This document shows, one piece after another, positions 1 through 64,000 of a DNA stretch of 64,000 nucleotides. Below the pieces are notes generated by a model that ran no database searches, had not been told where the DNA came from, and saw only the letters and a program-made list of their open reading frames with translations. Made by a program: the position numbers and the translations under genes. How positions within the stretch are numbered: position 1 is the stretch's first letter; each line of letters begins with the position of its first letter. The DNA lies in the NCBI GenBank assembly GCA_905178155.1, contig CAJINV010000005.1, positions 6,936,580 to 7,000,579 of the forward strand, written 5' to 3'. This DNA comes from Amoebophrya sp. A120. Lineage: Eukaryota > Protista > Dinoflagellata.

Positions 1-3000
1 CAACACCGACCACCGTGGATTTGGTTACCCTGAACGGCGACTTGATTGGCGGGTCGCTACTGTTTATGCACTGCAAAAGTATCGTACTCGTAGTAATTGC
101 ATTTATGCATAATTACAAGTCTCTTTCTCAAGGTAAATCAGCATGTCAAATTTAATTTGTAATGCTGAGCCAATTTGTAATGCAATCCAAACTAGTACGA
201 TACTTTTGCACTTCATACTGTTCAACCTGGACAAGGGGAGATCAATCATCGACGTTTGCAATCATCTGCAAGTGGACTACATGTGCCTCGGCAACCACGA
301 ATTCGACCACGGGTTGAAGGAGTTGGAAAACCGGGTGCTAGAATTCCAAGGGAAAGCGTGGTTGAACACGAACGTGCGGTGTAGCTCACCGGTATCCACC
401 ACTGTAAATTTCCCGTACACGTACAAATGCGGTCTCGGCATGACAAAACTTGGCCTCGATCCTAGTTTAGCATGACAAGTTTTACCCTCCAAATTGGTGA
501 AGTTTGTGATGCATCCTTACCCTCCAAATTGGTGAAGTGTTTGGGTGTGGTACGGGAAATTTGTATTGCATAGCCGGACGGAGAAAAAGGAGCGGTTTTG
601 AACAGCATGCCGAGATACGACATTTTGGAAGTGGATGTACCACAGCCAGGACCTTCTACTTCTAGCAATCATGGCACCACTGCTGCAAAGAAATTTCGCA
701 TCGGCCTGGTTGGCGTCTGCACGGCGGAATCCCCGAGTCTCTCCCTGCAGGACCCAACGAAGGAGGGGGTGGAATTTTTAGACCCCTTTGTGGAAACGCG
801 AAAGATCCTCGACGGCGTTTTTTTCTGCAACCATCCGAGTAAGAAGCAGGTCGACGCTATGGGTGTGTGGTCAGGATCGAAATCGTCAAAGTTGAAATAA
901 TTTGTAATGCAGAAATTGCAAGGCATGACGCGCCTGTCTTGCCGGGATGGCAAGTGAGGCCGATTGTGAGCCTGTTTAGGGTTTGAAATAGAGCTGCTAA
1001 AGTAGCATGACAAATTGGAAGATTCCGGTGCTCGGAAAATTTGTCATGCGCCGCTTGATAACTGGGTCGCCGATTGGCAACCATTTTATGCATGGCAAAT
1101 CGTTTGAACTTTGACGATTTCAATCCTGACGCATCCATAGACGCCGTTATTGCCATCACGCACCAAAGCAACGCGGACGACGAGAAGTTTCTAAAAGAGT
1201 TTCCAGAAATCAGCTGCGTCCTGGGCGGCCACGACCACATTCCGTGGCGGGTGTTTTGTGATGGTGGTGCAACTCCTGATAACGCCACCAGCAAGCGAAT
1301 CGCGGTGAAGGCGGGATTGGACTGCGAGGCCGTGGACATTGTGGAGTTTGAGTTTGGTTCCACCGGCTTGAATTTTTCCGGCCACACCTTCGTCTCACTC
1401 GTCGGGCCGGCTGCGGAAAATCTCCTCGATCCGGAAACGGGTGCGGTTCTGCGCCCGAAGTATTTTGACGACCCAGAGTTGCTGGAGAAAATCAAACAGC
1501 ACAAGAAAATCCTCTCTCTGAACGACTTCGCGATTCTGGATTGGCGCGATTACGATACCCTTTTGACCGAGGTGAACACTGCCGCGAAACACGAATCCGA
1601 TCCCTGGACGACCAAAAACATCCGCTCCAAACAGTGCAATTTCTACCATTTGATTGCGAAGTGGTGCAAGGAGGAACTTTGCGGACACTACCGAAACGAT
1701 ATGACAGTGCACAACTCGACGTCCCCCCGCTCATTTGTCATGCAAAAACCCAAATCCATTACCAGTTGCTAGTACCAGTACCTTGTGGCACCGCGTGCAT
1801 GACAAATTCCGGAAATCCAAACAGTACTACACTTTGCGCATGAACTTGTCATGCACAGGGTCCTCCTGTGCTGTTGTTCTTGTTTGTAATGGTGTTGATG
1901 CCATACATTACAAATGAGGGGGAAGGGCAGTTGAAGTTGTGCACTTTCATAAACGAGGCGGACGAAACCGGGAAACTGGCCTGGAGTAACTCCATCATGA
2001 TTGTCAACAGTGGGCAGTTTCGGGCCAACGTGAATTACGACTACAGCGAGAAGCTGAGTTTTATAGAATGCAAAAGCATCGTACTAGTAGAAATCGCATG
2101 ACAAATTCCCTGAGCATGAAAAATTGAATTTGTAATGCGGATTTATGTCAAGAAGGAGATTTGTAATGCGTGACTGCGATTACTACGACTACGATACTTC
2201 TGCAGTGGATAAGTTTTACGGATCTGCAGAAGGAGCTCGCGTTTAACAACAGACTAATGAAGCTCCGGATCGTCGGGAGGGATGTCGCTGCTTTACTGCA
2301 AGAATCGGAGGCGACCCGGAAGGGGCAGGGCGGGTATTTGCAGTATGACCCACGGAGCGTGGAGGTAGAAGTCACCGAAGAAGTGGGTGATGCGCCTGCG
2401 CTTACCATCAAATCGATCAACAACATTCCGTATCAAATGCAAATATGTCTGGGTCTGGAGGAATGCAAGTTTGTCATGCTTATCTGGCATGACTCGAGAA
2501 TCTGTGTTGCATAGGCACGCAAGAGCCCTCTTAACTGTCATGCGAAAAGGCAGTTTTCCATGCGGAATACATAAGACATGGCAGCCACAAAATTTGTCAT
2601 GCATAGCTGCGTATTGCGGCGCGGTTATCATTCACTTTTAGCATTTTTAACCCAGACATACTTGCAATTCATATTCCGTTCAGTCCAGACACGGAATACA
2701 CGGTCATTTTAGTCGTGAAAATGCTGCAGGGCATGGATAACTGGGAGATTCTGAAGCGGTATGGGTTGAAAATTGAAGAAGAGTTGAAACTGCCACTGAA
2801 CAGCATTCTGGACTCCGCCCCGGGCATGTTGGACTTGTGCCTGAACCACCTGCTAAAGGAGAAGTGGCGTCAATTGGTGAAACTGTTCGAGTCGACGGCG
2901 AATTACATGCCGAGTTTGACGAAAAGCTTGGCTATGGCGAAAGTGGAAATGCGAGACGAGGAAGCGACAGAAGGACGAGGCACAGCAACAACTACCAAAG

Positions 3001-4116
3001 ACCTACCAACTGCAAACATGTCTGGGTCCTCTGGATGAGTGCAGATGCCACCCAGAGCGTCTCTCTGGCATACAGGGGCCAGTAATATCACAGGTCGTTC
3101 TTCGAGAGCTTCGTTCACGAGAATGCCTAGTACTCTGCATGAGATGACATTTGCTCTCACCATGGCCAAAAGGAAACAACTTTTGATGTACTTAAGTTTG
3201 TGCAAGATCACAGATTTTTGTGATTTCGTGATGTGGAACTGGAATGCGCATGAGCACATGATGTTGCAACCTTCGCCTTCCAGGAGACCCTGAAGACATA
3301 TTTGCAATGCATAAGACATCACGTTCGACGATTTGCGCAAGGTGGCGTCGCAGTACGCGGCGGAGCGGCGGAAGTTGATGGGAGGACAGATGATGAACCA
3401 CACGGGAACAAACGAGGACGAAGATGATATCCTGTGTGAAAACATCCCCACCCCATAGTCAAGTTGTTGGAATCTCTGCAACACAGATCCAGGAGTTCTG
3501 GGAGCCACGCATGACACGTTGCACTCCGTAGTGTAGTGCAGGCTAGCGAGGACAGCCGCATCACAAAGTATCCGTCTGCTCATCCTGTTTACAGTATTAC
3601 AAATACCAAAACACGACTAAAAATGCCCATCATGGGGATGCGCATCACAAATGTTCCTGTCGTTGCAGATCTGCATGACAACTCTGGGGTGATCGGGACG
3701 TTGTTGCACAGGATAGATGACGAAGAGGAAACGCTTCTCCTCCGGATGATGTTCGTATGACAGTGCACAACTCACCCTCGTCCCCCTGGCCGTCATTTGT
3801 ATAGCATGAACGGCAATACAACCATCTCCATCAGCAAGAATGCCGGTTCTGCATGGCAAATGATTTGCGCTGGAGTGTCGTGCTATTATTTGGACTACCA
3901 GAACTTATCATGAAAACAGTGCCAAGAGGCAAAGGGTGGACTCGGTATTTTGCAAGACAAATGAGGGGCGGGAGGGGGGGGGGTGGTGCACTGTCATAAT
4001 TCGACCTGTTAGACGTGAATAAGGACGGGGTCGTGGACCAGAAGGAGCTGGAGCAGTTGTGCAGCAGTCCGAAGCAGAGCCAACACCGGGGAACGGTGGT
4101 GGTGCATCATTCTTGA
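1..4116 (+). CDS. 5'-nucleotidase/apyrase-like calcineurin-type metallophosphoesterase with C-terminal EF-hand (5' partial; 9 introner introns)
   Basis: Removing 9 elements plus one TSD copy each gives a continuous frame with NGDLIGGS, LGNHEFDHG, WLNTN, VDAVIAITH, VLGGHDH, NSGQFRA, FTDLQKELAFNN and FDLLDVNKDGVVDQKEL; TGA at 4114-4116. Confidence 0.85.
65..217. mobile_element. Introner family A (TIR core GCAAAAGTATCGTACT)
   Basis: TAT..ATA; TSD CTGTT/CTGTT. Confidence 0.85.
393..572. mobile_element. Introner family B (TIR core AAATTTCCCGTAC)
   Basis: TAT..ATA; TSD ACCGG/GCCGG. Confidence 0.85.
858..1139. mobile_element. Introner family C (TIR core GTCAGGATCGAAATCGNCAAAGTT)
   Basis: TAT..ATA; TSD GACGC/GACGC. 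Confidence 0.85.
1700..1951. mobile_element. Introner family D (TIR TATGANAGTGCACAA)
   Basis: TSD AACGA/AACGA. Confidence 0.85.
2062..2211. mobile_element. Introner family A
   Basis: TSD AGTTT/AGTTT. Confidence 0.85.
2431..2673. mobile_element. Introner family E (TIR core TGTCTGGGTCTGGAA)
   Basis: TSD TTCCG/TTCCG. Confidence 0.85.
3004..3313. mobile_element. Introner family E (diverged)
   Basis: TAC..ATA; TSD AGACC/AGACA. Confidence 0.75.
3428..3715. mobile_element. Introner family F (TIR core GAAAA..CCCCA)
   Basis: TSD GATGA/GATGA. Confidence 0.85.
3756..3998. mobile_element. Introner family D
   Basis: TSD GTTCG/ATTCG. Confidence 0.85.
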
Positions 4117-5049
4117 GGACGGGTTCTTGTCTGATATCTTGTGCTTCTGGAGATTCGTACTGCTGGTCTGCGTTGAAGCCATTTTCCTTTTACAAATAGA
4201 AGTACTTACCACAGAAGTTTTTACAACTTACTACACCTCCACTTTCTCCCCAATTAGAACCTAGTGCGCTCAAAGTAACTGAGCCCGTTCATCTTGGGTC
4301 ATTTATCGTTTTCCTTTATTCTTGATCTTGACAGACAGGAGGACGAGAGTAGACTTCATACCTTGTTGTGTTGCTTCACCGACCGAGTTGTAGCGAGCTA
4401 TTTTTTTCTTGTCGTACTAAAATGTTGGCATTGTGGACCACGAAGAGCAAAACGAGCTGCAAGTTTGATTACAAATGAAAATGAACACCAACTGAGGAGC
4501 TGGTATCCGCGGAGGTTAAAAATACAACTTCACCTGGAACTACCTTCGGCGGAAAATTCGAATTTGTTTACCATCCGAAAGAACTTTCTGGAGGAGATCG
4601 TGAAAGGACCACCTGTTGTTTTAGTTTCATTCTTCACGTCGTGCAACGGCCTTGGGTCTACTCGACGAGCATTTCCAAACGTGCAAAAAATGCGTCGTCA
4701 ACTTCTAGTGGAGTCATCTTCTTGGGGAACAATGTGAGTAAATGTTTAGACCGATGAGCGACCACGCGGGTGACGCAGAGGGATCCAGTGAAACTGTATG
4801 TCTCTTGTCCAAGTTACAGAAATCTATTCCTCGGCCTGAGTTTTTCCTTGAGCGAGAACACGCAGGTGATGTGCTGTCAAGATGCACATAGAGATTAGAT
4901 AACAGCTTCGCAAAAGTAGAGTAGAGCAGTTGCGATTGTCTTTCATGTCTCTCTTGTTCAAAAATAGCGAGTTTCATGTTGGCTTGAGCAAGCACAACAT
5001 TCATTAGAAGTGAAGTCATCTACACAGCAAGTCCTCTATCTTCACGAAG

Positions 5050-6004
5050 ATGGGCGAACTCTCCGAAGAGCAGTACAAGATGTGCTGCGACGCTTTCGCG
5101 GCCTTTTCCAGCCAGGAAGGTCTGCTGACCCCCTTCGAGTTGAATAATTGCATGCGCTCGCTCGGACACGTATGCATTGTAAATTTCGACCCGTACATGT
5201 ACTTACAAAATGCATGACAAAGAAATATCGCTAATTTCAGTGTACAACTTGTCATGCTAGACTAGGATTGAAGGCAAGTTTTGTGATGCAGAGACTGCAT
5301 TTGTACCTGTGCGGGAAATTTACAACTGTGGATAACACGCCCCGGGATCCGAGGAATTCGCAAAAATTCTGGAAGAACACGACTTATACTCGAAGGGAGG
5401 GGTATAGGATTTTGGGTTGACGTCGAGCTCAAGCACCATGTTGTAATATTCGCATGACAGTATGACTGGTGAAGATTCACACGCATTTATGACAATAAAG
5501 ACATAAGTTGTACTTAGCAAATACTAAATGTAAATCAGGTGTCACTCCAAGGCTTCCTCTACATCATCGCCCAGAGAGAGGCGTCAACAACGTTGAAAAC
5601 GGGGCTACTCGACGTGTTTAGCAAATTTGACCGAGACCAGAACGGATTTGTAGACGCGGAAGAAATCAAGGAGGCGATGATGACGCTGGGCGAAGAGCCG
5701 TTTACAGAAGACGAGTGGGTGAAACTGCTGGAGGAGTACGAGATGCCGCCCGACAATCTATCCTGTGCAAATAAAGCATCGTACTCGTACGAATCGCAGG
5801 CATGCTACACAAATTTCTTTTTCAAGCTATTCAATCTATCAGCATGGCGTATTCCATTTGTCAGCCATTTGTAGCCACGCTGAACCAAAAATTTGTATTG
5901 CAAGATTACGAGGACGAGGAGTGCGATACTTTTGCCGTTCATAAAAGCAAATCGACTACCATCAACTCGTCGAGATTATGACTCGGAAGCACGACCAGCC
6001 GTGA
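5050..6004 (+). CDS. Calmodulin-like EF-hand protein (~152 aa)
   Basis: Exons 5050-5170, 5340-5401, 5539-5758, 5949-6004 total 459 nt: MGELSEEQ..MRSLGHAP..FSKFDRDQNGFVDAEEIKEAMMTLGE..IDYHQLVEIM. Two introners and one GT-AG intron (5402-5538). Confidence 0.85.
5171..5334. mobile_element. Introner family B (opposite orientation to 393-572)
   Basis: TSD ACACG/ACACG. Confidence 0.85.
5759..5943. mobile_element. Introner family A (diverged)
   Basis: TSD CAATC/AAAGC; removal restores EF-hand spacing. Confidence 0.75.
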
Positions 6005-6319
6005 GAGGGGTTCTCGACAACTGGTCTGAGATGTTGTTAGCACTACACTGCCTACGAAGATATCAGACAGTGTTTTTTTGACAAGTAAAAGTCAGCAAGT
6101 TTATTTGGAACAATCGCAGCGACCTGCTGTTCCTGCGCGCTATCAGAATGGTTGTGTAAGTTGTGAAGTGAAAAGTTGTCAAAAGCGCGGCCTTTGTCGT
6201 ATTAAAACGACGCGGTCAGCACAAAAATCGAATTGTGTTGAATGTTACGTGGCAGGGAGTTCTCACCAGTGACTCCTAGTGGTTGACGGTGGTCCTGTCG
6301 CCCGCCACTGTCGTGAAAC

Positions 6320-7694
6320 AGCCCCGTTGTGTATACTGTTGTTCAGGAAAATTTTTGTTTTGTGCTGGCCTTCTTTGTGTTGGCCCTGGTTTCCCGCGTT
6401 TTTTTCGCACGACATCCCCGGGTCAAATGTGCACGAGAGGGCGTTGGCCCTCAAAATAAAAGCGCCGGGCGCGCCGCGGCCTTTTGGGTAGCCTAGGTAG
6501 CGAAGAGAATGAACGGCCGACGGCCTCCCATCAATCAGAACCCCGGCCCGGGCCCGGAGTAGATGCAGCCGGCGCGCAAAATAGAGAGGCCACTCTCATG
6601 GGCGTGCGTGCTTGCGAAACAAAGACAACCGCCATAATTTTGCGCGCGGCCCCGGCGTGTCTCGCGGGCGCCCCTTGGGGCGGGGCCGGCTTGGGGTGCG
6701 TGGTCCGCGGAAAAGTTGTGCTTCCTCCCTAAGCCACAACTTTTCCCGGAGTCCGGTCGTGTTTGAGGGTAAAAAGAAGCTGCACAACGCCCAAGGGGGG
6801 CAGAAAAAGACAGCCACAGGTCGTGCGTAACCTAATGCAGCATGGTATGGCTGCGAGGAAAATTCGCACGCAGCGATACCATGCAGCATAACCTCACGCC
6901 CGATGCTACCGGGAGTGCGAATATTGCTGCTTGGGGATAGCATCGCGCAAAAGGTTACGCCCGACGGTGTGCAGCGGCTGTGGCAGCCGCTTTTGGCGAA
7001 CGGGGGGATTTGTAATGCGGAGAAGCGCCCGGGTTGCGGAGAACCCGAGGGTCCGGGCTTTCCCCTTTTCCCATTTTACCCACAACCCGAACCCCGAGCT
7101 CTGGGGAGCCCCGCACTCCGCATGTGTAATGCGGAGAGCCCGACCTTTCCGCCCATTGCATTTGTAATGCGGAGAGCCCGGCCTTTGAAAGGTCGGGCTC
7201 TCCGCATTACAAACGCAATGGCTATGGGCACCTTTCCGCACTTGTAATGCGGAAAGGCCACCTTTCCGCATTTGTAATGCGGAGAACCGGAGGCGCGGTC
7301 TTTCACTTTCTCCAACCGGAGGAAGCGGAGTTTGCGAATTTGTGGCGCGGCTTTTCTCCGGCGGGGAGAAAAGCTGCATCTGCATCCGGCTGGTTTTCCA
7401 ATTTTGTAATGCAGTTTTTCTCCACCCGACCGCTCGAGCGGAGAAAAACCGCGCGCAAAACAAGTAGCTTTGCGCGCGAAAAAACGGGCACAAGCCCTAT
7501 GAAAAGCGCAGCTTCTACCCCGTCCGGAGCGGGAAAAGTTGTAAGCGGGTGGAGCCCCATTTGCTTCCTCATTCTCGTAGGTCGCTAGTTTCATTCTCGT
7601 GGCACTATATGCTCTTTCTGGGGTCAAATTGTATTTTGTCCGTTCATAGCCCCGTTGTGTATCTATACTGTTGTTCAGGAAAATTTTTGTTTTG
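6320..7694. mobile_element. GC-rich ~1.3-kb segment bracketed by a ~43-bp direct repeat
   Basis: AGCCCCGTTGTGTAT(CTAT)ACTGTTGTTCAGGAAAATTTTTGTTTTG at 6320-6362 and 7648-7694; internal array of TGTAATGCGG and a palindrome at 7161-7213. Confidence 0.5.
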
Positions 7695-8892
7695 GATATT
7701 AGAGAGATGCGACAGCTATACGCAGATGAAAGTCGAGGCGAATTCGAACACTTGAACCTCCGCAAGTAGATCCAGCACTCCTGCTGTACGCGCAAAAACT
7801 TCATCTTTTGCAGCGACAGGAGAAGAAGCACTAAAAGTTTTTCTCAAGATCACTGCCGAGAAAGTCTTTTAACTTTCTCCATCTGCTGATGTTCATAGTA
7901 CACCCGCATCAGCGCCGGTAGCAGCAGCGTTGGTTTTTTTTCTGCATCGCGTTTTTATGTTGCGGCATAGTTCTTGCTGATAATTTTTGCACCTCGCAGG
8001 TACTTCTACTCACAGTGAGATAAACGAACCGGAAATTTCAAATGGCAATTGAATTGACAAAAAAAACGTAGAAACGACGTGAGGATAGGCATTGTTTCGT
8101 AAATGTCACTTAGTTAAAAACCGGAGCCGTTTGAAAAATACCAAATATGATAGTGTCAGAATAGTACTACTGTATTGAAATAGAGCATCAAGTTGGACTT
8201 CGACTTACCAGCTAGTACGTATAATCTCGTGAATTTTTGACGACAATAAACTCTACTTCTATCTCAGCTTCATTAAGCTTGTTTATCCCTTCTGCAGTAT
8301 TTTTGCGAAAATCGAAACGAAAAGAAATTGAAATCACACATAAAAAAATGTCAACGCCTTGCTTCTACATGTTCTTTCTCCAACAAATGAGATACAAGAA
8401 AGGCGGACCAAGAAGTTCCTTTATCGGCGACTTTTTAAGGTTTTAGCAATATTATTTTACGATATTTTTTTAAGGTTTTATTTTGCGATAATTTTTTTAC
8501 GATTTTTTAAAAGCTACTTGATTTAAGTAATGAATTCCGCTCCGTATGGTAAATATACTGCGACAACCAAAATCGATGTGGTACTACGCACTGCAAGCCG
8601 GTTGACGACTCTCACACCCTTCCTGTGAAGGTTTTTCCGAGGAACCAACTTGGCGCGGCTCGCACGAGTAAAAATCGAATAAGACGAACGAACTCCAGCC
8701 AGGAGGTTGTATAGCTGGAGAAGCTGTATCACCAGCGTCCGTCGGGCGAGGCGGCTGGTGTGCAACTACGCATCAAGTACAGCGTGAAGTGGAGTTAGGA
8801 ATAAATTATCCAAACACTATATTAAACGCGGACGAAGAACCGCGACCTAAGCAGAACCGTAGAGCCGACCTTCCTGGAGGTGGAAGTGGAGA

Positions 8893-11800
8893 ATGGGACT
8901 ACTTCTGCTACACCGACATAACAACGCGACGAGGCGAAGTAGTTGTAAAACCAAAGAGATTTCTTGTCTCCATCAGCAATGTTTTCAACTTCAAAACACA
9001 AAGAGACCCTGCTCCTGGACAAGGACCACGAGATCAACATACTCAATAATTTTTTCTTTCGCATTTTTAAAACGAAAACTAAGCAGTCGCAGTCGTCCAC
9101 CACCAGGCTTGTTCTGTCACTTCGGAACACCAAGACGTGGGATAGTTCTTCTTTGTGTAGTCCTAGTACCTTTCCTACAACTTCTTATTTCTGTTACCGG
9201 TCTCAGAGCTGCTGCTCCATCATCTCCATCTTCCAGCAAGAAAGGACATCATCAGCGTCGACCAGGCCAGGACTTTCCTCCAGGGAACAAACACCAAGGG
9301 AACCACGACCGTGCTGAAGGTTCGTCTTCTTCCGCTGGGGCATATAGAAGTAATTCCCAGCGCCAACCACTGAATCTTCAATCTGGGGTAGTTCATCTAG
9401 AACCTCCTGGTGGACCACACGCACACAATGACGTGCAAATTGTCCAGCGCCAAGTGCTGGAAATGGCGCAGCACAGGGATCATGTTGACGAATCGGGTAA
9501 AAAAACGGCAGGAGAGCATCTGCATCACCGTGGCGGTGATATTTTTGGTGCAAGATCCCCGTCCAATATTCTCGATGATGATGCTCAAAACCACGACGAC
9601 ACCACCAGAGAAGATGAAATAGCAACACACGATCGAGTTTACGCGCAACAAGAGCAGCTGCGCCACCATGTCGAGCCCCTCGACATTCAAATCACGTGGG
9701 AAACGCGGTCGCACGCGAAGTTTTGCTTCATCTACACTGCGAAGCTGAAAATCAAAAAAGAAAAGAAGCGAGGAGCCCGGAAGCGGAAGCGGACCATTAT
9801 GCCCTTGGGGGAAGAGGAGGAGGGGGATCAAGATCAGGACATGACTTCTTCTGGGAATAATTATTTCGGAGGGCTACCACGACAGGAGGATGCTTTCGCG
9901 GACCACATTGCCGCTGACCAGGAACTCGCGGCGCAGTACGAAGCATTGGAAACCGATTTGCAAAAAGACCTCGAGATGCTTAACGTGATGCAAAAATCTA
10001 GGGCGGAAGCAAGAAAGAATAGATACGGAAGACACGACAATCACCAAGATCCTCAGAAGTATAAGGGGCAACAACAGCATCAACAAGCAGCCGCGAGCAG
10101 CAGCGCAGCAGATGGGTCGGTGCACCGCGGGATTCTTCGGGGAGGAGCGTCCTCTAGTAGTACTTCGCAGCACCCGCTGCAGGTGGATCCTGTACTCAGC
10201 GAAGAGCAGTTCCACCAAAGAGCTTTAGAGCTCCACGAGCGGATTGCGCAGAAGAAGCTGCAGCTTGAAAAGTTCTTGCACAGGGATCATCAGGCATCTT
10301 CATCTTCTGCCGATCTTCAACAGGTTGTTGATCAACATCGATCAGCTGCAAGGAGCAACAGCAAAACTTCGGGGGGTCATCACCAGCATCATCAAACCCA
10401 CCACCACCCGACCGAGCAAGTGACCGTGTGTCAGCAGTACCGGCGAGTTCGGCAATACTCGACCCGCACCCATGGGGAAGTCTTTCCCTCCCCTGGACAG
10501 CGACTATCACAAGAAAAGAGGGTTACAGTTACACCTTTGTTGTAACTTCAGCAACACAAATTTTCTCTGTGTGGCAGAGAAAACTTGCAATGCAGAAATC
10601 CTAAGGGAAAACACGTACGAAATGAAGTTCGAAAGCATTTCTTGCATGACAAAGGTTGTCTGTCTTGCGGCTCTTACGACACAACCTGTATACTGTAAAC
10701 ATTTTTTTCTCACGATAGCGACGGAAGAAGGTCCACTACCCGCGGAAGCCGGACATATGAGAGTGCACAAGAGCCCCCCCCTGCCCCTCTTTTGTCATGC
10801 AAAACTCTGAGAAATCCAAGCGCTGCGCTGTGGCACTGTTTGCATGACAGATTCCGGAAGTGGCCCAGACAATATACTACAATAGGCGCATGAACTTGCC
10901 ATGCAAAAGCGCGACGTGTGCTGGTGTTTGTATTGCTATTCATGCCAACATATTACAAATGAGGGAGAGGGGAAGTAAGTTGTGCACTTTCATAGGACCT
11001 GAAGACGGTCCACAACGAGATGAAGAGCAAGGCGCAGATCACCGTTGACAAGGCCCTGGCGCCCACCCTGCCCGGCGCGCGCGAAAATGCGGGGTTCGGG
11101 TGCGCGATTGAGATGCTGGAAAGGCGAGAGAAATGGCGCAGCAAGTGGCTGGATGCGTGCGGCTTCAGCGATTACGATCCGAATGTGATGTATGGGAGTG
11201 TCAGGATCGAAATCGACAAAGTTGAAATAACTTGTAATGCATAAAATGCATGACGCGAAATACGTGCGTTGCAGAGCAGGCAAGTGAGGCCGATGGTAAG
11301 CCTGTTTGGGGTCAGAGCTCGAGCTGCCAAAGCAGCATGAGAGAATCAGTCTTCTTTGCCTAAACAGCATTACAAACTGGATTTAGGCACCTCCAAGATT
11401 TGTCATGCGTCACTTGGAAACTGGGTTCCAACTGGCATCCATTTTATGCATGACAAATCATTTCAACTTTGTCCATCTCGATCCTGACAGTTGCATATGA
11501 TGCTCAAGAAGGTGTTGCACATGCACGACACGCAAGAGGAACAGGACTTCGATGATGATACGTACTTTCTGTTCACGCAAGAGGGAAGCTCCGCGATGAA
11601 CCGGGAGTTTTTTGAGTTGAACCACCGGAACCGGCTATCCTATGGAAAAACGTCCCCACACCATAGTCAAGATGGGAAATCTGCAACACAAATCCCCAAG
11701 TTTTGGGAGTTCTGCATGACAAGTTTCCATCTGCATTGTAGTGCGGACTGGCAAGGAAAGCCGCATGACAAAGCCATTTTCTGATCCTGTTTGCAGCATT

Positions 11801-14800
11801 GCAAATGCCAAAACACGACTGGAAATGCCTCTCATGGAGATGCGCATTACAAATGCTTCTGTCATTGCACATGTGCATGACAGCGCCGGGGTGGCGATGT
11901 TTTTACACAGGATGTCGGCACATCGTTGGGAATTACGAGTCCTCCTTTCCGGAGAACATCGAAATCCGCACCGACCGGAAAGTGGGGAGCCATCCGCAGA
12001 AGCAGTACATCAGCGATCCGGCCAAGCACAAGGCGGTGGTCCGAATCTCGTTGAGTGGAAACGGTTGGTGGGTCCCGACAGTTGGAAAAAAAACGAAAGC
12101 GGCTGCGCCACAAAAGATGACGAAGGTGTTGAACGACCAGGATGTTCTTGACAAAACTGCTAGTACCGCTACTGAAGCAGTAGCAGAGGCCGCGCCACCT
12201 CCAGTGCTAGCGCAAGAACTACATCAAGTCGAAACCGGTCGAGGACAAGAAGAAGACTTTGATTTCTTGCTATCCGAGATCGATCAAGATGACTCCAAAA
12301 CCAACCGCGAGAAGGGGTTGATGAAAGAAACAGAGCGGCTCTTCACGGTGAAGAAGGAATTCGATGACGAGGCGGAGCGACTTTTGCGGGAAAAAGAAAA
12401 GCAGGCAGAAATTGCGAGAATACAGGAAGAGCAACAACGTCTTCTGGAGCAGACTGCACAAGGTAGTAGAGCAGGACTAGTACAGGAAGATGAAGCACAT
12501 CAAAGCTACTCCTCGGAAGAGCAACGAGTTTCCAACTCGACCGCGGGTGCAGCTGGGGGAGGTGCAGCAGCTGGAGGTGCTGATGTTTCTGGCAACGGTA
12601 CTCGGACCTCAGCGGCTTTGGCGGGCTCACCACACGGAGCGGGAAGGGCAGCAGCAGGGGCGATGGACGTAGAGGAGGGTGGTCAAGAAGGGCAGCACGA
12701 CGAGGATCGGTCGGTTATTGAACAAGACCAAGCACGCAGACCTCGGGGAGATGATGCTGGACACCAGCAGGACCAAGTTATGCACCACAATCAGCCGGAG
12801 CCAGATATCGGCGTCCAAAGGGCGGGGCAGCTGAATCTAGACCTACTAGAACAGCAGCAGGATAAAAACGCGGCCCCCGCGCGCAGCGGGACGCCACTCA
12901 CACTGAACGACGACGATGAACACAGAATCTGGATGATGCAGACGACGGATGAGAGCGGCGGGGAAAATCCAAACCAACCAGGAGGTGGAGGTGTTGGCAG
13001 ATCGACGAACAGCTCCGGAGTTGCAGGGGAGCAGGAACAAACAGTTCCGGTGATCGTCGCATCATTGATGGAAGAAATGAAGGGCAAAGAGGTCCTGCCA
13101 GAAACCGTTGCGGACGATGGGAAGAGCACGCACCGGGAACACCCTACGCAAACGGGGGCGAACCGCGGCCACAAAGTGCGGAACTGCCTCGCGGAAATAC
13201 ACGAGCAAATGAGGAACGTCAGCTTCCTATGAACTGCAAAAGTATCGTACTTCTACTTGTAAGTGTTGCAATACAAATTAGCTCAGCATGACAAATGGAA
13301 GTTGCCCTGCTGATTTAGCTTGAAAAAGAAATTTGTCTTGCATGACTGCGATTAGTACGAGTGCGATACTTTTGCACAGGATACCTCCTCGCGGCCATGG
13401 AACGAGCGAACGAGGACGCGATAAACGTGAGTTTCAGCTACCCACCGACCCCGGACCGCTGCTCGCCCGATATTACGGGATATCAAATGCAAATATGTCT
13501 GAGTCTGGAAGAGTGCAGATTTTTGTCATGCTGTTTTTGCATGACACAGCCGGTCTGTCATGAAAGCCCTAGCATCACAGATTCCGAGACCGTGCCGCAA
13601 TGCTTATTCCGCATGACAAATCCTTCTTTTTGGTGACAGGAAATGGGCACCTCTTGCTGCCTATGCATGAGAGATTTGCGCGTGCAGTGGAATTCGCATC
13701 ACAAGTTTGGACCCTTCCAGACCCAGACATATTTGCATTTGATACGGGACGAACAGACGCAAGCTCCCGGATCGCACTGCTGCTGTATCCTGAGAAAAAA
13801 GTGTTACAGTTACACATTGTGTTGCAGGCCAACCAAGACAGACAAGCTCTGTCATGCCTGAAGATATGCATAGGAGCCTCCTTTGCCATTCATAGGTGAA
13901 GGTGTTTTCCCGTAGGATTTCTGCATTGCAAGTTTTTTCTCTCATGCAGAGAAAGTTGTGTTGCTGAATTGACAACAAATCTGTAACTGTAACACTTTTT
14001 TCGCGCGATATGCTGGCTACCACTCCGACTACAAACGCTGACGGGAAGCCGAGAAGGCCTCGGTCTTTCGTTCCCAAAATTGTGATGATCGAGCCCCCGC
14101 CGGCGGAGAGAGAACCAGAACACCCTGCGGAAGCTGCAGAAGACCACAAGTCGAACCAAGAAAGTAAACAACTTCAAGAAACCACTGCAGGAGCGGAAAT
14201 AAATGCTGCCGCGGCGCAGCAGCACGACGCAACTACAGCAACAGGCGAGCAGGGGATGATGTTGAAAGGCAAGCGACAGCGACAGGCAAGTAAAAACAGC
14301 ATGAGTGAAGGTCAGCGGCGGGGACAGCAATCGCAGGATCATGTTGGGGAGCATTTGCTACACGATCAGCAGGATCCGGACTCACCAGAAGAGGAAATAA
14401 GTTATGGACAAAACAAGCAAGCCGCACAAGAAGAAGGACCACCACAGCTGCACCAGCAAATAACGAAAGTGGTCCCCGCGACGACAACTTCCTCCTCACC
14501 GAAGAAAAGCCGTGGCGGAGGAGAACAAGGACTCCTTCACATTCCAGCCGCTAACACACATTCCGTCTCAAACAGCACCACGGCTGGGCTGACCACGCTC
14601 GTGAACCACGGGGCAATGACTGGTGTAGTGGAAAACGCGGGATCCCGAGACAGTCACGTGAGTGGAAGATCCAACATGACGAGCGGCAACGCCGGACGGG
14701 CGGGAAACGCAGTGGCCGCTGCGGGAGTGGTAGTATGCATTGCAAAAGTATAATATCTTCGTCCTACTAGTACTACAGGAATTCGAATTGCAATACGAAC

Positions 14801-17800
14801 AAGTAGCTCAGCATGACAAAAAATGGAGCTTGTCAACATTCAGATTCAGCTTGAGATGGGGATTTGTGACTCCTGATTGCGATTAACACTAGTACAACGG
14901 GTTCGAAGATACTTTTGCACAGGATAGGTAGCAGGACCTCACAGTAATATGGGAAGTCCCCCGCCAGGCCCGCCAGCGACGCCCAACAATGGATCTTCTA
15001 CTAGTAGGCAAGATCTACAACTCCCGGTGCAAAGTCCAGTAATTGAACATTTACAGCACAATCCCGTCAGAGTTGTCCTGTCCCCCGCGGCGGGGAATGA
15101 CCTTCAACATCCTCCGCCCCCCTGGCCAGACATGGCGCAAAACGGCACCTCCACGAGCGGACCGTTGCAAATGCACCACCTCCCCACACCAGAGGCCTCG
15201 GAAGCGGTGGGGTCGCATGACTTGAGTTTACAACAACTAGCCTACAACACGACCAGGTCCAGTGTGGTCCTGTATCAAGTGTAAAAATGTCTGGGTCTGG
15301 AAGAATGCGCGATTTGTCATGCAGCTTTTCCATGACCCATGAGGTCTGGAATACGAGACCCAGCATGACAGATTCTTTGAGGTCTCTATCATGCCTTTCC
15401 TGCATGAGAAACTCCCTCTCAACTTGGTCAAAAGGGTACAGCTTTTGGCACTCATGCAACACAGATTTCTGCATGATTCGGATTTAGCATGACAAGTTGC
15501 AATCTTCCAGACCCAGACATTTTTACAATCCATATCCTGCCTAGTGCGACGAAAGGAACTAGTACATCCAGGGGAGGTATCCAGGAAAAAACACCCATCC
15601 CCATCCAATTTGTCATGCAAAACATGCATGAAGTCCACTACTTGTCATGCAAAAAATGGATGGGGATGGGTGTTTTTTCCTGGATAGGAGGTGGTGGAGC
15701 AGGAGGAGCTTCTGGGCCAGGTACTCGTTCTGGGATTCGAACAGGAGCAGGCAACAAGGAAGACCAGATGAACACCACACAGAGCCCTATCACGTTACTA
15801 GAGATGCAGCAGATGCAAGATCAATTTCAAGACTTGCAGCTGCTAGGTGCGAGACGTAGCCCGCGCGCAGGAGCAGGCGGAGTTCTTGTTCCTTCCTCAT
15901 CTGTGCGTGAAGATGTTGCACCCGCTGCCACCTACGCGGGGGGAATGATTGATGTTAGGTCGGGCGCTGCAGCTACGGCTCCTCGAGAGCAGGGCGCACA
16001 TCACGCTGCGGCCGCAAATAAAACTGCGGCAAGCGGAGGTACTAGCGGTAATACTAGAACAAGAAAGCAGACACGACCGCAAGTAGATGAACAAGCCGCG
16101 GCACCACCACCAGCTCCTGCTACATCAACCAACGATAACCATAACCGCGTGGAGGCGATGCTGAGTGGGGATTTAGATGATTTGCTTAACCTATGGATTG
16201 CAAAAATGTCTGGGTCTGGAAGAGTGTGAACTTGTCATGCAGGTTTTCCATGACCCTTGAGGTCTGCAATGCGGGACCTAGCGTGACAGAGTCTGTGCGG
16301 TCTCTTTCATGCCTATCCTGCATGAGAAACTCCCTCCCAACTTGGTCGAAAGTGGACAGCTTTTGGCACTCATGCAACACAGATTTTTGCATGATTCGGA
16401 TTGAGCATGACAAGTTGCAATCTTCCAGACCCAGACATTTTTGCAATCCATATAATCGCCAGTCGTTTCTGGATGGATTGCAGCGGAATTCCAGCGTCGA
16501 TGTGCACAGACATTCTAATTCCGGCGGAGGTAATACAAAAGATGTTAACCTGATGAAGCATGTCAAGAAATCCTCGGCACGAGAGGTGGAGGACCAGGCA
16601 AGAGCAATGGTGAGTCCCGATCACCATTTTCCGCAGGAGCTTGTCGGCAATAAAACTAGTATGGACGTGGAGATGCGCAATGCAACGGCAGGGGGAGGAG
16701 GGGGAGGCCGAGGTGGACTACAGAATTTTTACCAACAGCACCAAATCGGCGGAAGTTCGTCCTCTTCCGCCATGGTAGGTGGGCAAAAACTACAATATTC
16801 CCAGGACGTTGCACCAGTTGTACAACATCTTCCACCTCCGCAAAAGCCGCCCTCACATCCCGCGACCAGCGCCGCCCACGCAACAGGCGGTGGAATAACC
16901 ACCATCAACAACGTTACTGGCGGATACCATTTTTACGCCAGCAGTGCAGCCGCTGCAGCTACAACAGCGTCTATTGTGCAGAACGAAGGAACGAATGGTC
17001 CAAACCCAACAGTAAATCAAGATGAAAAACCGAAGCAGGGGGAAGTTTTGCCCCGAAATGTGAAGAACTTTGTGCATTTAGAACCGATCCACTTTCCGCC
17101 AACCATCATAACCCCGAGCTTTCCCTCCGGGGACAAGAATGTGATAAAAGAGCAGTACGGGGGGGACGACAATCACCCAGCACTTCTCCGGTTCCCCCAC
17201 ATCAATCAATTGACAGACAACACGAGGCAAACGGAGGAGCAGCGGGAATATTACAACAGTAAAAACGCGCTGCTGCATTTGCGGTTCGGCGGCCCGAACG
17301 CGGGCGAGGGGGTATCGAACTGGCGGGGGTTATCAAGTGCAAAAGTGTCTGGGTCTGGAACATTCTAAACTTGTGATGCTGTCTCTGGATTCTGAAAAAA
17401 ATTGTATTGCATGACCAGCAAGAGGGCTCCAGTTTGTGCTACGTGGAGAGGGCATTTCTCATGCTGTACAGGTATCACAAAGCGCTCTAAAATTCTGTGA
17501 TGCTACGGCATGCATCACAGACATCATGGGGCATGGAAAATATGCATGACAAACCTAGAAACCTTCCAGACCCAGACATTTTTGCATTTGATAGGGGTCT
17601 TTTAGTTACAAAGTGTACCGGGAAATTGTGGATATTGAGAAATTATTCCCCTTCCCGGTATTGGACGATATCATTGTCGACGTGAAAACGGGACAACAGG
17701 TCGACGGCGCTCAAGAAGTTCTGGAGGAAGAGTATCATGTTGAGGAGCACCGGGGGCGGCCTGGTAGCGCGATCAAGCAGAAAAGACATCAGCACGTGTC

Positions 17801-20800
17801 AAAAATAAAGCCGGAAGTGTATCTGGAGAATGGGGTTATTGTGAAGAAAAACCGGACCACGAGTCATGTTCCTGCAGATGCCCAGCAGCCACGACACTGT
17901 AGTGCTACGCCGAGTCCTCCTCCTCGCGGTTCTAGCGCTGCAACGCAGCAAGACAAGAACCAACAGAGGCAGAAAGGTTGTGCTAGCGCTCTATCTGCGC
18001 AAAAAGCGAAAAATAACTTCATCTCTGCCGAAGCGGAATTCCCCGAAGCGCTGACCGCCGCCGAGCACCATGCGCGGGTTGCGAACAGCAGTTGTGAGGT
18101 ACAACTGTTCGGAGAACAGGAGAAACCGGTACGGGTGTCCACCTCGATCGAGAATGATCTCCAGGTCCGGGCGATTTCCAACGAATATGAGAGTGCACAA
18201 CTACTTCCCCTCGTTCTCATTTCTCATGCAAAATACCTAATTTACGCATTGCCTCCTGTCACTATTATGCATGACAAGTTCTGGCAGCCCAGATAGCACT
18301 ATACTCCTGTCCAAATTAAAATTTGTCATGCAAAACCTGTATTCTTATTGACGGTTGTATTGCTGTTCATGCAATACAAATGAGGGGGAGGGGGAGTTGT
18401 GCACTGTCATAACGAAAACAGCCGGACCAGTACGGATCAAGATCAGAACTTGATGCAGGTAGATGATGGAGTGGGAGGTGGAGCTGCAGCTGCTGCGCCA
18501 TCTCCTCGTGTTCCTTACAAAGACCCACAGATGGCTGCCCTCGCAGCTCTGGCAACTACTACAGGAGTTGTGAAAACTACGGACGACAAGAAAAACTGCC
18601 TGACTCAGTCGTTGAAAAAGGCTGCAGAGGGTCGATATGCACTGCGAAAGTATCGTACTAGTAGAAATTGCATTACAAACTGCCTCAGCATTACAAATCA
18701 ATGCAATTTGTAATGCGGATTGCCTATGATAACTAGATTTGTATTGCATCTCTGCGAATACTACGAGTACGATACTTTTGCAGTGCATAGTCGAAGTGGT
18801 ATGGTAGTGATACCGTCCGTTCGCGGTATGAAAGGAGGTACTAGTAGTAGTTCCAGTCGCGGAGGAGGCGCAGCAGGAATATTATCTACAGGCGCTGGCA
18901 TGAGCAGCGCCGCGAGTTGCGCTAGTTCTTCGGCTATCAAATGTAAAAATGTCTGGGTCTGGAAGAATGCAACTTGTCATGCTAAACCTGAATCAGGCAA
19001 AAAACTGTGTTGCATGATTGCCAAAAGTTGTGCACTTTTGACCTAATCGAGAGGCAGTTTCTCATGCAGGATAGGCATCAGAAAGGTCCCGCAGAATCTG
19101 TCATGCTATGTCCTACATACCAGACCTCATGGGTCATGGAAAATCTGCATGACAAATCTGGCAATCTTCCAGACCCAGACATTTTTGCAATCCATATCGG
19201 CGTTGCCTGACAGTACCTCGTATGCATTGCAAAAGCATCGCACTAGTATGGACCAGCCATGCTCCGGCTGCCGCCGGAGCGCAAGGCTGTTGGGTCGGGG
19301 CAAGACTGTTTGCCGATAGGACCACAACCCCGCGGGCCTATGCACAACGAAACACATTGCGCCGCGCCAACCCGCAGGACCACTTGCGCGCTTCCCGCGC
19401 CTGTGGGCGCTCTGCGCAGGGAGCAGCTGCAAAGACCACCGGGGGCGAACAGAAACCGCCCGGCGGGGGAGGGTAGCGCGAGAGGGTGGCGCGAGAGGGT
19501 GCGCGAGAGGGTGGCGCGAGAGGGTGGCGCGGAAAGGCGCCGAACAAAACAGCTCCGCGAATGGCCTGCAGTGCCAAATATGGGTAGTGCCATGCGGATT
19601 CGCGCCCGCTTCTTTGTGTTTTACCCTCTCGCAGACCTCTCGCAGACCCTCTTTTTGGCCTCTTTTGGGGGTCCCCGCTAATAATCCGGCTATACTCGCG
19701 GGTAGAGGTCGACAGAGGTGGCCGAGAGGTGGCCAAGAGGGTCCGCGAGAGGTCGCCCCTTATTCGCGCCACCTCTCGCCACCTCTGTCGAACTCTCGCG
19801 CCCCCTCTTTTTGACCTCTCTGCACCCTCTGAGGCACTTAGGCGCCGCCTTAGGGTGGGTCCTTCGGCGGGCTATACTCGCGCACCCTCTCGCCGGCCCT
19901 CTCGAAAGGGGTCCCGCGCCACCTCTCCACCTCTGTCGACCTCTTTTTTACCTCTTTTGACCTCTTTTTGACCTCTCGGCCACCTCTTGTTTACCCTCTG
20001 TCTACCTCTTTTTTCGCATGAATATAATATATAGTAATTGCATTACAAATTTGCCCAGCATGAGAAATAGGATTTGTCATGCTGTTTTACCTTTAGATGG
20101 AGATTTGTAAATGCATAACTGCGATTACTACGAGTGCGATGCTTTTGCATTGCATACCTCGCTGCAGATCCAGGACCGGAAGTTTCGTTCCTCGACGAAC
20201 ACCATGCTGCCACTTTACAGCGACGAGCAAAGTAGATGCACAGGAGCTAGCAGCAGTGGCGCGGCGGGGGCCGTGGACACTGTAGACAGTTTGACGAGTT
20301 GCTGTGTGCAACATCAAGGAGCAAATAAAGGTCCTGGAAAAATAAATCATGGAGATGATCCTGCGACCTGCAAAGGAATAGGAGTAGGAAATAAGCAGGA
20401 CCACATGGAAATAGTGGAAGAAGTAGGTGGTCAACAAGACGGGAACAGTAAGAGCAACAGCGGAACAAGTGGTAACAGCTTGGAGCAGGAGGGATCGCTC
20501 ATGTCCGTTTACGACGTAGAACCTTTAGAGCAGGAACATGACAAGTCCACAAAAAAGCCCACGACGGAAAGCTGCGAAATCCAAAGTTTTCTCTATGACA
20601 ACCAAACCTCCTCGAGGCCATCTCACAACCGCCCCGCGACCAGCGAGTCGAGTCGCAACGCCACAGTGTCGGAGGGAACCGGGGTCTTGTCATCCGCCCA
20701 ATCGGGATTGAGTAGCCAAGCCAGGGAAAGCGCAAGCTCCATGTACGCGAATGAGGGTGATCTATTGATGGGCGACCACAACAACTTCCGGGGCCGTTTG

Positions 20801-23800
20801 CATTTGGGCAGTTCGGAGGGGCGGAATGAAGAGAATAGATTGCCACCGATTTTAGGCACCACCTCCAGTGGAGTTGTTCCTGCCCTAATGGGACCTCCGA
20901 CGGATACCTCAGGTGACCACGATACACCTGCAGAAGCATGCTCCTCGGGTGACAGCTACTACGCTGATATGATATCTGCGGGTTCCTCCTCACCCGCGGA
21001 TGTTGGTGGTTCAAATAATATAGCAGGAGGAATAAAAATAAATCATACGGATCATGCCTTGAATACAGCATCCGGAACCAAAACGAAAAAAACGCCAACC
21101 TGGAAGAAGATGGCACACAGTGTTTTCAACAAAATGGGCAGCAGCAAGGGTTGTGCAGTCTCAACACCAACACCTACTACTACGCCAGAACATAGTCCTG
21201 AAAAGCAGCCGGACTCCTGCTCTCTACCCTTGATGAAGAACCTAGCCGGACCACCTCCGCCCGATCATGCGGGTGTGGTCGTGCCAAAGAAATCAATGGC
21301 GTCCTCCTTTCTCGGCCGAGGTGCCGACCACAAGGCGTCTGTTCAAGTCGCGCCAATGGTGCCATCGTTGGACAGCGATAACTTCAGTAATTGCATCCTG
21401 CCTCGCGTGCCGACTTCTTCCGACGCGGACCTGCTGTCCCAGGGATCGTCGGGAACAAAAGGGAGCAACAAGTCGGGAAGTGGAGGAAGTAAAAAGGGAT
21501 CACCCGGAGGTGGAGGAGGAGGGGGGAAAAACAGTCCAACCGGGGCGGAAAAAGGAACTGTGAAGCTTCCAGCGGTAGAACAAGTACAACAAGGTACTAA
21601 TCATGCTGCTGCGCCATCGTCCTCCAAAACAGCACCAAATACTAGTAGTGGTAACAGCGCAGCCTCGAAGTTTCTGTCGCAAGCGAAGAGCAAACTGGCT
21701 GCGATGAAGACGTCGACTTTTGGCGGGACGAGCGGAACTCCAGTTGTTCCAGATTCACCAAGTGGCTCATCTCCGCACGGAAGCAAGCAGGTGCCTCCAG
21801 TAAAGGGCAAAGCTTTACGGCAAGTGACGCCGGACGATGCTCTTGAAGATTTCGCTGTGCTGAACAAGTCGAATCAACATAAAATGGATTGCGTCAGTGT
21901 CTGTGCAGATGTGAAGAATAAAGAGAAAATGATCGTAGCGGCGACACAACAACATCAAGGACGACTAGGAGGCTTTCGAGAAGGAACGAATAACGAGGCA
22001 AAAAATCTGCTGTCCCCTGCTCGCAGCCCAATCTCGTCGAAAGAGAAACCAGGTTCCTTGTCACCGTCCTCCACCGCGTCCGCGTGTGCTGGGGGAGCTA
22101 TGCAGGGTATACCAAGACAAGTCAGCATAGGGTCTGTCACTACGGGCACCGGCGGTCCGGCGTCGAGCAGCTGGGGCGGTAGTACAAGCGCAGGCGGTGG
22201 TATCAGAGTGCACAAGAACGGACCCCCTCCCCCATATTTGCATGGCATGAACAGCAATACAAACACCAGCACACGTGGAGCCTAGGCATGACAAATTTAT
22301 GCACCTGACGTAGTACAACTGTTTGGAAATAATTTGTCATGCAAACAGTGCTGCGGGGCAGCGACAGACCGGATTTGGGGTTTTGCATGACAAATGAGGG
22401 CGAGGGGGAATTGTGCACTGTCATAGGTGGAACCTCGTCCGCGCACCGCCACGGCTCGTCTAACTCAAGCAGGTTCGGAGGTCCGACGTCTACGGGCTCT
22501 GCGACGTCGGAGATATTACCCCATATGGATCAGGCCGAGGCCAACCTTGCTGCCCTGAGAGGGGGTTGTGGCTCCTTCTTGCCCGGAGTAGATGACCACA
22601 ACAAGAACCGTTCAGCAGCTGGCGAGGACAACGTCGGCCAAAAAATAGAAGTCGTGGACCACCTGACCAACCACGACACGAGGCAGCGACTCGAGGCTAC
22701 TTGTGGGACGATCAAGAACCCCACTACTTTATCGGCATCAAAAGCCAGCAGCTTGATGCATATGCAGCAGTGCGCTGCTGGGAAAATTATAGACACGAGA
22801 ATGCCGACTGCAGATCTTTTCACCACTGCGGAATTATTGCTCTCTCCGGCTTTCGACACGATTGAGAGGCAAGACGAAGATTTCGGTTTGGGCAAGACAT
22901 GCAACACTTTCATGCTGGGGCAAAAGATCTCCTACACCATCCGAACGGAAAAATTGCAACTCCCCGAACACTTCAAGGCAGACCGGGGGATAAGCGTTGA
23001 AAAAGCAAATTTGATGGAAAGACGGATGGCGCTGCAGTTCTTGGAGGAGAAAGGGAAGTTGGTGGAGTTTAAAAAGACCCCGGTGTATTTGGGGGGCACT
23101 ACACGTTGTACAACTAGAAAGGAACAAATGAAGAGCTGTGGGCCGCAGCACCAGACAGTAGAACAGAATCAGCATGCGACATCTTCATCAAAGTGGGCGA
23201 AGGTGGTACCTGTCAAGAACGGAGAGGATAATACGGATTCTCGGCGAAAAACAAATGAGGCATCTGTTTGTCCTGCGGTGCGGCACATGGAACTAGATAA
23301 GGACGAGCAGCAGGAAATCAGTTGCGAAGAAGAACGCGAGGACCAGGACATTATTTCCAATATCGACGATGCCGTGGTGATACGAATCGCAAAAGTATCG
23401 TACTAGTACAAATTGCATTACAAATTTTCGCAGCATGAAAAATTGAATTTGTCATGCTGTTTCACCTTGGAAACGGAAAGGAAATTTGTCATGGTGCATA
23501 CCTGCAATTAGTACGAGTGGGATACTTTTCCACAGGATAAGTGAATTTCTGTCCGTCAGTCGGGATGAGCACTACTATTGCGGCTGCACAAGCTCAGCAG
23601 GAAGGAGATGGAGCGCAGCAAGTAGATGTAGAGCCCGAGGAGCATGAAAGAGAGTACAGTTTCCGGCAACTGATCCGAATTCCCCAGGAGCTAGACCCGT
23701 TGGTAAAGCGATCCATTGAGCTGAAACAACTGTTTCTGAAGTGGCTACTGGCAAGCGATTTCATGGAGAAGTTGAAAAGAGAAAAGCGGGAAATATGAAT

Positions 23801-26442
23801 CGCAAAAGTAACGTACTAGTATAAATTGCAATACAAATTGACTCAGCATTTGCATTTTACTACAGATTGAATTTGTGATGCGGATTTTCCTCAGGAACTA
23901 GATTTGTAATGCATAAATGCAATTATTAGTACAACTACAAGCATTTTGCACAGGATAGGAAAGGAAAAAGTACGAAAGGGAAGAGAAGTGGAAAAGGAAG
24001 CAAGCGCAGCTACGGACGAGTAGTGCAGCAGCTTCAGGGTATAATGTTGGTGGGGGAAGAACAACCTCTAATGCAACCGGAGGCTATGATACTTTGCGAG
24101 GAGATCATGGCGGGTATGGTGGAGCTGGATCAACAGGTACATCAAGACAGCACCACCAGCATGATGAACGACATAACAACCCTGCTTCCGCCCTCCCGCA
24201 TGAAGATGACGAATATGTGACGCCGTCCGTTGATGAAGAACTTCAACGCGCCGGCGCAGCAGTTCTTGTAGCACGTTCTTCTCCTCATCCTCAACACGCA
24301 GCCTCAACACCAGAGAATATTAAACGTGTGTCCCCACGCGGCGGGCGAGAAGACCACGACATGGAGCAAGAACAGCAAGACCACCACTACTCCACCAAGC
24401 TGGCCCACGATGTCGAAGATGTTTATTCGCAGTCGTCAGTTTCCCTGCTCTCCCCCTCCAGAACAAGGGATGTGTTGCCGAACATGAATATGAATGTCAC
24501 CGCCGAGGATGAAATAATAATAAATCCTCCGGCTAGTACTAGTAGTGCAGAAGCGCCGCCGGCGCCTCCTAGTCTCACCCCGCTAATCGAGCAAGAAGAT
24601 GAGGACATGGCTTGGGAACGAAACCGGAAGTTTTTCCTCTACTCTCTGACGCCACCGGAGATGAAAATTGTGCCGAAGAGGAACAATAATGCGAGACAAA
24701 ACCTCCAGAATGCAGTGGAAGCAGCCGGCGGACATGTTGCCCCGTCAACACCAGGTGCGAATGGTCTTCCACAAGGTGTGATCCACAGAACGGCCACTCA
24801 CCGAACCAACGGCGGCGCGGATCATTGTGTGCAGCAGACGGGCGACTCAACACGCGGGCATGATCAACAGCTACCTAGCACCACTGGCGACACAATAAAA
24901 ACCGTCAATCGCAATCGGCCTCGAAGCGGCGGACGAGGACCGCTTTGTTTAGTCAACACCGCGGAATTATAATGCACTGCAAAAGTATAATCGTACTCGT
25001 TCTGATTGCGTTTATGCATTACAAGTCTTTTTCTTGAGGCAAATCCGCATTACAAATTCAATTTGTAGTGCTAAATCAATTTGTCATGCAATTTATACTA
25101 GTACTATTCTAGTACGATATTTTTGCAGTTCATAGGAATGGTCTGAAGTGGACTCCGAGACAGCGTCGCGACCCGGGTGGCCACACGGCGAGATCCAGGC
25201 GGCCGTGGATCTCTGCTTTTGCGGCGGCGAAGTATGCATTGCAAATATGTCTGGGTCTGGATTTGTGATGCAGGACTTCAATGACAACAAGATCTGTAAT
25301 GCATGAATGCCATTCGTCTTGGCCAGTTTTTTTCTTTTGTCGTGCTGGATGGCAGTTTGTAATGCAAATGCTAAACACGAATGAATCCGCAAGGAGCTGC
25401 CGAGGGACATTTCTCATGCTGTTAGGCCGTACGAGCAGCAAGTTTGCAATGCAAGTATCAGCAATACAAGTTTCCAGACCCAGACACTTTTGCACTTGAT
25501 ACGAGGAGTGGATTGTCGATTACGGCGAAGACGCGTTTCTCGACGGCGCGCTGTGGCGCGTATCCAATTCAAAAATGTCTGGGTCTGGAAGATTACCAGA
25601 CTTGTAATGCTTTGCTGACAGGAGAGGAAGATCTGTCATGCATGTTGCGCCACCGGTCTATTTTTTTGTAATGCAAAAACGCAGTTTCTCATGCAGTTGA
25701 CGCAAGACGTAGTCGCTCAGAAACTTGTCATGCGCGGCCCCATATTGGCGTCTGCTTATGATTCGCAAACCAGCATCACAAGTTTCCAGACCCAGACACG
25801 TTTGCAATGCATAGCGCGATCCTGATCTGCGCGACGAGGAGGATCATGTGGACGATATGGAGGTAGATATTGTGCGGAAAAAGCCCCCCTCCCCTTATCG
25901 AGAAGGATATTTGTGATGCTGATTTGTGCACACAAATCAGCTCTGTCTTGCATTAGGGGCAAGTGGGAGCTTGGCGCATTCCACAGCCAATCAATCTGTG
26001 ATGCGCTTTTGCATACTGCAAAGGTGTCTGGTGCCATGCCTCACTGCTAGCCTGTCAATCAGGCTTAGGAAGTGCCTCCAAGTGCCTTGTGCAATACAGC
26101 GCTGATTTGTGTACAGATTTCCAGCAACAGAAATTTGCTTTCTGCTATGGGGTGGGGGCTTTTTCCACTTTGATAGTAGAAGACCACCAGGACGACCGCG
26201 GCGAGGACCACGAGGGTGATAATCTTTATGCGGAAGACGACGACGAAGAATTATTGCACAGCGGATCGTCATCTTCAGCGCGAGGACCTGGTGGGCAGCA
26301 ACTACTTCTTCGCAACCGAAGACACAGCTCTGACACCGAAGACGAACAGCACGTCGAGCAAAGCTCGTCCCAGCGAGATCGTCGTAACAAGCCACGAGAT
26401 GATGGCCACCACGACCCACGCAACGATGAATTCGACGTATGA
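8893..26442 (+). CDS. Giant low-complexity hypothetical protein (~3,850 aa) interrupted by 23 introner elements
   Basis: ORF pieces at 8893, 11799, 14010, 14949, 15489, 16193, 17613, 20111, 22339, 24094 and 26089 join in frame across every element. Span minus removed sequence is 11,541 nt, a multiple of 3. Start codon uncertain; one hydrophobic stretch (GIVLLCVVLVPFLQLLISV). Confidence 0.65.
10505..10717. mobile_element. Introner family G (TIR core AGAAAA..GTTACAGT)
   Basis: TSD GCGAC/GCGAC. Confidence 0.85.
10756..10994. mobile_element. Introner family D
   Basis: TSD GGACA/GGACC. Confidence 0.85.
11191..11497. mobile_element. Introner family C
   Basis: TSD TGATG/TGATG. Confidence 0.85.
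11636..11914. mobile_element. Introner family F
   Basis: TAT..ATG; TSD CCGGC/TCGGC; internally similar to 3428-3715. Confidence 0.8.
13228..13383. mobile_element. Introner family A
   Basis: TSD CTTCC/CCTCC. Confidence 0.85.
13481..13744. mobile_element. Introner family E
   Basis: TSD CGGGA/CGGGA. Confidence 0.85.
13786..14010. mobile_element. Introner family G (opposite orientation to 10505-10717)
   Basis: TSD TGCTG/TGCTG. Confidence 0.85.
14734..14926. mobile_element. Introner family A
   Basis: TSD GGTAG/GGTAG. Confidence 0.85.
15273..15534. mobile_element. Introner family E
   Basis: TSD TCCTG/TCCTG. Confidence 0.85.
15578..15686. mobile_element. Minimal introner (family F-like) with a perfect 30-bp TIR
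   Basis: TATCCAGGAAAAAACACCCATCCCCATCCA and its exact reverse complement; TSD GGAGG/GGAGG. Confidence 0.9.
16192..16452. mobile_element. Introner family E (close copy of 15273-15534)
   Basis: TSD TAACC/TAATC. Confidence 0.85.
17331..17593. mobile_element. Introner family E
   Basis: TSD GGGGT/GGGGT. Confidence 0.85.
18186..18411. mobile_element. Introner family D
   Basis: TSD ACGAA/ACGAA. Confidence 0.85.
18636..18789. mobile_element. Introner family A
   Basis: TSD GTCGA/GTCGA. Confidence 0.85.
18935..19196. mobile_element. Introner family E (opposite orientation to 15273 and 16192 copies)
   Basis: TSD TCGGC/TCGGC. Confidence 0.85.
19221..20156. mobile_element. Introner family A expanded to 936 bp by a nested insertion
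   Basis: TSD CCTCG/CCTCG; both termini intact. Confidence 0.85.
19249..20030. mobile_element. ~780-bp GC-rich insertion nested in the left TIR of introner 19221-20156
   Basis: Splits the family A TIR (CACTAGTA|...|GTAATTGC); arrays of GAGAGG and CCTCTC; ends in an AT-rich tail (AATATAATATA). Confidence 0.7.
22201..22425. mobile_element. Introner family D
   Basis: TSD GGTGG/GGTGG. Confidence 0.85.
23381..23539. mobile_element. Introner family A
   Basis: TAC..ATA; TSD GGTGA/AGTGA. Confidence 0.8.
23794..23957. mobile_element. Introner family A
   Basis: TSD GGAAA/GGAAA. Confidence 0.85.
24968..25134. mobile_element. Introner family A
   Basis: TSD GGAAT/GGAAT. Confidence 0.85.
25233..25501. 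mobile_element. Introner family E
   Basis: TSD CGAAG/CGAGG. Confidence 0.85.
25561..25813. mobile_element. Introner family E
   Basis: TSD GCGCG/GCGCG. Confidence 0.85.
25868..26175. mobile_element. Introner family F-like
   Basis: TIR core GGAAAAAGCCCCC; TSD GTAGA/GTAGA. Confidence 0.85.
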
Positions 26443-28104
26443 AGGGAAAAAAATTGCTAGCAATTTTTAAACCCTGAGGCTGCTACACAATCTCTCACCA
26501 GAGCGAAACGACTAATCAAGGACTTGCTCCTTCGCCCTCAGCAGGTCGCTCCGGGTGCTTTGCAGTTGATTTGGCCACAAATCGCAGAGTGGCGAAAAAT
26601 CATACGAATTACGTAATCGGGGTTGTACTTTTTGAGGACGGAGAAAAATCGGCGAGCGACCACGACGAGGACGTAATACGGAGAGCACATTTCGTTTGCT
26701 TACAGCGACATGCATGTTGAAAAACAACAAGTCAAATGTGTAATTGACAAAACTCATTCTGAAAAAAGTCGTGTGGCTAGCAGCGGGTTGCCTTCTTTTT
26801 GATACCACGCAGAACATCAAGCTGGTGGTCCCGACGATCGGTTCCTGGGCGCCTGAAAATCTGACCAACCTCCAGGCGAACTGTGACAGCGGATAGGGTG
26901 GGCAAAAAACCACCTTCTGTGCCAGTAGTACTTATGAATAGGGCGTTCTGAAGATGAGGGACGATTCGTTCTCATCAGGATTTCACTCGTTTATACATAA
27001 TAGAAACTGCACGTGTACTTTAAAAACTTTCTACACATCAATCATTTTCATCACACTAAACCTAACTTCTTCCAGTACGCACTAGGTCAATAGTTATTAT
27101 TCTATTTCATATGTGCAGCAACTCTAACTCACCTCAAGTTCATCTAGGAAGCTGCTCAGTACTATTATTTTTTTCTATAGATACAGGCAGATAAAGATAT
27201 TATACTAGAGAATCCCAAGGTAGAAGTTGTGGTTACTGTTTCATTCTGTTCTTGGCTGCGCGACGGTGACATCCACATCACAAGTTGCCGGAGCTTCAAG
27301 GTGTAAGAACACACTCAAACTATCCCAGGACGTTGAGGGCCGTAGCTCATAGTGTCTTGAGGTTGCTGTGTCCTCGTATCATCGATAAGCGCTACGAAAA
27401 ATTCTATTTCGATGCAGTTTGCAGTACCTTAATACTGCTTTTTCTGTATAGTAAGTAAACAAAAACCGTATCCAAAGAGGAGCGACGTGTATCATTGTCG
27501 CCATTATTTGACTTGAAAAATAAGTTTGCAGTCCGTCGCGATAGAAGTAGCCACTACTTAGAGGCGATTTTTTTTTGCAGTAGTATATCCAAGTTGAGTC
27601 AAAATTAAAAAAAAGGTTGATTTCAAAAATCACAAAAATGCAGTCACCACGACAGAACAATCGATGACGGAATCCAAATTATGATTTCGCTTAAGTGATT
27701 CTTTGTTTTACGGAGAGAACCAATGATATTTTTGTTTGTTGAATTCAATCTAGTAGCTAGTCCTTACCGAGGACAGGAGACTGCTACTTAGTTGTCAGTT
27801 TCACAAAGCGCCCGGACTAGAGAGCTCGTGTTTGCAAAATGCACCGCATATTGAGATATTTTTACCGTATAATGAGATTTTCATTTTTTTTAATTTTTCC
27901 ATAACGAAAAAGTCCTCGCAGCTCAACAACACTTGCATCACCACGGATTTTTTGCTCTATCTGTGATTGACAGTACAAGTTTTTATTTTTCGCAATTCCA
28001 CATTGGAAATAACCGGCTGCAAAACCGTACTCAAATGCCATCAGGAGGTGCATTTATTTATTTGCACAAAGGCTTCGCATTTTCATTTTCTGCTAACCAC
28101 AACG

Positions 28105-28210
28105 AAAAACGAATCGCACATGTACCTGCTTCGTCTTTGTTTCAGTCTAAAAAACGAATCGCACTTTTTGCTTTTGTTACTTCGTCTTCATTCAAAAAAA
28201 CGAATCGCAC
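28105..28210. repeat. Short intergenic tandem repeat (~45-bp period)
   Basis: AAAAACGAATCGCAC three times. Confidence 0.6.
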
Positions 28211-30425
28211 CTTTTGCTTTTGTTACTACCTACTACTTGTACTTTCTGTTTCTATACTAAAGATCATCTGCACGCGCCAGTGCCTCGAGCAAAAGAAGAG
28301 ACAACATCATAGGAAAATTAAAACCACTTGACCTAGAAGTAGTGCAGCATGGTCTACTTGGTAGGCAGCTCCATTAGCGGTAGCGCAGCACAGAAGATTT
28401 ATTCCATGAGCTTTCTGCTCAGAAGGTAAGTCTCACAGCGGCCCCTGTAGGTCCTGCTGGTTGTACGTTGCAGTTTGCTAAGAGCTGCACCAGTGGTCGT
28501 TTTCTCTGCTATTTCGAACTACGGTGAAGATTTCGATTTTCCATTTTCATTCTATTCGTCTTTTCGGACAGCAGCCTGCAGCTGCAACCGCAACTACAAG
28601 CAAAACCTGTACAAACTTCGGCGAGGCACTACAGGTGAGACACTGATAATACAGAGTTTCTGCTTGTTGCACTGATAACTTTAATTGTACTTCTTGAAAA
28701 TACCCATTCCTGCAAAGGTGCTCAGTCGATTGAAAGCTCTCTTTAGAATGGAATTACCGCAAACAGAGGACACGCACACGCACTGAGATTTTTGCACCTG
28801 ATCTTGATGACGAGCTGCGCAACTCTCGCAGCGACTCGTAAGGTTATATTATCAATCTTTACAGCGAGCCGCGCAACCCCAACCCCCGCAGCGACTCGTC
28901 AGGTTTTTATGGTTTTGGTCCTTGTCTACCCGGCGACTCGTCTCCAATTACTTCTCATGCCGGATTTGATATTTTTTATTTTTACAACGAAAGAGAACTA
29001 CCTAATAGAAATGTAGCAACAGAATTGTGAATCCTATAATTCGTTGAAAAACTATCGCATATAGCTATAAAAACATGATGTGTGCAACGCAGATTCACTC
29101 TCCATAGGAGACCGATCAGCTGCGCACGTCTGTGGTCAGAATAAGGATTGAAAATACAAATACATTGACATAGTGACAGTGTTGTACTATATACAAGAAG
29201 AACTTTAGTAGAACGAGGATGGGAACAATTATGTCTGCTCTGCTCAGGGTCAAACACAAAGACAAGAAGTGTTAACAAATTTAGAGCAGCTTCAGGTTGT
29301 ATTTCATCATCGATCTACTAGTGGCTGATAACATGTACATGAAGAAGTTTTTTTCGCACAGAAGCAGAACCAACATGAACTCTACGCACTGATAAGATGC
29401 CCGCCCCTTTGTTTCTAGTTGTACTTCTATATGGACATTCAAGAACGTCGACGACCACACGACTGTTCTAGACAGTAGAGTCGGATGACGTCTCAGTCTT
29501 CACCACTTTGATGGCAGCGCTCTCTTGTGACAGACTAAAGGCAGTATCATGTTTAGAAGATTAAATGCGCAGCAAAAGAAGTCCTCCTTCATGCTCATGG
29601 CGCGATGTGCACTTTTGCTGCTAAAAAACAAAGGGACGAGGACCACTGCATCACGATGTTGGGCCTGCTTCGAGGACGAAGGCTGTAAAAAGGATATCGA
29701 TCATATTTTTAAAAGATTGAAAAACGACACCGCATAAAGATAAAGATGTAGTTGCTGTTCTTGGCAGACTGTGACAGTAACTGACTGAGCAGGGCTTTGC
29801 TGGATAGAAGGATGCAATCAGGCGGAGGAGGTGGACGTTGTCGCACTAGTCCTCCTGATGTTCTTCAGACTGACTTTGATATTTGCCAATTTAGTAGTAC
29901 TCTATCTCGCGGCCCTGCTGCATGAACCAGGAAATGTTGTAAAAGAATTCAGATTCGTCGAAAACAACTGTATGACGATGACCGGAAGTACCTACTAGGG
30001 CTATAGCTATTGCGATTCAGGATCTCGATCTATTTATCCATCGCAAAGCCACCTTTATCTAGACCACTTTGGAGGCGCGGAACAAGAAAAGGATCCGTAT
30101 AAAACAAGACACACGCGACCTTGTTGCTGTAGTAAGTATTTCACTGGATGATCCCGAAAGGAAGTTGAATGGACTCGTTTTTTATCACGACCACACAGCG
30201 GCAGCAACTTGTATACGAATTATCTTATCTACCTAAACCTATCAAGAAATATTTTTCATCCATCGCGGGTTCCTTGGAGGTACTACAGGTAGATAGAAGG
30301 AAGCCGCGCCGAAGTAGAAGAAGTAAAGCGTAGTCATATCATGTAGCGACGAATAAACTCGAAATCCGCATCAGCCGAAATAAAGGATTCGAATCTATTT
30401 CTAGGAAAAACATTATCTCCCCAAG

Positions 30426-33400
30426 ATGGTGGGCGGAGGCGTTCCCCCGGCGGTCCAACAGGTCTACAAGGACTTCGACGCTGCTTACAAGAAAAACGAC
30501 CTGGTCCAAACGGAGCAATTGCTGACAAAAGTAAAACTCGAACTCGCAAAACTGCAGGGGAATCAGCTCTTGTTGGAGAAGCAGGATGCTAAGGTATGGT
30601 GCAGCACCAGACAGTCTTGCTGAAATTTGTGTTGCGGAAGCGGCTGTAGAAAAGCACACTTGAAATTGTACATTTGCATGACAAAACAACAATTAAAAAA
30701 CACGTACAGGTCCTCGAGCTCTGCAGGGAGGTATACGAGAAGGGAGCATTTTTGAGCATCAAGCGCAACGACCCCCTGGCGTTTGAGAGAAACGTATACA
30801 TAGGGAAATTTTTTTCCTGATGATGCTCTTGCTCAATTGATGTGCATCACAAACGCCTGCTTCCAATAATAGATCTACCGCTAGTACAACACATCGATGA
30901 CAAACTTTCCATGGCCATCATGCTCTTCGATACATAAAATCGAAATACACAATCGTCTATATCAGGTGAAGCAGCTGAAGATTTACTACCGAGATTTCGA
31001 AAAATCTATCCCGTCAAAATCTTCCAACGAGTACAAAATACTCGGCCTCTATCTGCTCTCCTTGGTCTGCAGCGACAGAATATCCGAGTTCCACACAGAA
31101 CTCGAACTGATTCAGCAGCACGACTCCCAGTTTATCCAACGACCGGTCTTGTTGGAGCGGTACCTGTATCCTGTACAAAAGTATCGTACTCGTAGTAATT
31201 GCAGTTCTGCATTACAAATTTTTTTCTCAAGGTAAACTAGCATTACAAATTGAATTTGTAATGCTGGGCTAATTTGTAATGCAATTTATGCTAGTACGAT
31301 ACTTTTGCATTGCATAATCTGATGGAGGGAAACTTCGCGAAAATAAACCAGTTCGCGTCCGAATTCTCGTCGCAAGAGCACTACCCGGTTTTTCTGGAAC
31401 AGTTGCAGCAGATATGAGAGTGCACAACTCCCCCTCCCCCTCATTTGTAATGCAAAATCCGAAATTCTGTCGTTGCGTTCTGGCACGGTTTGCATGACAA
31501 ATCTCGGAAGTAGCCCAAACAGTACTTCTACGTTAGGCACATCGACTTGTCATGCAAAGGCTCCACTTGCTGGGTCGGTGTCTGTGTTGCTGTTCATGCC
31601 ATACAAATGAGGAGGCGGGGGGATGTGCACTGTCATAGCAGACCATGAGACGAAGAATATTGGAATCATTGGCAAAGGCGAGCAGCGAGGTATAAGGAAG
31701 GAGGTTTTTTTTCTTCGAGTTCGCAGCTTCTTGTGATGCAAAACTACTCATGACAAAGAATATTTGCCATGCCGGACACCTACTACACAACCAAAAACTT
31801 GAACAGATTTCCCTCGACCGCGTCGCGAAGATGCTCTACATGAGCAACGTCAGCGAAGTTTCTGGGTTTTTGAAGAAAATGCAGGAAGAGGTATTGAGTT
31901 TTGTGCATGACAGACCACCTCCGACGTGCCATTCTGTTTTGTTGAATTTGTGATGCATACGTCGCTTGGAAAAGTGAATTTGTCATGTATAGAACAACTA
32001 TAAACTTAAATATGGAACGTAGGTGTACTACCGCTACCGGGTTATTCGATGTACTACCGGGTTAGTCAAGGTGCTCCAAATTTGAAAAGTCAAGGCCAGC
32101 GCAAAAAAAAAGCCAAGGTCGGGAAATCCGTTGTCGAGGTTTTGTCGCGTTTTGGCCCCTGTTGTGCTTCGCATGCAAAGCACCGCCAGCGCGGGCCGAA
32201 GGGCTAGGAGCCGGCCCCTGTTGTGCTTCGCAAAGCACCGCCAGCGCGGGCCGAAGGGCTAGGAGCCGGCCCCTGTTGTGCTTCGCAAAGCACCGCCAGC
32301 GCGGGCCGAAGGGCTAGGAACCGCCGCCCGGGCGGCCAACCTTGAGGCAGAGCCAGGCCGAACGGGTTCGGTTTTGTCGCGTTTTGGCTCCTGTTGTGCT
32401 TCGCAGATCACCGCCAGCGCGGGCCGAAAGGCTGGGAACCGCCGCCCGGCCAATCTTGAGGCAGAGCCAGGCCGAACGGGTTCGGTTTTGTCGCCTTTTG
32501 GCTCGCGCTGTGCTTCGCAGATCACCGCCAGCGCGGGCCGAAGGGCGAGGAACCGCCGCCCGGCCAATCTTGAGGCCGAGCCAGGCCGAACGGGTTCGGT
32601 TTCGCGGGAGGTCTTGCCACCGTTTCGTTTTTTCCGTGCCAAAGAGGTTTTCGGGAGCGCCGTTTTTGATAGTACTACCGAGATAAGAGTCATGGACTCC
32701 ACTCGGATCGCGACAAATTTCGCGACCTCGGGAGCAGTTTGGGGGCAGTTTTTTTTGTTTTTTCATTGAGAATGCGTGTAGTATCCAGGTAGTGCAAAGA
32801 TCTGAAAACCGCCGTAGCATGGGTGTTCGGGTTTGCACTACCGCACGAAAAATAATGGGTAAAAGTCAGCCACTGCCGGAATCTGCGGGAATTAATATCC
32901 GGGCAGTGCATTGAGAAAGCAGATCGGTAGTGCAAAGCCTTAAAATCCACCGTAGCACTGGGAATATGCCTTTCACTACCGTACAAAACCGATAAGGGAA
33001 AAGCGACGCACTACCGTGGTGCCGGTTCGACGAATTTTGGTCGTCGGTTATCCCGGTAGTGCGTCGTCTTTTCGTACGGTAGTGCAACGCGTTTCCCCCA
33101 CGCTAAGGCGGTTTAGAAGTTTTTCGGCTACCGAGATAATAACTCAAAGACAAAATCAAGCGCGTCAGCTCGGATTCAACTCGGATTCGAGTCTGAACAC
33201 GTTGAAAGTCAACGCTTCCTATTGCGGTAGTGGAATGAAAAAAGTGATTACTTTTTGGCCTCAATCTCTTGGGAGGCGCTCCGCTCTCGCGCCTCTGGCC
33301 TCTGCTCTGTCTCCCCAGTCTCTTGGGGCGAGCGCTGAGGCGCCAACCAGGAAGCCGCCGGCTCGTCTTCAGACACGGTTGGCCACCCGATTTTCTCCGG

Positions 33401-34857
33401 TTGGGAGGGTCGAGGAGCGCCACAGCTCTTGACGCTGCGGGCGCGCAACTGCTCGGCGGGCTCCTCAGTCTCTTGAGTCGAGCGCCGCTCTTGGCAGCTC
33501 GCCGCAGTCTTGAGGCGAGCGCGGCGCCGCCCAGCCTCGTCAGTCTTCAGTCCGGGATAGAGTGGCGTGCTACAAAATAAAAAAACAGGCCCCTCGGGGG
33601 TCTGTTGCCGGCGGGGCGGCCGGCTCGCAGAGGTCCCCACCCGCTTCGCCGCGTCGTCGTCCGACATACAGCGGCAGGGTGGCAGTCAGCTCTGTATACT
33701 CATTAAAGCACCATCGTGCTGATAGTACTGACGTGAAAAACGGCCGGCAGTTTTCAAGGGGCGTTGCCATCAAACAAGCCCGAGCCAATTCATTCGATTC
33801 CCGATTGCTAAAACGACGCAAAGGAGCCGCCAAAAGAGACGCCCCGCCGAGGCGTCCAGCGCGACTATTTCCGTCGATTTGGACCGCCCAAAAAGGGGCG
33901 CCGGAAAATGCCAAGACGAAAAAAGCGGAAGCCGCATGGTACGGGCCCCATTTCGGTCCACTTTTGGAGGTTGCAAAGCCCGCTCGCCAAAAGCTAAACG
34001 CTGACCCGCATGCTATTGGCCAGATTTTGGGGGCCCATGGGGCCGGGCTTGGTGGAGGCCCAGGCGGGGGCATAGCATGCGGGAAAGTGTTTCGATTCAG
34101 GAGGCGGCAGGGGCGCGGCTTTTCAACAAAAAAAATCAAAGGACGCAAATCCCGCCAGAAGCAGTAGGCCAGGCCGCATGTTATGGCTGGGCCCGAAACG
34201 GTGGCAAGACCCGTAACGGGTCCAAATTGCGAGATGGGGCCAGGCGCGTAGTCCCCCGCGGATTAGGGTCCGGCGGCAAGCAGTTTTTCCGGATGAAAGG
34301 GAAGCCTTTTTTCTTTGTTTTTGAAGATGAATTTTGAAGATGATTTCCTATAAAACAACTCAAACCACAACAGAGAATGAATGCGAATGAATGCTGTAGC
34401 TAGGTAGATTGCAATATTGTGCCTGTGCTAGCTAACGACGGTGAAGCTAGGTAGATATAGACTTCGGATCTCGGCTAAGTAGCTACGTAGTTAGCGAGTC
34501 CAGTGTCCGCTTAGCGAGTCCAATGCCCGCCCGTTTCATCGGATTTCCCGACCTTGGCTTTTTTTTTACGCTGACCTTGACTTTTCAAAATTGGGGCACC
34601 TTGACTAACCCGGTAGCACATGCAATATTCCGGTAGCGGTAGTACACCTACGTTCCATATTAAACTCATGGTCAAAACTACAAACTCTTCAGGACGCTGG
34701 CGACATGATGACGGACGACACGCCAAACCAGCCACAGTGGGAAGTCGCGGGGAGTAAATTGAGGTTGACAGCCAGCAGTCGAACGGAAAGGATACCGGTC
34801 TTTGACACGTTGTCAAATGTGATTGACTACGCGACGGAGATAGAAAGGATCGTGTAG
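30426..34857 (+). CDS. RPN12: 26S proteasome regulatory subunit RPN12/PSMD8 (~279 aa)
   Basis: Exons 30426-30593, 30710-30793, 30966-31166, 31322-31412, 31643-31689, 31807-31890, 34693-34857. Motifs QLKIYY, LGLYLL..SDRISEFHTELE, LERYLMEGNF and C-terminal VIDYATEIERIV*. Confidence 0.9.
31167..31316. mobile_element. Introner family A
   Basis: TSD ACCTG/ATCTG; removal restores ERYLMEG. Confidence 0.85.
31413..31637. mobile_element. Introner family D
   Basis: TSD GCAGA/GCAGA. Confidence 0.85.
32011..34659. mobile_element. 2,649-bp TIR DNA transposon (apparently non-autonomous) in the last intron of RPN12
   Basis: ~120-bp imperfect TIRs (TATGGAACGTAGGTGTACTACCGCTACCGG... / ...CCGGTAGCGGTAGTACACCTACGTTCCATA); perfect TSD TTAAA at 32006-32010 and 34660-34664. 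Confidence 0.9.
32150..32600. repeat. GC-rich tandem repeat (114-bp period, preceded by ~59-bp partial copies) inside the TIR element
   Basis: CTTGAGGC.GAGCCAGGCCGAACGGGTTCGGTTT starts at 32341, 32455 and 32569; CACCGCCAGCGCGGGCCGAA occurs five times. Confidence 0.85.
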
Positions 34858-35723
34858 ATGAAGTCGTGTTGGGTAGTTGTGTCGGAGCGTGGTACACACC
34901 AGCTGCTGCACACGAAGATTATACTACCCCGCTTTCTTCACATCAGCACGACTGATGTCCTTTTCCTGTTCATCTTATACGCGACACAAGTTCGAATTCG
35001 ACATGGTAATTTGAAGTACGGAACACAAATTTTTCAAAGAACCATTGTAGAACCTGGACGCGGCAGCTGATGGGTGAACCAAGAAGCTGCAATTTCGACA
35101 CGGCTCCGGTTGAGAGCAGTGTCGATATCCACTTTTAACTTCGAGCTAAGGGTGCTTCCTGGCGGATGTTCTTCTCCTCAATCCAAACGCAACTTAGCTC
35201 AGTTCGCTTCATCTGGAGTGTACTAGTTGTCTGTGAAGTTGTCTTTATCTCCATCGGTGCTACATATCTTGCTCACGGTCACGTTTCTCGTTTTGGATCT
35301 TGTAGTGTGAAATTCAATCGCAAAAAAAAAAACCAAAGAGAACCGCTGCAACAAGAACGGAGTAGATCACCATAGGATCAGCTGCCCGTCGTGTGGATGA
35401 TTTCGTCATCTTTCTTTCTACGTAGTTCTTATTTGCGCATAAGAATATTTTGCACTATTCGTATTCTATTTTTTCAGGCGACATTCACACTCGGCGACAT
35501 GAAGACTTAGCTTTCTTGGAATTGGACTATTGATATTCTTGTTTTCTGCACGACCTGCTGATACAAGATGTAGTTGGGCCCGACCGCCGACTGCACAATT
35601 TTCACATCCATATATTCTTCTTCTTGAAAAATTCGATCTGCTTTACCCGCCTGCTTACGAGGACCTGATCTCAACCTGCTTCACCAGAACAACCATATAA
35701 TCCAAATCATTTTTAGTACAGCT

Positions 35724-36422
35724 ATGCCCGGAGGGCATCTTCCGCCCCGGGCAGCAGGCGACCCACCGACAACGCAAAGTAGTAATGCCAATTATGACCA
35801 TGCAGCTGATTATGGTGCTGCAACCAACAACTGGATCCCACCGCATGCCGGTACTAACCAAGCGCAACAAGAAGCAGATCATGACACGACGCCGACCAGA
35901 TCCGCTGCAACATCTCTCTCGCAACAACTTTTCGCCCTCAACCGACGACTCCGGAACTTTTTTCACACCATACTCCGCCTGTACGGGATTTTGTGCCTCC
36001 ACGTAGCGTTTCTGGTCTCCATGCGGACGAGCTACGAATTTTTGGTGAAGATGGAATACGGAGCGGAATTCTTTTATGGAAGTGTCAGAATCGAAATCGA
36101 CAAAGTCGAAAAATTTGTGATGCACAAAATCGATGCCAGTTGGAGCCTCAGTTTCTAAGTGGCGCGTGACAACTTTCGGGACCACCAAAATCCAGTCTGT
36201 CATGCTGTTTGGACAAAGCAGGCTGCTCCTGTCATGCTACTCTGGCAACATATTACATTTTACATACCCCTAAACAGGCTTCCAATCGGTCTCATTTGCC
36301 TGCTCCCCAATACAGGCGTCGCGTGCCCTACATTTTATGCATCACAAATTGTTTGATTTTGTCGATTTCGATCCTGACACCCCCATATCTTTTTTGTCGA
36401 TTTTTTGTACCTGGCAATGTAG
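35724..36422 (+). CDS. Small hypothetical protein (~126 aa) with a hydrophobic C-terminal part, or an upstream ORF of the BEACH gene
   Basis: ATG at 35724. Removing introner 36075-36387 gives ..AEFFFVDFLYLAM* (TAG 36420-36422). No recognisable domain. Confidence 0.4.
36075..36387. mobile_element. Introner family C
   Basis: TSD TCTTT/TCTTT. Confidence 0.85.
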
Positions 36423-36540
36423 ATGATGATAGATCATGAGCCAGTTGCTTTAGGTGTCAGGGAATAAAGACTCTAGCCGCGCGGCTTCTCCACGACGTGC
36501 ACCACGTGCAGGCTTCGCGAAGACCCCCTTCTAATCGAAA

Positions 36541-39500
36541 ATGCTGGTGGGAATCTCGCGGAGTTTAGCCAAGGAAAAAACTGTGTTAGTGTAAACTTTC
36601 TTTGGCTGACAGCATCACAAATCTGCTCTACATGACAGAGACAATTTCTCATGCGTCGTGGCTTGTAAAGGAGCACACACTTGAGCAAAGAACTTCATGG
36701 CTGTCTGGCATGACAGGCGAAACTCTGTTGCCTGTTGTGCATTACAGAGTTACACTTACACAGTTTTTTTCTTGCATAGAGTTTCAACCCGCTTGTGCTC
36801 GCCGAGGGCGAGCAGTACCTGGCGGATTATTCCGTTTCGCTATGCAATGCAAAAGCACCGCCATCGTACGTAGATGTATGAATTACATTACAAATTGGGT
36901 CAGCATGACAAATGCAATTTGTAATGCTACTTCCGGTTACGCAAGACAGAGATTTGTCATGCGTGTCTGCGACCACTGAACGAGTGCGATAGTACTTTTG
37001 CACAGGATATTCGTGGCGGGTCAACAACTCGACGACGAGCACGAATGGAAGGTTGAGAATAGCGAGTATGAGCATCATTTTAGACCCGGATGACTGCGCG
37101 TTGGATTTAATCCGGATTCAGTTCAAACACTTTTTGCACGACGGGAACGCGGTTGCAGCGAAGAAGGACGAGAAGATAAGCAATAACCTCGGGGGAGTTG
37201 CACCTCCGCCGGGTAGCAGTGCGTCCGCCATGTTCAACAGCAGCAATCCGAACAACCTCCAAAGCCGCTTGCTGAACGTGAAAGCCAACCAGTGGTCACT
37301 CATCCGCACGCATCAGTGGCAGCAGGAAACCAGGATAACAACTCCGTTTAAGACGGAGCAATATCCTCTGCAAAAGTATCGTACTCGTATTGCAATCATG
37401 CATTACAAATCGTTTCCTCTATGTAAATTCGCATTACAAATTCCACTTCTCATGCTGAGGAAATTTGTAATGCATTTATACGAGTACTGCGATACTTTTG
37501 CAGTTCATAAGCAAAGCGCTCCTACAAGTACACACTACGCCATCCATTTACGGTACGGTGACTTGAATCAGCTGAGAGAGGTTTTTGAGGAGCTGAAGGA
37601 GCTTAACGGGAATGGGAGTGGTGGTGACAGCAGGAACAATGCTGCGGCAACGTCCGGCTTCACCCTGAGCAAACAAGCGCAGTCGAATCGCGACCGGGCT
37701 TTGGAGTCGTTGGTTTTGAAATTACAATCGACATCTTCAAGTTCCTCTTCCTCCTCGTCGGCGCAAGGAAATCAAAATGCAAACCAGGCCGGCGGACGTC
37801 AACAACCTCCCCAGCAGCAACTGACCGTCGCGTTCGACCTGTCCCGCCTGCAGTCGCACCGGGAAAGGCAAAATTTGCAGCTGCGGGAGTTTTTACCGCA
37901 AGACGATCCGAGAGTGAAGCAAGGAATTTTTTGCTTCCTGATAAAGCCCATGGTGAAACACCGAGGATTGTTGCAGTTAACGGACCAAGCGCTGTATTTC
38001 CAACCAGTGCCGAACTTTTTGGACGACTCGCCTGTGATTCGTATTTCCCTTGCGGAAATCCTACACTTTTTCCCGCGGGTTTGCAAGTTGAAAGACTGCG
38101 GGCTTGAGATTGTCTGCGAGAAAAAGGCGAGAAACTTGTTTTTGATGTTCGAATTTCAGAAGTTGCGAAACGCAGTATTGCAGTTGTTGGAGAAGCTGCT
38201 GGTAGGGCGGAGCAGTGGGGCAAGTGGTGCAGAAAACGGAACGCAAAGTAGTAGACCAAGCAGCAATAGTACATCCCGGATCATGATAAACCCCTCTTCC
38301 AATCTGAAGCAAATGCTGCAGCACATGCTTTCGCTCTGGCAGAGCGGGAAGTTGTCGAATTACCACTACTTGGATTTCTTGAACTGTGCTGCCGGGAGGT
38401 CGGTCAACGACCTGTCGCAATTATGCAGGAAAACAACTGTGTAAGTGCAAATCTGTGATGCAGAAAGTGCAAAACTGTCACACTTGTCATGCTGGATGTG
38501 CGTCATAGGCTACTTCCATACGTGTTTCCACGTACTAGCTGCGCATGACAGGTTTTTCCTGTAATGCAAAGCGAATTTGTGATGCTGCTCTTCCTACAAA
38601 GACAAAGTTTCACTTACACAGTTTTTCTCCTGGATAGCAATATCCGATCTTCCCGTGGGTCCTAACCGATTACCAGTCGCTGCAGATAGATTTGACGGAT
38701 CGGAAAAATTTCCGGGATCTGTCGAAGCCGTTAGGTGCGATGAATCCGAGCCGGTTGAGGCAATTTCGAGAACGGATGCGCGAAATGCCAGCGGGACAAA
38801 AGTTTTTGTACGGTATAAGAAGGATCTTGTTTCATCTTCTCATGCTGTTTCACCTCCGATGTGGCAGTTTGTTTGGCATGCATAGACTGCATAATCATCA
38901 CCGCCTTCAGCAAAAAAACAGGACAAACAAACACAAATTGTCACAGGCACCCACTACTCCACGCCCGCTTACGTTCTCTACTTCCTCGTCAGGGAACTGC
39001 CAGAGTGCATGCTCAGGCTTCACTCCGGCTCCTTTGACTCCTGGAACCGGTTATTTCACTCCATGGAAACCACTTACCGGGCGACGCAAGACGGCTCCGC
39101 GGTTTTGATGGAATTACTACCGGAGTTTTTTGTTCTGCCAACGAGCAATAAAGACGCCCAAACAACTTTTCTGGAAAACTACCTCAATATTTCCACCCAA
39201 GAGGGGGACTTGCGCAACGTTTCCCTGCCACCCTGGAGCAACGGCAAACCGGAGTTGTTTCTTTCAATACAGCGGGCGGCGTTAGAGTCCGCGATTGTCA
39301 CGGAAATGCTGCCGAAGTGGATTGATCTGATTTTCGGCTGGAAAAGCCGGGGAGAAAACGCCGACAACGCGGACAATCTTTTTCACCCAGTTTGCTACTT
39401 GGGCCCGAAATCGAGTGGATTAGCTGGATCATCATCCACTGGTAGTGGAAGTACAACTAGCGGCAGCCGAAACAACAAACAGGCGCAAAATCCGGAAATG

Positions 39501-42500
39501 AATAACCAGCAGCAAAACCTCACAAACAGAGCGACGGGCATGGTCTCTGGTGCGATTGGCGGCTCCTTTTCCCAAATGCTCGGCGGCATGAGCGGTATGA
39601 GGAACGCGTTTACGCATTGCAAACATGTCAGGGTCTGCATGGATTCGAATTTGTGATGCGACTTCTACATCATGACAAAATCTGTCATGCAGGGTCAGCA
39701 AAAGGACCCATTTCCTGTTACAGAAAGGGGGCATTTTATTCTTATGCGGATTAGGCATTGGGATTATACCTGCTCGGACTCTCTGATGCTAGAGCTTGCA
39801 TGCCAGATGATCTGGGCTAGGCAAACGCCGCATCACAAATGTCTGCACTCTTCCAGACCCAGACACATTTGCACTTGATAGCGTTGTTGGGAAACACTTT
39901 CTTTGACATGGACGACGATGTTGAACACGAGAAAAACAAGCAAAAACCGAATAGGAACAGCAGCACGAATGAGCAGGATGCCTTCGGCGGGACGATAGAC
40001 CAGCAGGACAAAGCGGTTTTGGAGATCCAAATTGAGGAATTCGGCCGCGTATGCATTGCAAAAGCATCGTAAACTTCTAGTATGAATGGCATTACAAATT
40101 TGCAGCTCAGTAACAAAAATGTTGCAATTTGTCATGCTAATTCAGGTAGAAAATTGTATTGGATTTGTAATGCATGCCTGGTGCAATCGAGTATTTGCGA
40201 TGCTGTTGCATTGCATACCGGGTCCCGTTTCAGCTCTTCTCCGAGCCGCACCCACCAAAGATGGTCACGCAACAGAATTCGGACGGGAAGAATCTGTGGA
40301 CTGTGGAAAGGTTGAAGCAGGACTGGATACAGAATGAGCCGTGGTACGTAGCGCTAGCCGCGATTGGGAAAGAGGGAGAATTCCTTCATCGCGGGGGTCC
40401 AGCAACCGCATCAGCAGGACTACAGCTTCCGTCTGGAGGTGCGCCACGGAATGATGCTGGTAACACCAGAATTATTTCAAACGATGTTGACCCCTTCGCC
40501 CCGAACGGGGGGAATAGAAACAGGCAGGACGAGGATTTTTTTGGTACTACAACTGGGACGACAAATAAAACAGTGAACAATCAAGACTACTCTTCTCGCA
40601 GCACTGCCTCCACCGCAGGTAGGAAAGGATCACTTGAAAAGAACCAGAAAGGCGGAAGTTCTGCAACCGAGCCGACCATTGTGAATTTCTTGCCGAAAAA
40701 GCGGACAGGATCCACAGGTGAAAACAACCTTGATCCCCCCCACCAGCCACAGTTGCAAAATCCGTACGCGAAAACCGCCACGCCGAAAAGCAGCAATACG
40801 ACTGCAGCCAGTATATCAAATGTAAAAGTGTCTGTGTCTGGGAACTTGTGATGCTGGGTGGCGTCTCATGATGAGGCTACAAATGCTGGCTCAGCATGAC
40901 AAGTTTCTGAGCTCCTAGGTGTTGCCTATTCTGCATGACAAACTGCGCTCATGCAACACAGAAAAACGGAGCTTTTGGGTAACGTGCATGACAGATTTAA
41001 GAGTCATGCCAGACAAGCATGACAAACATGAATTCTTCCAGACCCAGACATTTTTACAGTTGATACAGTATGGTGAACGTCAGTTTCAGCGCACCGGAGC
41101 CGGATTTCTTGAAATCGAACATCAAGCCGAATGACGATTTCTTTGACAACTCATCTTCTTCGACGAAGATAGATTTCAACGTTGGTGGCGCTACTGGGCC
41201 TAGCGCAGCTTCTACCACAATAAATCGCAATAAAGCAGCCAACAATTTTTACAACAATAATCCGCAAAATAATAAGCTTCCGGAGTTCAGCTCCTGGCGG
41301 TTACAGGAGGTTATCGCAAATGACCCAGACGGGAAGTTAAATACGCTGAAGGGGGAGATCAACCAAATGCAACACACCAGAGACAAGATTTTTGCGGTTT
41401 GCGAGGACGGGTGTTTACGGACATTGTGCAGAAGAACGGGCGTGCAGAGGGCGTTTCACTTGTTATGACAGTGCACAAGAACAACTACTCCCCCTCCCCC
41501 TCGTTTGTCATGCAAAATGCCTAATCCATATCCACTCTTTCCCTCTTCAGTCTGTTTGCATGACAAGTTTATTCCGAAGGAGCCCAAACTACACTAAATG
41601 TCCGTTCTTGGATTTATCATGCGGAAGCCACATGTCTGCCGATGCTGGTATAGCGGTTCATGCAACACAAATGAGGGGGACGAGGAGAAGTTGTGGACTG
41701 TCATGCTTGTCGAACGTGCCACTGAAATGCCTCGCGGTGGTGGATCTGGGAACTGTGTTTGCAGAATTTTCGCACCTCCAAGCAGCCTCGGCTAGCAGTG
41801 TCGCAAATGGAGCTCCTGCATCTAATGGTGGCGCGGCATCAACCACGATGTTGACAAGTAGACCTGAAGTCGATCTGTCCCCGCTTTCCGCCCAGAACCA
41901 ACAGTCTACGATCATCGTGGTCGGGGGTTGTGACAACGCCATTTCCTTATTTGATCTACGAACGGGGGTCGTCGTTGATCGGCTCTTTACCGCACACGCT
42001 GACACGGTGACCTGTATGGCGCACTGCGTGGAGCAGAATCTAGAAGCGAAAAAAATCTGCTTGAAAATCATCACCGGATCCCTGGACCAGACCGTCGCGG
42101 TCACGGAGGTGTTGCTCAGTAACACAAGTAACGGGATGTTGAATCCCGGAGCGGTAAATCCAAATACAGTAAACGTGAAGGGAATTGGGCTGCAACTTTT
42201 GTCCACTTTTGACGAACCGGATGAGCCTGTCTCCGCCGTCCACACAGTGATAGCAGGCACGAGCAACTTCATTGCGTGCGGGACGGAAACGGGAAAAGTT
42301 TGTTTGTTCACGACGGATTCCACCGGGGTGTTCGGCGCTGCGGCGGGAATTTCGAAGAATGAGATGTACTTTGAGCGGCAGTTGGAGTACAATCAGGAAA
42401 TCATTCATGTGGAAATCACAGTGAAAGGAAAATTGCAACAGATGAACACCAACAACTCGCTAATCCTAACTGCCTTGGATAAAGACGGGAATTTGAGGCA

Positions 42501-43035
42501 GTACGATATTTCCGAAGAAAATCAAACAGAATTACTACGACGGCACTTAATATCGACTTCGCCGGATGCGGGGAGCGGCGGGTATGGCATAGACCACCAG
42601 CAGCCGCCGGGGATGATGATGTTAGGAGGTGGGAATAACTCGAAGTGTGTCTCCATGTTGGCGATAACAACCACAACAAGAATGACATCGTCAACTAACA
42701 GCGGACCACCTGGACGTGGTCCTGGTCCCTCCAGCATGACCACAAGCACAAACAGCCCGATGCTGCTGGTAATCAGCTACGGTGATGGGTCTGTGCAGCT
42801 CTATGATGTCGCGGAAAACGCGGTGAGGAAAGTGTGGAGCTGCGGAGACGGGAAGGCGGCAAGACTGAGTAGTGCGATCAGGGCGAACTGTGATTCTTAT
42901 GCGGGGGTAATGATGGTGGATGGAAGTTGTAGCACAGGTTTGTCTTGTGCAGGAGGGATGGGTGCAGCAGCAACCTCGTTGGAAGATTTTGTCTTCTGCA
43001 CGGAGGACGGGTCGCTGTTTCTGGTGGGGTACTGA
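36541..43035 (+). CDS. FAN/NSMAF-like BEACH-domain protein (GRAM/PH-BEACH-WD40, ~1,550 aa)
   Basis: N-terminal [26 protein letters not shown]; BEACH motifs [65 protein letters not shown]; WD40-like C-terminus. Eight introners and one GT-AG intron (38813-38946). Confidence 0.9.
36566..36778. mobile_element. Introner family G2 (TIR core AAAAAACTGTGT)
   Basis: TAG..ATA; TSD GAGTT/GAGTT. Confidence 0.8.
36841..37009. mobile_element. Introner family A (diverged)
   Basis: TSD TTCGC/TTCGT. Confidence 0.8.
37362..37509. mobile_element. Introner family A (in-frame, stop-free)
   Basis: TSD AGCAA/AGCAA; ORF 37053..38444 reads through it. Confidence 0.85.
38422..38636. mobile_element. Introner family G2
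   Basis: TSD GCAAT/GCAAT; removal restores DLSQYPIFPW. Confidence 0.9.
39611..39880. mobile_element. Introner family E
   Basis: TAC..ATA; TSD GCGTT/GCGTT. Confidence 0.8.
40050..40217. mobile_element. Introner family A (diverged)
   Basis: TSD CCGCG/CCGGG; removal restores FGRVPFQLF. Confidence 0.85.
40814..41065. mobile_element. Introner family E
   Basis: TSD CAGTA/CAGTA. Confidence 0.85.
41464..41705. mobile_element. Introner family D
   Basis: TAT..ATG; TSD CTTGT/CTTGT. Confidence 0.8.
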
Positions 43036-43933
43036 GGATTTTGATCTTCTTTACGATTTCTGCCTACGTAGCTAGAAGTACTTCTATCACCAATGAGCGG
43101 CTTCTTTTTCCCGAATAGGAACCAGCAATGTGATGTCCACATCTACTCCTAACTCCCATCATCCACTCATGATAGCATTGCATGGAAGAATAAGAGCCGA
43201 AACTTCTTCGAAATTGTTGAAAAGTAGCGACACCCACACCCTCACCCAAAAAATCATGTTTCCCTTTACATAGATTCCGAGAATTTTTTCTCCCACCGAG
43301 GACATCATCAACCTCTAGTAATGCAGCGCTGCTTGCACCTGCTAACAAGCAGACAGAGTTACTGCCGCATTGGCTACAACGTGAACGAGCTCCAAAGATC
43401 TCCATGTAGTATGTTCCCGCGCCGCCTGACCACGACATGATTCGATACTGATCCACATTTTTGTCCACACAAGCAGAGACATTGATACGCAAGAGGCTGA
43501 TCCTTTTTTTTTTTGCTCTCGCGTAGAGCTAGAGATCAGCAAGCGCAATCGAAAGTAACAAAGCTCTAGAAGAAAAAATACTAGACAGTGGGTCCTTACG
43601 ATAATTATACCCGGTGTCGTTTTTCGCAATCCCAGCTGCAAGAAGAAGTCAATGTAGGCTCGATGTTTTTACTGCGTTTCATCTCTAACAGCGACAAGCC
43701 CTGCCTCGTGCGGGTGGTTTCACTCATACTTGAAACATGTGTTTCTGTTTCAGATTTTTGTAGAGTAAGAACCACGACACAGCAAGTAGAAGTAGGACTA
43801 GAACTACACCAGCAACAGAAGTACATCAAGCAACGTCACGACGAGGACCCATGATAAGAGTTTAGCGACCCTCCACCTTATATCACAGATTTAGTATTAC
43901 CGCCGGGCTGACCTCCGCAAAATAAACGTGACG

Positions 43934-46900
43934 ATGCTGATACAAACTCCAACCGGGAAGCCGATGAAGCTGAAGGCTTACATCAGGCCACTCCTGGAGT
44001 ACGTTCCGGAAATACAAGCGCCGGAGAACAAACTCCCTTTCTACACAAGAGCCAGCTACACGATAGGATCGCTGTTGGCGTTTTTAGTGGCATCACAGTA
44101 CTTGTTAAATAATAGCTCCCTGTTTATGTTGTTCCTCTTCGCTGCAGTTGCATTTCTCATACAGCTGCTTTGGCACAAAGTTGTTTTGATTTGTCGACGC
44201 ATAATTGATGTTGACGGCGTGGTGCACATGTGTGTCCACCCCACTATACATGAAGCATGAACATCAAACGATATTTTCACGAAAAATAACAGGATTCCTC
44301 TCTACGGTCTCGCAGCCGGCGGCGCGGGAAAGAATGACCCGTTTTACTGGCTCCGAGCCATTCTCGCGTCGAATAGGGGGACTTTGATGGAGCTCGGAAT
44401 CGCGCCCATCGTGACGATATGAAATGCAAAAGCATCGTACTAGTATGAACTGCAATACAAGTTGTCTCAGCATGGGAAATAGAATTTGTAATGCTGATTG
44501 ACCTTAGAAAAAAGATTTGCAATGCATAACTGCAGTGACACTTTTGCATTTCATATACGACAAGCATGATACTGCAGTTTCTCGCCGGGTCGAAAATTAT
44601 CGAACTTGACCAGAATAACCGGGAGGACAGGATTATCTACGCCGCCGTGCAGAAGCTCGCCGGTTTGGCGTTCACCGCGATACAGGCCTTTATGTACGTG
44701 ACCAGCGGAATGTACGGAGCGCCATCAGTATCCACAGTAAATTTCCCGTACGCGTACAAATGCAGTCTCTGCATGAGAAAACTGGGCTTCGATCCTAGTT
44801 TAGCATGACGAATTGGTGCAATTTGTGATGCATCTTGTACATGTACGGGCAAAATTTGTATTGCATAATCAGCGTTAGGCGCGTTTAACGGCGGCGCGAT
44901 CGTTTTCCAGCTGACAGTAGCCGGGTTTATCGTGTTAATGTTGGACGAGGTGTTGACCAAAGGGTGGGGAATCGGCTCGGGGATAAGTCTCTTCATCACG
45001 ACATCGATCTGCGAAACCATCGCATGGAAGGCGTTTTCCTTGGCCAGCGTGCAGACACGTATAGTTTATGATTACAGGAGAAGCTGCTTGGGATAATCTG
45101 TTTCAGCCCGATTTTTTCTTCCGTCAAGTTTATCTCTCTTTAGCATGTAAATGTATTTATAGCGTGCTACACGAAGCAGAGAAGCGGTCCGATCGTCTGC
45201 TACGACTTTGTGATGCAAAAATGCATGATGGTTGTTCTATCTTCGGATAAATCACGAAAAACCACCACAACAGCAAACGGAGTGATGTTCGAGGGCGCAA
45301 TCTCCAGCTTCATCCACCAGCTCATCTTCACAAATCACCGGCTTTCCGCCATTCTCGAGGCCTTCTACCGACCATACGGAGCCAACATCACAAATTTAAT
45401 CGCCACAGCAATCACCTTTGCGGTTGTGGTGTATTTTCAGGTACTATAACAAGTGCTCCTGCGAGCAGATGTTGCCCGCAGGCAGAGAATCCGTGCGCAG
45501 ATACATGTTACTATCTTCAGGCAATTTCAATTTGTGAACTCGTGACGAATCCAATAAGAAAAAATAACATTTTGAAACTTCGCGGAAATTGTTCTCTTCC
45601 TGGTAGTGTGTATGCTGACATCAACATGTAGACATCACAAACACTAAATCTTGACTGTCTATCAGGGGTTCCGGGTTGACCTCGCCGTGAAGAGTCAGAG
45701 GGTACGAGGGCAGACTGGAAACTACCCCATCCGCCTCTTCTACACGTCTAACATGCCAATCATTCTGCACTCAGCGCTGGTATAGCTTTTTCTCTTGTAG
45801 TTATGTCTGCATGACAGATTGTGTGACTCATTGGTGGTTTGCATGACAAATAACCGACGAGGACTTTCATCAAATTAATGGGGTGGAAATTAATATACAA
45901 AATCAAAAACCACCAAAACTTGATGTAACAGATCTCCAACGTGTACTTCTTTTCCCAACTCCTCGCCCGACGCTTCCGCAACAATTTCTTCGTGGGGTTG
46001 ATCGGCCAGTGGCAGGAAGTGGAGTATTTGAACGAATCCATCCCGGTCGGAGGCCTGGCCTACTACCTGAGCCCGCCCGGCGGACTACTCGACTTCTGCT
46101 GGAACCCGTTCAGATCAGTGATGTACTGTATCGCAAGAAAAAACTGTTTCACTGTGAACTTGTGATGCAGAAAATGGATCGCAGAAGTGAGTGTCATGCC
46201 ACACATGCAAGACAATGGATTTCTAGCTGTGTTTTTCCTTAGGAACCCCGCATGACAGATTTTCAGTGTGGTCACGCGTAACAAACTTGTGATGCAGATT
46301 TTGCAAAATCACCACAGTGAAACATTTTTTTCGTGCGATATACTGCACACTGGTCATCACCAGCTGCACCGTTTTGAGCAAGCTGTGGATTGACAGTATT
46401 CAATTTTTCGCTTGTCTTTGTATAGAGCCCTTCGTAAAGCAGATGCTGAATTGCATCTTTCTATCAAAAGCAGCTTGATACCCAACGCAGGCGTGGTTTT
46501 TGTCATGCACAAAACGGAAAAGTACGTACAATAAAAGAAAACTAGAAACAAAGTAAACAAAATCCCACAGTTTCCGGCGAAGCCCCCCGAGACGTGGCAC
46601 GAAAGCTTATCCTGTGCAAAAGTATCGTACTCGTATTGCAATCCTGCATTACAAATCTTTTTGTTGAGGTAGATCTGCATTACAAATTTTATTTTTCATG
46701 CTGAGGAAATTTGTAATGCATTTATACGAGTGCGACACTTTATTTGCACTGCATAAAGCTCCGCGAGCAGCAGCTCACCATTGTCGGCTACAGAAGTGAA
46801 TCACTCACCGATGTCTTGAAAAAGTACATCCCGCAGTGCGCGGCATTAGGCGGCGCCATGGTGGCGATCTTGACCATATTCGCGGATTTGGTGGGCTGCC

Positions 46901-47007
46901 TAGGGAGTGGAACTGGGATGCTGTTAGCGGTAAATTTCACCTACACCTATATGGAGCAATTAGCCCGGGAAGGAGGCGGACTGCCGAACATGGGGCTCTT
47001 CGCGTAG
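43934..47007 (+). CDS. SEC61A: Protein transport protein Sec61 subunit alpha
   Basis: [78 protein letters not shown]. Four introners and five GT-AG introns. Confidence 0.95.
44418..44555. mobile_element. Introner family A
   Basis: TSD GACGA/TACGA; removal restores PIVTTSMILQ. Confidence 0.85.
44729..44867. mobile_element. Introner family B
   Basis: TSD ATCAG/ATCAG; similar to 393-572. Confidence 0.85.
46129..46340. mobile_element. Introner family G-like (TIR core GAAAAAA..TGTTTCACTGTG)
   Basis: TSD TACTG/TACTG. Confidence 0.85.
46608..46755. mobile_element. Introner family A
   Basis: TSD AAGCT/AAGCT. Confidence 0.85.
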
Positions 47008-48274
47008 TAGAGTAGAAGTGGCGAGTTGTTGTAAAGACAAGTCCGACCCAGTTGTAAGAAAAAACAATGTCTGAACTATGTGCGCCGCAGAAGCTTTTTG
47101 CTGTCGCGTATCGAAACCCAATGATGTGCTGAGTACTTTGTTGTCTCTCGACGCAACTCCAACTTTTTCAAATGTAACGACAAGGGTAAAAGAATGAAGG
47201 ATCATTCATTTGAATTTTTTTGGTCTTAGATGTAGTTGTGTCAACGTCCCTCCATGTTGACATTGTAAAACGCATGGCACTTAGTCTTCAAGAATCGCGG
47301 TCACAGTTGGCAGCGTAGCAGTATTACCAACCAACCAAGAAAACAACTTACTACTCTCCCTGTTGTAACGTACCGCGCACCTCCTCCTACGATGCGTGAC
47401 TGTGAACTTGATTTCAATAGTTTTTGTGTGTGGCTGCATGGGCCGCGCTCGTCGAGTACTAGGTGCTCCTACTTCAAAATCAAAAATGTAAAAATTTGTT
47501 CTTCATTCGTCTGCGCCGATAAACGAACGAGAGATCATCGGCATCGACCACAAAGGGAGTTGTCGTGATTAAAAAAATACACTGGATCAAAAAAGGTGTT
47601 ATACTCAGTCGGTCTACATGTACACCTTGATCTTGCAACTTGATCATGGAGACGTTGTTCACCTCAATCTCACTTCACGATCACAACAAGCGCAGCGTAA
47701 ATGAAAAGTACAAGTACAACCGTGAAGACCCTCGCTGAGTAAGGCAGGACGAGGATCAGGATCTCTCTTCTGTAACGATGTAGAGGTACAACAATAACAA
47801 AGAAAAACAACTCAGGTCAGCAACGAAAGGTGGATCTCTTGACGTAGTTCCAAATGGCAAACAGTTCCAGGATCTTCAGAAATTGATGAAGTTGAACCGA
47901 TCAAATGCGATGCTTGAAGATGCGCAAGATGAATCTAAGACTACAACGACCTTCATATGATATTCATCTGCACCAAACATTTACAGTGACACTTGTTGCA
48001 CCTGTTTGCCACTGGAGGACAACTTTAATCACATCAAAAGTAAAACTTGAAGCCAAACTGAAAGATACGGCAGTATTCTATACTAGGTAGTCGCATTTAT
48101 TGGAGATCTCTACTGCTACTATTCATTTTCTCTTCGTAAGCGTAACAAGTGAAGGTTGGAAGTACTCTTTTTCAAGGAATTTTTTTTCACTTTTGGAAAG
48201 ACCATCGTCATAACCTGCTGTATATCGAAACTGCATCACAAATTATACCAACTTAATACACATCAAACAATAAA

Positions 48275-51175
48275 ATGTCCCACCTGTCCGTTGCTTCCAC
48301 CGCGGAGCCGGCGGAAGCGGCTCCGGCCGCCGACCCGGAAGCCGTTCAGAACAACGAAAACCACGAGATCGACTCCGTGATTCCGGATGACCCGCTGGAA
48401 AACGAAACCCAGGCGCCGGAGGAGAACGATCAGGAGGGGAATGACGACAACGAAGATGACATCAATTCCGTCCCCCCGCCACCCCCGGAGGATGAGGAGG
48501 AACAAGAAACCGGTGTTGCAGCTGGTGGTAATATGTCTACCAACCAGCTGAACGCTGACGCTGCGGAGTTCACGATGGGAAATAGTAATCAGGACCAACA
48601 AATCGCTAATATGAACCCGAATGTGGTGAGTATGATGGGGAATAACAATATGCAACACCCTATGGCAGGAGGCGAGAACAAGAACAATCACCACCGGCAG
48701 AAGTGGAATCCGATGCACTTTGTCGGGGAGTTCGAGGACTCTCTCGGCCACCGGATCACCTCCGTCGAGGTGCCGCCGCGGAACCCCACTGGACCGGGTA
48801 TGAAACAGCCGGAGCCGTCCTTTCACGCCCACTTTGTGGCCAGAAATCGCCCGGATAAGAGGTACTGATTTGATTCTTCCTATATCAATCTGTTGCGATT
48901 GCTTCTGCTTGCATGACAGGGACTGCTTGCAATGGAATGTTCTTACGCATCAGAAGTTAGTTGTGCATCGAGATTTTTGCATGGAGATGTTCATGGGCTA
49001 ATAGCATGAGAAACAAAGGTCTTTATTCGTTATGCGAATACACATACACATCGACGAAACACAAAAACAGGTTCGTCATCGCCCGGAAGCAGGTGATGCG
49101 ATCGCAGAAGCGTGCTTGGATGTGCGGGAATGGGTACTTTTGCCACCAGCTGTCCAACCCCGACCGGATTGTCTTTCAGACCATCGATGGACGGGAAAAC
49201 GTCTGGACGAGGCTGCCACCGGTAGAATTTTTGTTTGTCATGCAGTAACAGGCAAGAGACGCACGATTTCCGTTGCTACAGTGCTAGTTTAAGTAGTCTA
49301 TGTTTATTGTGTGCTTCCTTTTAATATTGACGTTCAAGTTTGTCATGCATAATAGCCACAGCACTTCGAAATATTAAACGACGACACTACATCACACTAT
49401 CAGGCCGGCGCCGTTTTCTTCGATCCGCCCCCGAATCTGACGATCGACGTGGATGCCGCAATGGCGCAGTGGCGCGAGGAGCACTTGAAACTTCTCGAGC
49501 AGAAGATGACGGAGATTCATCTGGAGGACGAGCAAGCGATTGCGGAGAAGGAACAACAACAACAGCAAATTTTGACCGAAAAGAACGACACGACCGAACA
49601 ACAAGAACAGTTGCAAAATAACGTTGAGAAGGTGGAAAATATTAACGCCGTCCAACGGAAAGAAAAAAACGACAAAAATACGACCGAAAAGCAGGCATTC
49701 AAAACTGGCGAAAGCACACCCTCAACAACTCCGGATGAGGAAAGCAAGGAGGAACCTAGTGCCACCGAAAACAAGAAATCCGACGACACCGAAGCCACTT
49801 CCTGGGCAGCAAAGCTGAAGAAGTCAACAGAGACGAAAGCGTCCTCATCAACTGCTACGAAACAGGAGAAAAAGGACACCAAGCCAGTCCCCAAAGTCAT
49901 GGAAAACGTAGAAAAGTCATGGCCACCAAAGAAATGGGCGGCCAATGCCAACGCGGAGGAATTTTTCCCGGCTTGCTTGGAATTGACCCGACCAAGAGTA
50001 AGCGGGAATGCGAAGCAGGTGAAGGAACTACAGGTAAGTATGAATTAATCTTAAATAAACAGATAAGTACCACTGACTAGAGGCTTAAAGCGACGAGCTT
50101 GCGATGTATATTTTCCAAACATAGTTAGAGATAGAACCGCGAGTAGCATCATCTTCTTTGTAGTTGTGCAGATTCAAAATCAAATTTGACCTACTTTACT
50201 AGTTTGTCATGCATATTATCCGAAACAAAAAAAAACTTGTATCAGGTCCGAGCGGTCTCTGATGTTGGGATGGGCAACCAGATGTTCTCCGAATTGCAGT
50301 GGACGTTGGAGGAAAAGTGGAGCCAGTTGAAGAAGAATCCGACGGATTTCGCAGTGGTGTCCCCGCACTTCTCAGTCGGCGTCGTGGAGAACGTATTTTT
50401 GCTTTACATACTGTTTGTACTTTTTGGCAGTACAGAGTCAGTTTGTCATGTAAGAAGAAGCATGAGAGGCTAATATAGAAAGAGCAGCCAACATCCGCGC
50501 TTTATCTACCAAGAAGCCCAATCGTATCGCTATCTTGTATGGAAAGACTCAATACTCTGTCGTAAATGAAAAACACAAAACAACTATCAGCTCCAACTTT
50601 CCTTTTTCCCGTCCGGGAGGAAAGCCAGCGGCAAGAAGTCGAAGCACACCTCGCTCCAACTGATCACGGGCGATTTGCAGGAGAGAGCCATGGGCTTGGA
50701 ATTGGAAATTATGATCAACGGCATTCGGTGTGAAACCGCGAAGAAGACGGTTAGTGGAAGGTTATGGATGTGTCAGAATCGAAATCGTCAAAGTTGAACT
50801 AGTTTGTCATGCATAAAATGCAACGCAGAAATTGTCTCTATTGCAGAGAACGCAAGAGAGGCAGACTGTAAGCCTGTCGAGGGGCAGAAATAGAGCTGCC
50901 CAAGTAGCATGACAAAAGGCGTCGACCTTACCCAAACAGCATGACAAACTGGATTTAGATTCTACCCAAATTTGTTATGCGCTACTTGGAAACTGGGCTG
51001 CAACTGGCCTCCACTTTACGCATGGCAAACTATTTCAACTTTGTTGATTTCGATCCTGACGCTTCCATAAAGGTTCACCGGGGACTACCCGTCTATGGAT
51101 GATAAGACGGAGGAGGTGAAGATTTGCTTGAGGATAATCAACTTGTTTAAGGACGAAAAAAAGATCGAGAACTAA
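48275..51175 (+). CDS. Hypothetical acidic protein with two PAM2-like motifs and a possible MATH-like C-terminal domain
   Basis: NQLNADAAEF and NANAEEFFP resemble PAM2 (LNxxAxEFxP). Four GT-AG introns plus introner 50763-51069; TAA at 51173-51175. Domain calls made by eye. Confidence 0.6.
50763..51069. mobile_element. Introner family C
   Basis: TSD AAGGT/AAGGT. Confidence 0.85.
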
Positions 51176-52257
51176 GAATGGTTCTCGTACTTCTCAGGAA
51201 CAACGGACATCACGGATTTTGTTTCCAATCAACGCATTATAGAATTTCACAACAAGAAATCAACTATGATGTGGAACTGGGGTCGCCTGATTACTCAACT
51301 TTTTGACGACCGAAAGATCGAAGTGTAAAGGTTTTGGCACTAATTGTATGCAGAATTGGCAGGGGAGGAAAATCTGGAAGACTGCAACGATTTTACGGCA
51401 CAGTGATGACAAAATAAAGAGAAAAATCTACTTGACTCATTTACGCGCACGAGAGAAGATGAAACTTTTTATACTAAATGCATATGAACGCGTGATTTAT
51501 TCGTAGGATGATGGGAGGAGGAAGACTGATTTTTAGAATCAAGGGCTTAATCTAGCGCTACACACTTTTTAGACGACCAACGGCAAATAATGAAATTCCT
51601 ATACCGGGTTTTTCGTTCCGGACGAAATATTAAGCCACTTACAACGCACTTTGATCAGTCTTTTTAGACATGGAAAAGCTGAAAAAATATAATTTCGGAG
51701 GGCAGCCGTCCCGCTCGCGGTTTTGGCCCCTGGGTATGAGCAGCCCACTTGATTGTTCCAAAGATGAAGATGTTCGCCTTGTTTGTATTGGTCGTCGTTC
51801 TACTTCGTTTCAGTTCTATCGTTGAAGATGTGCACGTGGTGTTTGACTAATTGCGTTATCAAGGTCGTTCGTTGACCGTGAGAAATTCCACTTTCGTTCA
51901 TCTTCCTATGTAAGTACCTAGATACAAATCGTCCTGTCCTTGCTCACGTCGTTCTCCCTGTCGTCGCCGTTCTCACAACATCCCGACCGTTCTCAAAAAG
52001 CAGACCTGTCCACGTCGTATTCGTTTTGGTTTTTCAGAAATAACACGAAGTACGAGTTCCAACACTGTTCTAACATAGACTACATTTCATCTCCGTTGTT
52101 GCAGGTTCGGCTACTCAGAGCGCCCTCGTGTTTCTTCTTCGCTCACGCAGAATCAATTACAAGAACCCTGCGTGTTGCATACGCCACCACATAGTAGCCC
52201 TCGAAATTGTTCGCATTCATTTCCAGCCTGTTTGGAGATTTTCTGTTTCTCAGAAAG

Positions 52258-53677
52258 ATGGTCGTACATCTATCGAAGAGTAGAGTCGGCAAAGCCACAG
52301 CCGTGTTGGCACTCCTGTCGCACACCGCTGTCTATGCCGATCCAGCCCCGGTACAACAACCGGCGGAAAAGAACGGAAGGCAACTACCTGAAATAAACAC
52401 CTCGGCGGACAATCGTATCCTGAAGCCGAGACTTCGTGGGACGTTGCGGAAAAGAGAACTGCTGGAAGAGGCAGCTGCATCAAACCTGCTTCCAAGTAGC
52501 AACTTGATGCAAAAGCAGGAACTTCTGCAAGAACTACAGCTGCACAAGAAAGAAAACGACGGCGCACTCGAAAAATTACAACGAACCTCCGAGCAAGAAC
52601 TCTCCCCCAAGCCGCGCCTCCGCGGCACCCTCCGGAAGCGAGAACAGGAGCAGGCCGCGGCGATGTCGGCGGCTAAAGTAAAACTACAGGACAAGTTGGA
52701 AGGCGAAGGGAACAAGCCGACGGCTGCAAATGATGATGCAACAGCAACTGCAAGCAATTTGATGCAGGTGATGAAACAGCAGGAGCTGCATCTTCACAAA
52801 CACGATCACGGAGTCGTGCCACCGCAGCAGCTCCAAGACCACCTCGTCCAAGCCGGCTCGAACGAAAACATTTCACAAGACCACCTTGTTCCCAAGCCCC
52901 GGCTCCGCGGCACTCTGCGGAAGAGAGCGGAGAGGGAGATGAAGCTGAAAAGCGCGCCGGACGGTGGTGCGGAGACGAAAGAACTACTCACAGTCCCTGC
53001 TACGTCGGACGACAATGTGACGGAACAGCATGAAATAAACACCAAAGTCACCGCCAGCAGCACAACTTCAACTTTGCAAAAGCTGGAGCAACGGGAGCAG
53101 CAAAAACACGACCTTCAGCAAAACCACAAGTTCGAAACATTTATGCTGGAATCAAAGAGTTATCTCAAGGAGAAATTCGAAGAACTCTCGTCGTCCATGG
53201 GCAAGAAATTGGACGAAATTGTCGACGATTACGTGCAGCCGTTTTTCAAATCCGCGGAAGAAAAAACCGTGGAATTGGCAAACGAAGCGCTCACTGGGGC
53301 CGTGCAATCTTTCACGGAAACCACGACAAACGGCCCGGATGAGGGCAGCTTCTGGGCGAGGTTTCAGAAACAAGAATTCGCGGAGGTATGACAGTGCACA
53401 ACTCCCCTTCCCCTTCATTTGTCATGCAATATACCCAGTCCACCCTTGCCTTTGCCACTTGGCACTGTTTGCATGACAAGTTCTGCTTCTGGTAGCTTAA
53501 ATAGCACTACTATAATGCTCTAGTGCAAATTTGTCATGCAAAACCACCAATCTTGTTGATGCTTGTATTGCTGTGTATGGTATACAGATGAGGGGAAGGG
53601 GGAATTGTGCACTCTCATACGCGGGCGGGTTCGGAGATCAGATCGGGGACGAGGTGGTGGCACTGGGGCGGGTGTGA
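52258..53677 (+). CDS. Putative secreted protein with three KPRLRGTLRKR repeats
   Basis: Signal-peptide-like N-terminus (MVVHLSKSRVGKATAVLALLSHTAVYA). Long ORF to 53386, then an introner; short last exon ending TGA 53675-53677 (junction uncertain). Confidence 0.65.
53387..53619. mobile_element. Introner family D with displaced TSD
   Basis: CGCGG-AGG-TAT..ATA-CGCGG. Confidence 0.8.
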
Positions 53678-54783
53678 GAAGAAGTAGGGCGAGGCAGTTA
53701 AGTACTGGCTAAGCACGCGAATGACCGTTGCAAAAGCCAGCGGAGGTTTCGGAATTTCGCGTTCGTTGGCTATTTTTTATTGAGCTGAGCTCCTGTTCCT
53801 TTCCCTTTTAGTATTTTTGCATATTTTTAATTACATACTTATCATCCCACCGAGATCGATCCCAAACCCAACCTACTTTGAAGTCATCAAAAGGAGATTT
53901 TCTCTAGGTTTTCCAAGAACCTTTCTGATGAAAATTGCTACTCTAGATGAGACCACTCCCCCTCAGCAGGCCCAGAGGACCATACAGCACTACCCCGCAG
54001 TTGACATTTATGTTTGGCGTCGCCGTTTTTTTTTTTGAGAGAGTCAAAGACAAAGTTTTGACTGCGCCCTCCCCTTGATATTAAGTAGCATCCTGACAGG
54101 AAGTTGTAGAACACGCATTTCCCGCAAACCACCCAAGAACACGCATTTCCCGCAAAAAATAGTTTGTGATGCGCGGTGTTGGTCGTCTGTCCTCGCGGGG
54201 GAAACTTAGAGGCCACATCACTGCTCGGCGTTCTTCGTTACTGGCTGTGTTCTTCCGGAAATATTTGAAAAGCAAAATAAGACCTTGACAGCTAGCATGA
54301 CAGTCTGACAGAACCTGAAGAGCTTCTAATGAAAGCAAGAGCCAAGAACTACGTCTTTTAGATTTGAGCGAGAGGGAACGAAGAGTATGCAGATAGAGGT
54401 TGCCTCGTATACATAGTGTAGTCTGCACCAATCAAGAACGGAGGCAAGTAACAAGTAAGCACTCGATAATTTATGGCGGTAAGAAGACGAGAATACACCC
54501 TCAGCTACTTGCACGGTGCCCCCTAACCTTCTCGTAATACGTTGCAGTACTTACGCGCCTCTGCTCCCGCCCAATTTTCTACTTGCATAAAATTGCAAAA
54601 TGCGGAGCAAAAACACCATGCCCATGCGAGGGCGGTGATTAAGAACATGCCGTGTTGACCACGACTCGTCGGTTAGAAATTGTGATATGCCTTCTAGCGC
54701 AGATTTTGAGACGCCACTTCTAGCCCGTTGGTCGTGGAGCTAGTTGCTCAGAGGACGAGGAGCTCAAACTTACAAAGAACAAG

Positions 54784-57700
54784 ATGACCGAGCCGGCTCC
54801 TCCGAAGCCGAACAAGCAGCACGTGCACATCGTGGCGGAGATCGGCATCAACCACAATGTATCCTGTACAAACGTATCGTACTCGCATTGCAATCATGCA
54901 TTACAAATCCCTTTCTTAAGCCAAATCTGCATTACAAATTTCATTTCTCATGCTGCAGAAATTTGTATTGCATTTATACGAATACGATTTTTTTGCAATG
55001 CATACAATGGGGACATTGAACTCTGCAAGAAGCTGATCATGCTCGCGAAAACGGCCGGGTGCGACTCCGTGAAAATCCAGAAGCGAAACCCCGATGTCTG
55101 CGTTCCGGAGGACCAGAAGCTATCAAATGCAAAAATGTCTGGGTCTGGAAGAATGCAAGACTTGCCATGCATATTTCTCATGACCCATGATGCCTGTAAT
55201 GCATTACCTAGCATCGCAGACTTTTACAGGGCTTCCTGATGCACCTTCCGCATGAGAAATGCCCCCTCCGTGTAGCACAAATTGCACCCCTCTTGCTGGT
55301 CATGCAATACAATTTTATTTAGAGTCTACAAACAGCATGACAAGTTGCAATCTTCCAGACCCAGACACTTTTGCAGTTGATAGAAACAGAAGATGCGCGA
55401 CACGCCGTGGGGGCGGATGACGTTATCAACTGCAAAAATGTCTGGGTCTGGAGGGATGCGAACTTGTAATGCTAGCTCTCCATACCCAGGAAATCTGTAT
55501 TGCATAGCCAACAATGAAAGTCGCAGCCTCTTTTGTACATGCAAAAACGCAGTATCTCATGCGGATTTCCTATGAGAAAGGGAAAGCGTTCTCAAAAGTT
55601 GTCATGCTGTAATGCATGCGGAACTGTTTCCATCATCCACATTTTAGCATCACAAGTTTCCAGGCCCAGACACTTTTGCAATGCATAGACGTATCTGGAA
55701 TACAAGTGGAAATTGGAATTCAACGAAGAGCAGATCAAAGAGCTGATCGAGTACAGCAAGTGGATCGGGATCACGTTTTTCGCTTCCGTTTGGGACATAT
55801 GCATTGCAAAACTGACGTACGTACGTAGAAATTGCATTACAAATTTTCTCAAGAAGAAAAATACAATTTGTCATGCGTGTTCAGGTAGAGAAAGAGAATT
55901 GAACTTGTCATGGATAGCTGCAATTACTACGAGTACGATACTTTTGGAGAGAATAGGACAAGGAAAGCTGCGATATGATGTGCAAGTACGGCGGATTGTC
56001 GAAAATCCCCTCGGCTTTGATCACGGATTTGGAACTCTGCGAGTACGCAAGGAAAAAGTTCGAAACGCTGATCATTTCGACCGGTAAAGTTGAGAAGAGT
56101 TACGCGGTGATAGACATTGACATAGATGATTTAGGTTTTTGCATCCGCGAAACAGAGGCATTGGCTTGTGATGCCTCTGCATGATAGATCAGTCCAACAG
56201 CTTTACTGACCATTTTCGAATGTTTCTGTATAAGGAGTACTCCTGCATGACAAACAGCACAATCCAAAACTCTTTAGAAAACAGGTATGTCCACCGAAGA
56301 GGAGATCGAGGCCTGTGTGAAGGTGTGCGACCCGGATATCATCATGCACACGAATTCGACCTACCCGTGCCCCTACGAGGATTTGAACCTGCGGTACATC
56401 ACGCACCTGAAGGACAAATACCCGGAAAAAATCATCGGCTACTCCGGCCATGAGTACGGATTGGTTACCACATTTTGCGCGGTCGCGCTCGGCGCGCTGT
56501 ACGTCGAGCGACATATCACGTGGGATAGGAACATGTGGGGGTCTATGGGAGTGTCAGAACCGAAATCGTCAGAGTTGAAATGATTTGTCATGCACAGATG
56601 GATGCCAGTTGGAACCCAGTTTCCAAGTAGCGCATGTCAAATTTTGGCGGTCCTTCAATCCAGTTTGTCACGCTGTTTAGGCAAAGAAGACGGATTTTCC
56701 CATGCTACTTTAGCAGCTCGAGCTCTAACCCCAAACAGGCTTACAATCGGCCTCACTTGCCTGCTCTGCAAGACACATACCCCGCGTCGTGCATTTTATG
56801 CATGACAAATCATTTCAACTTTGTCGATTTCAAACCTGACGCTTCCATAGGGTCGGATCAGCTGTCATCCGTGGAGCCGGCGGGGTTGTTGAAATTAGTG
56901 AAGGGCATATGCAAGAAAAAAACTGTGTAAGTGTAACTCTGTAATGCAGAATATGCAACAGATCTACGCCTGTCATGCCACACAGCCACGAAGTCCTTTT
57001 TTCATGTGTGTTTTCCCTTACAAGCCGCGCATGACAGGTTCTCTCTGTTATGTAGACTAAATTTGTGATGCTGTCAGCCAAAGAGAGTTGCACTCACACA
57101 GTTTTTTTCTTGGATAGGGCATCCGGGATTCCAGCGAGTCGTTGGCTTACGAACCATATGGTTTGCTCAAATGTTACAATCTCAAACGTTACAATAACAT
57201 CATCTCAAATTTTCCTGACCGAACATCATGAGTACTGTACAGAGACTTGGGCTTTCGCGATACAAATTTCGCGAGATAATTCTCATGGGGTTGGGAGCTC
57301 CGAAACTTGTCATGCGTGCTCCTGTGGGAGTCGGCCAGATGTTGCGCATCGTGCAACACAAATTCCAGATTCTATGGTATACCGATTTGAGATTGTAACA
57401 CCTGGGCGGGTTATAAACTAGGGCCGAGGATTATGCAACGTAATTTTCCCGTACATGTACAAAATGCATGACAAGCTTCACCAATGTGGAGTGTAACACT
57501 TGTCATGCTAAACTAGGACTGAAGCCCAGTTTTGTCATGCAGAAGCCACATTTGTACGTGTGCAGGAAATTTACTGTGGATAAGGATTCTGTTCGACCGG
57601 GAAAACTCGAAGAAGGTCAGTTTGCGCCCGCAGCTATCCTGTGCAAACGTATCGTAGTCGTATTGCAGTCATGCATTACAAATCTTTTTGTTAAGGCAAA

Positions 57701-57794
57701 TCAGCATTACACCCCCCACGCTGAGGAAATTTGTAATGCATTTATACGAGTACGAATACGATACTTTTGCAATTTATAGCAGCCGAAGAAGTAG
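54784..57794 (+). CDS. neuB: N-acetylneuraminate (sialic/nonulosonic acid) synthase, NeuB family, ~288 aa, no C-terminal SAF domain
   Basis: IVAEIGINHNGD, AGCDSVKIQKR, FFASVWD, KIPSA, IISTGMS, MHTNSTYP, GYSGHE, VERHIT, WGSDQ. Nine introners and one GT-AG intron (56084-56284); spliced length 867 nt. Confidence 0.92.
54860..55004. mobile_element. Introner family A (in-frame, stop-free)
   Basis: TSD CAATG/CAATG; removal restores INHNGD. Confidence 0.9.
55121..55382. mobile_element. Introner family E
   Basis: TSD GAAGC/GAAAC. Confidence 0.85.
55424..55687. mobile_element. Introner family E
   Basis: TSD GACGT/GACGT. Confidence 0.85.
55798..55955. mobile_element. Introner family A (diverged)
   Basis: TSD GGACA/GGACA. 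Confidence 0.85.
56544..56849. mobile_element. Introner family C (opposite orientation to 11191-11497)
   Basis: TSD GGGTC/GGGTC; removal restores WGSDQ. Confidence 0.9.
56908..57116. mobile_element. Introner family G2
   Basis: TSD GGGCA/GGGCA. Confidence 0.85.
57157..57415. mobile_element. Introner singleton family H (TIR core TGTTACAATCTCAAA)
   Basis: TSD AACCA/AACTA. Confidence 0.8.
57432..57582. mobile_element. Introner family B
   Basis: TSD AGGAT/AGGAT. Confidence 0.85.
57635..57778. mobile_element. Introner family A
   Basis: TSD GCAGC/GCAGC. Confidence 0.85.
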
Positions 57795-59385
57795 TGAAGG
57801 CTTGTTTGGCATTTTTGCAGGGGCAACTGGGGGTGATCTCTGTGTGTGTGATTATCTGTAGGGCTACCCAGGAGTGAAAAGAACTTGACAGACCTCGGCT
57901 CTGCCGGCCGTATTAAACTTCAATTCACGGATTCTATCTTGCTGAATTTTTACCTGATGAGGTCGATTCTGCGATCATTCACATCTATTTTTTCAACGCT
58001 AATTTGCCCTCTTTATCTTTTCAAAGAAATGTTGTTAGTAATTGTGATTTGATTTTTTGACAGAGACGCAGATGAAAGATTGAGATATTAGTTGATGGTA
58101 GCGATTATATGTAACTGCTTTCACAGAAGGTGGAGTTGTTAGCCCTTTTTGTCGTCCTCGAGACGTCTCCTGAAACCGATGAAAGTAATATGAAAAAAGT
58201 TTGACGAATGAGCAAAAGCGCGTGCTGGCGCACAGTCTGTCAGGGTCGCGTTGGCCGCGAGCTTCCGTGGTCGTAGTGGTACTTGAGAAAAAAAAAAACC
58301 GAAAGCAAACTGCCCTTTTGTCGCTGTTCAGCTGATGTTCTTGCTCATGATGTGAAACAGATTCGATTGGTATTCGACAAGACTATCGATCGGTTTGTAC
58401 CGTACCTCTATTCGAGAATATCGGTTGTCTACTTCCGTGGTCGTACACATAGTCTTCAAGCAGGCGAATGATTATCGGTCTCGTCTTCTAATTGAAAGTC
58501 GTATTCGTAATGATACTTCCTTGTTTTTCCTCGTATTATCGATTGCTTTTTCCTCGTACGATGTTGTATAGTGGTATAAGCATTTTATTTCCTCGTACTA
58601 CCGGTCGTGTGGCTCTGATCGATCATCGGTCTGATTGTGGTATTCGTTCAACAACTCACATTTCAATATTTCTTCGGTTCGTCACACGGCGCTGCTGCTC
58701 CGGCGCAGAAGTTTTTAGGCGACGGTTGCGTTACTTACGTACGAGTTTTCACTTCGTATAGCTTTATTGATCGAACATGACGTGTACTAGGGCTTTCCTG
58801 TGCTAAAAATATTTCCATTCTGGTCTGCTGGCTTTTCTGCGCAGTGCTTTGACAGAAAATCAAAATAATTCCTCCGACAGGTTTTGGTGCGAAAACTTTC
58901 TTGACTTGTTGGTCGTCCCCACGTCTGCAAGCCCTGAAAGAACACAGAAGTACTACCGCATTTAACATTTCACGACTTCGATTTTTCGAACAACAAACTT
59001 AAGCTTTTTTCTTCTATAGTACGAGACAACTAGTACAATGAACTGTAGTTTGAGCAGTCACCTTGATCTTCTATCTTTTACAAACAAACAAAATCACTAT
59101 CCCTAAATACGCCTGCTGCAACGTTAGCTACGACGTGCGAAAAGGTGTAATCACTGCTGCTCAAAAGTAGCGCTGTTTCCTGCTCAACAGAAGTACTTCT
59201 TGTAGACGAGTATTTCAATTTCTGTTGCTTTTCATCCAGAAGTAGATCCACGTGAAGTTGTAGCCTTCACTGCTGTGTCACCACCAAGGAACATGACTTT
59301 CACGACTCGAGGCGCTCCTGTCGGACCACGTCAACAGCGGCCCGCAGGTCGTCCCGCAGGTCGTTCCAGCATGATCACCGCGAGC

Positions 59386-59618
59386 TATGAGACTGCACAA
59401 CAACTCTCCCTCGTTTTCAACTCTCATGAAAAACACTAACTCCACCCCTTGCCTTGTGCCACTAGCTACCATGCATGACAGATTTATTCCGAAGCCGAAA
59501 CAGCACTAAAATCGGCCGTGAATTTGATGTCATGCACCAAAATCTGCATCTGTGTGAGCACTCGTGTTGCTGTGGATGCCATCCAAATGAGGGGGAGGTG
59601 CAGTTGTGCACTCTCATA
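59386..59618. mobile_element. Introner family D
   Basis: TSD CGAGC/CGAGC. Confidence 0.85.
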
Positions 59619-60426
59619 CGAGCACGACGACGCGTAGAAGTCGTGCTCGCGCCCCCTGGTCGACGTTTCCGGCGTACAAGAAGAGGAGCACCAGAACTAT
59701 GCGCCGCCGGCTATCGTGCGTAAAAACGTCGTCTCCACGCCAGAATCTAGACGGTGACTTTGCAACACAAATCCAGAGGCTTTAGGAATCGCGGATCATG
59801 ACTAGTTTGGCGCTGGTGCAGTGTAATCTTGCCGAGCTAGCCCAGACGCATTTTTACAATAAATTCGCCCAGTTGATGTTCTGATTAGTGCATTGCAGCT
59901 TCCCAAGGGCCATTACGAAACGCCTCTCATATAAGTTGAGAAACATCCTGCGCATACAAATTGACAAAAAAAAATTGCATAACAGCGCTGGAGGGGTGGG
60001 GACGTCTTTGTATAGGATACCGGTTACCTTTGCGGAGGAGTAAGTTCCTGCTTGCTGCAAGTACCGCCGTGCGCGTCGCGATGGTACCAACATGCACGAC
60101 GTCGACCCTAGAAGTGCTATCGCCTGGCCCACGTCTCGTCGGTGCCGTGAACGTGGAGAAAATCAACGCACAGCAGCAATCACAGCAGCAGGGCAATGCT
60201 GGAAACGGCAGCGGCACCACGACGAACACAGCGCAAACTGCGCAGCCGAGCTCGAAGACGAACGAGGGCAATTGCAATGGCGGCGGCTCCTGTATGAAAA
60301 AGCAAACTTCGCATTACTTCAGCTTTCTAATACGTACATCTATCACGAAGATAGCACCGACGCTGCTCTTCTTGCGCTATCCTCTTTGCATCACGTCGAG
60401 GACCGCGAGTGTGAAGGGGTGGCGCG

Positions 60427-61776
60427 TTGTATAGGGCTAGGGGGCCAGCAGGCATTGGAAGTGAAGGAAGCTGTTTTTTCTTATGCATAGTATGCGGCCA
60501 GAACACCAGTGGTGAGGAGCTGCAAAGGATGAAAGACGGGACACCGAAGGCCGTCATCGGTCAGTTTTCCGACCCACACAAAGGGCCTGATGTGGTCCCG
60601 GACCCGGCAGAACAACCGCCGCGAGGACCTTCTTCCGCATCACGGCTGCAAGCTTCTCAGCGCGTACCGTCCAGTGAGGGAGCAGGCACAGGGACAAGCA
60701 CTGCTGCTGCTGCAGGCGGGCACCAGGACCCGGACCAGCCCAGGAATCCAACTGATCTCGCGGCCGCCGCTTCCTTGTCTACCAAAAGAACGACCAGCAA
60801 GACGGGGGGATCGCCACCTGGCGTTGATGAAGCTTCCACGAGGACCAGCGGCAACGAGATTACACCTGGAGATCCACTAAAGGCTGCTGCTGCAGGCGAG
60901 CACCAGAGTGCTGGAGAACCACCACCACGATGTGAGACGCTGACGGATGGCCAGGCGGAGGGAGTCCTGTGTGCGTTGCCGAACGGGTCGACGTACCAGG
61001 GGCAGTGGAAGGACGGCAAGAGGCACGGCGAAGGTGTGTACACGTGGGAGAATGGGGCGAGGTACAATGGGCAGTGGGTGAATGGCAAGAGGGGCGGCAG
61101 CGGTGACACGTGGGCGGACGGGAGGACTGTGTACGTTGGGCAGTACAAGGACGACAAGCCACACGGCGAGGGCACGCATACGTTGCCGGACGGGTCGACG
61201 TACAAGGGGCAGTGGAAGGGCGGAAAGATGCACGGCGAAGGTGTGTACACGTGGCCGGACGGGGCGACGTACGATGGGCAGTGGGAGTATGGCAAGAGGG
61301 ACGGCAACGGTGTGTACAAGCTTCCGGACGTGTCGACGTACGAAGGGCAGTACAAGGACGACAAGAAGCATGGCAAAGGTGTGCTCACGTGGTCGGACGG
61401 GCGGAAGTACGACGGGGAGTGGGAGTATGGCAAGAAGCATGGCAGCGGTTTGTACACGTGGGCGGATGGGACGACGTACGACGGGCAGTGGCAGTATGAC
61501 AACATGGACGGCAGCGGTGTGTGCACGTGGGCGGACAGGAGCAAGTACGACGGGCGGTGGCAGGATGGCTTGAGGCACGGCGATGGCAAGTACACACGCC
61601 CTGGTGGGACGACTTCCTGGGAGGGATCATGGTGGGAAGATAAAGCAGGCTTGCCTCATTATCTCAATCCGCTGCCCGACCTCGGGACTTGCACGACGGA
61701 CGGCCATCAGTGGCTGGTCCCCGTGCGGTTTGAAGATTGCAAACCGTGGAAGTGGGGGGATTTTTCTCCGTTTTAG
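60427..61776 (+). CDS. MORN-repeat protein (3' exon; gene probably starts near 59293)
   Basis: Nine tandem 23-aa YxGxWxxGKxHGxG repeats plus a partial one. Upstream exons (ATG 59293, introner 59386-59618, ORF 59961) are plausible but not resolved. Confidence 0.85.
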   Translation: MYRARGPAGIGSEGSCFFLCIVCGQNTSGEELQRMKDGTPKAVIGQFSDPHKGPDVVPDPAEQPPRGPSSASRLQASQRVPSSEGAGTGTSTAAAAGGHQDPDQPRNPTDLAAAASLSTKRTTSKTGGSPPGVDEASTRTSGNEITPGDPLKAAAAGEHQSAGEPPPRCETLTDGQAEGVLCALPNGSTYQGQWKDGKRHGEGVYTWENGARYNGQWVNGKRGGSGDTWADGRTVYVGQYKDDKPHGEGTHTLPDGSTYKGQWKGGKMHGEGVYTWPDGATYDGQWEYGKRDGNGVYKLPDVSTYEGQYKDDKKHGKGVLTWSDGRKYDGEWEYGKKHGSGLYTWADGTTYDGQWQYDNMDGSGVCTWADRSKYDGRWQDGLRHGDGKYTRPGGTTSWEGSWWEDKAGLPHYLNPLPDLGTCTTDGHQWLVPVRFEDCKPWKWGDFSPF

Positions 61777-63285
61777 GACGACACGCCCCAATAACCCCTA
61801 GCAGCCCTCCCCTATGTTGCTAGCAAGATGATGATGATGATGATGATGACCCGTGGTCTCCGTGCTAAGGTGGTCGTGAGGGTCATGGTGATTTTTATGG
61901 CGAGCAGGTGTGTATACATAGGGGTGACGAGACTCGAACGGCTACCGAAGGATCGTTGCGGGAACCGTCGGACAATGTCACTGTATGTCATGCGCGTCAG
62001 CTCGACCATAAAGCGAAGGCAGCACACGAAGATGCGTAGTGCCAGCTCGTCAACAAAGAAGACAGCAGCATCAGGCGACTTGCTGTGCGTCAACTTGCTT
62101 CATCTCTCTTCACAACTTACTAGAACTATATTTATCAGGCTTTGAGCTGATTTTCATTTTTTTTTTACGGCTCAAGTTTCTTTTTTTGGTTTTCTCATCG
62201 GGTTTTTCTTTATCATTCTTATATCTCTTTTGTTCTCCTTCTCCATTTACTACTTTTCCAAAATGCAACGCTTCCATGCCTACTTCACCTCCGCCTCCTC
62301 CTGCGCCACCGCTCTTCTTCCCTGATTCCGCGACCTACATAGCACGTCCCGGCCCCGGGGCCAACGCCGCAAGGGTTTCAGGGTACTAAAGGGTTTGTTT
62401 AGGGTTCTTAACCTGAATTTGTCAGGCTTTGAGCTGATTTTTACGGCGAGCTGGAGTGCAGCTCTTCCCTAAAGTTCTCATGTTTGTTCGGTTCGTCTGG
62501 TGACATAGTACTAATGCTTTGCATCAGGCTTTATTTTTTTTTGATTTTCTACTTGTTATTTATATTTCTGACGATTGCGATTCTAGTGCAAGAATATGAG
62601 CAAGTGTTTCTGTTTAGATTTACATTCCATTTTTACAACTAAAGACCAACAGTGATTTATAATCGTTTTGTGTATCTGTATTAGCCCCTTTATTTTCTCA
62701 CTTCTTTTTTCAACAACGACAGCCCCATGTAAAGATGAAGGCGCCAGCATTCCCCGGGGCGTCCAACTACGAGACGCGGTCACCATGGACCCAAAAACTC
62801 ACGCCCAAAAGTAGCCTCCGCGTGCTCGTGTCTGAATGAAGATGATACAACACTAAAAATCAAGCTCGTGCAAATTATCGCCATCGGGCAAATTGCAAAA
62901 TCTTCCACCTCCATCGTGTTAGCAACATGCTTTGGACGGATGTTCCGGTGGATTCTATCGTGGACAACGATGCCGAGTGCATAACAGAATTCCACGCTTT
63001 TCCTGATCAGGGTAGTAGTGAGCAGCGAAATGATATCCTTCGAAAAGACGTCGCTTCATTCTGATTAGTTCGAATCGCGCATGACAGATTTGCATTTCCC
63101 GTGTGATGCGCATGACAAATTGCATTCTCCCCTGCGCATGACAAATCTCAACTTGCCAATGCAGCACGACTTTTAAGCGCATCACCGCCCAAATTTACAT
63201 CCAGAAATATGGCATGCACATTTGTCGTCTTTGGTCGATGTTGGTGGTCTGCAGTGGAAGGCTAGTAAGGATGTGTTGCAGGTAG

Positions 63286-63690
63286 ATGACCACGACCAAA
63301 GACGACCCGGCTTGCTGGTATACACTTTTTCCCGGCGTGATCAAGGTGGGGATGGGGCACAGGTTGTGGAACGACGTGAAGGGCTGCGTGGAAATCATCG
63401 CGCAGGCTTGTGCGGAGATACGGAAATACTGCCGGGCGCCGTGCGGGAGCGGTGCGCAGCAGGCAGAATACCTGCAAGCGATCGAGGAGCTCTTGCTGGA
63501 GGCCGTGCACAAGATGGACCAGATCGTGGTTCGAGCCGATCCCCGGGAAGGATATCCCGGCAGAAGTGTTTACACACGCGCAGCAGGGGTACGTGGAGAA
63601 GGGGAAGCGGAAAAAAGGAAAATCGCCTGCGAAGGACCTTGCCGCCCCGGAGACCTCCGGCGCCGCTTCTTCCAGCTCGTCGTCCAGTAA
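63286..63690 (+). CDS. Possible hypothetical protein or exon
   Basis: 134-aa ORF with coding-like composition; no motif recognised. Confidence 0.25.
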   Translation: MTTTKDDPACWYTLFPGVIKVGMGHRLWNDVKGCVEIIAQACAEIRKYCRAPCGSGAQQAEYLQAIEELLLEAVHKMDQIVVRADPREGYPGRSVYTRAAGVRGEGEAEKRKIACEGPCRPGDLRRRFFQLVVQ

Positions 63691-64000
63691 GTGGCCAAAA
63701 GGACCGACGTTCAGCTTCATCTCTCTCAGCACCACTCTCGACCACGTGGCCATTTCCCCGTCTGAGTCGAAGCGGGGTCCGCGCGTTGTGCTTGAGTACT
63801 AGGAGTCCGACGGTGGCGAGTTGTCCAAGAGCAGTAATCGTCCTCCCGGGTGAGGCGTAGATCACGAGCATGGCCGCTTCCAGAATGTCCGACCTGTCCG
63901 CCCGCCGTTTCGAGACGCATCCGCGGGCGCAGTTTTGAACTAGCTAGTTAATTATCTGATAAACGCCACATGCATGCACACCATAAGTAGTGTATTATAT

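What the first reader, a model, noticed from the sequence alone, without database searches (positions are those of the whole stretch)
65..59618. Window-wide system of TAT...ATA / 5-bp-TSD transposon-introns removed without GT-AG
Seen: 61 inserts in about 8 sequence families interrupt every confidently called gene. Nearly all start TAT, end ATA, have TIRs and are flanked by a 5-bp direct repeat (44 perfect by hand count). Deleting the element plus exactly one repeat copy restores invariant motifs: BEACH DLSQYPIFPW, NeuB INHNGD and WGSD, RPN12 ERYLMEG. At 38422-38636 the only frame-restoring ends are GC-TA, CA-AG, AA-GC, AT-CA, TT-AA or TA-AT, none canonical. Established: non-canonical IR/DR-bounded introners are reported in Amoebophrya. 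Inference: essential genes here depend on a removal mechanism that reads the transposon ends rather than splice dinucleotides.
Basis: partly seen in the sequence, partly recalled or inferred. Interest (0 to 1): 0.92.

Follow-up and report, generated by a model that had tools for sequence, protein, structure and literature searches.

The report
Transposon-derived introns lacking GT-AG in Amoebophrya
Sixty-one short hairpin-ended transposon-like inserts interrupt the genes in this DNA of the marine parasite Amoebophrya A120 and are likely all spliced out without GT-AG signals; the phenomenon was published in 2021, and what this window adds is a likely fixed cut position that points to a likely relaxed spliceosome.

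Summary
In detail: 61 TAT…ATA inserts with terminal inverted repeats, 44 with a perfect 5-bp direct repeat (38 strict hits against 0.35 in shuffles). Removing element+5 nt restores frames, up to a 3856-codon ORF with 23 inserts. Exons match proteins named Amoebophrya sp. A120 at 98-100%, and Farhat et al. 2021 already describe these A120 introner elements (TAT + 7 nt + AAA ends, 3-5 nt direct repeats). So the core finding is already known. RNA-like contigs skip exactly element+5 at two sites; one of them cannot be read as GT-AG. DNA-like contigs keep the element. Additions I did not find in the searched literature: imperfect repeats point to one cut register (intron = N-TAT…ATA-NNNN); this puts TAT at +2..+4 like the host's canonical GTA(T) donors; the first T never varies at the 5' end (0 of 253) but does at the 3' end (7 of 253); families sit in both orientations; a 31-bp-phased GCAT[GT]ACA motif fills elements and canonical introns; a 2.65-kb 62nd element lies inside a canonical intron. 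Most likely mechanism: a relaxed U2-type spliceosome positioned by the hairpin. That step is untested.

The parts
65..3998 (+). 9 elements in a 5'-nucleotidase/EF-hand gene: 65-217, 393-572, 858-1139, 1700-1951, 2062-2211, 2431-2673, 3004-3313, 3428-3715, 3756-3998
   Evidence: All 9 removed as element+5 in public model P0135; Pfam 5_nucleotid_C and Metallophos
3004..3313 (+). Element with position-5 repeat mismatch (AGACC/AGACA); limits the register to k<=4
   Evidence: Ile rather than Leu in P0135 and in homolog P0136; a conservative difference, so weak
5171..5943 (+). 2 elements (5171-5334, 5759-5943) in a calmodulin-like gene, beside canonical intron 5402-5538
   Evidence: gene identity by eye, the one exon scanned gave no Pfam hit
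10505..26175 (+). 23 elements in one 3856-codon ORF (8863-26439): starts 10505, 10756, 11191, 11636, 13228, 13481, 13786, 14734, 15273, 15578, 16192, 17331, 18186, 18636, 18935, 19221, 22201, 23381, 23794, 24968, 25233, 25561, 25868
   Evidence: ORF continuity after element+5 removal; unnamed protein P0138 removes 3 of 4 as element+5
19221..20156 (+). 936-bp family-A element carrying a GC-rich internal insert of about 780 bp flanked by TAGTA on both sides
   Evidence: Sequence; no Pfam hit for its two ORFs
31167..31637 (+). 2 elements in RPN12 (31167-31316, 31413-31637); the gene also has four canonical GT-AG introns
   Evidence: ERYLMEG restored; Pfam CSN8_PSD8_EIF3K at E 5.9e-05, just under the curated cut-off; introns
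32011..34659 (.). 62nd element: 2649 bp, TAT…ATA, perfect TTAAA repeat, 128-bp TIR, nested in the canonical RPN12 intron 31891-34692; no transposase recognised
   Evidence: Pfam and Atlas gave nothing above noise for the ORFs tested
36075..36387 (+). Element in a probable small ORF (35628-36419) upstream of the BEACH gene
   Evidence: 158-codon ORF after removal; gene unconfirmed
36566..41705 (+). 8 elements in the BEACH/WD40 gene: 36566-36778, 36841-37009, 37362-37509, 38422-38636, 39611-39880, 40050-40217, 40814-41065, 41464-41705
   Evidence: All 8 removed as element+5 in public model P0121; Pfam Beach, WD40
36841..37009 (+). Element with position-5 repeat mismatch (TTCGC/TTCGT); limits the register to k<=4
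   Evidence: Trp rather than Arg in P0121; annotation only
38422..38636 (+).
44418..46755 (+). 4 elements in Sec61 alpha (44418-44555, 44729-44867, 46129-46340, 46608-46755), with five canonical introns
   Evidence: Pfam SecY
50763..51069 (+). Element skipped as 312 nt (307+5) in an RNA-like contig; its repeat also allows a GT-AG reading at k=3
   Evidence: Run X5 record 9; registers
53387..53619 (+). Element skipped as 238 nt (233+5) in an RNA-like contig; only GG-GC, GT-CG or TA-GG fit; k>=3
   Evidence: Run X5 record 10 skips it, run X1 record 8 spans it whole
54860..57778 (+). 9 elements in NeuB: 54860-55004, 55121-55382, 55424-55687, 55798-55955, 56544-56849, 56908-57116, 57157-57415, 57432-57582, 57635-57778; one canonical intron 56084-56284
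   Evidence: P0001 removes 6 of 9 as element+5; homologs support element+5 at two of the other three
57157..57415 (+). Element with position-4 repeat mismatch (AACCA/AACTA); limits the register to k>=4
   Evidence: Pro in P0001 and in 93 of 119 homologs
59386..59618 (.). Family-D element not assigned to a confirmed gene (short ORF 59206-59782 upstream of the MORN ORF)

Best explanation
These inserts are the published non-canonical introner elements of Amoebophrya sp. A120: likely non-autonomous DNA transposons, bounded by TAT…ATA inverted repeats and a 5-bp direct repeat, that are likely all removed from RNA as element plus 5 nt, likely by a relaxed U2-type spliceosome guided by the terminal hairpin. 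Shown here: the anatomy, frame restoration, the strain-level protein match, two exact skips in RNA-like contigs, and retention in DNA-like contigs. Inferred: insertion by a cut-and-paste transposase acting in trans (5-bp repeat, TIRs, both orientations); a fixed cut 1 nt before TAT and 4 nt after ATA; use of TAT as +2..+4 of the host's GTA(T) donor, with +1 G and the 3' AG no longer required. Untested: that the spliceosome is the catalyst. My odds: identity with the published system 0.97; RNA-level removal 0.93; fixed k=4 register 0.7; spliceosomal catalysis 0.6.
For: Identity: exon queries hit proteins named Amoebophrya sp. A120 at 100%, 98% and 100%; the paper's A120 motif 'TAT, seven less-conserved nt, three or more A' and 5-bp repeats match. 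Removal: X5 contigs skip 312 and 238 nt, and record 9 also fits four canonical introns by length; 26 of 30 elements inside four public protein models are removed as element+5; only the +2/+5/+8 class restores long ORFs. Transposon origin: 93 of 114 further elements in loci L001-L129 have a perfect 5-bp repeat; 6 of 7 families lie in both orientations; a 2.65-kb member sits inside a canonical intron where it need not be spliced. Hairpin: 59 of 60 folded elements pair their ends, median z -6. Register: k>=3 from RNA, k>=4 from Pro in 93 of 119 homologs, k<=4 from two public models; all nine top A120 non-canonical sites in the paper's Table S4 are NT-NN. Donor likeness: 15 of 15 canonical introns start GTA (9 GTAT), 61 of 61 elements read NTA at k=4; the terminal T changed 0 of 253 times at 5' ends and its mirror base 7 of 253 times at 3' ends, p=0.015. 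A120 keeps U2, U4, U5, U6 and nearly all spliceosomal proteins; Fritillaria is a spliceosomal precedent.
Against: Only 2 junctions were seen in RNA-like data, from contigs whose RNA status is a guess, and one of the two allows GT-AG. The two raw-read RNA runs laid 12 and 2 reads and show nothing. The k<=4 limit rests on public models that are wrong or discordant at 4 of 30 elements. The paper calls the sites variable relative to the hairpin. U1 snRNA was not found in A120. No sense-strand branch-point bias: the shared motif is 65 sense and 71 antisense. No acceptor signal at k=4 (AG in 7 of 61 and 17 of 192). The asymmetry p-values are uncorrected for three positions and use inferred gene orientation. 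No transposase was found. 30 of 61 elements have some frame-keeping GT..AG pair within 15 nt of both ends, excluded only where homologs or models pin the junction.
Confidence: 0.62

Rival explanations
1. Same elements and RNA-level removal, but by a spliceosome-independent endonuclease and ligase (or a separate machine) that measures from the base of the hairpin, as suggested for euglenid nonconventional introns.
For: Strong terminal hairpins in 59 of 60; no acceptor signal and no strand-biased branch motif; U1 not found; Euglena introns use a similar offset geometry, 3 nt at the 5' side and 5-6 nt at the 3' side of the paired motif, and are released as circles without lariats.
Against: The TIR end matches the host's canonical donor at +2..+4 and shows 5'-specific conservation; canonical and non-canonical introns alternate within genes and share the GCAT[GT]ACA motif; the spliceosome is nearly complete.
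Confidence: 0.27
2. The elements are excised from DNA (programmed elimination as in ciliate IESs), leaving one repeat copy.
For: Element plus one direct repeat is the signature of pointer-type DNA excision (recalled, no call).
Against: DNA-like run X1 has a 3861-nt contig piece spanning element 53387 with no differences, and pieces that cross exon-element borders unbroken, at even depth of about 43-60 in unique bins; the X5 contig that lacks an element also lacks canonical introns. Limits: contigs drop rare variants, and only 15 of 886 joints were shown.
Confidence: 0.03
3. These loci are silent, disrupted copies and intact paralogs or retrocopies supply the proteins.
For: Run X5 shows little or no depth over BEACH and Sec61 alpha exons, which is no proof either way.
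Against: X5 spliced contigs match exons with 0-1 differences; each of three homolog searches listed one A120-named protein (one search lists only the best 120 of 1908); a 3856-codon ORF stays open across 23 inserts.
Confidence: 0.02
4. Removal is spliceosomal but through ordinary GT-AG sites near the element ends, so the non-canonical reading is an artefact.
For: 5 of 61 allow GT-AG in an exact register, including RNA-seen 50763; 30 of 61 have a frame-keeping GT..AG within 15 nt.
Against: Element 53387 is skipped with no GT-AG option; invariant motifs leave no room for extra or missing residues (INHNG[DS] in 108 of 119, WG[ST]D in 119 of 119 homologs); the paper reports 65% non-canonical RNA-supported introns in A120.
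Confidence: 0.03

Closest known systems
Amoebophrya sp. A120 introner elements / non-canonical introns (Farhat et al. 2021, PMC7789003)
   Same: Same strain by protein match; TAT + 7 nt + AAA inverted repeats, 5-bp direct repeats, about 240 nt mean length, hairpins, many families, mixed with canonical introns, unidirectional gene clusters.
   Different: Nothing in kind. The paper gives repeats of 3-5 nt and leaves the border 'variable/unknown' (though it mentions four repeat nucleotides upstream); here the repeat is uniformly 5 bp and the data fit one register. Donor likeness, end asymmetry and the phased motif were not in the text I read; its figures were not visible to me.
Fritillaria borealis non-canonical MITE-derived introns (PMC11282704 section 6; PMC13326754 abstract)
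   Same: TIR and TSD bounded transposon introns with non-GT-AG ends, removed by a modified major spliceosome.
   Different: Fritillaria favours AG-AC/AG-AT, keeps U1 and has duplicated U2AF; A120 has no preferred acceptor and no U1 was detected.
Euglenid nonconventional introns (PMC12501133 abstract; PMC11282704)
   Same: Hairpin-defined ends with cut sites a fixed distance outside the paired motif, longer spacer on the 3' side, TSD-like repeats.
   Different: Motif CAG…CTG with 3 and 5-6 nt spacers against TAT…ATA with inferred 1 and 4 nt; euglenid introns are released as circles by unknown machinery, which is untested for A120.
Micromonas/Aureococcus and Polarella introners (PMC9860276, PMC11282704, PMC12130899 passages)
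   Same: Non-autonomous DNA transposons that create introns, taking splice sites from the element and the TSD without changing mRNA length.
   Different: Those use GT-AG or GC-AG; these mostly cannot.

Membership tests
Amoebophrya A120 introner elements (Farhat 2021) | Located in the Amoebophrya A120 genome | tested here: met
   Three exon queries hit proteins named Amoebophrya sp. A120 at 98-100% identity
Amoebophrya A120 introner elements (Farhat 2021) | 8-20 nt terminal inverted repeat starting TAT, then about 7 variable nt, then an A run | tested here: met
   TAT start in 57 of 61; end sequences; definition. The A run is clear in most families, shorter in families C and D
Amoebophrya A120 introner elements (Farhat 2021) | 3-5 nt direct repeat at the exon/intron boundary | tested here: met
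   5-bp repeat perfect in 44 of 61, 4/5 in 15
Amoebophrya A120 introner elements (Farhat 2021) | Repeated in families | tested here: met
Amoebophrya A120 introner elements (Farhat 2021) | Absent from mature RNA with non-GT-AG ends | tested here: met
   Two skips in RNA-like contigs, one with no GT-AG option; the other 59 junctions were not seen in RNA
MITE / non-autonomous TIR DNA transposon | TIRs, fixed-length TSD, short, no coding capacity, either orientation | tested here: met
MITE / non-autonomous TIR DNA transposon | A cognate autonomous element with a transposase sharing the ends | tested here: inconclusive
   No genome held; the 2.65-kb element shows no transposase in the ORFs tested; the paper reports no putative transposase in A120; a later paper reports a TIR element with integrase-like ORFs
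MITE / non-autonomous TIR DNA transposon | Empty orthologous site with a single copy of the repeat | tested here: inconclusive
   None of 129 loci overlapped the window's exons; element-free homologs were seen only as proteins
U2-type spliceosomal intron | GT/GC-AG terminal dinucleotides | tested here: not met
   GT-AG possible in 5 of 61 in any register, 2 of 61 at k=4; 7 of 192 in other loci
U2-type spliceosomal intron | Donor positions +2..+4 like the host's canonical introns | tested here: met
   NTA in 61 of 61 at the inferred register, GTA in 15 of 15 canonical introns; depends on k=4
U2-type spliceosomal intron | Branch point and lariat intermediate; dependence on U2/U5/U6 | not testable with these tools
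   No strand-biased branch motif found; needs lariat sequencing or inhibition
Euglenid-type nonconventional intron | N3-CDG…CH'G-N5-6 signature | tested here: not met
   Ends are TAT…ATA; signature
Ciliate-type internal eliminated sequence | Excised from DNA | tested here: not met
   DNA-like contigs keep the element that RNA-like contigs skip; rare excision not excluded

The most novel reading that the evidence does not exclude
A120 has a U1-less spliceosome that ignores G+1 and the 3' AG and cuts by a ruler: 1 nt before the hairpin's TAT and 4 nt after its ATA. Any TAT…ATA transposon with a 5-bp target duplication is then a perfect, orientation-independent, scar-free intron from the moment it lands. 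A GCAT[GT]ACA motif spaced every 31 bp (three DNA helix turns) in both canonical and transposon introns would be the binding site of a DNA-level factor that marks introns.
Probability: 0.35. Interest if true: 0.72.

Novelty: already known. Interest (0 to 1): 0.36.

Why it matters
The system is published, but how these introns are removed is still open in the papers I read. A fixed cut register turns that into a sharp test: it predicts the junction base at every imperfect repeat, the 5' end of any lariat, and which snRNA or protein contacts must have changed. If right, it explains how tens of thousands of transposons can land in exons without harm. It also bears on annotation: 4 of 30 elements checked are mis-joined or discordant in public protein models.

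Tried and rejected
No whole genome was held, so no genome-wide scan, snRNA search or transposase search was possible. In one search the DNA-like run filled the joints table (15 of 886 rows shown, all element-to-element noise). No direct RNA view of the NeuB, Sec61 alpha, RPN12 or BEACH junctions was obtained, so the register rests on one RNA contig, homolog conservation and public models. GCAT[GT]ACA as a branch point: rejected as unsupported, since it has no strand bias and no fixed distance to the 3' end. Helical periodicity of element lengths: best period 9.4-9.5 bp, jitter p=0.004, but family members are not independent, so no claim is made. Selection on repeat identity: not supported; 19 mismatches in 305 repeat positions is comparable with median 83% nearest-neighbour identity. 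Transposase in the 2.65-kb element or the 936-bp element: nothing above noise in Pfam or the Atlas. Empty-site alleles: no overlap between loci L001-L129 and window exons. Nine of 17 imperfect repeats are synonymous and give no register information at protein level; 10756 and 13228 could not be checked. Our-findings look-ups returned nothing. Roy et al. 2023 is not held; the motif hit in PMC6482013 was a primer.
Full report
Observation. Scans for N5-TAT…ATA-N5 and for terminal inverted repeats gave 53 elements, and BLAST with these found 8 more, 61 in all, covering 14,017 bp or 22% of the window. With two right ends corrected, the flanking 5-bp repeat is perfect in 44, 4/5 in 15 and 3/5 in 2; no element has a perfect adjacent repeat of 4 or of 6-9 bp. 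The strict pattern occurs 38 times, against a mean of 0.35 (max 1) in 100 shuffles. Of 60 elements under 400 bp, 59 pair their ends in the minimum-energy fold, median z -6. There are seven families and three singletons; six of the seven families lie in both orientations relative to the genes, which are all on the + strand. Fifty-nine elements lie in called coding sequence, one in a probable small ORF and one is unassigned, although about 23 kb of the window is intergenic or canonical intron (binomial p about 4e-14 with approximate gene spans).

Reading frames. Deleting element plus d nt gives long ORFs only for d = 2, 5 or 8, the longest for 5: 3856 codons across 23 elements. If retained, 41 elements shift the frame, 16 add a stop, 3 read through and 1 could not be tested. 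The genes are a 5'-nucleotidase, a calmodulin-like protein (by eye), the giant ORF, RPN12, BEACH/WD40, Sec61 alpha, two unknown genes and NeuB. The MORN ORF has no insert, so 'every gene' is slightly overstated.

Identity. Exons of NeuB, BEACH and the nucleotidase hit proteins that public sources name Amoebophrya sp. A120, at 100%, 98% and 100%. Farhat et al. 2021 (PMC7789003; seen: abstract, passages, sections 10-12, supplement passages and part 3 of 5, no figures) report 65% non-canonical RNA-supported introns in A120, inverted repeats starting TAT followed by seven variable bases and an A run, direct repeats of 3-5 nt with a 5-bp example, 29,850 repeated introns, a nearly complete spliceosome and no detectable U1. 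The finding is therefore this published system.

RNA versus DNA. In one search, run X5 (RNA by the tool's guess) has a contig joining 50757 to 51070 (312 nt = 307+5) and one joining 53384 to 53623 (238 nt = 233+5). The first contig's unseen parts have the lengths expected from four canonical introns, which fits spliced mRNA. A third contig leaves the genome at the edge of the 54860 repeat. Element 50763 also allows a GT-AG reading; 53387 does not. DNA-like run X1 spans 53387 whole with no differences. Two raw-read RNA runs laid almost nothing. In four public protein models, 26 of 30 elements are removed as element+5. Of the four exceptions, three are in NeuB: at two of them homologs side with element+5 (no homolog of 119 has the extra residue; 108 of 119 have INHNG[DS]), and the third is the C-terminal element, which the model reads into. 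The fourth is in unnamed P0138.

Cut register. Let k be the number of repeat bases kept from the left copy. The 53387 contig needs k>=3. At 57157 the left base gives Pro, found in the public model and in 93 of 119 homologs, so k>=4. At 3004 and 36841 the public models carry the right-copy base at position 5, so k<=4; a transcript-derived homolog agrees at 3004, but only by Ile versus Leu. All informative sites fit k=4: intron = N-TAT…ATA-NNNN. The paper's nine commonest A120 non-canonical sites are all NT-NN and its text mentions four repeat bases upstream, though its Fig. 3 legend calls the sites variable. This register is an inference from few sites and from imperfect models.

Mechanism. At k=4 the element supplies +2..+4. 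A pattern scan fetched 129 further loci. There, 93 of 114 anchored elements have a perfect 5-bp repeat. A wider search found 243 elements, of which 192 could be oriented by a codon model and 51 were dropped; on the window the same method found 44 of 61 and called 35 right, 8 undecided, 1 wrong, and it was trained on that window. Pooling 192 and 61, the terminal T changed 0 times at 5' ends while its mirror base changed 7 times at 3' ends (p=0.015), and the third base changed 8 times at 5' ends and once at 3' ends (p=0.037; uncorrected). A purely DNA-level constraint should be symmetric, so the 5' end appears to be read as a donor. No acceptor signal is visible. I therefore favour a relaxed U2-type spliceosome positioned by the hairpin, as in Fritillaria (PMC13326754 abstract; PMC11282704 passages and section 6), over a separate nuclease-ligase as suggested for Euglena (PMC12501133 abstract). 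Neither is tested.

Further features. GCAT[GT]ACA occurs in 56 of 61 elements: 136 copies in elements, 10 in 2.6 kb of canonical introns, 13 in 20.6 kb of intergenic DNA and none in 26.7 kb of coding sequence, with no strand bias. With the wider form of the motif, 27 same-strand pairs lie 31-33 bp apart. Its role is unexplained. A 2649-bp TAT…ATA element with a perfect TTAAA repeat and 128-bp TIRs lies inside the last canonical RPN12 intron and lacks the motif; no transposase was recognised in the ORFs tested.

Literature. Six searches found no paper that fixes the register, the donor likeness or the motif. Passages were read in PMC12130899, PMC12005148, PMC9860276 and PMC6482013. Roy et al. 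2023 is not held, Henriet et al. 2019 was seen only through a review, and the logos in Farhat's Figs 3, S19-S25 were not visible and may already show some of this.

Verdict. Observation confirmed; system already known in this very strain; mechanism still open, with a sharper and testable model. Interest 0.36.

Noticed in passing
window 32011-34659: 2649-bp TAT…ATA element with perfect TTAAA repeat, 128-bp TIRs and internal tandem repeats, inside a canonical RPN12 intron; a larger relative of the short elements, no transposase recognised.
   Followed up: partly
elements and canonical introns window-wide, e.g. 30676, 45809/45841, 56245, 63079-63136: GCAT[GT]ACA motif, both strands, often 31-32 bp apart, enriched in elements and canonical introns and absent from coding sequence.
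   Followed up: partly
window 19249-20034: GC-rich insert of about 780 bp with internal CTCTCG/CGAGAG repeats inside a family-A element, flanked by TAGTA; possibly a second mobile element with a 5-bp duplication.
   Followed up: partly
window 6320-7694: Intergenic GC-rich segment bounded by a 47-bp direct repeat (6320-6362 and 7648-7694) with clustered inverted GCATTACA repeats at 7011-7405; possibly another mobile element.
   Followed up: no
window 54784-57795 (P0001): The public NeuB model reads through element 54860 as a 50-residue insert, has one extra residue at 57432 and runs into element 57635; homologs favour exact element+5 removal at the first two.
   Followed up: yes
window 54784-57795: NeuB-family sialic acid synthase whose listed close homologs are mostly unnamed environmental proteins at 72-84% identity over the exon tested; origin not examined.
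   Followed up: no
window 8863-26439: A single low-complexity ORF of 3856 codons with 23 inserts; the parts scanned have no Pfam match, and one exon found only itself among cluster representatives.
   Followed up: partly
15 canonical introns, e.g. 30794-30965, 44098-44292: Canonical 3' ends often read TA-W-CAG (A at -5 in 12 of 15, T at -6 in 8 of 15), the positions held by the elements' ATA in the inferred register.
   Followed up: partly
window 57416-57431: A 16-nt spacer between two elements in NeuB forms a micro-exon of about 21 nt.
   Followed up: no

Follow-up and report, generated by a model that had tools for sequence, protein, structure and literature searches.

What reads the short internal motif that otherwise unrelated introners of Amoebophrya A120 have in common? 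According to PMC7789003, A120 has tens of thousands of introners but no clear transposase to move them and no detected U1 to splice them, and a site kept by many families could give access to the protein involved. We analysed a window of 64,000 nucleotides from Amoebophrya sp. A120. It holds elements with TAT...ATA ends and 5-bp target duplications, matching the published A120-type introners. An earlier note on this DNA had proposed that the motif, TGT[ACG]ATGC, is bound by one trans factor that marks sequence for removal.

Distribution of the motif

The window contains 195 exact matches (105 on the + strand, 90 on the - strand), whereas 100 dinucleotide shuffles gave 7.83 ± 2.71 and at most 15. 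The recurrence reported earlier thus lies well beyond a composition-matched background. The fuller consensus is AAAYYTGTVWTGC, and the fourth variant, TGTTATGC, occurs only three times in the window. Avoidance of the terminus-like TATGC and an adenine-methylation context (VATB) were both rejected as causes of the missing T variant, because T is also missing from the V position of TGTNTTGC (A 19, C 10, G 20, T 2), where neither applies. A possible resemblance of the motif to the animal Sox-Oct composite site is taken to be a coincidence.

Counted by class, with element boundaries curated by hand and a few elements added after the motif matches had been seen, TIR elements hold 167 exact matches in 14,532 bp (4.3 expected) and 15 GT-AG introns hold 16 in 2,599 bp (0.55 expected; eight on each strand). 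Intergenic and UTR sequence has 12 in 16,759 bp, seven of them in a single cluster (7011-7405), and exons have none in 27,461 bp, except that the match at 44090, first counted among the 12, actually lies inside a Sec61-alpha exon. With this exception, the impression that the motif is rare in exons was correct. Several copies per element in both orientations had also been described; among the 62 short elements, an exact match is present at least once in 58 and at least twice in 51, both orientations occur in 41, and the 109-bp element keeps its two copies. The claim that all families share the motif does not hold for the 2.65-kb element, and the motif is not restricted to introners (Table 1).

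When 499 kb of related loci are included, 406 of 417 elements have the exact motif: it is kept by 398 of 405 family members but by 8 of 12 diverged single-copy elements, and the four singletons without it still have their ends. Our literature search found no published report of the motif. Rfam gave no matches; in viral contigs, the family C end gave none and the motif-pair pattern gave six isolated matches, none alignable to the elements.

The element ends are of the A120 type, with TAT, seven looser bases and an A-run TIR; in the family-weighted profile, A reaches 0.68-0.90 at positions 11-15 (the finder required TA[TCG]). The 5-bp repeat is complete (5/5) in 325 of 387 elements, the finder requiring at least 4/5, and has no sequence preference. 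Elements are inserted in exons in both orientations, and 298 of 353 have coding-like flanks. The motif did not differ between coding and non-coding insertions (0.076 vs 0.074), but the 19 "non-coding" insertions mostly resemble short exons. Used to mark age, duplication mismatch gave no difference (0.077 vs 0.070), at low power.

Table 1 Motif-bearing and related features of the window (> and <, motif orientation with position in the element; skipped, removed in RNA-like contigs)
Feature	Coordinates	Strand	Length	Remarks
Family A, 18 copies	65-217, 2062-2211, 5759-5943, 13228-13383, 14734-14926, 18636-18789, 23381-23539, 23794-23957, 24968-25134, 31167-31316, 36841-37009, 37362-37509, 40050-40217, 44418-44555, 46608-46755, 54860-55004, 55798-55955, 57635-57778		138-193 bp	TAT...ATA ends, 5-bp duplication; usual layout <34 >69 >100 (divergent pair 35 bp, tandem pair 31 bp); 5 copies skipped
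Family B, 9 copies	1700-1951, 3756-3998, 10756-10994, 18186-18411, 22201-22425, 31413-31637, 41464-41705, 53387-53619, 59386-59618		225-252 bp	>35 <82 >132 >164; 31413-31637 skipped
Family C, 13 copies	2431-2673, 3004-3313, 13481-13744, 15273-15534, 16192-16452, 17331-17593, 18935-19196, 25233-25501, 25561-25813, 39611-39880, 40814-41065, 55121-55382, 55424-55687		243-310 bp	Inward tandem pairs at both ends (>41 >72 ... <184 <216); 3004-3313 diverged, without exact motif; 2 copies skipped
Family D, 5 copies	858-1139, 11191-11497, 36075-36387, 50763-51069, 56544-56849		282-313 bp	Tandem pairs at 32 bp; 56544-56849 skipped
Family E, 6 copies	10505-10717, 13786-14010, 36566-36778, 38422-38636, 46129-46340, 56908-57116		209-225 bp	>33 >64 <124 >159; 56908-57116 skipped
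Family F, 4 copies	393-572, 5171-5334, 44729-44867, 57432-57582		139-180 bp	<34 >69 >101; layout as family A, yet sequences unalignable; one terminus is a motif variant then ATA; 44729-44867 skipped
G-type and H elements (several clusters)	3428-3715, 11636-11914, 25868-26175, 59712-60019, 63034-about 63240, 57157-57415			59712-60019 without exact motif; right end of 63034-about 63240 uncertain
Minimal element	15578-15686	+	109 bp	Long TIRs; one tandem pair 15611/15643, both +, 32 bp apart; belongs to a 9-copy cluster
Family A element with GC-rich insert	19221-20156			Insert of ~770 bp (about 19250-20025) without motifs; motifs at 20040, 20075
Long TAT...ATA element	32011-34659		2,649 bp	~120-bp TIRs, TTAAA duplication; nested in a GT-AG intron; 0 exact motifs; own repeated word CACTACCG; no Pfam match in 11 frames
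Intergenic cluster	7011-7412			7 copies of TGTAATGC in a GC-rich, partly palindromic repeat; spacings 30, 38, 80, 114; TAT...ATA boundaries looked for, none found
GT-AG introns without TIRs, bridged by RNA-like contigs, exact motif	30594-30709, 30794-30965, 31690-31806, 31891-about 34692, 45059-45273, 45780-45931, 48862-49070, 49222-49403, 50034-50245, 56084-56284	+		32-bp motif pair at 45809/45841 in 45780-45931
Bridged GT-AG introns, no exact motif	44098-44292, 45441-45665	+		
GT-AG introns from sequence only, exact motif	5402-5538, 46396-46570	+		No listed joint
GT-AG introns from sequence only, variant motif only	38813-38946, 50393-50590	+		No listed joint

Geometry, conservation and removal

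Same-strand exact pairs in the window lie 31-32 bp apart in 27 of 93 cases (null mean 1.8, maximum 9 in 2000), a distance equal to three turns of B-DNA at 10.5 bp. A general 10.5-bp periodicity is ruled out, as none of the 93 pairs lies at 10-11, 20-22 or 41-43 bp. The 499 kb of loci contain 98, 55 and 42 same-strand pairs at 31, 32 and 33 bp, respectively. The 31-32-bp pair is found in 15 of the 16 multi-copy families, and at the consensus level in 13 of 16 (null 2.9, maximum 9 in 5000). Spacing relative to the element ends had been suggested as a check, and 29 of 32 family ends fall into two classes, with the first site at 32-36 bp (11 ends) or 41-47 bp (18 ends) and at 37-40 bp in none. In GT-AG introns, the distance to the end is scattered (14-171). 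The motif of the elements thus keeps fixed distances to the tips and between sites, as subterminal repeats do, and this geometry is new beyond the earlier note.

Families alignable throughout would have spoken for simple shared ancestry. Once the motif is masked, the 16 multi-copy families share no match longer than 40 bp, all matches lie at TIR ends, and the interiors are unalignable. Invariant motif columns are more conserved than spacer columns in all 10 families compared and than TIR columns in 9 of the 10. Between nearest copies the motif/spacer difference ratio is 0.27-0.52, the motif changing about 2.5 times more slowly; conservation above the flanking spacer is again what subterminal repeats display. 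Changes of C in the V column lead to T 40 times, to A 91 times and to G 180 times, whereas C-to-T is the commonest change in spacers. These data support purifying selection on the motif. An apparent lack of conservation among the closest copies (0.042 vs 0.040) was a binning artefact, gone with independent columns.

Every family with at least four oriented copies has both orientations against the coding strand. Sense sites alone occur in 19 elements and antisense sites alone in 17, with 345 sense and 287 antisense sites overall, so that the strand bias to the transcript expected of an RNA-level signal is not seen, nor is it in the GT-AG introns (eight and eight).

In contigs of RNA-like runs, 11 of 11 counted joints skip the element and exactly one 5-bp copy, which restores the empty site; the RNA-like status of the runs is a tool guess, and none is on record as RNA. 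With the same reservation, removal proceeds at all 11 joints without fixed GT-AG ends, as in A120-type introners. The DNA-like run X1 has depth 0 at the nine joints listed with X3 and X6, and it reads through element ends and GT-AG introns (one DNA run, contigs). The raw RNA run X9 gave three reads only, too few to be informative.

Possible readers of the motif

One shared dsDNA-binding protein on the motif is likely, given the fixed spacing, the slow change of the motif and the indifference to transcript direction. The spacing and this indifference support the dsDNA binding suggested previously, and a single-strand splicing factor, offered as another option, is disfavoured. The proposed single trans factor is strengthened by the evidence against simple shared ancestry and by selection, spacing and strand indifference; its marking of sequence for removal is not shown, as removal appears in RNA-like contigs only, diverged singletons keep the exact motif less often than family members, and 38 of 45 predicted GT-AG introns of the loci lack it.

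Our best explanation, held with moderate confidence, is that the motif is a conserved, phased internal site of non-coding TIR transposons and that the putative multimeric protein on it is a mobilising transposase or its partner. Such a protein would mobilise all families in trans via the motif. Two tandem sites at 31-32 bp would lie on one face of the helix, and a first site some three or four turns inside the tip would place the complex on the ends. Elements losing their sites would stop multiplying, hence every successful family would keep them, and splicing would depend chiefly on the terminal hairpin. The leading candidate is an integrase-like DDE enzyme, because the published A120 family 38 has the same ends and duplication; supplement file 8 of PMC12130899 lists it as "Ginger, 5-bp TSD, TA/TA termini". 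The 38 predicted GT-AG introns without the motif, and the four singletons that lack its exact form but not their ends, fit a transposase, since not every intron needs the site. Against a transposase, 10 of 12 bridged GT-AG introns in the window carry the exact motif although they are without TIRs and match elements over 23-47 bp only, where neutral relics would be expected to have lost it. The 2.65-kb element, which has TAT...ATA ends and a 5-bp duplication and lacks the motif, indicates that such ends can move motif-free or by means of another enzyme. Even in the closest pairs the motif/spacer ratio is ~0.4-0.5, which continuous host selection would fit equally. No transposase domain was found in the 16 frames of the two long repeats in the window or in the 112 long frames of the loci, and PMC7789003 gives putative transposases for A25 only, not A120.

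We favour a transposase over a host protein that marks introns, although the latter is a possibility to be taken seriously. Here, a host dsDNA-binding protein, possibly a domesticated transposase, would mark intron DNA and aid its co-transcriptional removal, and introners would be tolerated in exons by virtue of the arrays of its site that they bear. The bridged GT-AG introns argue for it, with the motif on both strands and once as a 32-bp pair; 14 of 15 GT-AG introns in the window score above shuffles at p ≤ 0.05. Also in its favour, outside the called elements of the loci same-strand pairs lie at 31-33 bp in 6 of 21 cases, most elements have coding-like flanks, and the sole TAT...ATA element nested in another intron (32011-34659) lacks the motif. 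U1 snRNA was undetected in A25 or A120 according to PMC7789003. However, of 45 predicted GT-AG introns in the other loci only 7 have the exact motif, against 10 of 12 bridged ones in the window (Fisher p 2e-5); the second GT-AG predictor gave seven candidates in the window, six of them overlapping the 16 known introns. A first predictor was rejected as unspecific, without enrichment (19/161; 1.06 vs 1.07 per kb). Two bridged introns lack the exact motif, as do some diverged exon-inserted elements whose splicing is unchecked, and the site-to-end distance is fixed in elements only. The ends of GT-AG introns pair no better than cross pairs (p 0.37). The motif distribution in GT-AG introns is explained cleanly by neither a transposase nor a host mark.

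More speculatively, a phased 13-bp dsDNA code common to introners and GT-AG introns, read by a putative DNA-binding protein (perhaps a domesticated transposase), might direct cutting of the nascent RNA in a cell lacking U1. If a host factor does also serve GT-AG introns, it would provide a way of defining introns at the DNA level.

It is improbable that the motif is a functionless leftover of shared ancestry or shuffled modules. Short cross-family alignments (17-60 bp), slightly similar tandem-pair spacers across families (0.32 vs 0.26 shuffled) and the 35-bp divergent layout common to families A, E and F agree with such descent, but the masked families match at TIR ends only, and the motif is conserved above spacers and TIRs, with T avoided at the V position. 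These conservation comparisons largely refute this reading already; common ancestry may explain the origin of the motif, not its upkeep.

An RNA-binding splicing factor reading the motif in pre-mRNA is slightly less probable still. Removal is seen in RNA-like contigs and sense sites are in slight excess, but the motif is non-palindromic, yet sense-only and antisense-only elements both occur in coding frame. No family has an orientation bias, and the rigid 31-32-base spacing would suit a double helix. Ciliate IES signals mark DNA for programmed excision, and a corresponding role here, with "introns" missing from some DNA, is very improbable, since the restored empty sites at the 11 joints would fit it but run X1, whose life stage is unrecorded, is continuous through the element ends and has depth 0 at the nine joints.

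Comparison with known systems

That the motif is family-wide speaks for one protein on which many "unrelated" families depend. The conserved phased site also gives a defined DNA bait of ~45 bp with natural negative controls, namely the V-to-T change and a half-turn shift in spacing.

The elements resemble the A120 introners of Farhat et al. 2021 (PMC7789003) and Gozashti et al. 2025 (PMC12130899) in their ends (TAT, seven bases, AAA), short direct repeats, non-canonical removal and family lengths (~106-320 bp). Unlike the descriptions in the available text of these papers, which give terminal and direct repeats only, we find an internal motif shared between families and a spacing rule. According to PMC10045372, IS3EU/GingerRoot elements have TA..TA termini, as here, and Ginger2 has 4- or 5-bp duplications (5 here). 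In contrast, IS3EU/GingerRoot duplications are usually 6 bp, against 5 bp at 11 of 11 joints. An autonomous copy of such an element would encode a cognate DDE transposase; no transposase gene was found in 128 frames here. The nonconventional introns of Euglena (PMC12501133) are likewise abundant, non-GT-AG, paired at their ends and present beside conventional introns; their code (CDG/CHG) lies at the boundaries, whereas the motif here is internal, repeated and direction-free.

Subterminal repeats are the closest parallel. Lemi1 binds those of the Emigrant MITE (PMC1636448), and Hermes (hAT) requires exactly phased ones (PMC10368747); there, as here, short repeated sites stand inside the ends in both orientations, in fixed phase among themselves and relative to the tip. 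Unlike in these two cases, one putative 13-bp site is shared by no fewer than 16 families whose TIRs and interiors differ; it occurs along the whole element, obeys a pair spacing of 31-32 bp and is found again in some GT-AG introns that are not mobile.

Distribution and conservation of the motif

The window contains 195 exact TGT[ACG]ATGC sites (105 on the plus strand and 90 on the minus strand), while 100 shuffles of the window gave 7.83 ± 2.71, which bears out the enrichment over background that the earlier note had expected. Site density is 11.5 per kb in the elements, 6.2 per kb in GT-AG introns and 0.7 per kb in intergenic/UTR sequence, with 0 sites over 27.5 kb of exons. The rarity claimed for exons and intergenic tracts thus stands; one site tallied as intergenic, 44090, is exonic.

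A consensus built from the flanks and one-base variants of the motif reads AAAYYTGTVWTGC. At the fourth base of TGT[ACG]ATGC (the V position), T is avoided in the ATGC and TTGC forms alike. The invariant motif columns are conserved beyond the spacer columns in 10/10 families and beyond the TIR columns in 9/10, and the motif/spacer difference ratio between nearest copies is 0.27-0.52 in all distance bins. The V column swaps A, C and G and avoids T, unlike the spacers, where C-to-T is the most frequent change of C.

Among the papers listed by our searches, which covered literature outside subscription, none has both a motif string and "introner". In the accessible part of an Amoebophrya paper (PMC6482013), GCATGACA occurs once. 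The available supplement text of PMC7789003 has no match to "ATGC", and 12 of the 14 supplements of PMC12130899 have none to the motif strings.

The elements and their removal

Most sites fall within short elements that run from TAT to ATA between copies of a 5-bp direct repeat. With a few additions by hand, a motif-blind finder called 62 short elements in the window. At their ends they read TAT, then seven less constrained bases, then an A-run, a profile that agrees with the A120 introner description in the accessible text of PMC7789003, and family lengths agree with A120 rows 1-40 of 58 in supplement file 8 of PMC12130899. Scanning for the family C end yielded 159 loci from one assembly (499 kb once merged), a sample biased to family C. 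These loci hold 1,541 exact sites, plus 31 in which the V position is T. The finder called 361 elements in them and none in 256 kb of shuffled DNA. Together with the 62 of the window, 417 short elements formed 28 clusters, of which 16 hold at least two copies. An exact site is present in 406 of the 417 elements and a broad one in 416. When the motif was masked, these 16 families matched each other over at most 40 bp and only at their ends, so the motif is indeed common to otherwise unrelated families, as had been proposed.

Host genes in the window include those of EF-hand, PSMD8-like, BEACH/WD40, SecY, NeuB and MORN proteins. The elements are nearly confined to coding-like sequence (298 of 353 in the loci), although the duplication has no sequence preference in window and loci elements. 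It is possible that the elements target exons.

Elements are skipped in contigs of sequencing runs X3-X6 (two samples of one study, RNA status being the tool's guess). Among the joints listed, the element plus 5 bases is removed at 11/11 single-element joints counted, a joint spanning two elements and a mini-exon being excluded, and coverage by the DNA-like run X1 is 0 at nine such joints. Therefore, removal is most simply splicing. Once elements and one duplication copy are removed, the cleaned frames of the window include a stop-free one of 11,568 bases, most likely belonging to the gene at 8863-26442; Pfam gave no match among eight long frames of this gene.

Larger repeats and other features of the window
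Feature	Position	Description
2.65-kb TAT...ATA transposon	32011-34659	TIRs ~120 bp, TTAAA duplication
GC-rich insert, ~770 bp	about 19250-20025	many CCTCTCGC repeats
31-bp direct repeat, identical copies	6320-6362 and 7648-7694	1.33 kb apart
Mini-exon	57416-57431	between elements 57157-57415 and 57432-57582; contigs have six letters between the joint sides

The transposon has internal tandem repeats of 55 and 114 bp and its own repeated word, CACTACCG. It lies inside an intron of the PSMD8-like gene, a GT-AG intron of 2.8 kb that is bridged over its full length. It has 0 motif sites, no Pfam match and no counterpart among the loci. The GC-rich insert could be an element that inserts into introners, because a 78% identical copy lies inside a different introner family (a family D-like element of the merged loci). 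The 31-bp repeats flank a GC-rich region bearing a seven-motif cluster and may mark the boundary of another insertion.

Spacing of the sites

The chief new finding is the geometry of the sites. Of the 93 same-strand pairs in the window, 27 are 31-32 bp apart (null 1.8), and none falls at 10-11, 20-22 or 41-43 bp. Divergent pairs peak at 35 bp (11/42) and convergent pairs at 47-49 bp (9/52). These peaks recur in the loci, with an additional convergent one at 15-16 bp. The tandem pair is present in 15/16 families, and at consensus level in 13/16 (null 2.9). Opposite-strand pairs at 14-17 or 45-49 bp, distances picked post hoc, number 20/43 against 8.7, which suggests that sites alternate every 1.5 turns; the 35/18 layout of families A, E and F is an exception.

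Spacing is also tied to the element ends, a check that the earlier note had called for: of 32 family ends, 11 have their first site 32-36 bp from the tip, 18 have it at 41-47 bp (29 together) and 3 have it elsewhere, with more scatter in single copies than at family level. In family F the tip itself looks like an outward-facing motif copy, and the next site follows at 31 bp; the tips of A and C do so loosely, and those of the remaining families do not. Overall, the motif is genuine, under selection and ordered in its geometry, and it adds a new feature to a known class of elements.

Recognition and role of the motif

The motif is best read as recognised in double-stranded DNA because it is non-palindromic, works either way round and has a fixed helical spacing. 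Relative to the coding strand, taken from our codon model, families are inserted in both orientations (e.g., 58 and 47 in family C, 15 and 14 in family A). Site totals are 345 sense and 287 antisense, and in-frame elements with sites in a single orientation comprise 19 sense-only and 17 antisense-only ones, a strand symmetry that favours a double-stranded-DNA-binding protein, as previously argued. We predict with considerable confidence that one shared DNA-binding protein uses the motif; scans of window and loci frames gave no candidate.

The role of this protein could well be mobilisation of the elements, a reading we hold to be evenly balanced, in which it would dock on the motif. Mobilisation is favoured because the geometry is tied to element tips, because the site is almost universal in family members (398/405) and more often absent in singletons (8/12 carry it), and because most ordinary introns of the loci lack it: only 7/45 GT-AG introns predicted there by a motif-blind method carry it (12 sites in 7.6 kb), distance to an element being irrelevant (5/30 near, 2/15 far). 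A mark read by a host protein is a more tentative explanation. It better fits the motif-free nested transposon and the motif-bearing GT-AG introns of the window, where 10/12 bridged introns have exact sites, on both strands and at scattered positions, one with a 32-bp pair. These window introns show no end pairing, and for 3/16 there is a match to elements, restricted to 23-47 bp. The difference between window and loci introns is significant (p 2e-5); strain, expression level and prediction error may each play a part in it. The two roles could merge in a domesticated transposase.

As a side observation, A/C-rich 3' ends replace the pyrimidine tract in window GT-AG introns (e.g., 46396-46570, 49222-49403 and 50393-50590); 5' parts are often T-rich, and 10/16 start with GTAT.

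For mobilisation by a protein docking on internal sites, the accessible parts of two papers offer precedents: Lemi1 on Emigrant (PMC1636448) and Hermes with its phased repeats (PMC10368747). An integrase-like enzyme is a candidate, as A120 family 38, in the part of PMC12130899 available, has the same ends and duplication as these elements and an integrase-like ORF. IS3EU/GingerRoot elements, as far as described in the accessible text of PMC10045372, share the TA..TA ends, but their duplications are usually 6 bp rather than 5 bp.

Follow-up and report, generated by a model that had tools for sequence, protein, structure and literature searches.

In a 64,000-nt stretch of DNA from Amoebophrya sp. 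A120 (the window), we found that the motif of the introners, ATTTGTVATGCW, is also present in 14 of the 16 canonical GT-AG introns. The sharing of this motif by both intron classes is real. On balance, the GT-AG introns are probably old spliceosomal introns of the host, and the shared motif is probably a host-selected mark that would be read on double-stranded DNA. The earlier sequence-only reading, in which these GT-AG introns are aged introners, is not supported by the results.

The canonical set was drawn from this one window and consists of n=16 introns, all on the plus strand. Each can be removed from the mRNA as GTA..AG; 8 of them fit transcript-like contigs and 4 more fit an annotated protein. 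The Sec61 model, with introns at 44098..44292 (GTAC), 45059..45273 (GTAT), 45441..45665 (GTAC), 45780..45931 (GTAT) and 46396..46570 (GTAT), equals the annotated A120 protein, and two transcript-like contigs of 2089 and 2076 nt agree with it in length; X1 and X3 behave as spliced contigs, their identity as transcripts being a guess. The RPN12 model, with GTAT introns at 30594..30709, 30794..30965, 31690..31806 and 31891..34692, equals the annotated protein across its 279 aa, and it is this protein rather than reads that supports the junctions. Introns 48862..49070 (GTAC), 49222..49403 (GTAG) and 50393..50590 (GTAT, with a loose end at 50392) agree with contig joints. Those at 5402..5538 (GTAT, in an EF-hand gene), 38813..38946 (GTAT, in a gene that we take to be BEACH-like), 50034..50245 (GTAA) and 56084..56284 (GTAA, in a presumably NeuB-like gene) were placed by eye from the reading frame only. 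The raw RNA run X8, with 93 reads at one introner end, gave no information on junctions.

The claim that 10 of the 16 introns start with GTAT held, all 10 listed donors being found; the others start with GTAC (3), GTAA (2) and GTAG (1). Every donor has TA at +2,+3, T, which makes up 0.30 of the intron sequence, stands at +4 in 10/16 (p=0.006), and G at +5 is rare (2/16). YTRAY, taken as the branch-site form, lies within the last 60 nt of 3/16 introns, and the 3' tract is 52% A and not pyrimidine-rich. No snRNA was found within the 64-kb window. In excerpts of Parker et al. 2023 (PMC10581693), donor +4 U goes together with the loss of METTL16/SNRNP27K, while U1 and U6 stay the same, and the A120 donors show the preference of that class. 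Table S6 of Farhat et al. (PMC7789003), as excerpted, lists snRNP27 as not detected in A25 or A120.

The motif density per kb was 20 in introners, 9.3 in canonical introns, 0.29 in exons and 0.93 in intergenic/UTR DNA. In the canonical introns we counted 26 matches in 2.8 kb, compared with a shuffle mean of 1.7 and a maximum of 6, whereas UTR DNA held 2 matches in 1224 nt against 11.4 expected. Three copies were found in 31891 (one pair at 32 nt), 48862 and 56084, two in 30594, and one each in 30794, 45059, 46396 and 50034; 38813 and 50393 have two weak copies and 44098 a weak single copy. A same-strand pair spaced 33 nt lies in 31690, a pair at 33 nt is among the motifs of 49222, and 45780 has a strong same-strand pair at 32 nt. 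The motif is missing from 45441 (best score 5.3 bits), the intron at the deepest shared position, and 5402 has a 7.7-bit motif only. Twelve intron sites had been listed earlier as carrying the motif: 11 score at least 8 bits at most 3 nt from the place named, and the site at 5453 falls short at 7.7 bits. Both orientations occur in canonical introns (strands 15:11, p=0.56). Same-strand pairs at 30-34 nt are in excess in introners (58 vs 11) and in canonical introns (4 vs 0.69, p=0.003), and a spacing of 31-33 nt recurs in both classes alike.

The comparison set was the short introners, TAT..ATA elements with a 5-bp TSD that span 65..59618 (unstranded). The motif occurs in all 54 of them, a set from which six weak candidates without the motif (of 60 element calls) had been dropped before counting and in which one true-looking introner with 0 regex matches, 3756, was kept, and in all 12 motif-masked groups; eight further elements lie outside the set. 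One young introner, 15578..15686 (plus strand, TSD GGAGG), can be read as GTAT..AG, the starting form for a maturing introner; 2/54 introners are like that. Two readings of the motif were tried and rejected. As a branch point it fails, since it lies on either strand at no fixed distance and some introns have the reverse form only. An RBFOX-like site reads UGCAUG, which the variable middle base destroys in about half of the motif copies. In the literature searched, we found no published report of this motif.

Comparison of intron positions with RPN12 and Sec61 orthologs, which had been suggested earlier as a check, gave a divided answer. Judged from protein breaks rather than relatives' DNA, 4/9 positions are shared (3 of them GTAT), 1/9 is 1 nt off and none was found for 4/9; among the seven GTAT introns, three match breaks of relatives (the AT5 model and two environmental proteins) and four have no match. 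In RPN12, the positions of 30594 (codon 57, phase 0) and 30794 (codon 85, phase 0) are common to the gene model of AT5, which groups with A120 and lacks exactly A120 codons 57-84, its introns being predicted. The second position is also shared by the read-through protein P0134, which has a 94-aa insertion at N|V; GTAT does not hold across the clade, since P0134 has donors of the form GTNG. The other two RPN12 introns lie at codons 198 (31690) and 226 (31891). In Sec61, the homology of P0243 begins exactly at codon 309 (45780, phase 0), preceded by unrelated sequence whose last residue is Q, and P0243 branches outside the A25/A120/AT5 clade (100/99). The position of 45441 (codon 271, phase 0) is common to L138 and to plant, bovid and environmental proteins. 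Intron 44098 (codon 55, phase 2) has the Q|I site of L033 and L138 1 nt downstream, and the perkinsid-like L033 has a GTATGT donor. No shared position was found for 45059 (codon 215, phase 1), and P0243 has no break at 46396 (codon 391, phase 1). A metagenome scan for Sec61 kept 80 of 585 loci, nearly all intronless, with breaks in 5/80 and introns in 3, none from Amoebophrya; of 60 in a genome scan, a single one, L138, was an intron-rich eukaryotic contig. A viral scan found nothing for Sec61, and one for an introner 16-mer gave 38 matches, which is chance level.

Excerpts of Farhat et al. (PMC7789003) report that 35% of A120 introns are canonical, that the introns conserved in position between A25 and A120, ~19% of all introns, are 98.6% canonical, and that introner families are strain-specific. 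Some points speak against reading age from shared positions. AT5 may itself contain introners, shared intron positions would also result from an earlier wave of introners, and parallel intron gains have been described (Collemare et al.; PMC4457414, in the part excerpted).

Among the rival explanations, one is compatible with the old age of the GT-AG introns: selection has fitted the N-TAT terminus of the element to positions +2..+4 of the host donor, so that a spliceosome relaxed at +1 cuts there, and the motif is an RNA-level helper. As a whole we regard it as rather doubtful. The sequence-only reading had offered, as the second of two options, that the transposon end exploits a GUAU specificity of the host U1, and this survives in a weak form only. 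G precedes TAT in 17/54 introners against a flank G of 30%, which is no enrichment and speaks against the strong form, but N-TAT does match the host donor at +2..+4, with TA at +2,+3 in 16/16 donors and T at +4 in 10. In the excerpted text and Table S4 of Farhat et al. (PMC7789003), the nine predominant non-canonical donors of A120 all have T at +2, elements of A25 start with TTA and two purines, and U1 snRNA is undetected in A120 despite the presence of U1-70K, U1A and U1C. Against this explanation, the match ends at +5, and a motif that lies on either strand is hard to reconcile with an RNA-binding site. The cut register of introners, moreover, is unreadable from cDNA because of the TSD.

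It is unlikely that the motif is a sub-terminal binding site of the transposase, of which old introns took copies from introner traffic, by insertion and imprecise loss or by gene conversion, without host function. Sub-terminal repeats of TIR DNA transposons and MITEs are short motifs that occur in both orientations, phased near the element ends, and the motif copies in introners, which begin ~29-46 nt from each end and are phased, resemble them. Canonical introns are also targets, because intron 31891, which ends at 34692, contains a nested TAT..ATA element of 2649 nt (32011..34659, unstranded) with a 5-bp TSD and a long TIR (111/120 match). However, this element has 0 copies of the motif; among its listed ORFs, examined for a transposase, there are only short stop-to-stop frames. 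Motif density in intergenic and UTR DNA is one tenth as high, although that target is six-fold larger, and no introner sequence flanks the copies in canonical introns. The 12 groups that share the motif have unlike interiors, and unlike known sub-terminal repeats it spans unlike families and non-mobile introns.

The third explanation, that the canonical introns are introners of the TAT families or of an earlier wave in the ancestor of Amoebophrya, which had a G-ending TSD, gained AG, lost TIR, TSD and hairpin and kept some motifs, seems improbable. G-TAT is offered by 17/54 introners and the GTAT..AG form by two, TA stands at acceptor -6,-5 in 7/16 canonical introns (local expectation 5%), where the terminal TA of an introner would fall, the motif spacing is common to both classes, and the motif is absent from the intron at the oldest position. 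Excerpted text also gives IR/DR in 15% of A120 canonical introns (Farhat et al., PMC7789003) and describes fungal ILEs that decay to become ordinary introns (PMC3609843). The resemblance of the donor to G plus the introner terminus extends to three letters and stops there: the next base is C/G in 104/108 introner ends and in 1/10 GTAT introns (p=8e-10). Lengths, described earlier as mostly similar, overlap in range, but the median is lower for the canonical introns, at 178 nt as against 230 nt (p=0.001). Their ends are T-rich at 5' and A-rich at 3', and those of introners are the reverse.

Permutation bore out the earlier remark that the canonical introns have no TIR or TSD. TSD relics gave 41 matches vs 42.8 permuted (introner control 257 vs 73) and TIR relics 80 vs 82.1 (control 610 vs 446). 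Hairpin folding had a z of -0.5 in the 16 introns vs -7.3 in 20 random introners of the 54, and the motif-masked introns matched none of the 54 introners at E<=0.01, in a search of window families only. Pointing the other way, a perfect 5-bp flanking repeat was found in one intron, 45441, four of its five letters being splice consensus, and three canonical introns rank among the highest 2% of the null that keeps the motif. The next exon base is not G in 5/10 GTAT introns, and after intron 46396 it is an invariant T, although a TSD ending in G would call for G. Other GT-AG registers of a TSD (GTTAT, GTNTAT) are missing among the 16, and a near-perfect motif outlasting all other features needs selection anyway. 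Together with the 3/7 Sec61/RPN12 GTAT introns that have breaks in relatives, these results oppose the maturation of introners into these GT-AG introns.

For old host introns that carry a host-selected mark, the following steps can be proposed. That the proteins of relatives break at identical codons points to the age of the introns. The +4 U preference would reflect recognition on the U6 side once SNRNP27K had been lost, and would not require a changed U1. A host protein may bind pairs of motif copies whose phasing corresponds to about three turns of the helix, and help to define introns during transcription; introner families that land in exons would for this reason be selected to carry many copies, whereas old introns with proper GT-AG ends would keep one to three. 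This putative DNA-level function is drawn from the sequence of one window with n=16 canonical introns. More tentatively, and as a possibility rather than a probability, a host protein on phased, strand-independent 11-12-bp motif copies might direct co-transcriptional splicing in A120, so that unrelated transposon families are spliced without GT-AG and old introns are driven to acquire the mark.

Among known systems, the closest is A120 itself as described by Farhat et al. 2021 (PMC7789003), with inverted repeats starting with TAT, short direct repeats, exact removal and canonical introns enriched at conserved positions; in the excerpted text, however, we found no internal motif common to introners and canonical introns, no phasing and no +4 U donor described. 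The A-to-U switch at +4 of Parker et al. 2023 (PMC10581693) occurs with U1 and U6 unchanged, and snRNP27 is undetected in A120; as excerpted, it was demonstrated in yeasts, not in alveolates, and +5 G is rare in the A120 window. Fungal introner-like elements, in excerpts of PMC3609843 and PMC4457414, mature into regular introns and show parallel gains near old positions, but they have normal splice sites from the start, and no decay relic of this kind was seen in the A120 window.

The removal of tens of thousands of A120 introns without standard ends and with U1 snRNA undetected is stated as an open question in excerpts of Farhat et al. (PMC7789003). Our results indicate that GTAT donors should not count as evidence of introner origin, and that the motif, shared by every introner group and old canonical introns, is the first concrete sequence handle on intron removal in A120.

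In the 64-kb A120 window, to which all intron, element and motif counts refer, we defined 16 canonical GT-AG introns and 54 short TAT..ATA elements with 5-bp target-site duplications (TSDs); 60 elements were called, and 6 weak calls free of the motif common to both sets were left out. A120 introners have been published, as the available part of Farhat et al. (2021, PMC7789003) documents. One Sec61 exon gave a 100% match to an NCBI protein entered under Amoebophrya sp. A120. The spliced Sec61 and RPN12 models were identical to the annotated A120 proteins, the RPN12 protein agreeing with 4 introns, and Sec61 minus 5 canonical introns, 4 elements and one TSD each matched the lengths of two transcript-like contigs (2089 and 2076 nt). 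Contig joints agreed with 3 further canonical introns, and 4 were defined by eye from the reading frame alone. The last RPN12 intron (31891-34692) encloses a long relative of introners (32011-34659; 2649 nt, TAT..ATA) with its own 5-bp TSD and terminal inverted repeats (TIRs) of ~120 bp; this element is GC-rich and motif-free, with internal tandem repeats and no long clear ORF. The introner at 19221-20156 holds a GC-rich, motif-free insert of ~760 nt. The gene at 54785-57800, which we take to be NeuB-like, is broken by ~9 elements and 1 canonical intron, and its frame runs on past 57160 across three more elements. A raw RNA run with the same species label (X8) placed 93 reads on the introner end 41034-41065 only and 0 on exons, reflecting either another strain with the same family or a retained copy elsewhere.

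The sequence-only reading proposed that GT-AG introns with GTAT donors are aged introners; a matured element would be expected to read G-TAT..ATA-NN-AG, then G. Three observations favour this reading: TA occupied acceptor positions -6,-5 in 7 of 16 canonical introns, a perfect 5-bp repeat flanked intron 45441, and 2 of 54 young elements could already be read as GTAT..AG, or 5 of 54 when GT-AG in any register is allowed. However, the base after the intron was not G in 5 of the 10 GTAT introns, and after intron 46396 it is T, invariant within an Ile/Val/Phe codon. TSD and TIR relics in canonical introns stayed at the permuted level (41 matches vs 42.8, and 80 vs 82.1), whereas true elements as controls gave 257 vs 73 and 610 vs 446. 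Hairpin folding showed a z of -0.5 in canonical introns vs -7.3 in introners. Masking the motif left no match between canonical introns and the 54 elements at E<=0.01; unmasked, the best scores were 23-35 bits, and 3 canonical introns scored within the highest 2% of a null that keeps the motif. With no TSD, TIR, hairpin or masked-homology relic, the maturation of introners into these introns is not supported.

Shared intron positions were read from breaks in relatives' proteins, not from relatives' DNA. The stretch missing from the RPN12 model of strain AT5 corresponds precisely to A120 codons 57-84, an exon bounded by GTAT introns 30594 and 30794, and an environmental RPN12 read-through protein (P0134, 2.5-kb contig) carries a 94-residue insertion at the site of intron 30794 and no break at codon 57. 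An environmental Amoebophrya-like Sec61 fragment (P0243, 58% identity to A120), which falls outside the A25/A120/AT5 clade (100/99), begins its homology exactly at codon 309, the site of intron 45780, and has no break at codon 391. The sequence-only reading held that aged introners would be contradicted by ancestral positions shared with introner-free relatives that also have GTAT donors and the motif. This pattern was thus found in part, with shared positions for three motif-bearing A120 GTAT introns (30594, 30794, 45780); none was found in relatives' proteins for 31690, 31891, 45059 and 46396. The site of intron 45441 is the highest peak among breakpoints: an animal-like Sec61 locus (L138) has a matching intron, and plant, bovid and environmental proteins break there. 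Intron 44098-44292 lies 1 base upstream of the Q|I site occupied in L138 and a perkinsid-like locus (L033), by intron sliding or parallel gain. The intron-rich L138 gene sits on a contig (JAVBJR010001224.1) assigned to a bacterial MAG, and L081-L083 are likewise eukaryotic contaminants. AT5 is nearer A120 than A25 is (RPN12 97/97, Sec61 weak; P0001/P0002/P0004, P0121/P0122/P0127), so that its introner-free status is uncertain: it lost or hides non-canonical introns, or these had two origins. By gene numbering, RPN12 and Sec61 are near neighbours also in AT5 and A25. In the available part of Farhat et al. (2021, PMC7789003), introner families are strain-specific, and introns whose positions A25 and A120 have both conserved are 98.6% canonical, making up ~19% of all introns vs 35% canonical in A120, which implies that roughly half of A120 canonical introns are older than the A25/A120 split.

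The earlier observation of GTAT donors and the motif in canonical introns proved largely real: GTA opened 16/16, position +4 was T in 10 (C 3, A 2, G 1), and 14/16 carried the motif. The likeness to introner ends went no further than TAT, with C/G directly following in 104/108 element ends vs 1/10 GTAT introns (p=8e-10); the 5' ends of canonical introns were rich in T (40%) and their 3' ends in A (52%), with the opposite bias in introners. All 16 canonical 3' ends had an A/C-rich tract (52% A, 7% G) instead of a pyrimidine tract, mostly with a WCAG acceptor, and P0243 read-through residues suggest a similar tract and acceptor in a distant relative. In yeasts, as far as the accessible text of Parker et al. 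(2023, PMC10581693) reports, METTL16 or SNRNP27K loss leads to a +4 U donor preference with snRNAs unchanged; the seen portion of Farhat et al. (PMC7789003) lists snRNP27 as not detected in A25 or A120, and U1 RNA as undetected in A120 with U1 proteins detected. An Rfam search of the window gave no match, U1 included. A GTATGT donor also occurs in L033 (one example), and two P0134 read-through introns start with codons implying GTNG, which argues against the generality of GTAT. With moderate confidence, the GTAT preference is accounted for by known biology, and it may already appear in Fig. 3 or Figs S14-S25 of Farhat et al. (PMC7789003). Strong exploitation of the host donor by the transposon end was not seen, G preceding TAT in 17/54 introners (p=0.88 for enrichment); the end possibly mimics the donor at +2..+4.

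The motif profile (12 columns, ATTTGTVATGCW), trained on elements only, occurred in 54/54 elements, which form 12 groups after motif masking. Counted per kb at 9 bits, elements held 20 matches, canonical introns 9.3 (10.2 in GTAT vs 8.2 in other introns), exons 0.29 and intergenic/UTR sequence 0.93, and two of the intergenic matches belong to a further element (57157-57415); UTRs bounded by contig ends held 2 matches vs 11.4 expected at intron density. Canonical introns held 26 matches vs 1.7 in shuffles, in either orientation (15:11). Same-strand pairs concentrated at 31-33 nt in both classes: at 30-34 nt, elements had 58 vs 11, and canonical introns had 4 vs 0.69 (p=0.003, small numbers). 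The nested 2649-nt element, for which splicing on its own is not required, had 0 matches vs 25 expected at intron density, and intron 45441, the oldest position, also had 0. Elsewhere, a repeat block at 6300-7700, outside any gene defined in the window, has a ~45-nt direct repeat at its flanks and contains the motif seven times in an array resembling tandem repeats; three strong copies on one strand, with spacings of 31 and 26 nt, lie outside defined introns at 63078-63146, and a strong copy at 48232 lies in an unspliced 5' UTR, 42 nt upstream of the ATG.

Because the copies occur on either strand and are spaced at about three helical turns, they point to a putative protein that would bind the motif on double-stranded DNA. 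The motif is restricted to introns, old introns carry it with no element sequence alongside, and the long element lacks it; together these suggest that it would serve a host role in splicing, not transposition. In the literature seen on Amoebophrya A120 introns and Syndiniales non-canonical introns, which includes the available part of Farhat et al. (PMC7789003), no such motif appeared. The shared phased motif merits follow-up; judged from sequence, we infer a candidate host signal in splicing that would be bound on the DNA.

Follow-up and report, generated by a model that had tools for sequence, protein, structure and literature searches.

How can one and the same DNA element serve as an intron in either orientation within genes that all lie on one strand? 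The question is raised by a 64-kb stretch of the genome of Amoebophrya sp. A120 (hereafter the window), for which a preliminary description reported family members as reverse complements of each other in plus-strand genes and proposed that their ends are recognized symmetrically.

Inverted-repeat elements in both orientations

Our curated catalogue of the window contains 63 inverted-repeat elements of the form TAT...ATA with 5-nt target duplications. A strict scan (TAT...ATA, at least 11 of 15 positions paired and at least 4 of 5 duplication letters shared) gives 39 matches, compared with 0–1 in 20 shuffles, and ten weak candidates were removed when its output was curated. Candidate 54472–54589 was also discarded, as RNA contigs are continuous over 54539–54853. 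All 63 elements start with TA and 59 with TAT, while 61 end in ATA. The duplication is perfect in 44 of the 63, and the flanks do not match beyond 5 nt. A run of A follows near the element start (A at positions 11, 12 and 13 in 43, 54 and 48 of 62 elements), except in families C and D, where it is absent from the terminal repeat. The elements, which include nine multi-copy families, are likely to be non-autonomous DNA transposons; a Pfam search with 6 frames from two larger repeats in the window gave no match, nor did an Rfam search.

These are the already published introner elements of Amoebophrya A120, the same system in the same strain. The consulted sections of Farhat et al. 2021 (PMC7789003) describe RNA-supported, non-GT-AG introners in repeated families, with a hairpin model, a terminal repeat of TAT, 7 nt and AAA, and direct repeats (5 bp in the legend of Fig. 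S19). The window elements have this type of terminal repeat (TAT, about seven variable letters, A run) and a 5-nt direct repeat at the border, within the 3–5 nt of A120 introners. They likewise form repeated families, are lost from RNA and are mostly non-GT-AG.

Each of the 14 element positions given in the preliminary description is exactly where the TAT of an element starts, and pairwise alignment bears out the reverse-complement pairs reported for families C, E, B and G. Orientation was scored on inner sequence only, with 30 nt cut from both ends, so that the inverted repeats cannot decide it. The reverse-complement and forward scores are 342 and 56 for 11191/56544 (family C, in which five copies were also aligned), 234 and 21 for 15273/18935 (E), 113 and 24 for 393/57432 (B) and 120 and 22 for 10505/13786 (G), against a maximum of 26 in the shuffled null. 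Both orientations are present in eight of the nine multi-copy families in the window, with zero inconsistent edges, and the ninth, F, is found both ways in another assembly (8:6).

The host genes do read on the plus strand, as had been stated: when each element is removed together with 5 nt, 53 of 61 junctions fall within long open plus-strand frames. The longest of these (8863..26439, +) has 3856 stop-free codons across 23 elements, and removal of the element plus 0, 1, 3 or 4 nt breaks it into frames of at most 726–734 codons. No relative of it was found among proteins of 763–2175 residues. The frame also contains six duplication mismatch sites. An open frame is the one line of evidence for family C 11191..11497 (+), family E1 15273..15534 and 16192..16452 (both +) and 18935..19196 (−), family G1 10505..10717 (+) and 13786..14010 (−), and family B 5171..5334 (−) in a calmodulin-like gene. 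The host of the reversed family C copy 36075..36387 (−) is uncertain; here we saw a short plus-strand frame of 158 codons, ending about 9 codons past the junction, and no RNA or protein support. Window exons match two deposited A120 proteins, P0001 and P0011, at 100% identity, and our gene models reproduce both. P0001 (1547 aa) corresponds to a BEACH/WD40 gene (36541..43035, +) with eight elements, and P0011 reads through family B 393..572 (+) and family C 858..1139 (+), the latter in a 5'-nucleotidase gene.

Removal from RNA and position of the cut

We compared positions 37900–60500 of the window with transcript contigs from two samples of one study, which are unstranded and whose RNA status is presumed. 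The raw RNA runs X8 and X9 contributed 3 and 2 reads. In 52000–60500 all 13 catalogued elements are missing from these contigs (12 by joints, one by a loose end), and in 37900–52000 eight of ten are missing, as judged by piece positions or exact length arithmetic. This gives RNA support for 21 of the 63 elements; 40 lie outside the compared regions and 2 were not shown to be removed. Both orientations are missing for elements of families A, B, C and E, in agreement with the preliminary description. In family C, the X6 contig resumes at 51070 after 50763..51069 (+), with lengths of 936 and 2590 that equal the model, and the reversed copy 56544..56849 (−) is removed with 5 nt (joint 56538>56850 in X5, X6 and X7). 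The latter lies in a NeuB-family synthase gene (54787..57793, +) that has 287 codons once nine elements and one canonical GT-AG intron (56084..56284, +; joint 56082>56284) are taken out. In family B, 57432..57582 (−) is removed with a joint to 57583 (X5, X6, X7), and 44729..44867 (+) is supported by an X6 contig whose length of 2111 equals the model's 2111. This copy lies in a Sec61-alpha-like gene of the SecY family (43934..47005, +; four elements and five canonical introns), together with family A 44418..44555 (−), supported by X6 length arithmetic, and 46608..46755 (+), after which the X6 contig resumes at 46755. In family E1, 55121..55382 (+) is removed (joint 55119>55387, both=1), as is 39611..39880 (−), which starts with TAC (X6 length 1235 and model 1235; also P0001). 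Further family A copies are removed at 54860..55004 (+; joint 54853>55004), 55798..55955 (−; joint 55792>55956, with an X7 contig of 1646 equal to the model's 1646), 57635..57778 (+; joint 57629>57779) and 40050..40217 (−; X6 resumes at 40222). In one contig, 54860, the opposite 55798 and 57635 are all removed. Family G2 56908..57116 (−) and family E2 55424..55687 (+) are removed as well, and P0001 reads through their opposite copies at 36566–36778 and 40814–41065, respectively. RNA contigs lack the element together with 5 nt whichever way it faces, and genomic contigs contain it.

Mismatches between the two duplication copies, where informative, place the cut between positions 4 and 5 of the duplication; the intron then reads N|TAT...ATA-NNNN along the transcript. 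Wherever they can be placed, the cuts are 1 nt outside the repeat on the 5' side and 4 nt outside on the 3' side, and the first intron letter and the final four are free. In RNA contigs, the letter retained at position 4 comes from the left copy in 40050, 55121 and 57157..57415, an element found via RNA only (joint 57156>57583, 6 letters between). Left-copy letters are retained up to position 3 in family D 53387..53619 (+; positions 1 and 3; joint 53384>53623, both=2) and in 60293..60489, which is removed with 5 nt (loose end after 60292 in X5 and X7). In this last element the duplication has decayed to 2 of 5 letters, and the cut is still 3–5 nt beyond ATA. On the other side, position 5 comes from the right copy in single-copy element 59712..60019 (joint 59706>60020, both=4), the sole RNA case to limit the cut on the right-hand side; the other two limits on that side come from annotation, in family A 36841..37009 (−; Trp in P0001) and single-copy element 3004..3313, which starts with TAC (Ile in P0011). 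Position 1 comes from the left copy in the reversed family D element 3756..3998 (−; Met in P0011). P0001 and P0011 are reproduced only with one to four left letters kept, whereas 0 or 5 fail, and in another assembly one case with a stop codon calls for two or more. All five elements informative on the left side keep at least three left letters along the transcript, a pattern expected 1 time in 32 if the cut were tied to random element orientation. The cut is polar along the transcript, 1 nt on one side and 4 nt on the other, and the idea of symmetric recognition is not supported. We consider it very probable that the elements are of transposon origin and are removed in this polar manner at the RNA level. 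An 11-nt micro-exon (57420–57430) follows element 57157.

Signals and machinery of removal

As the preliminary description held, neither GT nor AG is needed: G occupies +1, always as GT, in 20 of 63 elements, AG ends 7, and both occur in 2. The window flanks would give 20.0 and 4.0, so these canonical U2 letters are near background, and in another assembly G at +1 (92 of 265) and AG (28 of 265) compare with a background of 82 and 19. The next two letters of the canonical donor are present: under the mapped register, +2 is U and +3 is A in 63 of 63 elements and in 261 of 265 predicted 5' ends in the other assembly, where the remaining four lack the A. The register places TAT at donor +2 to +4, matching local canonical donors, which are GTA- in 15 of the 15 canonical introns compared in the window and GTAT in 9. 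This placement could be a chance outcome, as it is one of six registers. Table S4 of PMC7789003, in the part consulted, shows T at +2 in all nine predominant A120 sites (GT, CT, AT or TT), and all nine A25 sites begin with TT, the A25 repeat starting with TTA; these sites could partly reflect aligner habits.

We favor, with a probability of about 0.5, a putative relaxed spliceosome that reads the mirror-image ends of the elements. Both element ends read TAT inward, which would present U, A and U at donor +2 to +4 in either orientation. The terminal stem would bring the element ends together and may set the 3' cut four bases beyond ATA, thereby replacing AG. Orientation independence would then follow from the inverted repeats, and symmetric chemistry is unnecessary. 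The motif GCATNACAAA, shared by elements and canonical introns as described below, also speaks for this reading. According to the sources as far as consulted, A120 is reported to have U2, U4, U5, U6, Prp8 and U2AF, with U1 and snRNP27 not detected, loss of SNRNP27K in yeasts accompanies a preference for U at +4, and the MITE introns of Fritillaria are processed by an altered spliceosome (reviewed in PMC11282704). Against a relaxed spliceosome stand the background levels of G and AG and the four ends that lack A at +3. In addition, the predicted long stem would bury the donor and would have to be opened, and the stronger conservation of the 5' end that we looked for was not found (rare variants 1.46 per 5' end and 1.11 per 3' end, p 0.16). 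TA at −6/−5 of canonical acceptors, seen in 7 of 15 introns in the window, was not replicated in another assembly (2 of 19). A first version of the canonical-intron finder, exact in 2 of 8 benchmark cases, was set aside.

Several of these observations would suit a Euglena-like route, in which the paired termini are recognized by a nuclease and ligase separate from the spliceosome, or by another splicing machine. Cleavage would occur at set distances from the stem (5' side, 1 nt; 3' side, 4 nt), and any resemblance between TAT and a donor would be incidental. The architecture matches the Euglena code N3-CDG...CH'G-N5-6|R, neither G nor AG is needed, both ends are equally conserved, and the cut at 60293 keeps its distance despite the decayed duplication. 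The ends are predicted to pair in all 61 short elements as transcribed and in 60 when flipped, and compensated changes number 11 against 5.2 expected. On the other hand, 16 of the 61 predicted folds, that of the spliced 39611 among them, have weak outermost three pairs, and exon starts have no purine preference (36 of 63, compared with 33.6 in the flanks). A120 and A25 also share T at +2 though their repeats differ. G.U and A.C mismatches are about equally frequent on the transcribed strand in three tests (38:50, 85:80, 43:57), and the folding energies of actual and flipped elements are equal overall in the window and in another assembly. In a query-selected subset the trend is toward the actual strand (p 0.001), in bystanders toward the flipped one (p 0.03); since these trends are opposed, we draw nothing from folding energy. 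With no G.U excess and equal energies, nothing shows selection on RNA pairing, and inverted repeats are expected from transposition alone. We regard the Euglena-like route as a real possibility that falls short of even odds. Structure-guided splicing had been deduced from the two orientations. A terminal stem is predicted in both orientations and the architectural likeness to euglenid introns is real, but the deduction itself is not supported: the terminal sequence presented by inverted repeats does not change when the element is flipped, and two-way introners with ordinary G-/AG splice sites exist in Polarella and Aureococcus.

Conventional polar signals on both strands would be another answer, with GCATNACAAA acting as a branch point available in both orientations of each element. 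GCATNACAAA is a strand-blind motif that marks both intron classes, at 11.3 per kb in elements, 5.3 in canonical introns and 0.04 in exons, with 76 sense and 89 antisense copies in the window elements and 358 and 333 in another assembly. Its T-N-A-C core resembles the branch consensus. However, the exact core is only antisense in 5 of the 15 canonical introns and absent from 4, and in family A, whichever way the element faces, the sense copies lie at least 74 nt from the 3' end. Strand and position, which is independent of the acceptor, lead us to reject GCATNACAAA itself as a branch point, no polar branch motif was seen in the window elements and introns, and the reading as a whole is improbable. 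TA at −6/−5 of canonical acceptors, seen in 7 of 15 introns in the window, was not replicated in another assembly (2 of 19). A first version of the canonical-intron finder, exact in 2 of 8 benchmark cases, was set aside.

Excision from DNA in the transcribing life stage, as with ciliate IESs, had also been suggested. The TAT/TAC element ends recall the Paramecium IES consensus TAY, and a minor empty-site form is compatible with the joints listed for the one genomic sample. However, genomic X1 contigs span elements 40050 and 53387 in full at a depth of 44–47, the single-copy level, and RNA contigs lack both. Unspliced and spliced contigs coexist over 57127–57474 in X5. The spliced junctions retain no TA, and the left letters are kept along the transcript, as described above. 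As the elements are kept in genomic contigs, excision from DNA is unsupported; we consider it largely refuted and highly improbable.

Relation to known introns

Ciliate IESs have short TA-starting inverted ends, a transposon origin and positions inside genes, and their removal from DNA leaves one TA; the A120 elements stay in the DNA of the one genomic sample, and their junctions retain no TA. In Polarella glacialis and Aureococcus (bioRxiv 10.1101/2020.10.14.339549), inverted-repeat introners with target duplications give rise to introns whichever way they face (classes 6, 8, 10, 2, 7, 3 and 1), as do the window elements. Those introners have G-starting donors (GT/GC/GA) and AG acceptors supplied by the element or the duplication, whereas the A120 elements need neither, and a single register applies to every family. 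Euglenid nonconventional introns (PMC12501133, PMC11282704) resemble the A120 elements in their paired termini, free junction letters, fixed unequal offsets from the stem and likely MITE origin. They differ in signature, N3-CDG...CH'G-N5-6|R as opposed to N1-TAT...ATA-N4, and in the purine at the exon start. In Euglena, pairing has been demonstrated by knock-ins; in the A120 elements a stem is predicted in all, and no RNA-strand signature of selection was seen. The MITE introns of Fritillaria borealis, as summarized in the consulted part of review PMC11282704, are similarly transposon-derived and non-GT-AG, with inverted repeats, duplications and lineage-specific positions, but have dominant AG-AC/AG-AT ends and experimental spliceosome support, unlike the A120 elements.

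The headline is not new, since the elements with their hairpin have already been described in strain A120, as have two-way introners in other algae. Our addition is the rule N-TAT...ATA-NNNN, valid in both orientations and without G or AG, where PMC7789003, in the sections consulted, states that splice sites vary with respect to the hairpin and that the border is unknown. Two-way use within families, the cutting register and the shared motif go beyond those sections, whose passages on orientation concern genes, and we did not find them elsewhere in print, although Fig. 3 and Figs. S19–S25 of that paper may show part. The register is apparently unreported, and literature searches for GCATNACAAA returned only unrelated listings. 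The rule explains how exons can be invaded at any site with the protein unchanged, and makes the removal of 60% of Amoebophrya introns without U1 directly testable on existing reads. For A25, it predicts a cut at the first T of TTA.

A bolder and, in our judgment, unlikely extension is that A120 and A25 share one intron code, in which a U1-less spliceosome would require no more than a U at +2 and an A at +3, the 3' cut would be set by distance from the stem without AG, and the strand-blind GCATNACAAA, read on DNA or on paired RNA, would replace U1. Under such a code, any transposon with TA-starting inverted repeats and GCATNACAAA would be a perfect intron anywhere, either way.

Elements of the window and their host reading frames

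The window contains 63 elements that start with TAT and end with ATA, 109–313 nt in length apart from one of 936 nt, each flanked by a 5-nt duplication that is perfect in 44 of the 63. A strict scan of the window returned 39 matches, compared to at most one in 20 shuffles. These elements correspond to the introner elements of Farhat et al. 2021 (PMC7789003). All 14 coordinates named in a preliminary description prove to be exact element starts, and its observation that family members occur in opposite orientations is confirmed by alignment of the inner sequence alone in eight of nine multi-copy families. Family letters follow that description where it gave them; A, D and F and the splits E1/E2 and G1/G2 come from the present analysis.

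Excision in silico of each element with 5 nt (+2 gives the same frame) places 53 of 61 junctions inside long plus-strand frames, the longest reaching 3856 codons over 23 elements. Removal offsets other than +5/+2, tried on the window elements, do not restore long plus-strand frames. Two deposited Amoebophrya sp. A120 proteins, P0001 (BEACH/WD40) and P0011 (5'-nucleotidase), are 100% identical to two window exons, and the gene models recover P0001 (1547 aa) and the in-window portion of P0011. The models also yield Sec61-alpha-like, NeuB, Rpn12-like, calmodulin-like and MORN proteins. The least certain host gene is that of element 36075, where the frame is weak, and the reading frame is the sole support for seven copies named in the preliminary description. 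The 936-nt element (19221–20156) belongs to family A and carries a GC-rich, internally repetitive insert of ~780 nt; its removal restores the frame. Removal of three elements likewise restores a 577-codon frame in a MORN-repeat gene at 59290–61773, and nine elements lie inside a NeuB-family (sialic-acid-synthase-like) gene of this eukaryotic parasite at 54787–57793.

Removal from transcripts and retention in DNA

The transcript data are contig runs X5–X7 (two samples of one study), whose RNA status is presumed and is backed by the absence of one GT-AG intron; from the raw RNA runs X8 and X9, only three and two reads aligned to the window. At 52000–60500, 12 joints are listed for the contigs, one for a canonical intron and 11 rows spanning 12 elements, and all 11 rows skip the element plus 5 nt. 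Removal of a 13th element is shown by a loose contig end; two of these 13 were discovered via the RNA contigs themselves. At 37900–52000, the lengths of four X6 contigs and the positions of their pieces are consistent with the loss of 8 of 10 elements, 38422 and 40814 being the two without RNA support. X6 contig and model lengths agree at 1235, 2111 and 2590, the Sec61-alpha-like match holding after a 1-base correction of one canonical intron end in the model. Members of families A, B, C and E1 are missing from the RNA contigs in both orientations, family A within a single NeuB contig (1646 nt; model 1646), and deposited proteins add support for D, E2 and G2. The proposal that the same element acts as an intron both ways is thus borne out by RNA contigs for these four families, and partly by frame only for the named copies. 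The elements are a known system, real and spliced both ways. Two-way introners are also known from Polarella and, as cited in the same preprint, Aureococcus, but with G-/AG sites (bioRxiv 10.1101/2020.10.14.339549).

A scan with one repeat end gave 133 loci of another assembly (L001–L133, contigs JACKZZ01...), none overlapping the window. A detector that, on the 63 window elements, scored 50 true calls and no false ones found 298 elements there, of which 265 were oriented by a codon score trained on the window (concordant in 61 of 63 multi-call loci) and 33 were dropped. The window's families are present, the seven families with at least two bystander copies occur in both orientations, and non-query plus window copies are balanced (83:89). 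Elements picked up through their exact query end are biased in how they face the transcript, 77:27 (p 1e-6). Conservation of 5' and 3' ends does not differ in this larger sample, both being equal.

DNA-level excision like that of ciliate IESs, also raised earlier, finds no support: elements 40050 and 53387 are whole in genomic contigs of run X1, at the depth of single-copy bins (44–47). Contigs spanning whole elements at single-copy depth speak against excision of the IES type as the predominant form; a minor form is compatible with the joints listed. An unspliced X5 contig at 57127–57474 (depth 46), either retained precursor or DNA, stands alongside the spliced form (depth 230). An 11-nt micro-exon between two NeuB-gene elements (57420–57430) is kept in X5, X6 and X7, and a G>C difference at 54569 occurs in one X5 contig only.

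Position of the cut and the removing machinery

A perfect duplication hides the cut position, so the cut was mapped only at mismatched duplications. RNA contigs retain the left letter at position 4 of the duplication at 40050, 55121 and 57157, and left letters through position 3 at 53387 and 60293; at 59712 they carry the right copy's letter at position 5. In deposited proteins, position 5 is the right letter at 36841 (Trp) and 3004 (Ile) and position 1 the left letter at 3756 (Met); the homologue P0012 likewise has Ile and Met at the 3004 and 3756 sites. A single cut between positions 4 and 5 accommodates all nine cases, for which the deposited annotation may draw on the same RNA data as the runs. 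Read along the transcript, the intron has the polar form N-TAT...ATA-NNNN; the nine cases that define it are a small set, and just three of them limit the cut on its right side. With this polarity, the symmetric recognition suggested previously is not supported. In L001–L133, position-4 mismatches are synonymous in 8/9 cases versus 17/40 at the other positions (p 0.023, post hoc), which hints at occasional one-base slippage of the cut or at constraint on the final letter of the intron. In the literature searched, we found no earlier description of either this constant polar register or the common intron motif described below; together they make the removal mechanism testable.

Under the mapped register, the TAT of the elements occupies donor positions +2 to +4, and canonical donors in the window read GTA- in 15/15 and GTAT in 9/15. 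Neither G at +1 nor a terminal AG is required in the elements. In Table S4 of PMC7789003, 9/9 predominant A120 non-canonical sites start with GT, CT, AT or TT and 9/9 predominant A25 sites with TT; the main text reports no clear signature at such sites. The A25 repeat begins TTA in the same source, and judging from sequence a cut at its first base would likewise give U+2 and A+3. U1 and snRNP27 are reported there as undetected with the rest of the spliceosome present, and a +4 U in yeasts is linked to SNRNP27K loss in PMC10581693. The donor likeness, the U+2 of Table S4 and a spliceosome with U1 and snRNP27 undetected favor a relaxed spliceosome as the remover, to which we assign about even odds. 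Other observations weigh against this and in favor of a separate machine that reads the paired termini of the elements, a plausible alternative. End pairing is predicted for all 61 short elements, family C copies of opposite orientation have predicted folding z of –6.3 and –11.4, and the same plan with other offsets is demonstrated by knock-ins in Euglena, according to PMC12501133. However, three tests of G.U versus A.C on the transcribed strand found no excess, and RNA pairing of the termini is therefore rated only plausible. The symmetry argument of the preliminary description, taken alone, does not lead to structure-guided splicing. A 3' TA signature common with canonical acceptors was seen in 7/15 in the window but was not reproduced in another assembly (2/19). 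The 15 canonical window introns start with GTA and end with (A/T)CAG, preceded by a tract that is A-rich (51% A), not pyrimidine-rich.

A shared intron motif and other repeats

The motif GCATNACAAA, GCAT(G/T/C)ACAAA, has 116 exact matches in the whole window compared to 0.7 expected. Found on both strands, it sits in elements as well as in canonical introns and is almost absent from exons: its 8-letter core occurs on either strand in 59/63 elements and 11/15 canonical introns, with 1 match in 24.6 kb of exon. In the other assembly it is present in 262/265 elements, where it partly served as a detection criterion. A polar branch point is improbable, as the core is antisense-only in 5/15 canonical introns; the motif probably marks introns at the DNA level or irrespective of strand. 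Comparisons with IESs and with the branch consensus draw on general background.

The intergenic, GC-rich stretch at 6320–7700 has a near-identical 40-nt direct repeat at each end and is possibly another mobile element; a Pfam search of it gave no match. Seven copies of the motif core lie inside it, at 7011–7412. A 2.6-kb stretch at 32006–34664, of a non-TAT type with internal tandem repeats and no Pfam match in three frames, is bounded by 128-nt inverted repeats (91%) and apparently occupies part of a long intron in the gene for the Rpn12-like proteasome protein.

Follow-up and report, generated by a model that had tools for sequence, protein, structure and literature searches.

A 2.65-kb TIR Transposon with Introner-like Ends in a Spliced RPN12 Intron of Amoebophrya sp. 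A120

The Locus and Its Host Gene

The window (the whole 64,000-nucleotide stretch of Amoebophrya sp. A120 DNA that was analyzed) carries an RPN12/PSMD8-like gene whose last intron houses a transposon with terminal inverted repeats (TIRs) and a target site duplication (TSD) (Table 1). Exon 3 of the gene matches the Pfam family CSN8_PSD8_EIF3K (E 1.6e-5), and a C-terminal motif of the product is presumably that of RPN12; the name RPN12, in preference to CSN8 or eIF3k, is a probable assignment drawn from these two features. The entire last intron is spliced out in a contig of run X4, which is probably RNA, that status being a guess. No run containing this stretch is recorded as RNA, and the RNA runs X10 and X11 yielded 0 reads for the region. 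Minus the element and one TSD, the intron is 148 bp long.

Dozens of small intron-making transposons (introners) surround the element, two of them in the same gene. Long reading frames, one of 3240 aa, are restored when 56 introners and the element are removed, each with one 5-bp TSD.

Table 1. Features of the RPN12 locus and of the transposon in its last intron (positions within the window)
Feature	Position	Strand	Remarks
Host gene, RPN12/PSMD8-like	30426..34857	+	7 exons, 279-aa open frame
Short TAT..ATA introner, RPN12 gene	31167..31316	.	removed with exactly one 5-bp TSD, 155 bases skipped
Short TAT..ATA introner, RPN12 gene	31413..31637	.	removed with exactly one 5-bp TSD, 230 bases skipped
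Host GT-AG intron, last of gene	31891..34692	+	2802 bp
Left TSD, TTAAA	32006..32010	+	
Whole transposon	32011..34659	.	2649 bp; no transposase ORF found
Left TIR	32011..32133	+	123 bp, TATGG start, 3 CTACCG motifs
55-bp tandem array	32154..32323	+	3.0 copies; not in the preliminary description
114-bp tandem array	32268..32602	+	2.9 copies; core in common with the 55-bp unit
Perfect 18-bp inverted repeat	32610..32627	+	partner at 34194-34211
Block of CTACCG/CGGTAG motifs	32675..33230	.	9 internal motifs
GC-rich segment	33726..34195	.	diverged relatives are numerous in the same DNA run
Right TIR	34537..34659	-	123 bp, 113/123 matching the left TIR, 3 motifs
Right TSD, TTAAA	34660..34664	+	28 bases short of the 3' splice site

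Element Ends and Target Site Duplication

With terminal inverted repeats and a flanking TSD, the element has the structure of a non-autonomous TIR DNA transposon. Its termini read TATGG..CCATA, the outermost 30 bp of the TIRs are perfect, and in a predicted fold 115 of the 123 bases of the left TIR are paired with the right one. Given the composition of the host intron, a 5/5 TSD match has a chance probability of ∼0.0013. The GC content is 56% in the element versus 38% in the host intron. A preliminary description of the window had proposed TIRs of ∼120 bp that start with TAT and end with ATA, a perfect TTAAA duplication, an internal 114-bp tandem array, and a position within the last RPN12 intron; measurement bears out each of these, with the duplication and the element boundaries exact to the base.

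On this single copy the ends can be parsed in other ways, as ATAT.. with TAA (3 bp), TGG.. with TA (2 bp), or GG.. with ATAT (4 bp). That the ends have been misread, and that the element is an ATATGG..CCATAT/TAA (PIF/Harbinger-like), GG..CC/ATAT, or TGG..CCA/TA transposon unrelated to the introners, is very improbable. Every alternative parse does fit this one copy, TAA is the Harbinger target, and the T...A form that creates the ambiguity occurs in only 12 of 332 introner TSDs. However, five additional matches would have to be coincidental under the GG/ATAT and TGG/TA parses (∼0.002), compared with two (∼0.10) under TAT/5 bp, and the 3-bp parse gives the same empty site and requires TATG at positions 2-5 to have arisen by chance where TAT/5 bp dominates.

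Internal Repeats and Coding Capacity

The motif CTACCG or CGGTAG occurs 15 times in the element, nine times between the TIRs, versus 14 times in the remaining 61 kb of the window. In 1000 simulations the expected number per element has a mean of 1.0 and a maximum of 6, and the many such repeats reported at the outset thus stand well above expectation. The internal block, which includes a degenerate 73-bp inverted pair (32779-32851 and 33069-33141), likely represents putative transposase-binding repeats. The GC-rich segment and a non-coding part of locus L032 are 68% alike. Rfam yielded two weak matches, far under their cut-offs.

Short repeats in both orientations, as seen for CTACCG/CGGTAG, are a hAT trait, and hAT5 makes 5-bp TSDs. 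Moreover, a related assembly holds an element (in L004) with TATGG..CCATA ends and an 8-bp TSD, and such ends can therefore accompany another TSD length. An origin as a hAT-type element of the 5-bp kind (hAT5-like), with the CTACCG arrays as subterminal binding repeats, is nevertheless decidedly unlikely. The hAT end pattern has a purine at position 3 and G at position 5, whereas 99% of 664 introner ends have T at position 3 and only 17% have G at position 5; in addition, hAT5 sits among animal hATs.

The element has no recognizable coding frame. Pfam searches of its ORFs of 60 aa or longer, 25 in all, gave zero matches above cut-off, in a search that could miss a remote or decayed remnant; this agrees with the earlier failure to see a convincing transposase ORF. 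A wider search took in the window and 139 related loci; their ORFs of 200 aa or longer, 238 in number (262 non-redundant ORFs less 24 of low complexity), gave host genes only and no transposase. The enzyme class is therefore assigned from the termini alone. An 815-bp introner (L024:6184-6998), the size of the A120 family 38 discussed below, has no Pfam trace of an integrase remnant, and a solo LTR as the insert in a 936-bp introner was dropped, its relative in L006 having other boundaries.

Copies in Other Data

Contigs from the element interior are found at 2-2.5 times the depth of the flanks, and there is one rearranged relative. No loose ends were seen at the termini among the 24 rows listed of 130 in a second read set. 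No empty-site joint appeared among the 10 joints listed from four runs, in contigs that drop rare variants; contigs from the flanks extend no more than 28 bases into either TIR, under the 31-base bridging rule. Exact TIR patterns gave 0 matches in metagenome and viral collections, the former including a related organism that carries these introner families, and an introner pattern gave 0 matches in viral contigs. When the element was compared with the 139 related loci by blastn, the TIR had no match and the interior alone matched.

Relation to the Introners

The element and the introners have TAT ends and a 5-bp TSD in common. Of 56 hand-picked introners in the window, 42 are flanked by a perfect 5-bp TSD and 0 by a 6-bp one; in the related assembly, the TSD is 5 bp for 305 of 314 short TAY..RTA elements and 6 bp for one. 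Two censuses unbiased for termini point the same way, with TAT/5 bp as the top class in both (33 of 131 hits with 9 in the next class, and 75 hits with 2 in each of the next classes). Base use in the TSDs of 332 elements is near-flat.

The short introners of the window fit the published signature of TAT, 7 nt, and an A-run, and 83-93% of introner ends have A at positions 11-14. In the element, the run of at least three A is replaced by AGGT at those positions. Internal motifs common in introners are absent from the element, which also lies inside a pre-existing GT-AG intron rather than creating its own intron in an exon. Repbase assigns elements to one superfamily if they have the same TSD length and no more than one mismatch over aligned positions 1-11; by this 11-base test, one of 664 introner ends passes, as do 7% of random TATG sequences and 11% of genomic TAT sites. 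Against the introner profile, 9-13% of ordinary TAT sites score as high as the element TIR or higher.

Because its TIR past TATG matches at chance level, and because it lacks the A-run and the introner internal motifs, the element appears to be a sister family to the introners. It probably shares a superfamily with them while representing a separate TIR family that has a few close copies, and this difference makes it likely that it has its own autonomous partner. The preliminary proposal of a non-autonomous member of the superfamily that mobilizes the introners thus holds for the TAT ends and 5-bp TSD but not for the TIR beyond TATG. Its corollary, that the element is a bait for the autonomous element, is weakened, since a sister family might point to a transposase other than the one that moves the introners.

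Proposed Movement and Its Meaning

The favored explanation, put at somewhat better than even, is that the TIR transposon in the spliced RPN12 intron was moved in trans by an integrase-like DDE transposase of the IS3EU/GingerRoot type with a 5-bp stagger. Against it weigh the TSD of 5 bp where 6 is usual, the lack of an integrase trace in the 815-bp introner, the 8-bp TSD of the TATGG..CCATA element in L004, and the published A120 domain search that recovered no transposase. A cut-and-paste transposase supplied in trans would bind the TIRs and the CTACCG repeats and cut with a stagger of 5 bp rather than 6, and the TSD would result from staggered insertion with no strong target preference. The target would have been an intron already present, 148 bp long, at a point 28 bases short of its acceptor, and the host would therefore remove the element passively by intron splicing, possibly helped by a TIR stem that loops out 2.4 kb.

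Alternatively, the same anatomy and TAT/5-bp system could belong to a mobilizer from an undescribed superfamily outside the IS3/IS481/integrase-like group. In the descriptions consulted, no transposon group combines TAT ends with a strict 5-bp TSD. In addition, the domain search of the 2021 genome paper recovered no transposase in A120, its authors argued against general transposase-driven movement (PMC7789003), and a 2025 survey leaves 56 of 58 A120 families at family "Unknown" (PMC12130899). Such a superfamily is unlikely, however, as known superfamilies vary their TSD by 1-3 bp (hAT5/6/7, Ginger2 at 4 or 5, GingerRoot at 6-8), and the termini and TIR length fit IS3EU/GingerRoot.

Taken alone, the element is unremarkable, a non-autonomous transposon that resides in an intron. 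It gains interest from the search for the mobilizer of Amoebophrya introners, given a genome paper without a transposase and a survey with nearly all families unclassified. The element narrows that search to a DDE protein like those of IS3EU, GingerRoot, or IS481EU, encoded between long TIRs with TAT ends. The TAT/5-bp chemistry also extends to long elements residing in existing introns, which would consequently be missed by a census restricted to introns up to 1 kb. A broader and tentative proposal, itself rather doubtful, is that TAT/5-bp elements form an undescribed integrase-like lineage behind tens of thousands of non-canonical introns in this parasite lineage, with the long-TIR family as the nearest surviving trace of the missing autonomous element, its TIR leading directly to the enzyme, and the 123-bp stem perhaps allowing intron-in-intron removal.

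Comparison with Known Systems

The chemistry of the ends is partly known already. TAT introner ends have been published for A120 (Farhat et al. 2021, PMC7789003), and a supplementary table lists A120 family 38 as "Ginger" with "5-bp TSD, TA/TA Termini" (Gozashti et al. 2025, PMC12130899). ORFs with Copia/Gypsy homology are also reported for an A120 introner family with a 5-bp TSD and TA/TA termini, and the tabulated entries include long TIR families that contain internal satellites, such as family 86 (1619 bp, 84-bp TIR). Like the A120 introners, the present element has a TAT start, TIR structure, a 5-bp TSD, and no transposase; it differs in its 2649-bp length and 123-bp TIRs and in residing in an existing canonical intron, interrupting no exon itself. 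This combination of element and TIR length is in none of the 58 A120 family rows seen in the table, some cells of which are truncated, a comparison of tabulated values rather than sequences.

The initial suggestion that the ends fit no known superfamily is not supported, given family 38, the TA..TA ends of IS3EU/GingerRoot, the TNT..AYA ends of IS481EU, and the 5-bp TSDs of hAT5 and TDD-4/5. hAT5 shares the 5-bp TSD and differs in its placement in the lineage of animal hATs (as cited in PMC12730594) and in the hAT end pattern given above, the termini of hAT5 itself lying outside the comparison. TDD-4 and TDD-5 of the Ginger2/TDD group have 5-bp TSDs, TIRs of 50-180 bp, and protist hosts, as here, but TGTNR termini; the TSD of Ginger2 is 4 or 5 bp (PMC2836005). 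The element begins with TAT, unlike Ginger1 and Ginger2. IS481EU/Banshee has TNT..AYA ends, TIRs mostly under 50 bp, and TSDs of ∼4, 15, or 25 bp, whereas 5 bp is the rule in the window; it is reported only from parabasalids, with one 5-bp copy for IS481EU-7_TV (PMC10045372).

IS3EU always has TA..TA termini, in fungi of the form TAYGG..CCRTA, with a TSD of mostly 6 bp (PMC10045372, PMC12730594), and GingerRoot has TA..TA ends, 100-150-bp TIRs, no target motif, TSDs of 6-8 bp, and an intact size of 3.9-12.9 kb (PMC6839031). The element, likened to these groups by its termini alone, differs in its 5-bp TSD and in falling below the size of an intact GingerRoot. Integrase-type groups related to IS3EU have TSDs of 4-6 bp (PMC10045372, PMC2836005), and Styx, a degenerate IS3EU-like element, has been reported to be mobilized in trans. 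The TATGG start, which 78 of 664 introner ends share, is a weak match to the IS3EU/GingerRoot form. What the element has in common with IS3EU/GingerRoot is TA..TA ends in the TAYGG..CCRTA form, a TIR within 100-150 bp, and no target motif.

The element and its host intron

The element lies within the last intron of an RPN12/PSMD8-like gene, as the preliminary description had placed it. Seven exons are defined by six joints in sequencing run X4, called RNA by an automated guess only; all six are at one depth, with one contig each, and the exons give a stop-free translation of 279 aa in which exon 3 matches Pfam CSN8_PSD8_EIF3K. None of these joints appears among those listed (15 of 149) for the DNA-like run X1. 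The last joint bears out the placement: the element is removed together with its host intron. Once the element and one TSD are subtracted, the intron measures 148 bp, similar to the remaining canonical introns of the gene (116, 172, and 117 bp). The element therefore occupies a pre-existing intron, with the donor 120 bases away on one side and the acceptor 28 bases away on the other. In the predicted intron fold, 115 of the 123 left-TIR bases pair with the right TIR, a pairing that may help splicing. Separately, the typical introner motifs CATGACA/TGTCATG and CATCACAA/TTGTGATG occur in canonical GT-AG introns of the gene, perhaps as relics or as splicing signals.

Coordinates of the features discussed (window positions, or loci L004 to L032 of the related metagenome assembly)
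Feature	Position	Details
Element	32011-34659	starts TATGG, ends CCATA; TTAAA on both sides
Last host-gene intron	31891-34692	GT..AG; 2802 bp
CTACCG/CGGTAG block	32675-33230	
Repeated interior segment	33726-34195	
Homologue of element interior	L032:14449-15155	between 11-bp inverted pair, one arm after TAT; just upstream of gene; no TSD evident
Introner-type motifs in host gene	30594-30965; 31690-31806; 31891-32005	
Spliced introners	31167-31316; 31413-31637; 36075-36387	first two in host gene
Introner with insert	19221-20156	936 bp; GC-rich insert of ~790 bp containing short tandem repeats
Introner of different TIR family	L006:505-1608	insert 78% alike to that of 19221-20156
TATGG introner	L024:6184-6998	815 bp; 5-bp TSD
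Interior of introner of another TIR family	L011:5485-5674	190 bp at 98% to L024:6184-6998
GG..CC element	L020:2013-2331	319 bp; 9-bp AT-rich TSD, Mutator-like; 5- or 7-bp parse also fits
TATGG..CCATA element	L004:2204-2726	523 bp; ~62-bp TIRs; 8-bp TSD
GC-rich intergenic stretch	6320-7694	1.3 kb; between ~45-bp direct repeats (91% alike)
Palindromic repeats	~7009-7291	inside 6320-7694, an unexplained insertion
MORN-repeat gene (69-bp array); BEACH and WD40 coding stretches	60415-61773; 36780-43032	interrupted by introners

Anatomy and copies

The TIRs are 123 bp long and identical at 113 positions, the first 30 matching perfectly; given the composition of the host intron, a 5/5 flank match has p ~0.0013. 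Internally, a 55-bp array (3.0 copies) leads into a 114-bp array (2.9 copies). CTACCG/CGGTAG occurs 15 times: the TIRs account for 6 and a single block for the other 9, with 14 occurrences in the remaining 61 kb of the window and a simulated expectation for the element of 1.0 on average and 6 at most (1000 simulations). GC content is 56% versus 38% in the surrounding intron. Pfam returned no match above cut-off for 25 ORFs of at least 60 aa, and Rfam none near threshold. This is a real non-autonomous TIR element, and its earlier description (TIRs, perfect 5-bp TSD, 114-bp array, abundant CTACCG/CGGTAG, no convincing transposase ORF) is correct.

In run X1, flank contigs have depths of 29-33 versus 58-75 for window-identical interior contigs, which suggests two or three close copies, contig depth being no copy number. 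One 1195-bp contig at flank depth carries rearranged pieces ~85% alike to the element, inner TIR included. At 80% likeness, the repeated interior segment has summed depths of 640-1030 in four of five bins, and joints suggest tandem forms of it elsewhere. A non-coding region of L032, lying upstream of a gene, is 68% alike to this segment. All aligned contigs disagree with the window at positions such as 32628, 33021, and 33219, so errors in the assembled interior are possible.

Reading of the ends

Judged from the single copy, four parses of the ends fit, which leaves room for a misreading. However, the GG/ATAT and TGG/TA parses need five extra chance matches (~0.002) versus two for TAT with a 5-bp TSD (~0.10). 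A 3-bp TAA parse implies an identical empty site and is therefore weighable by context alone, which strongly favors TAT/5 bp: this is the largest class (33 of 131, runner-up 9) in a terminus-unbiased census of the window, and a stricter census of window and loci gives 75, with a runner-up of 2. Misread ends are thus very improbable.

The introners display the same chemistry. Among 56 hand-picked in the window, 42 have perfect 5-bp TSDs, 14 have one mismatch, and none has a 6-bp TSD; stripping all 56 regains reading frames of up to 3240 aa. Three introners of the window are spliced with exactly one TSD, mostly at non-canonical ends, and have summed contig depths of 14,000-96,000 versus 30 in the flanks. 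The introner pattern recovered at least 147 stretches from a metagenome collection, giving 139 partly overlapping loci of one assembly. Of the 314 short TAY..RTA elements in that assembly, 305 show a 5-bp TSD. TSD base use is near-flat across 332 elements.

Relation to the introners

The preliminary description assigned the element to the superfamily that mobilizes the introners. The TAT ends and 5-bp TSD are indeed held in common, but the likeness stops early. Introner ends continue with C or G and have 83-93% A at positions 11-14, where the element reads AGGT. Scored against the introner profile, the element ranks among the top 9-13% of ordinary TAT sites and within the bottom 7-31% of introner ends. 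Under the Repbase rule for non-autonomous elements (equal TSD length, at most one mismatch in positions 1-11), 1 of 664 introner ends groups with it, but so do background sites, at rates of 7% for random TATG and 11% for genomic TAT. The element lacks all six internal motif strings that are frequent among introners and were looked for. By sequence, only the first four bases are convincingly common. The element therefore forms a TIR family of its own that shares the insertion chemistry, and as bait for the enzyme of the introners themselves it is of moderate value.

Other insertions were also seen (Table). The inserts at 19221-20156 and in L006 suggest a cargo common to different TIR families. 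Pfam gave no match above cut-off for the 815-bp TATGG introner.

Mobilization and comparison with published systems

The element would have moved in trans by cut-and-paste, with the TIRs and CTACCG repeats as putative transposase binding sites. The mobilizer has a somewhat better than even chance of being an integrase-like DDE enzyme, of IS3EU/GingerRoot type and cutting with a 5-bp stagger. Three observations count against this: no transposase was found in 238 long ORFs, TATGG also opens 78 of 664 introner ends, and the L004 element, apparently nested in an introner, combines TATGG..CCATA with a TSD that is hAT-like in length. An undescribed superfamily is an unlikely but possible mobilizer, and a hAT5-like element is more doubtful still.

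PMC7789003 gives the repeat of A120 introners as TAT followed by seven variable bases and then three or more A. The window introners match this signature, which makes that lineage the likely host. The paper's intron census is restricted to introns of at most 1 kb, and it reports finding no transposase in A120. The preliminary description found no match for the ends among superfamilies such as Transib, Mutator, hAT, and Tc1, whereas the TAT/5-bp chemistry is partly published already. In PMC12130899, A120 family 38 has ORFs homologous to Copia/Gypsy, without Ginger termini, and is entered as "Ginger; 5-bp TSD, TA/TA Termini" (supplementary file 8); among 58 A120 families one is Mutator and 56 are "Unknown" at family level, and one fungal family is noted as GingerRoot-like. 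IS3EU has no occurrence in its text and 14 supplements. The literature search returned no paper joining IS3EU with a dinoflagellate, and none of the matches listed names Amoebophrya and IS3EU together; a link of A120-type ends to IS3EU/GingerRoot thus appears absent from the literature searched. The family may already have an entry in Repbase or Dfam.

Excerpts of other studies describe TGTNR ends, with a 5-bp TSD in TDD-4/5 (PMC2836005), and a degenerate IS3EU-like element mobilized in trans (PMC10853768); those of PMC4455052, PMC7805219, PMC9860276, PMC11282704, and two preprints offer method or context only. As excerpted, PMC10045372, PMC12730594, and PMC6839031 give TNT..AYA ends for IS481EU, a 5-bp TSD for hAT5, and, for IS3EU/GingerRoot, TA..TA ends (fungal TAYGG..CCRTA), mostly 6-bp TSDs, and GingerRoot TIRs of 100-150 bp. 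Because its TSD differs (5 bp versus mostly 6) and it offers no transposase for comparison, the element is not filed under IS3EU/GingerRoot, although by its ends it resembles a non-autonomous member.
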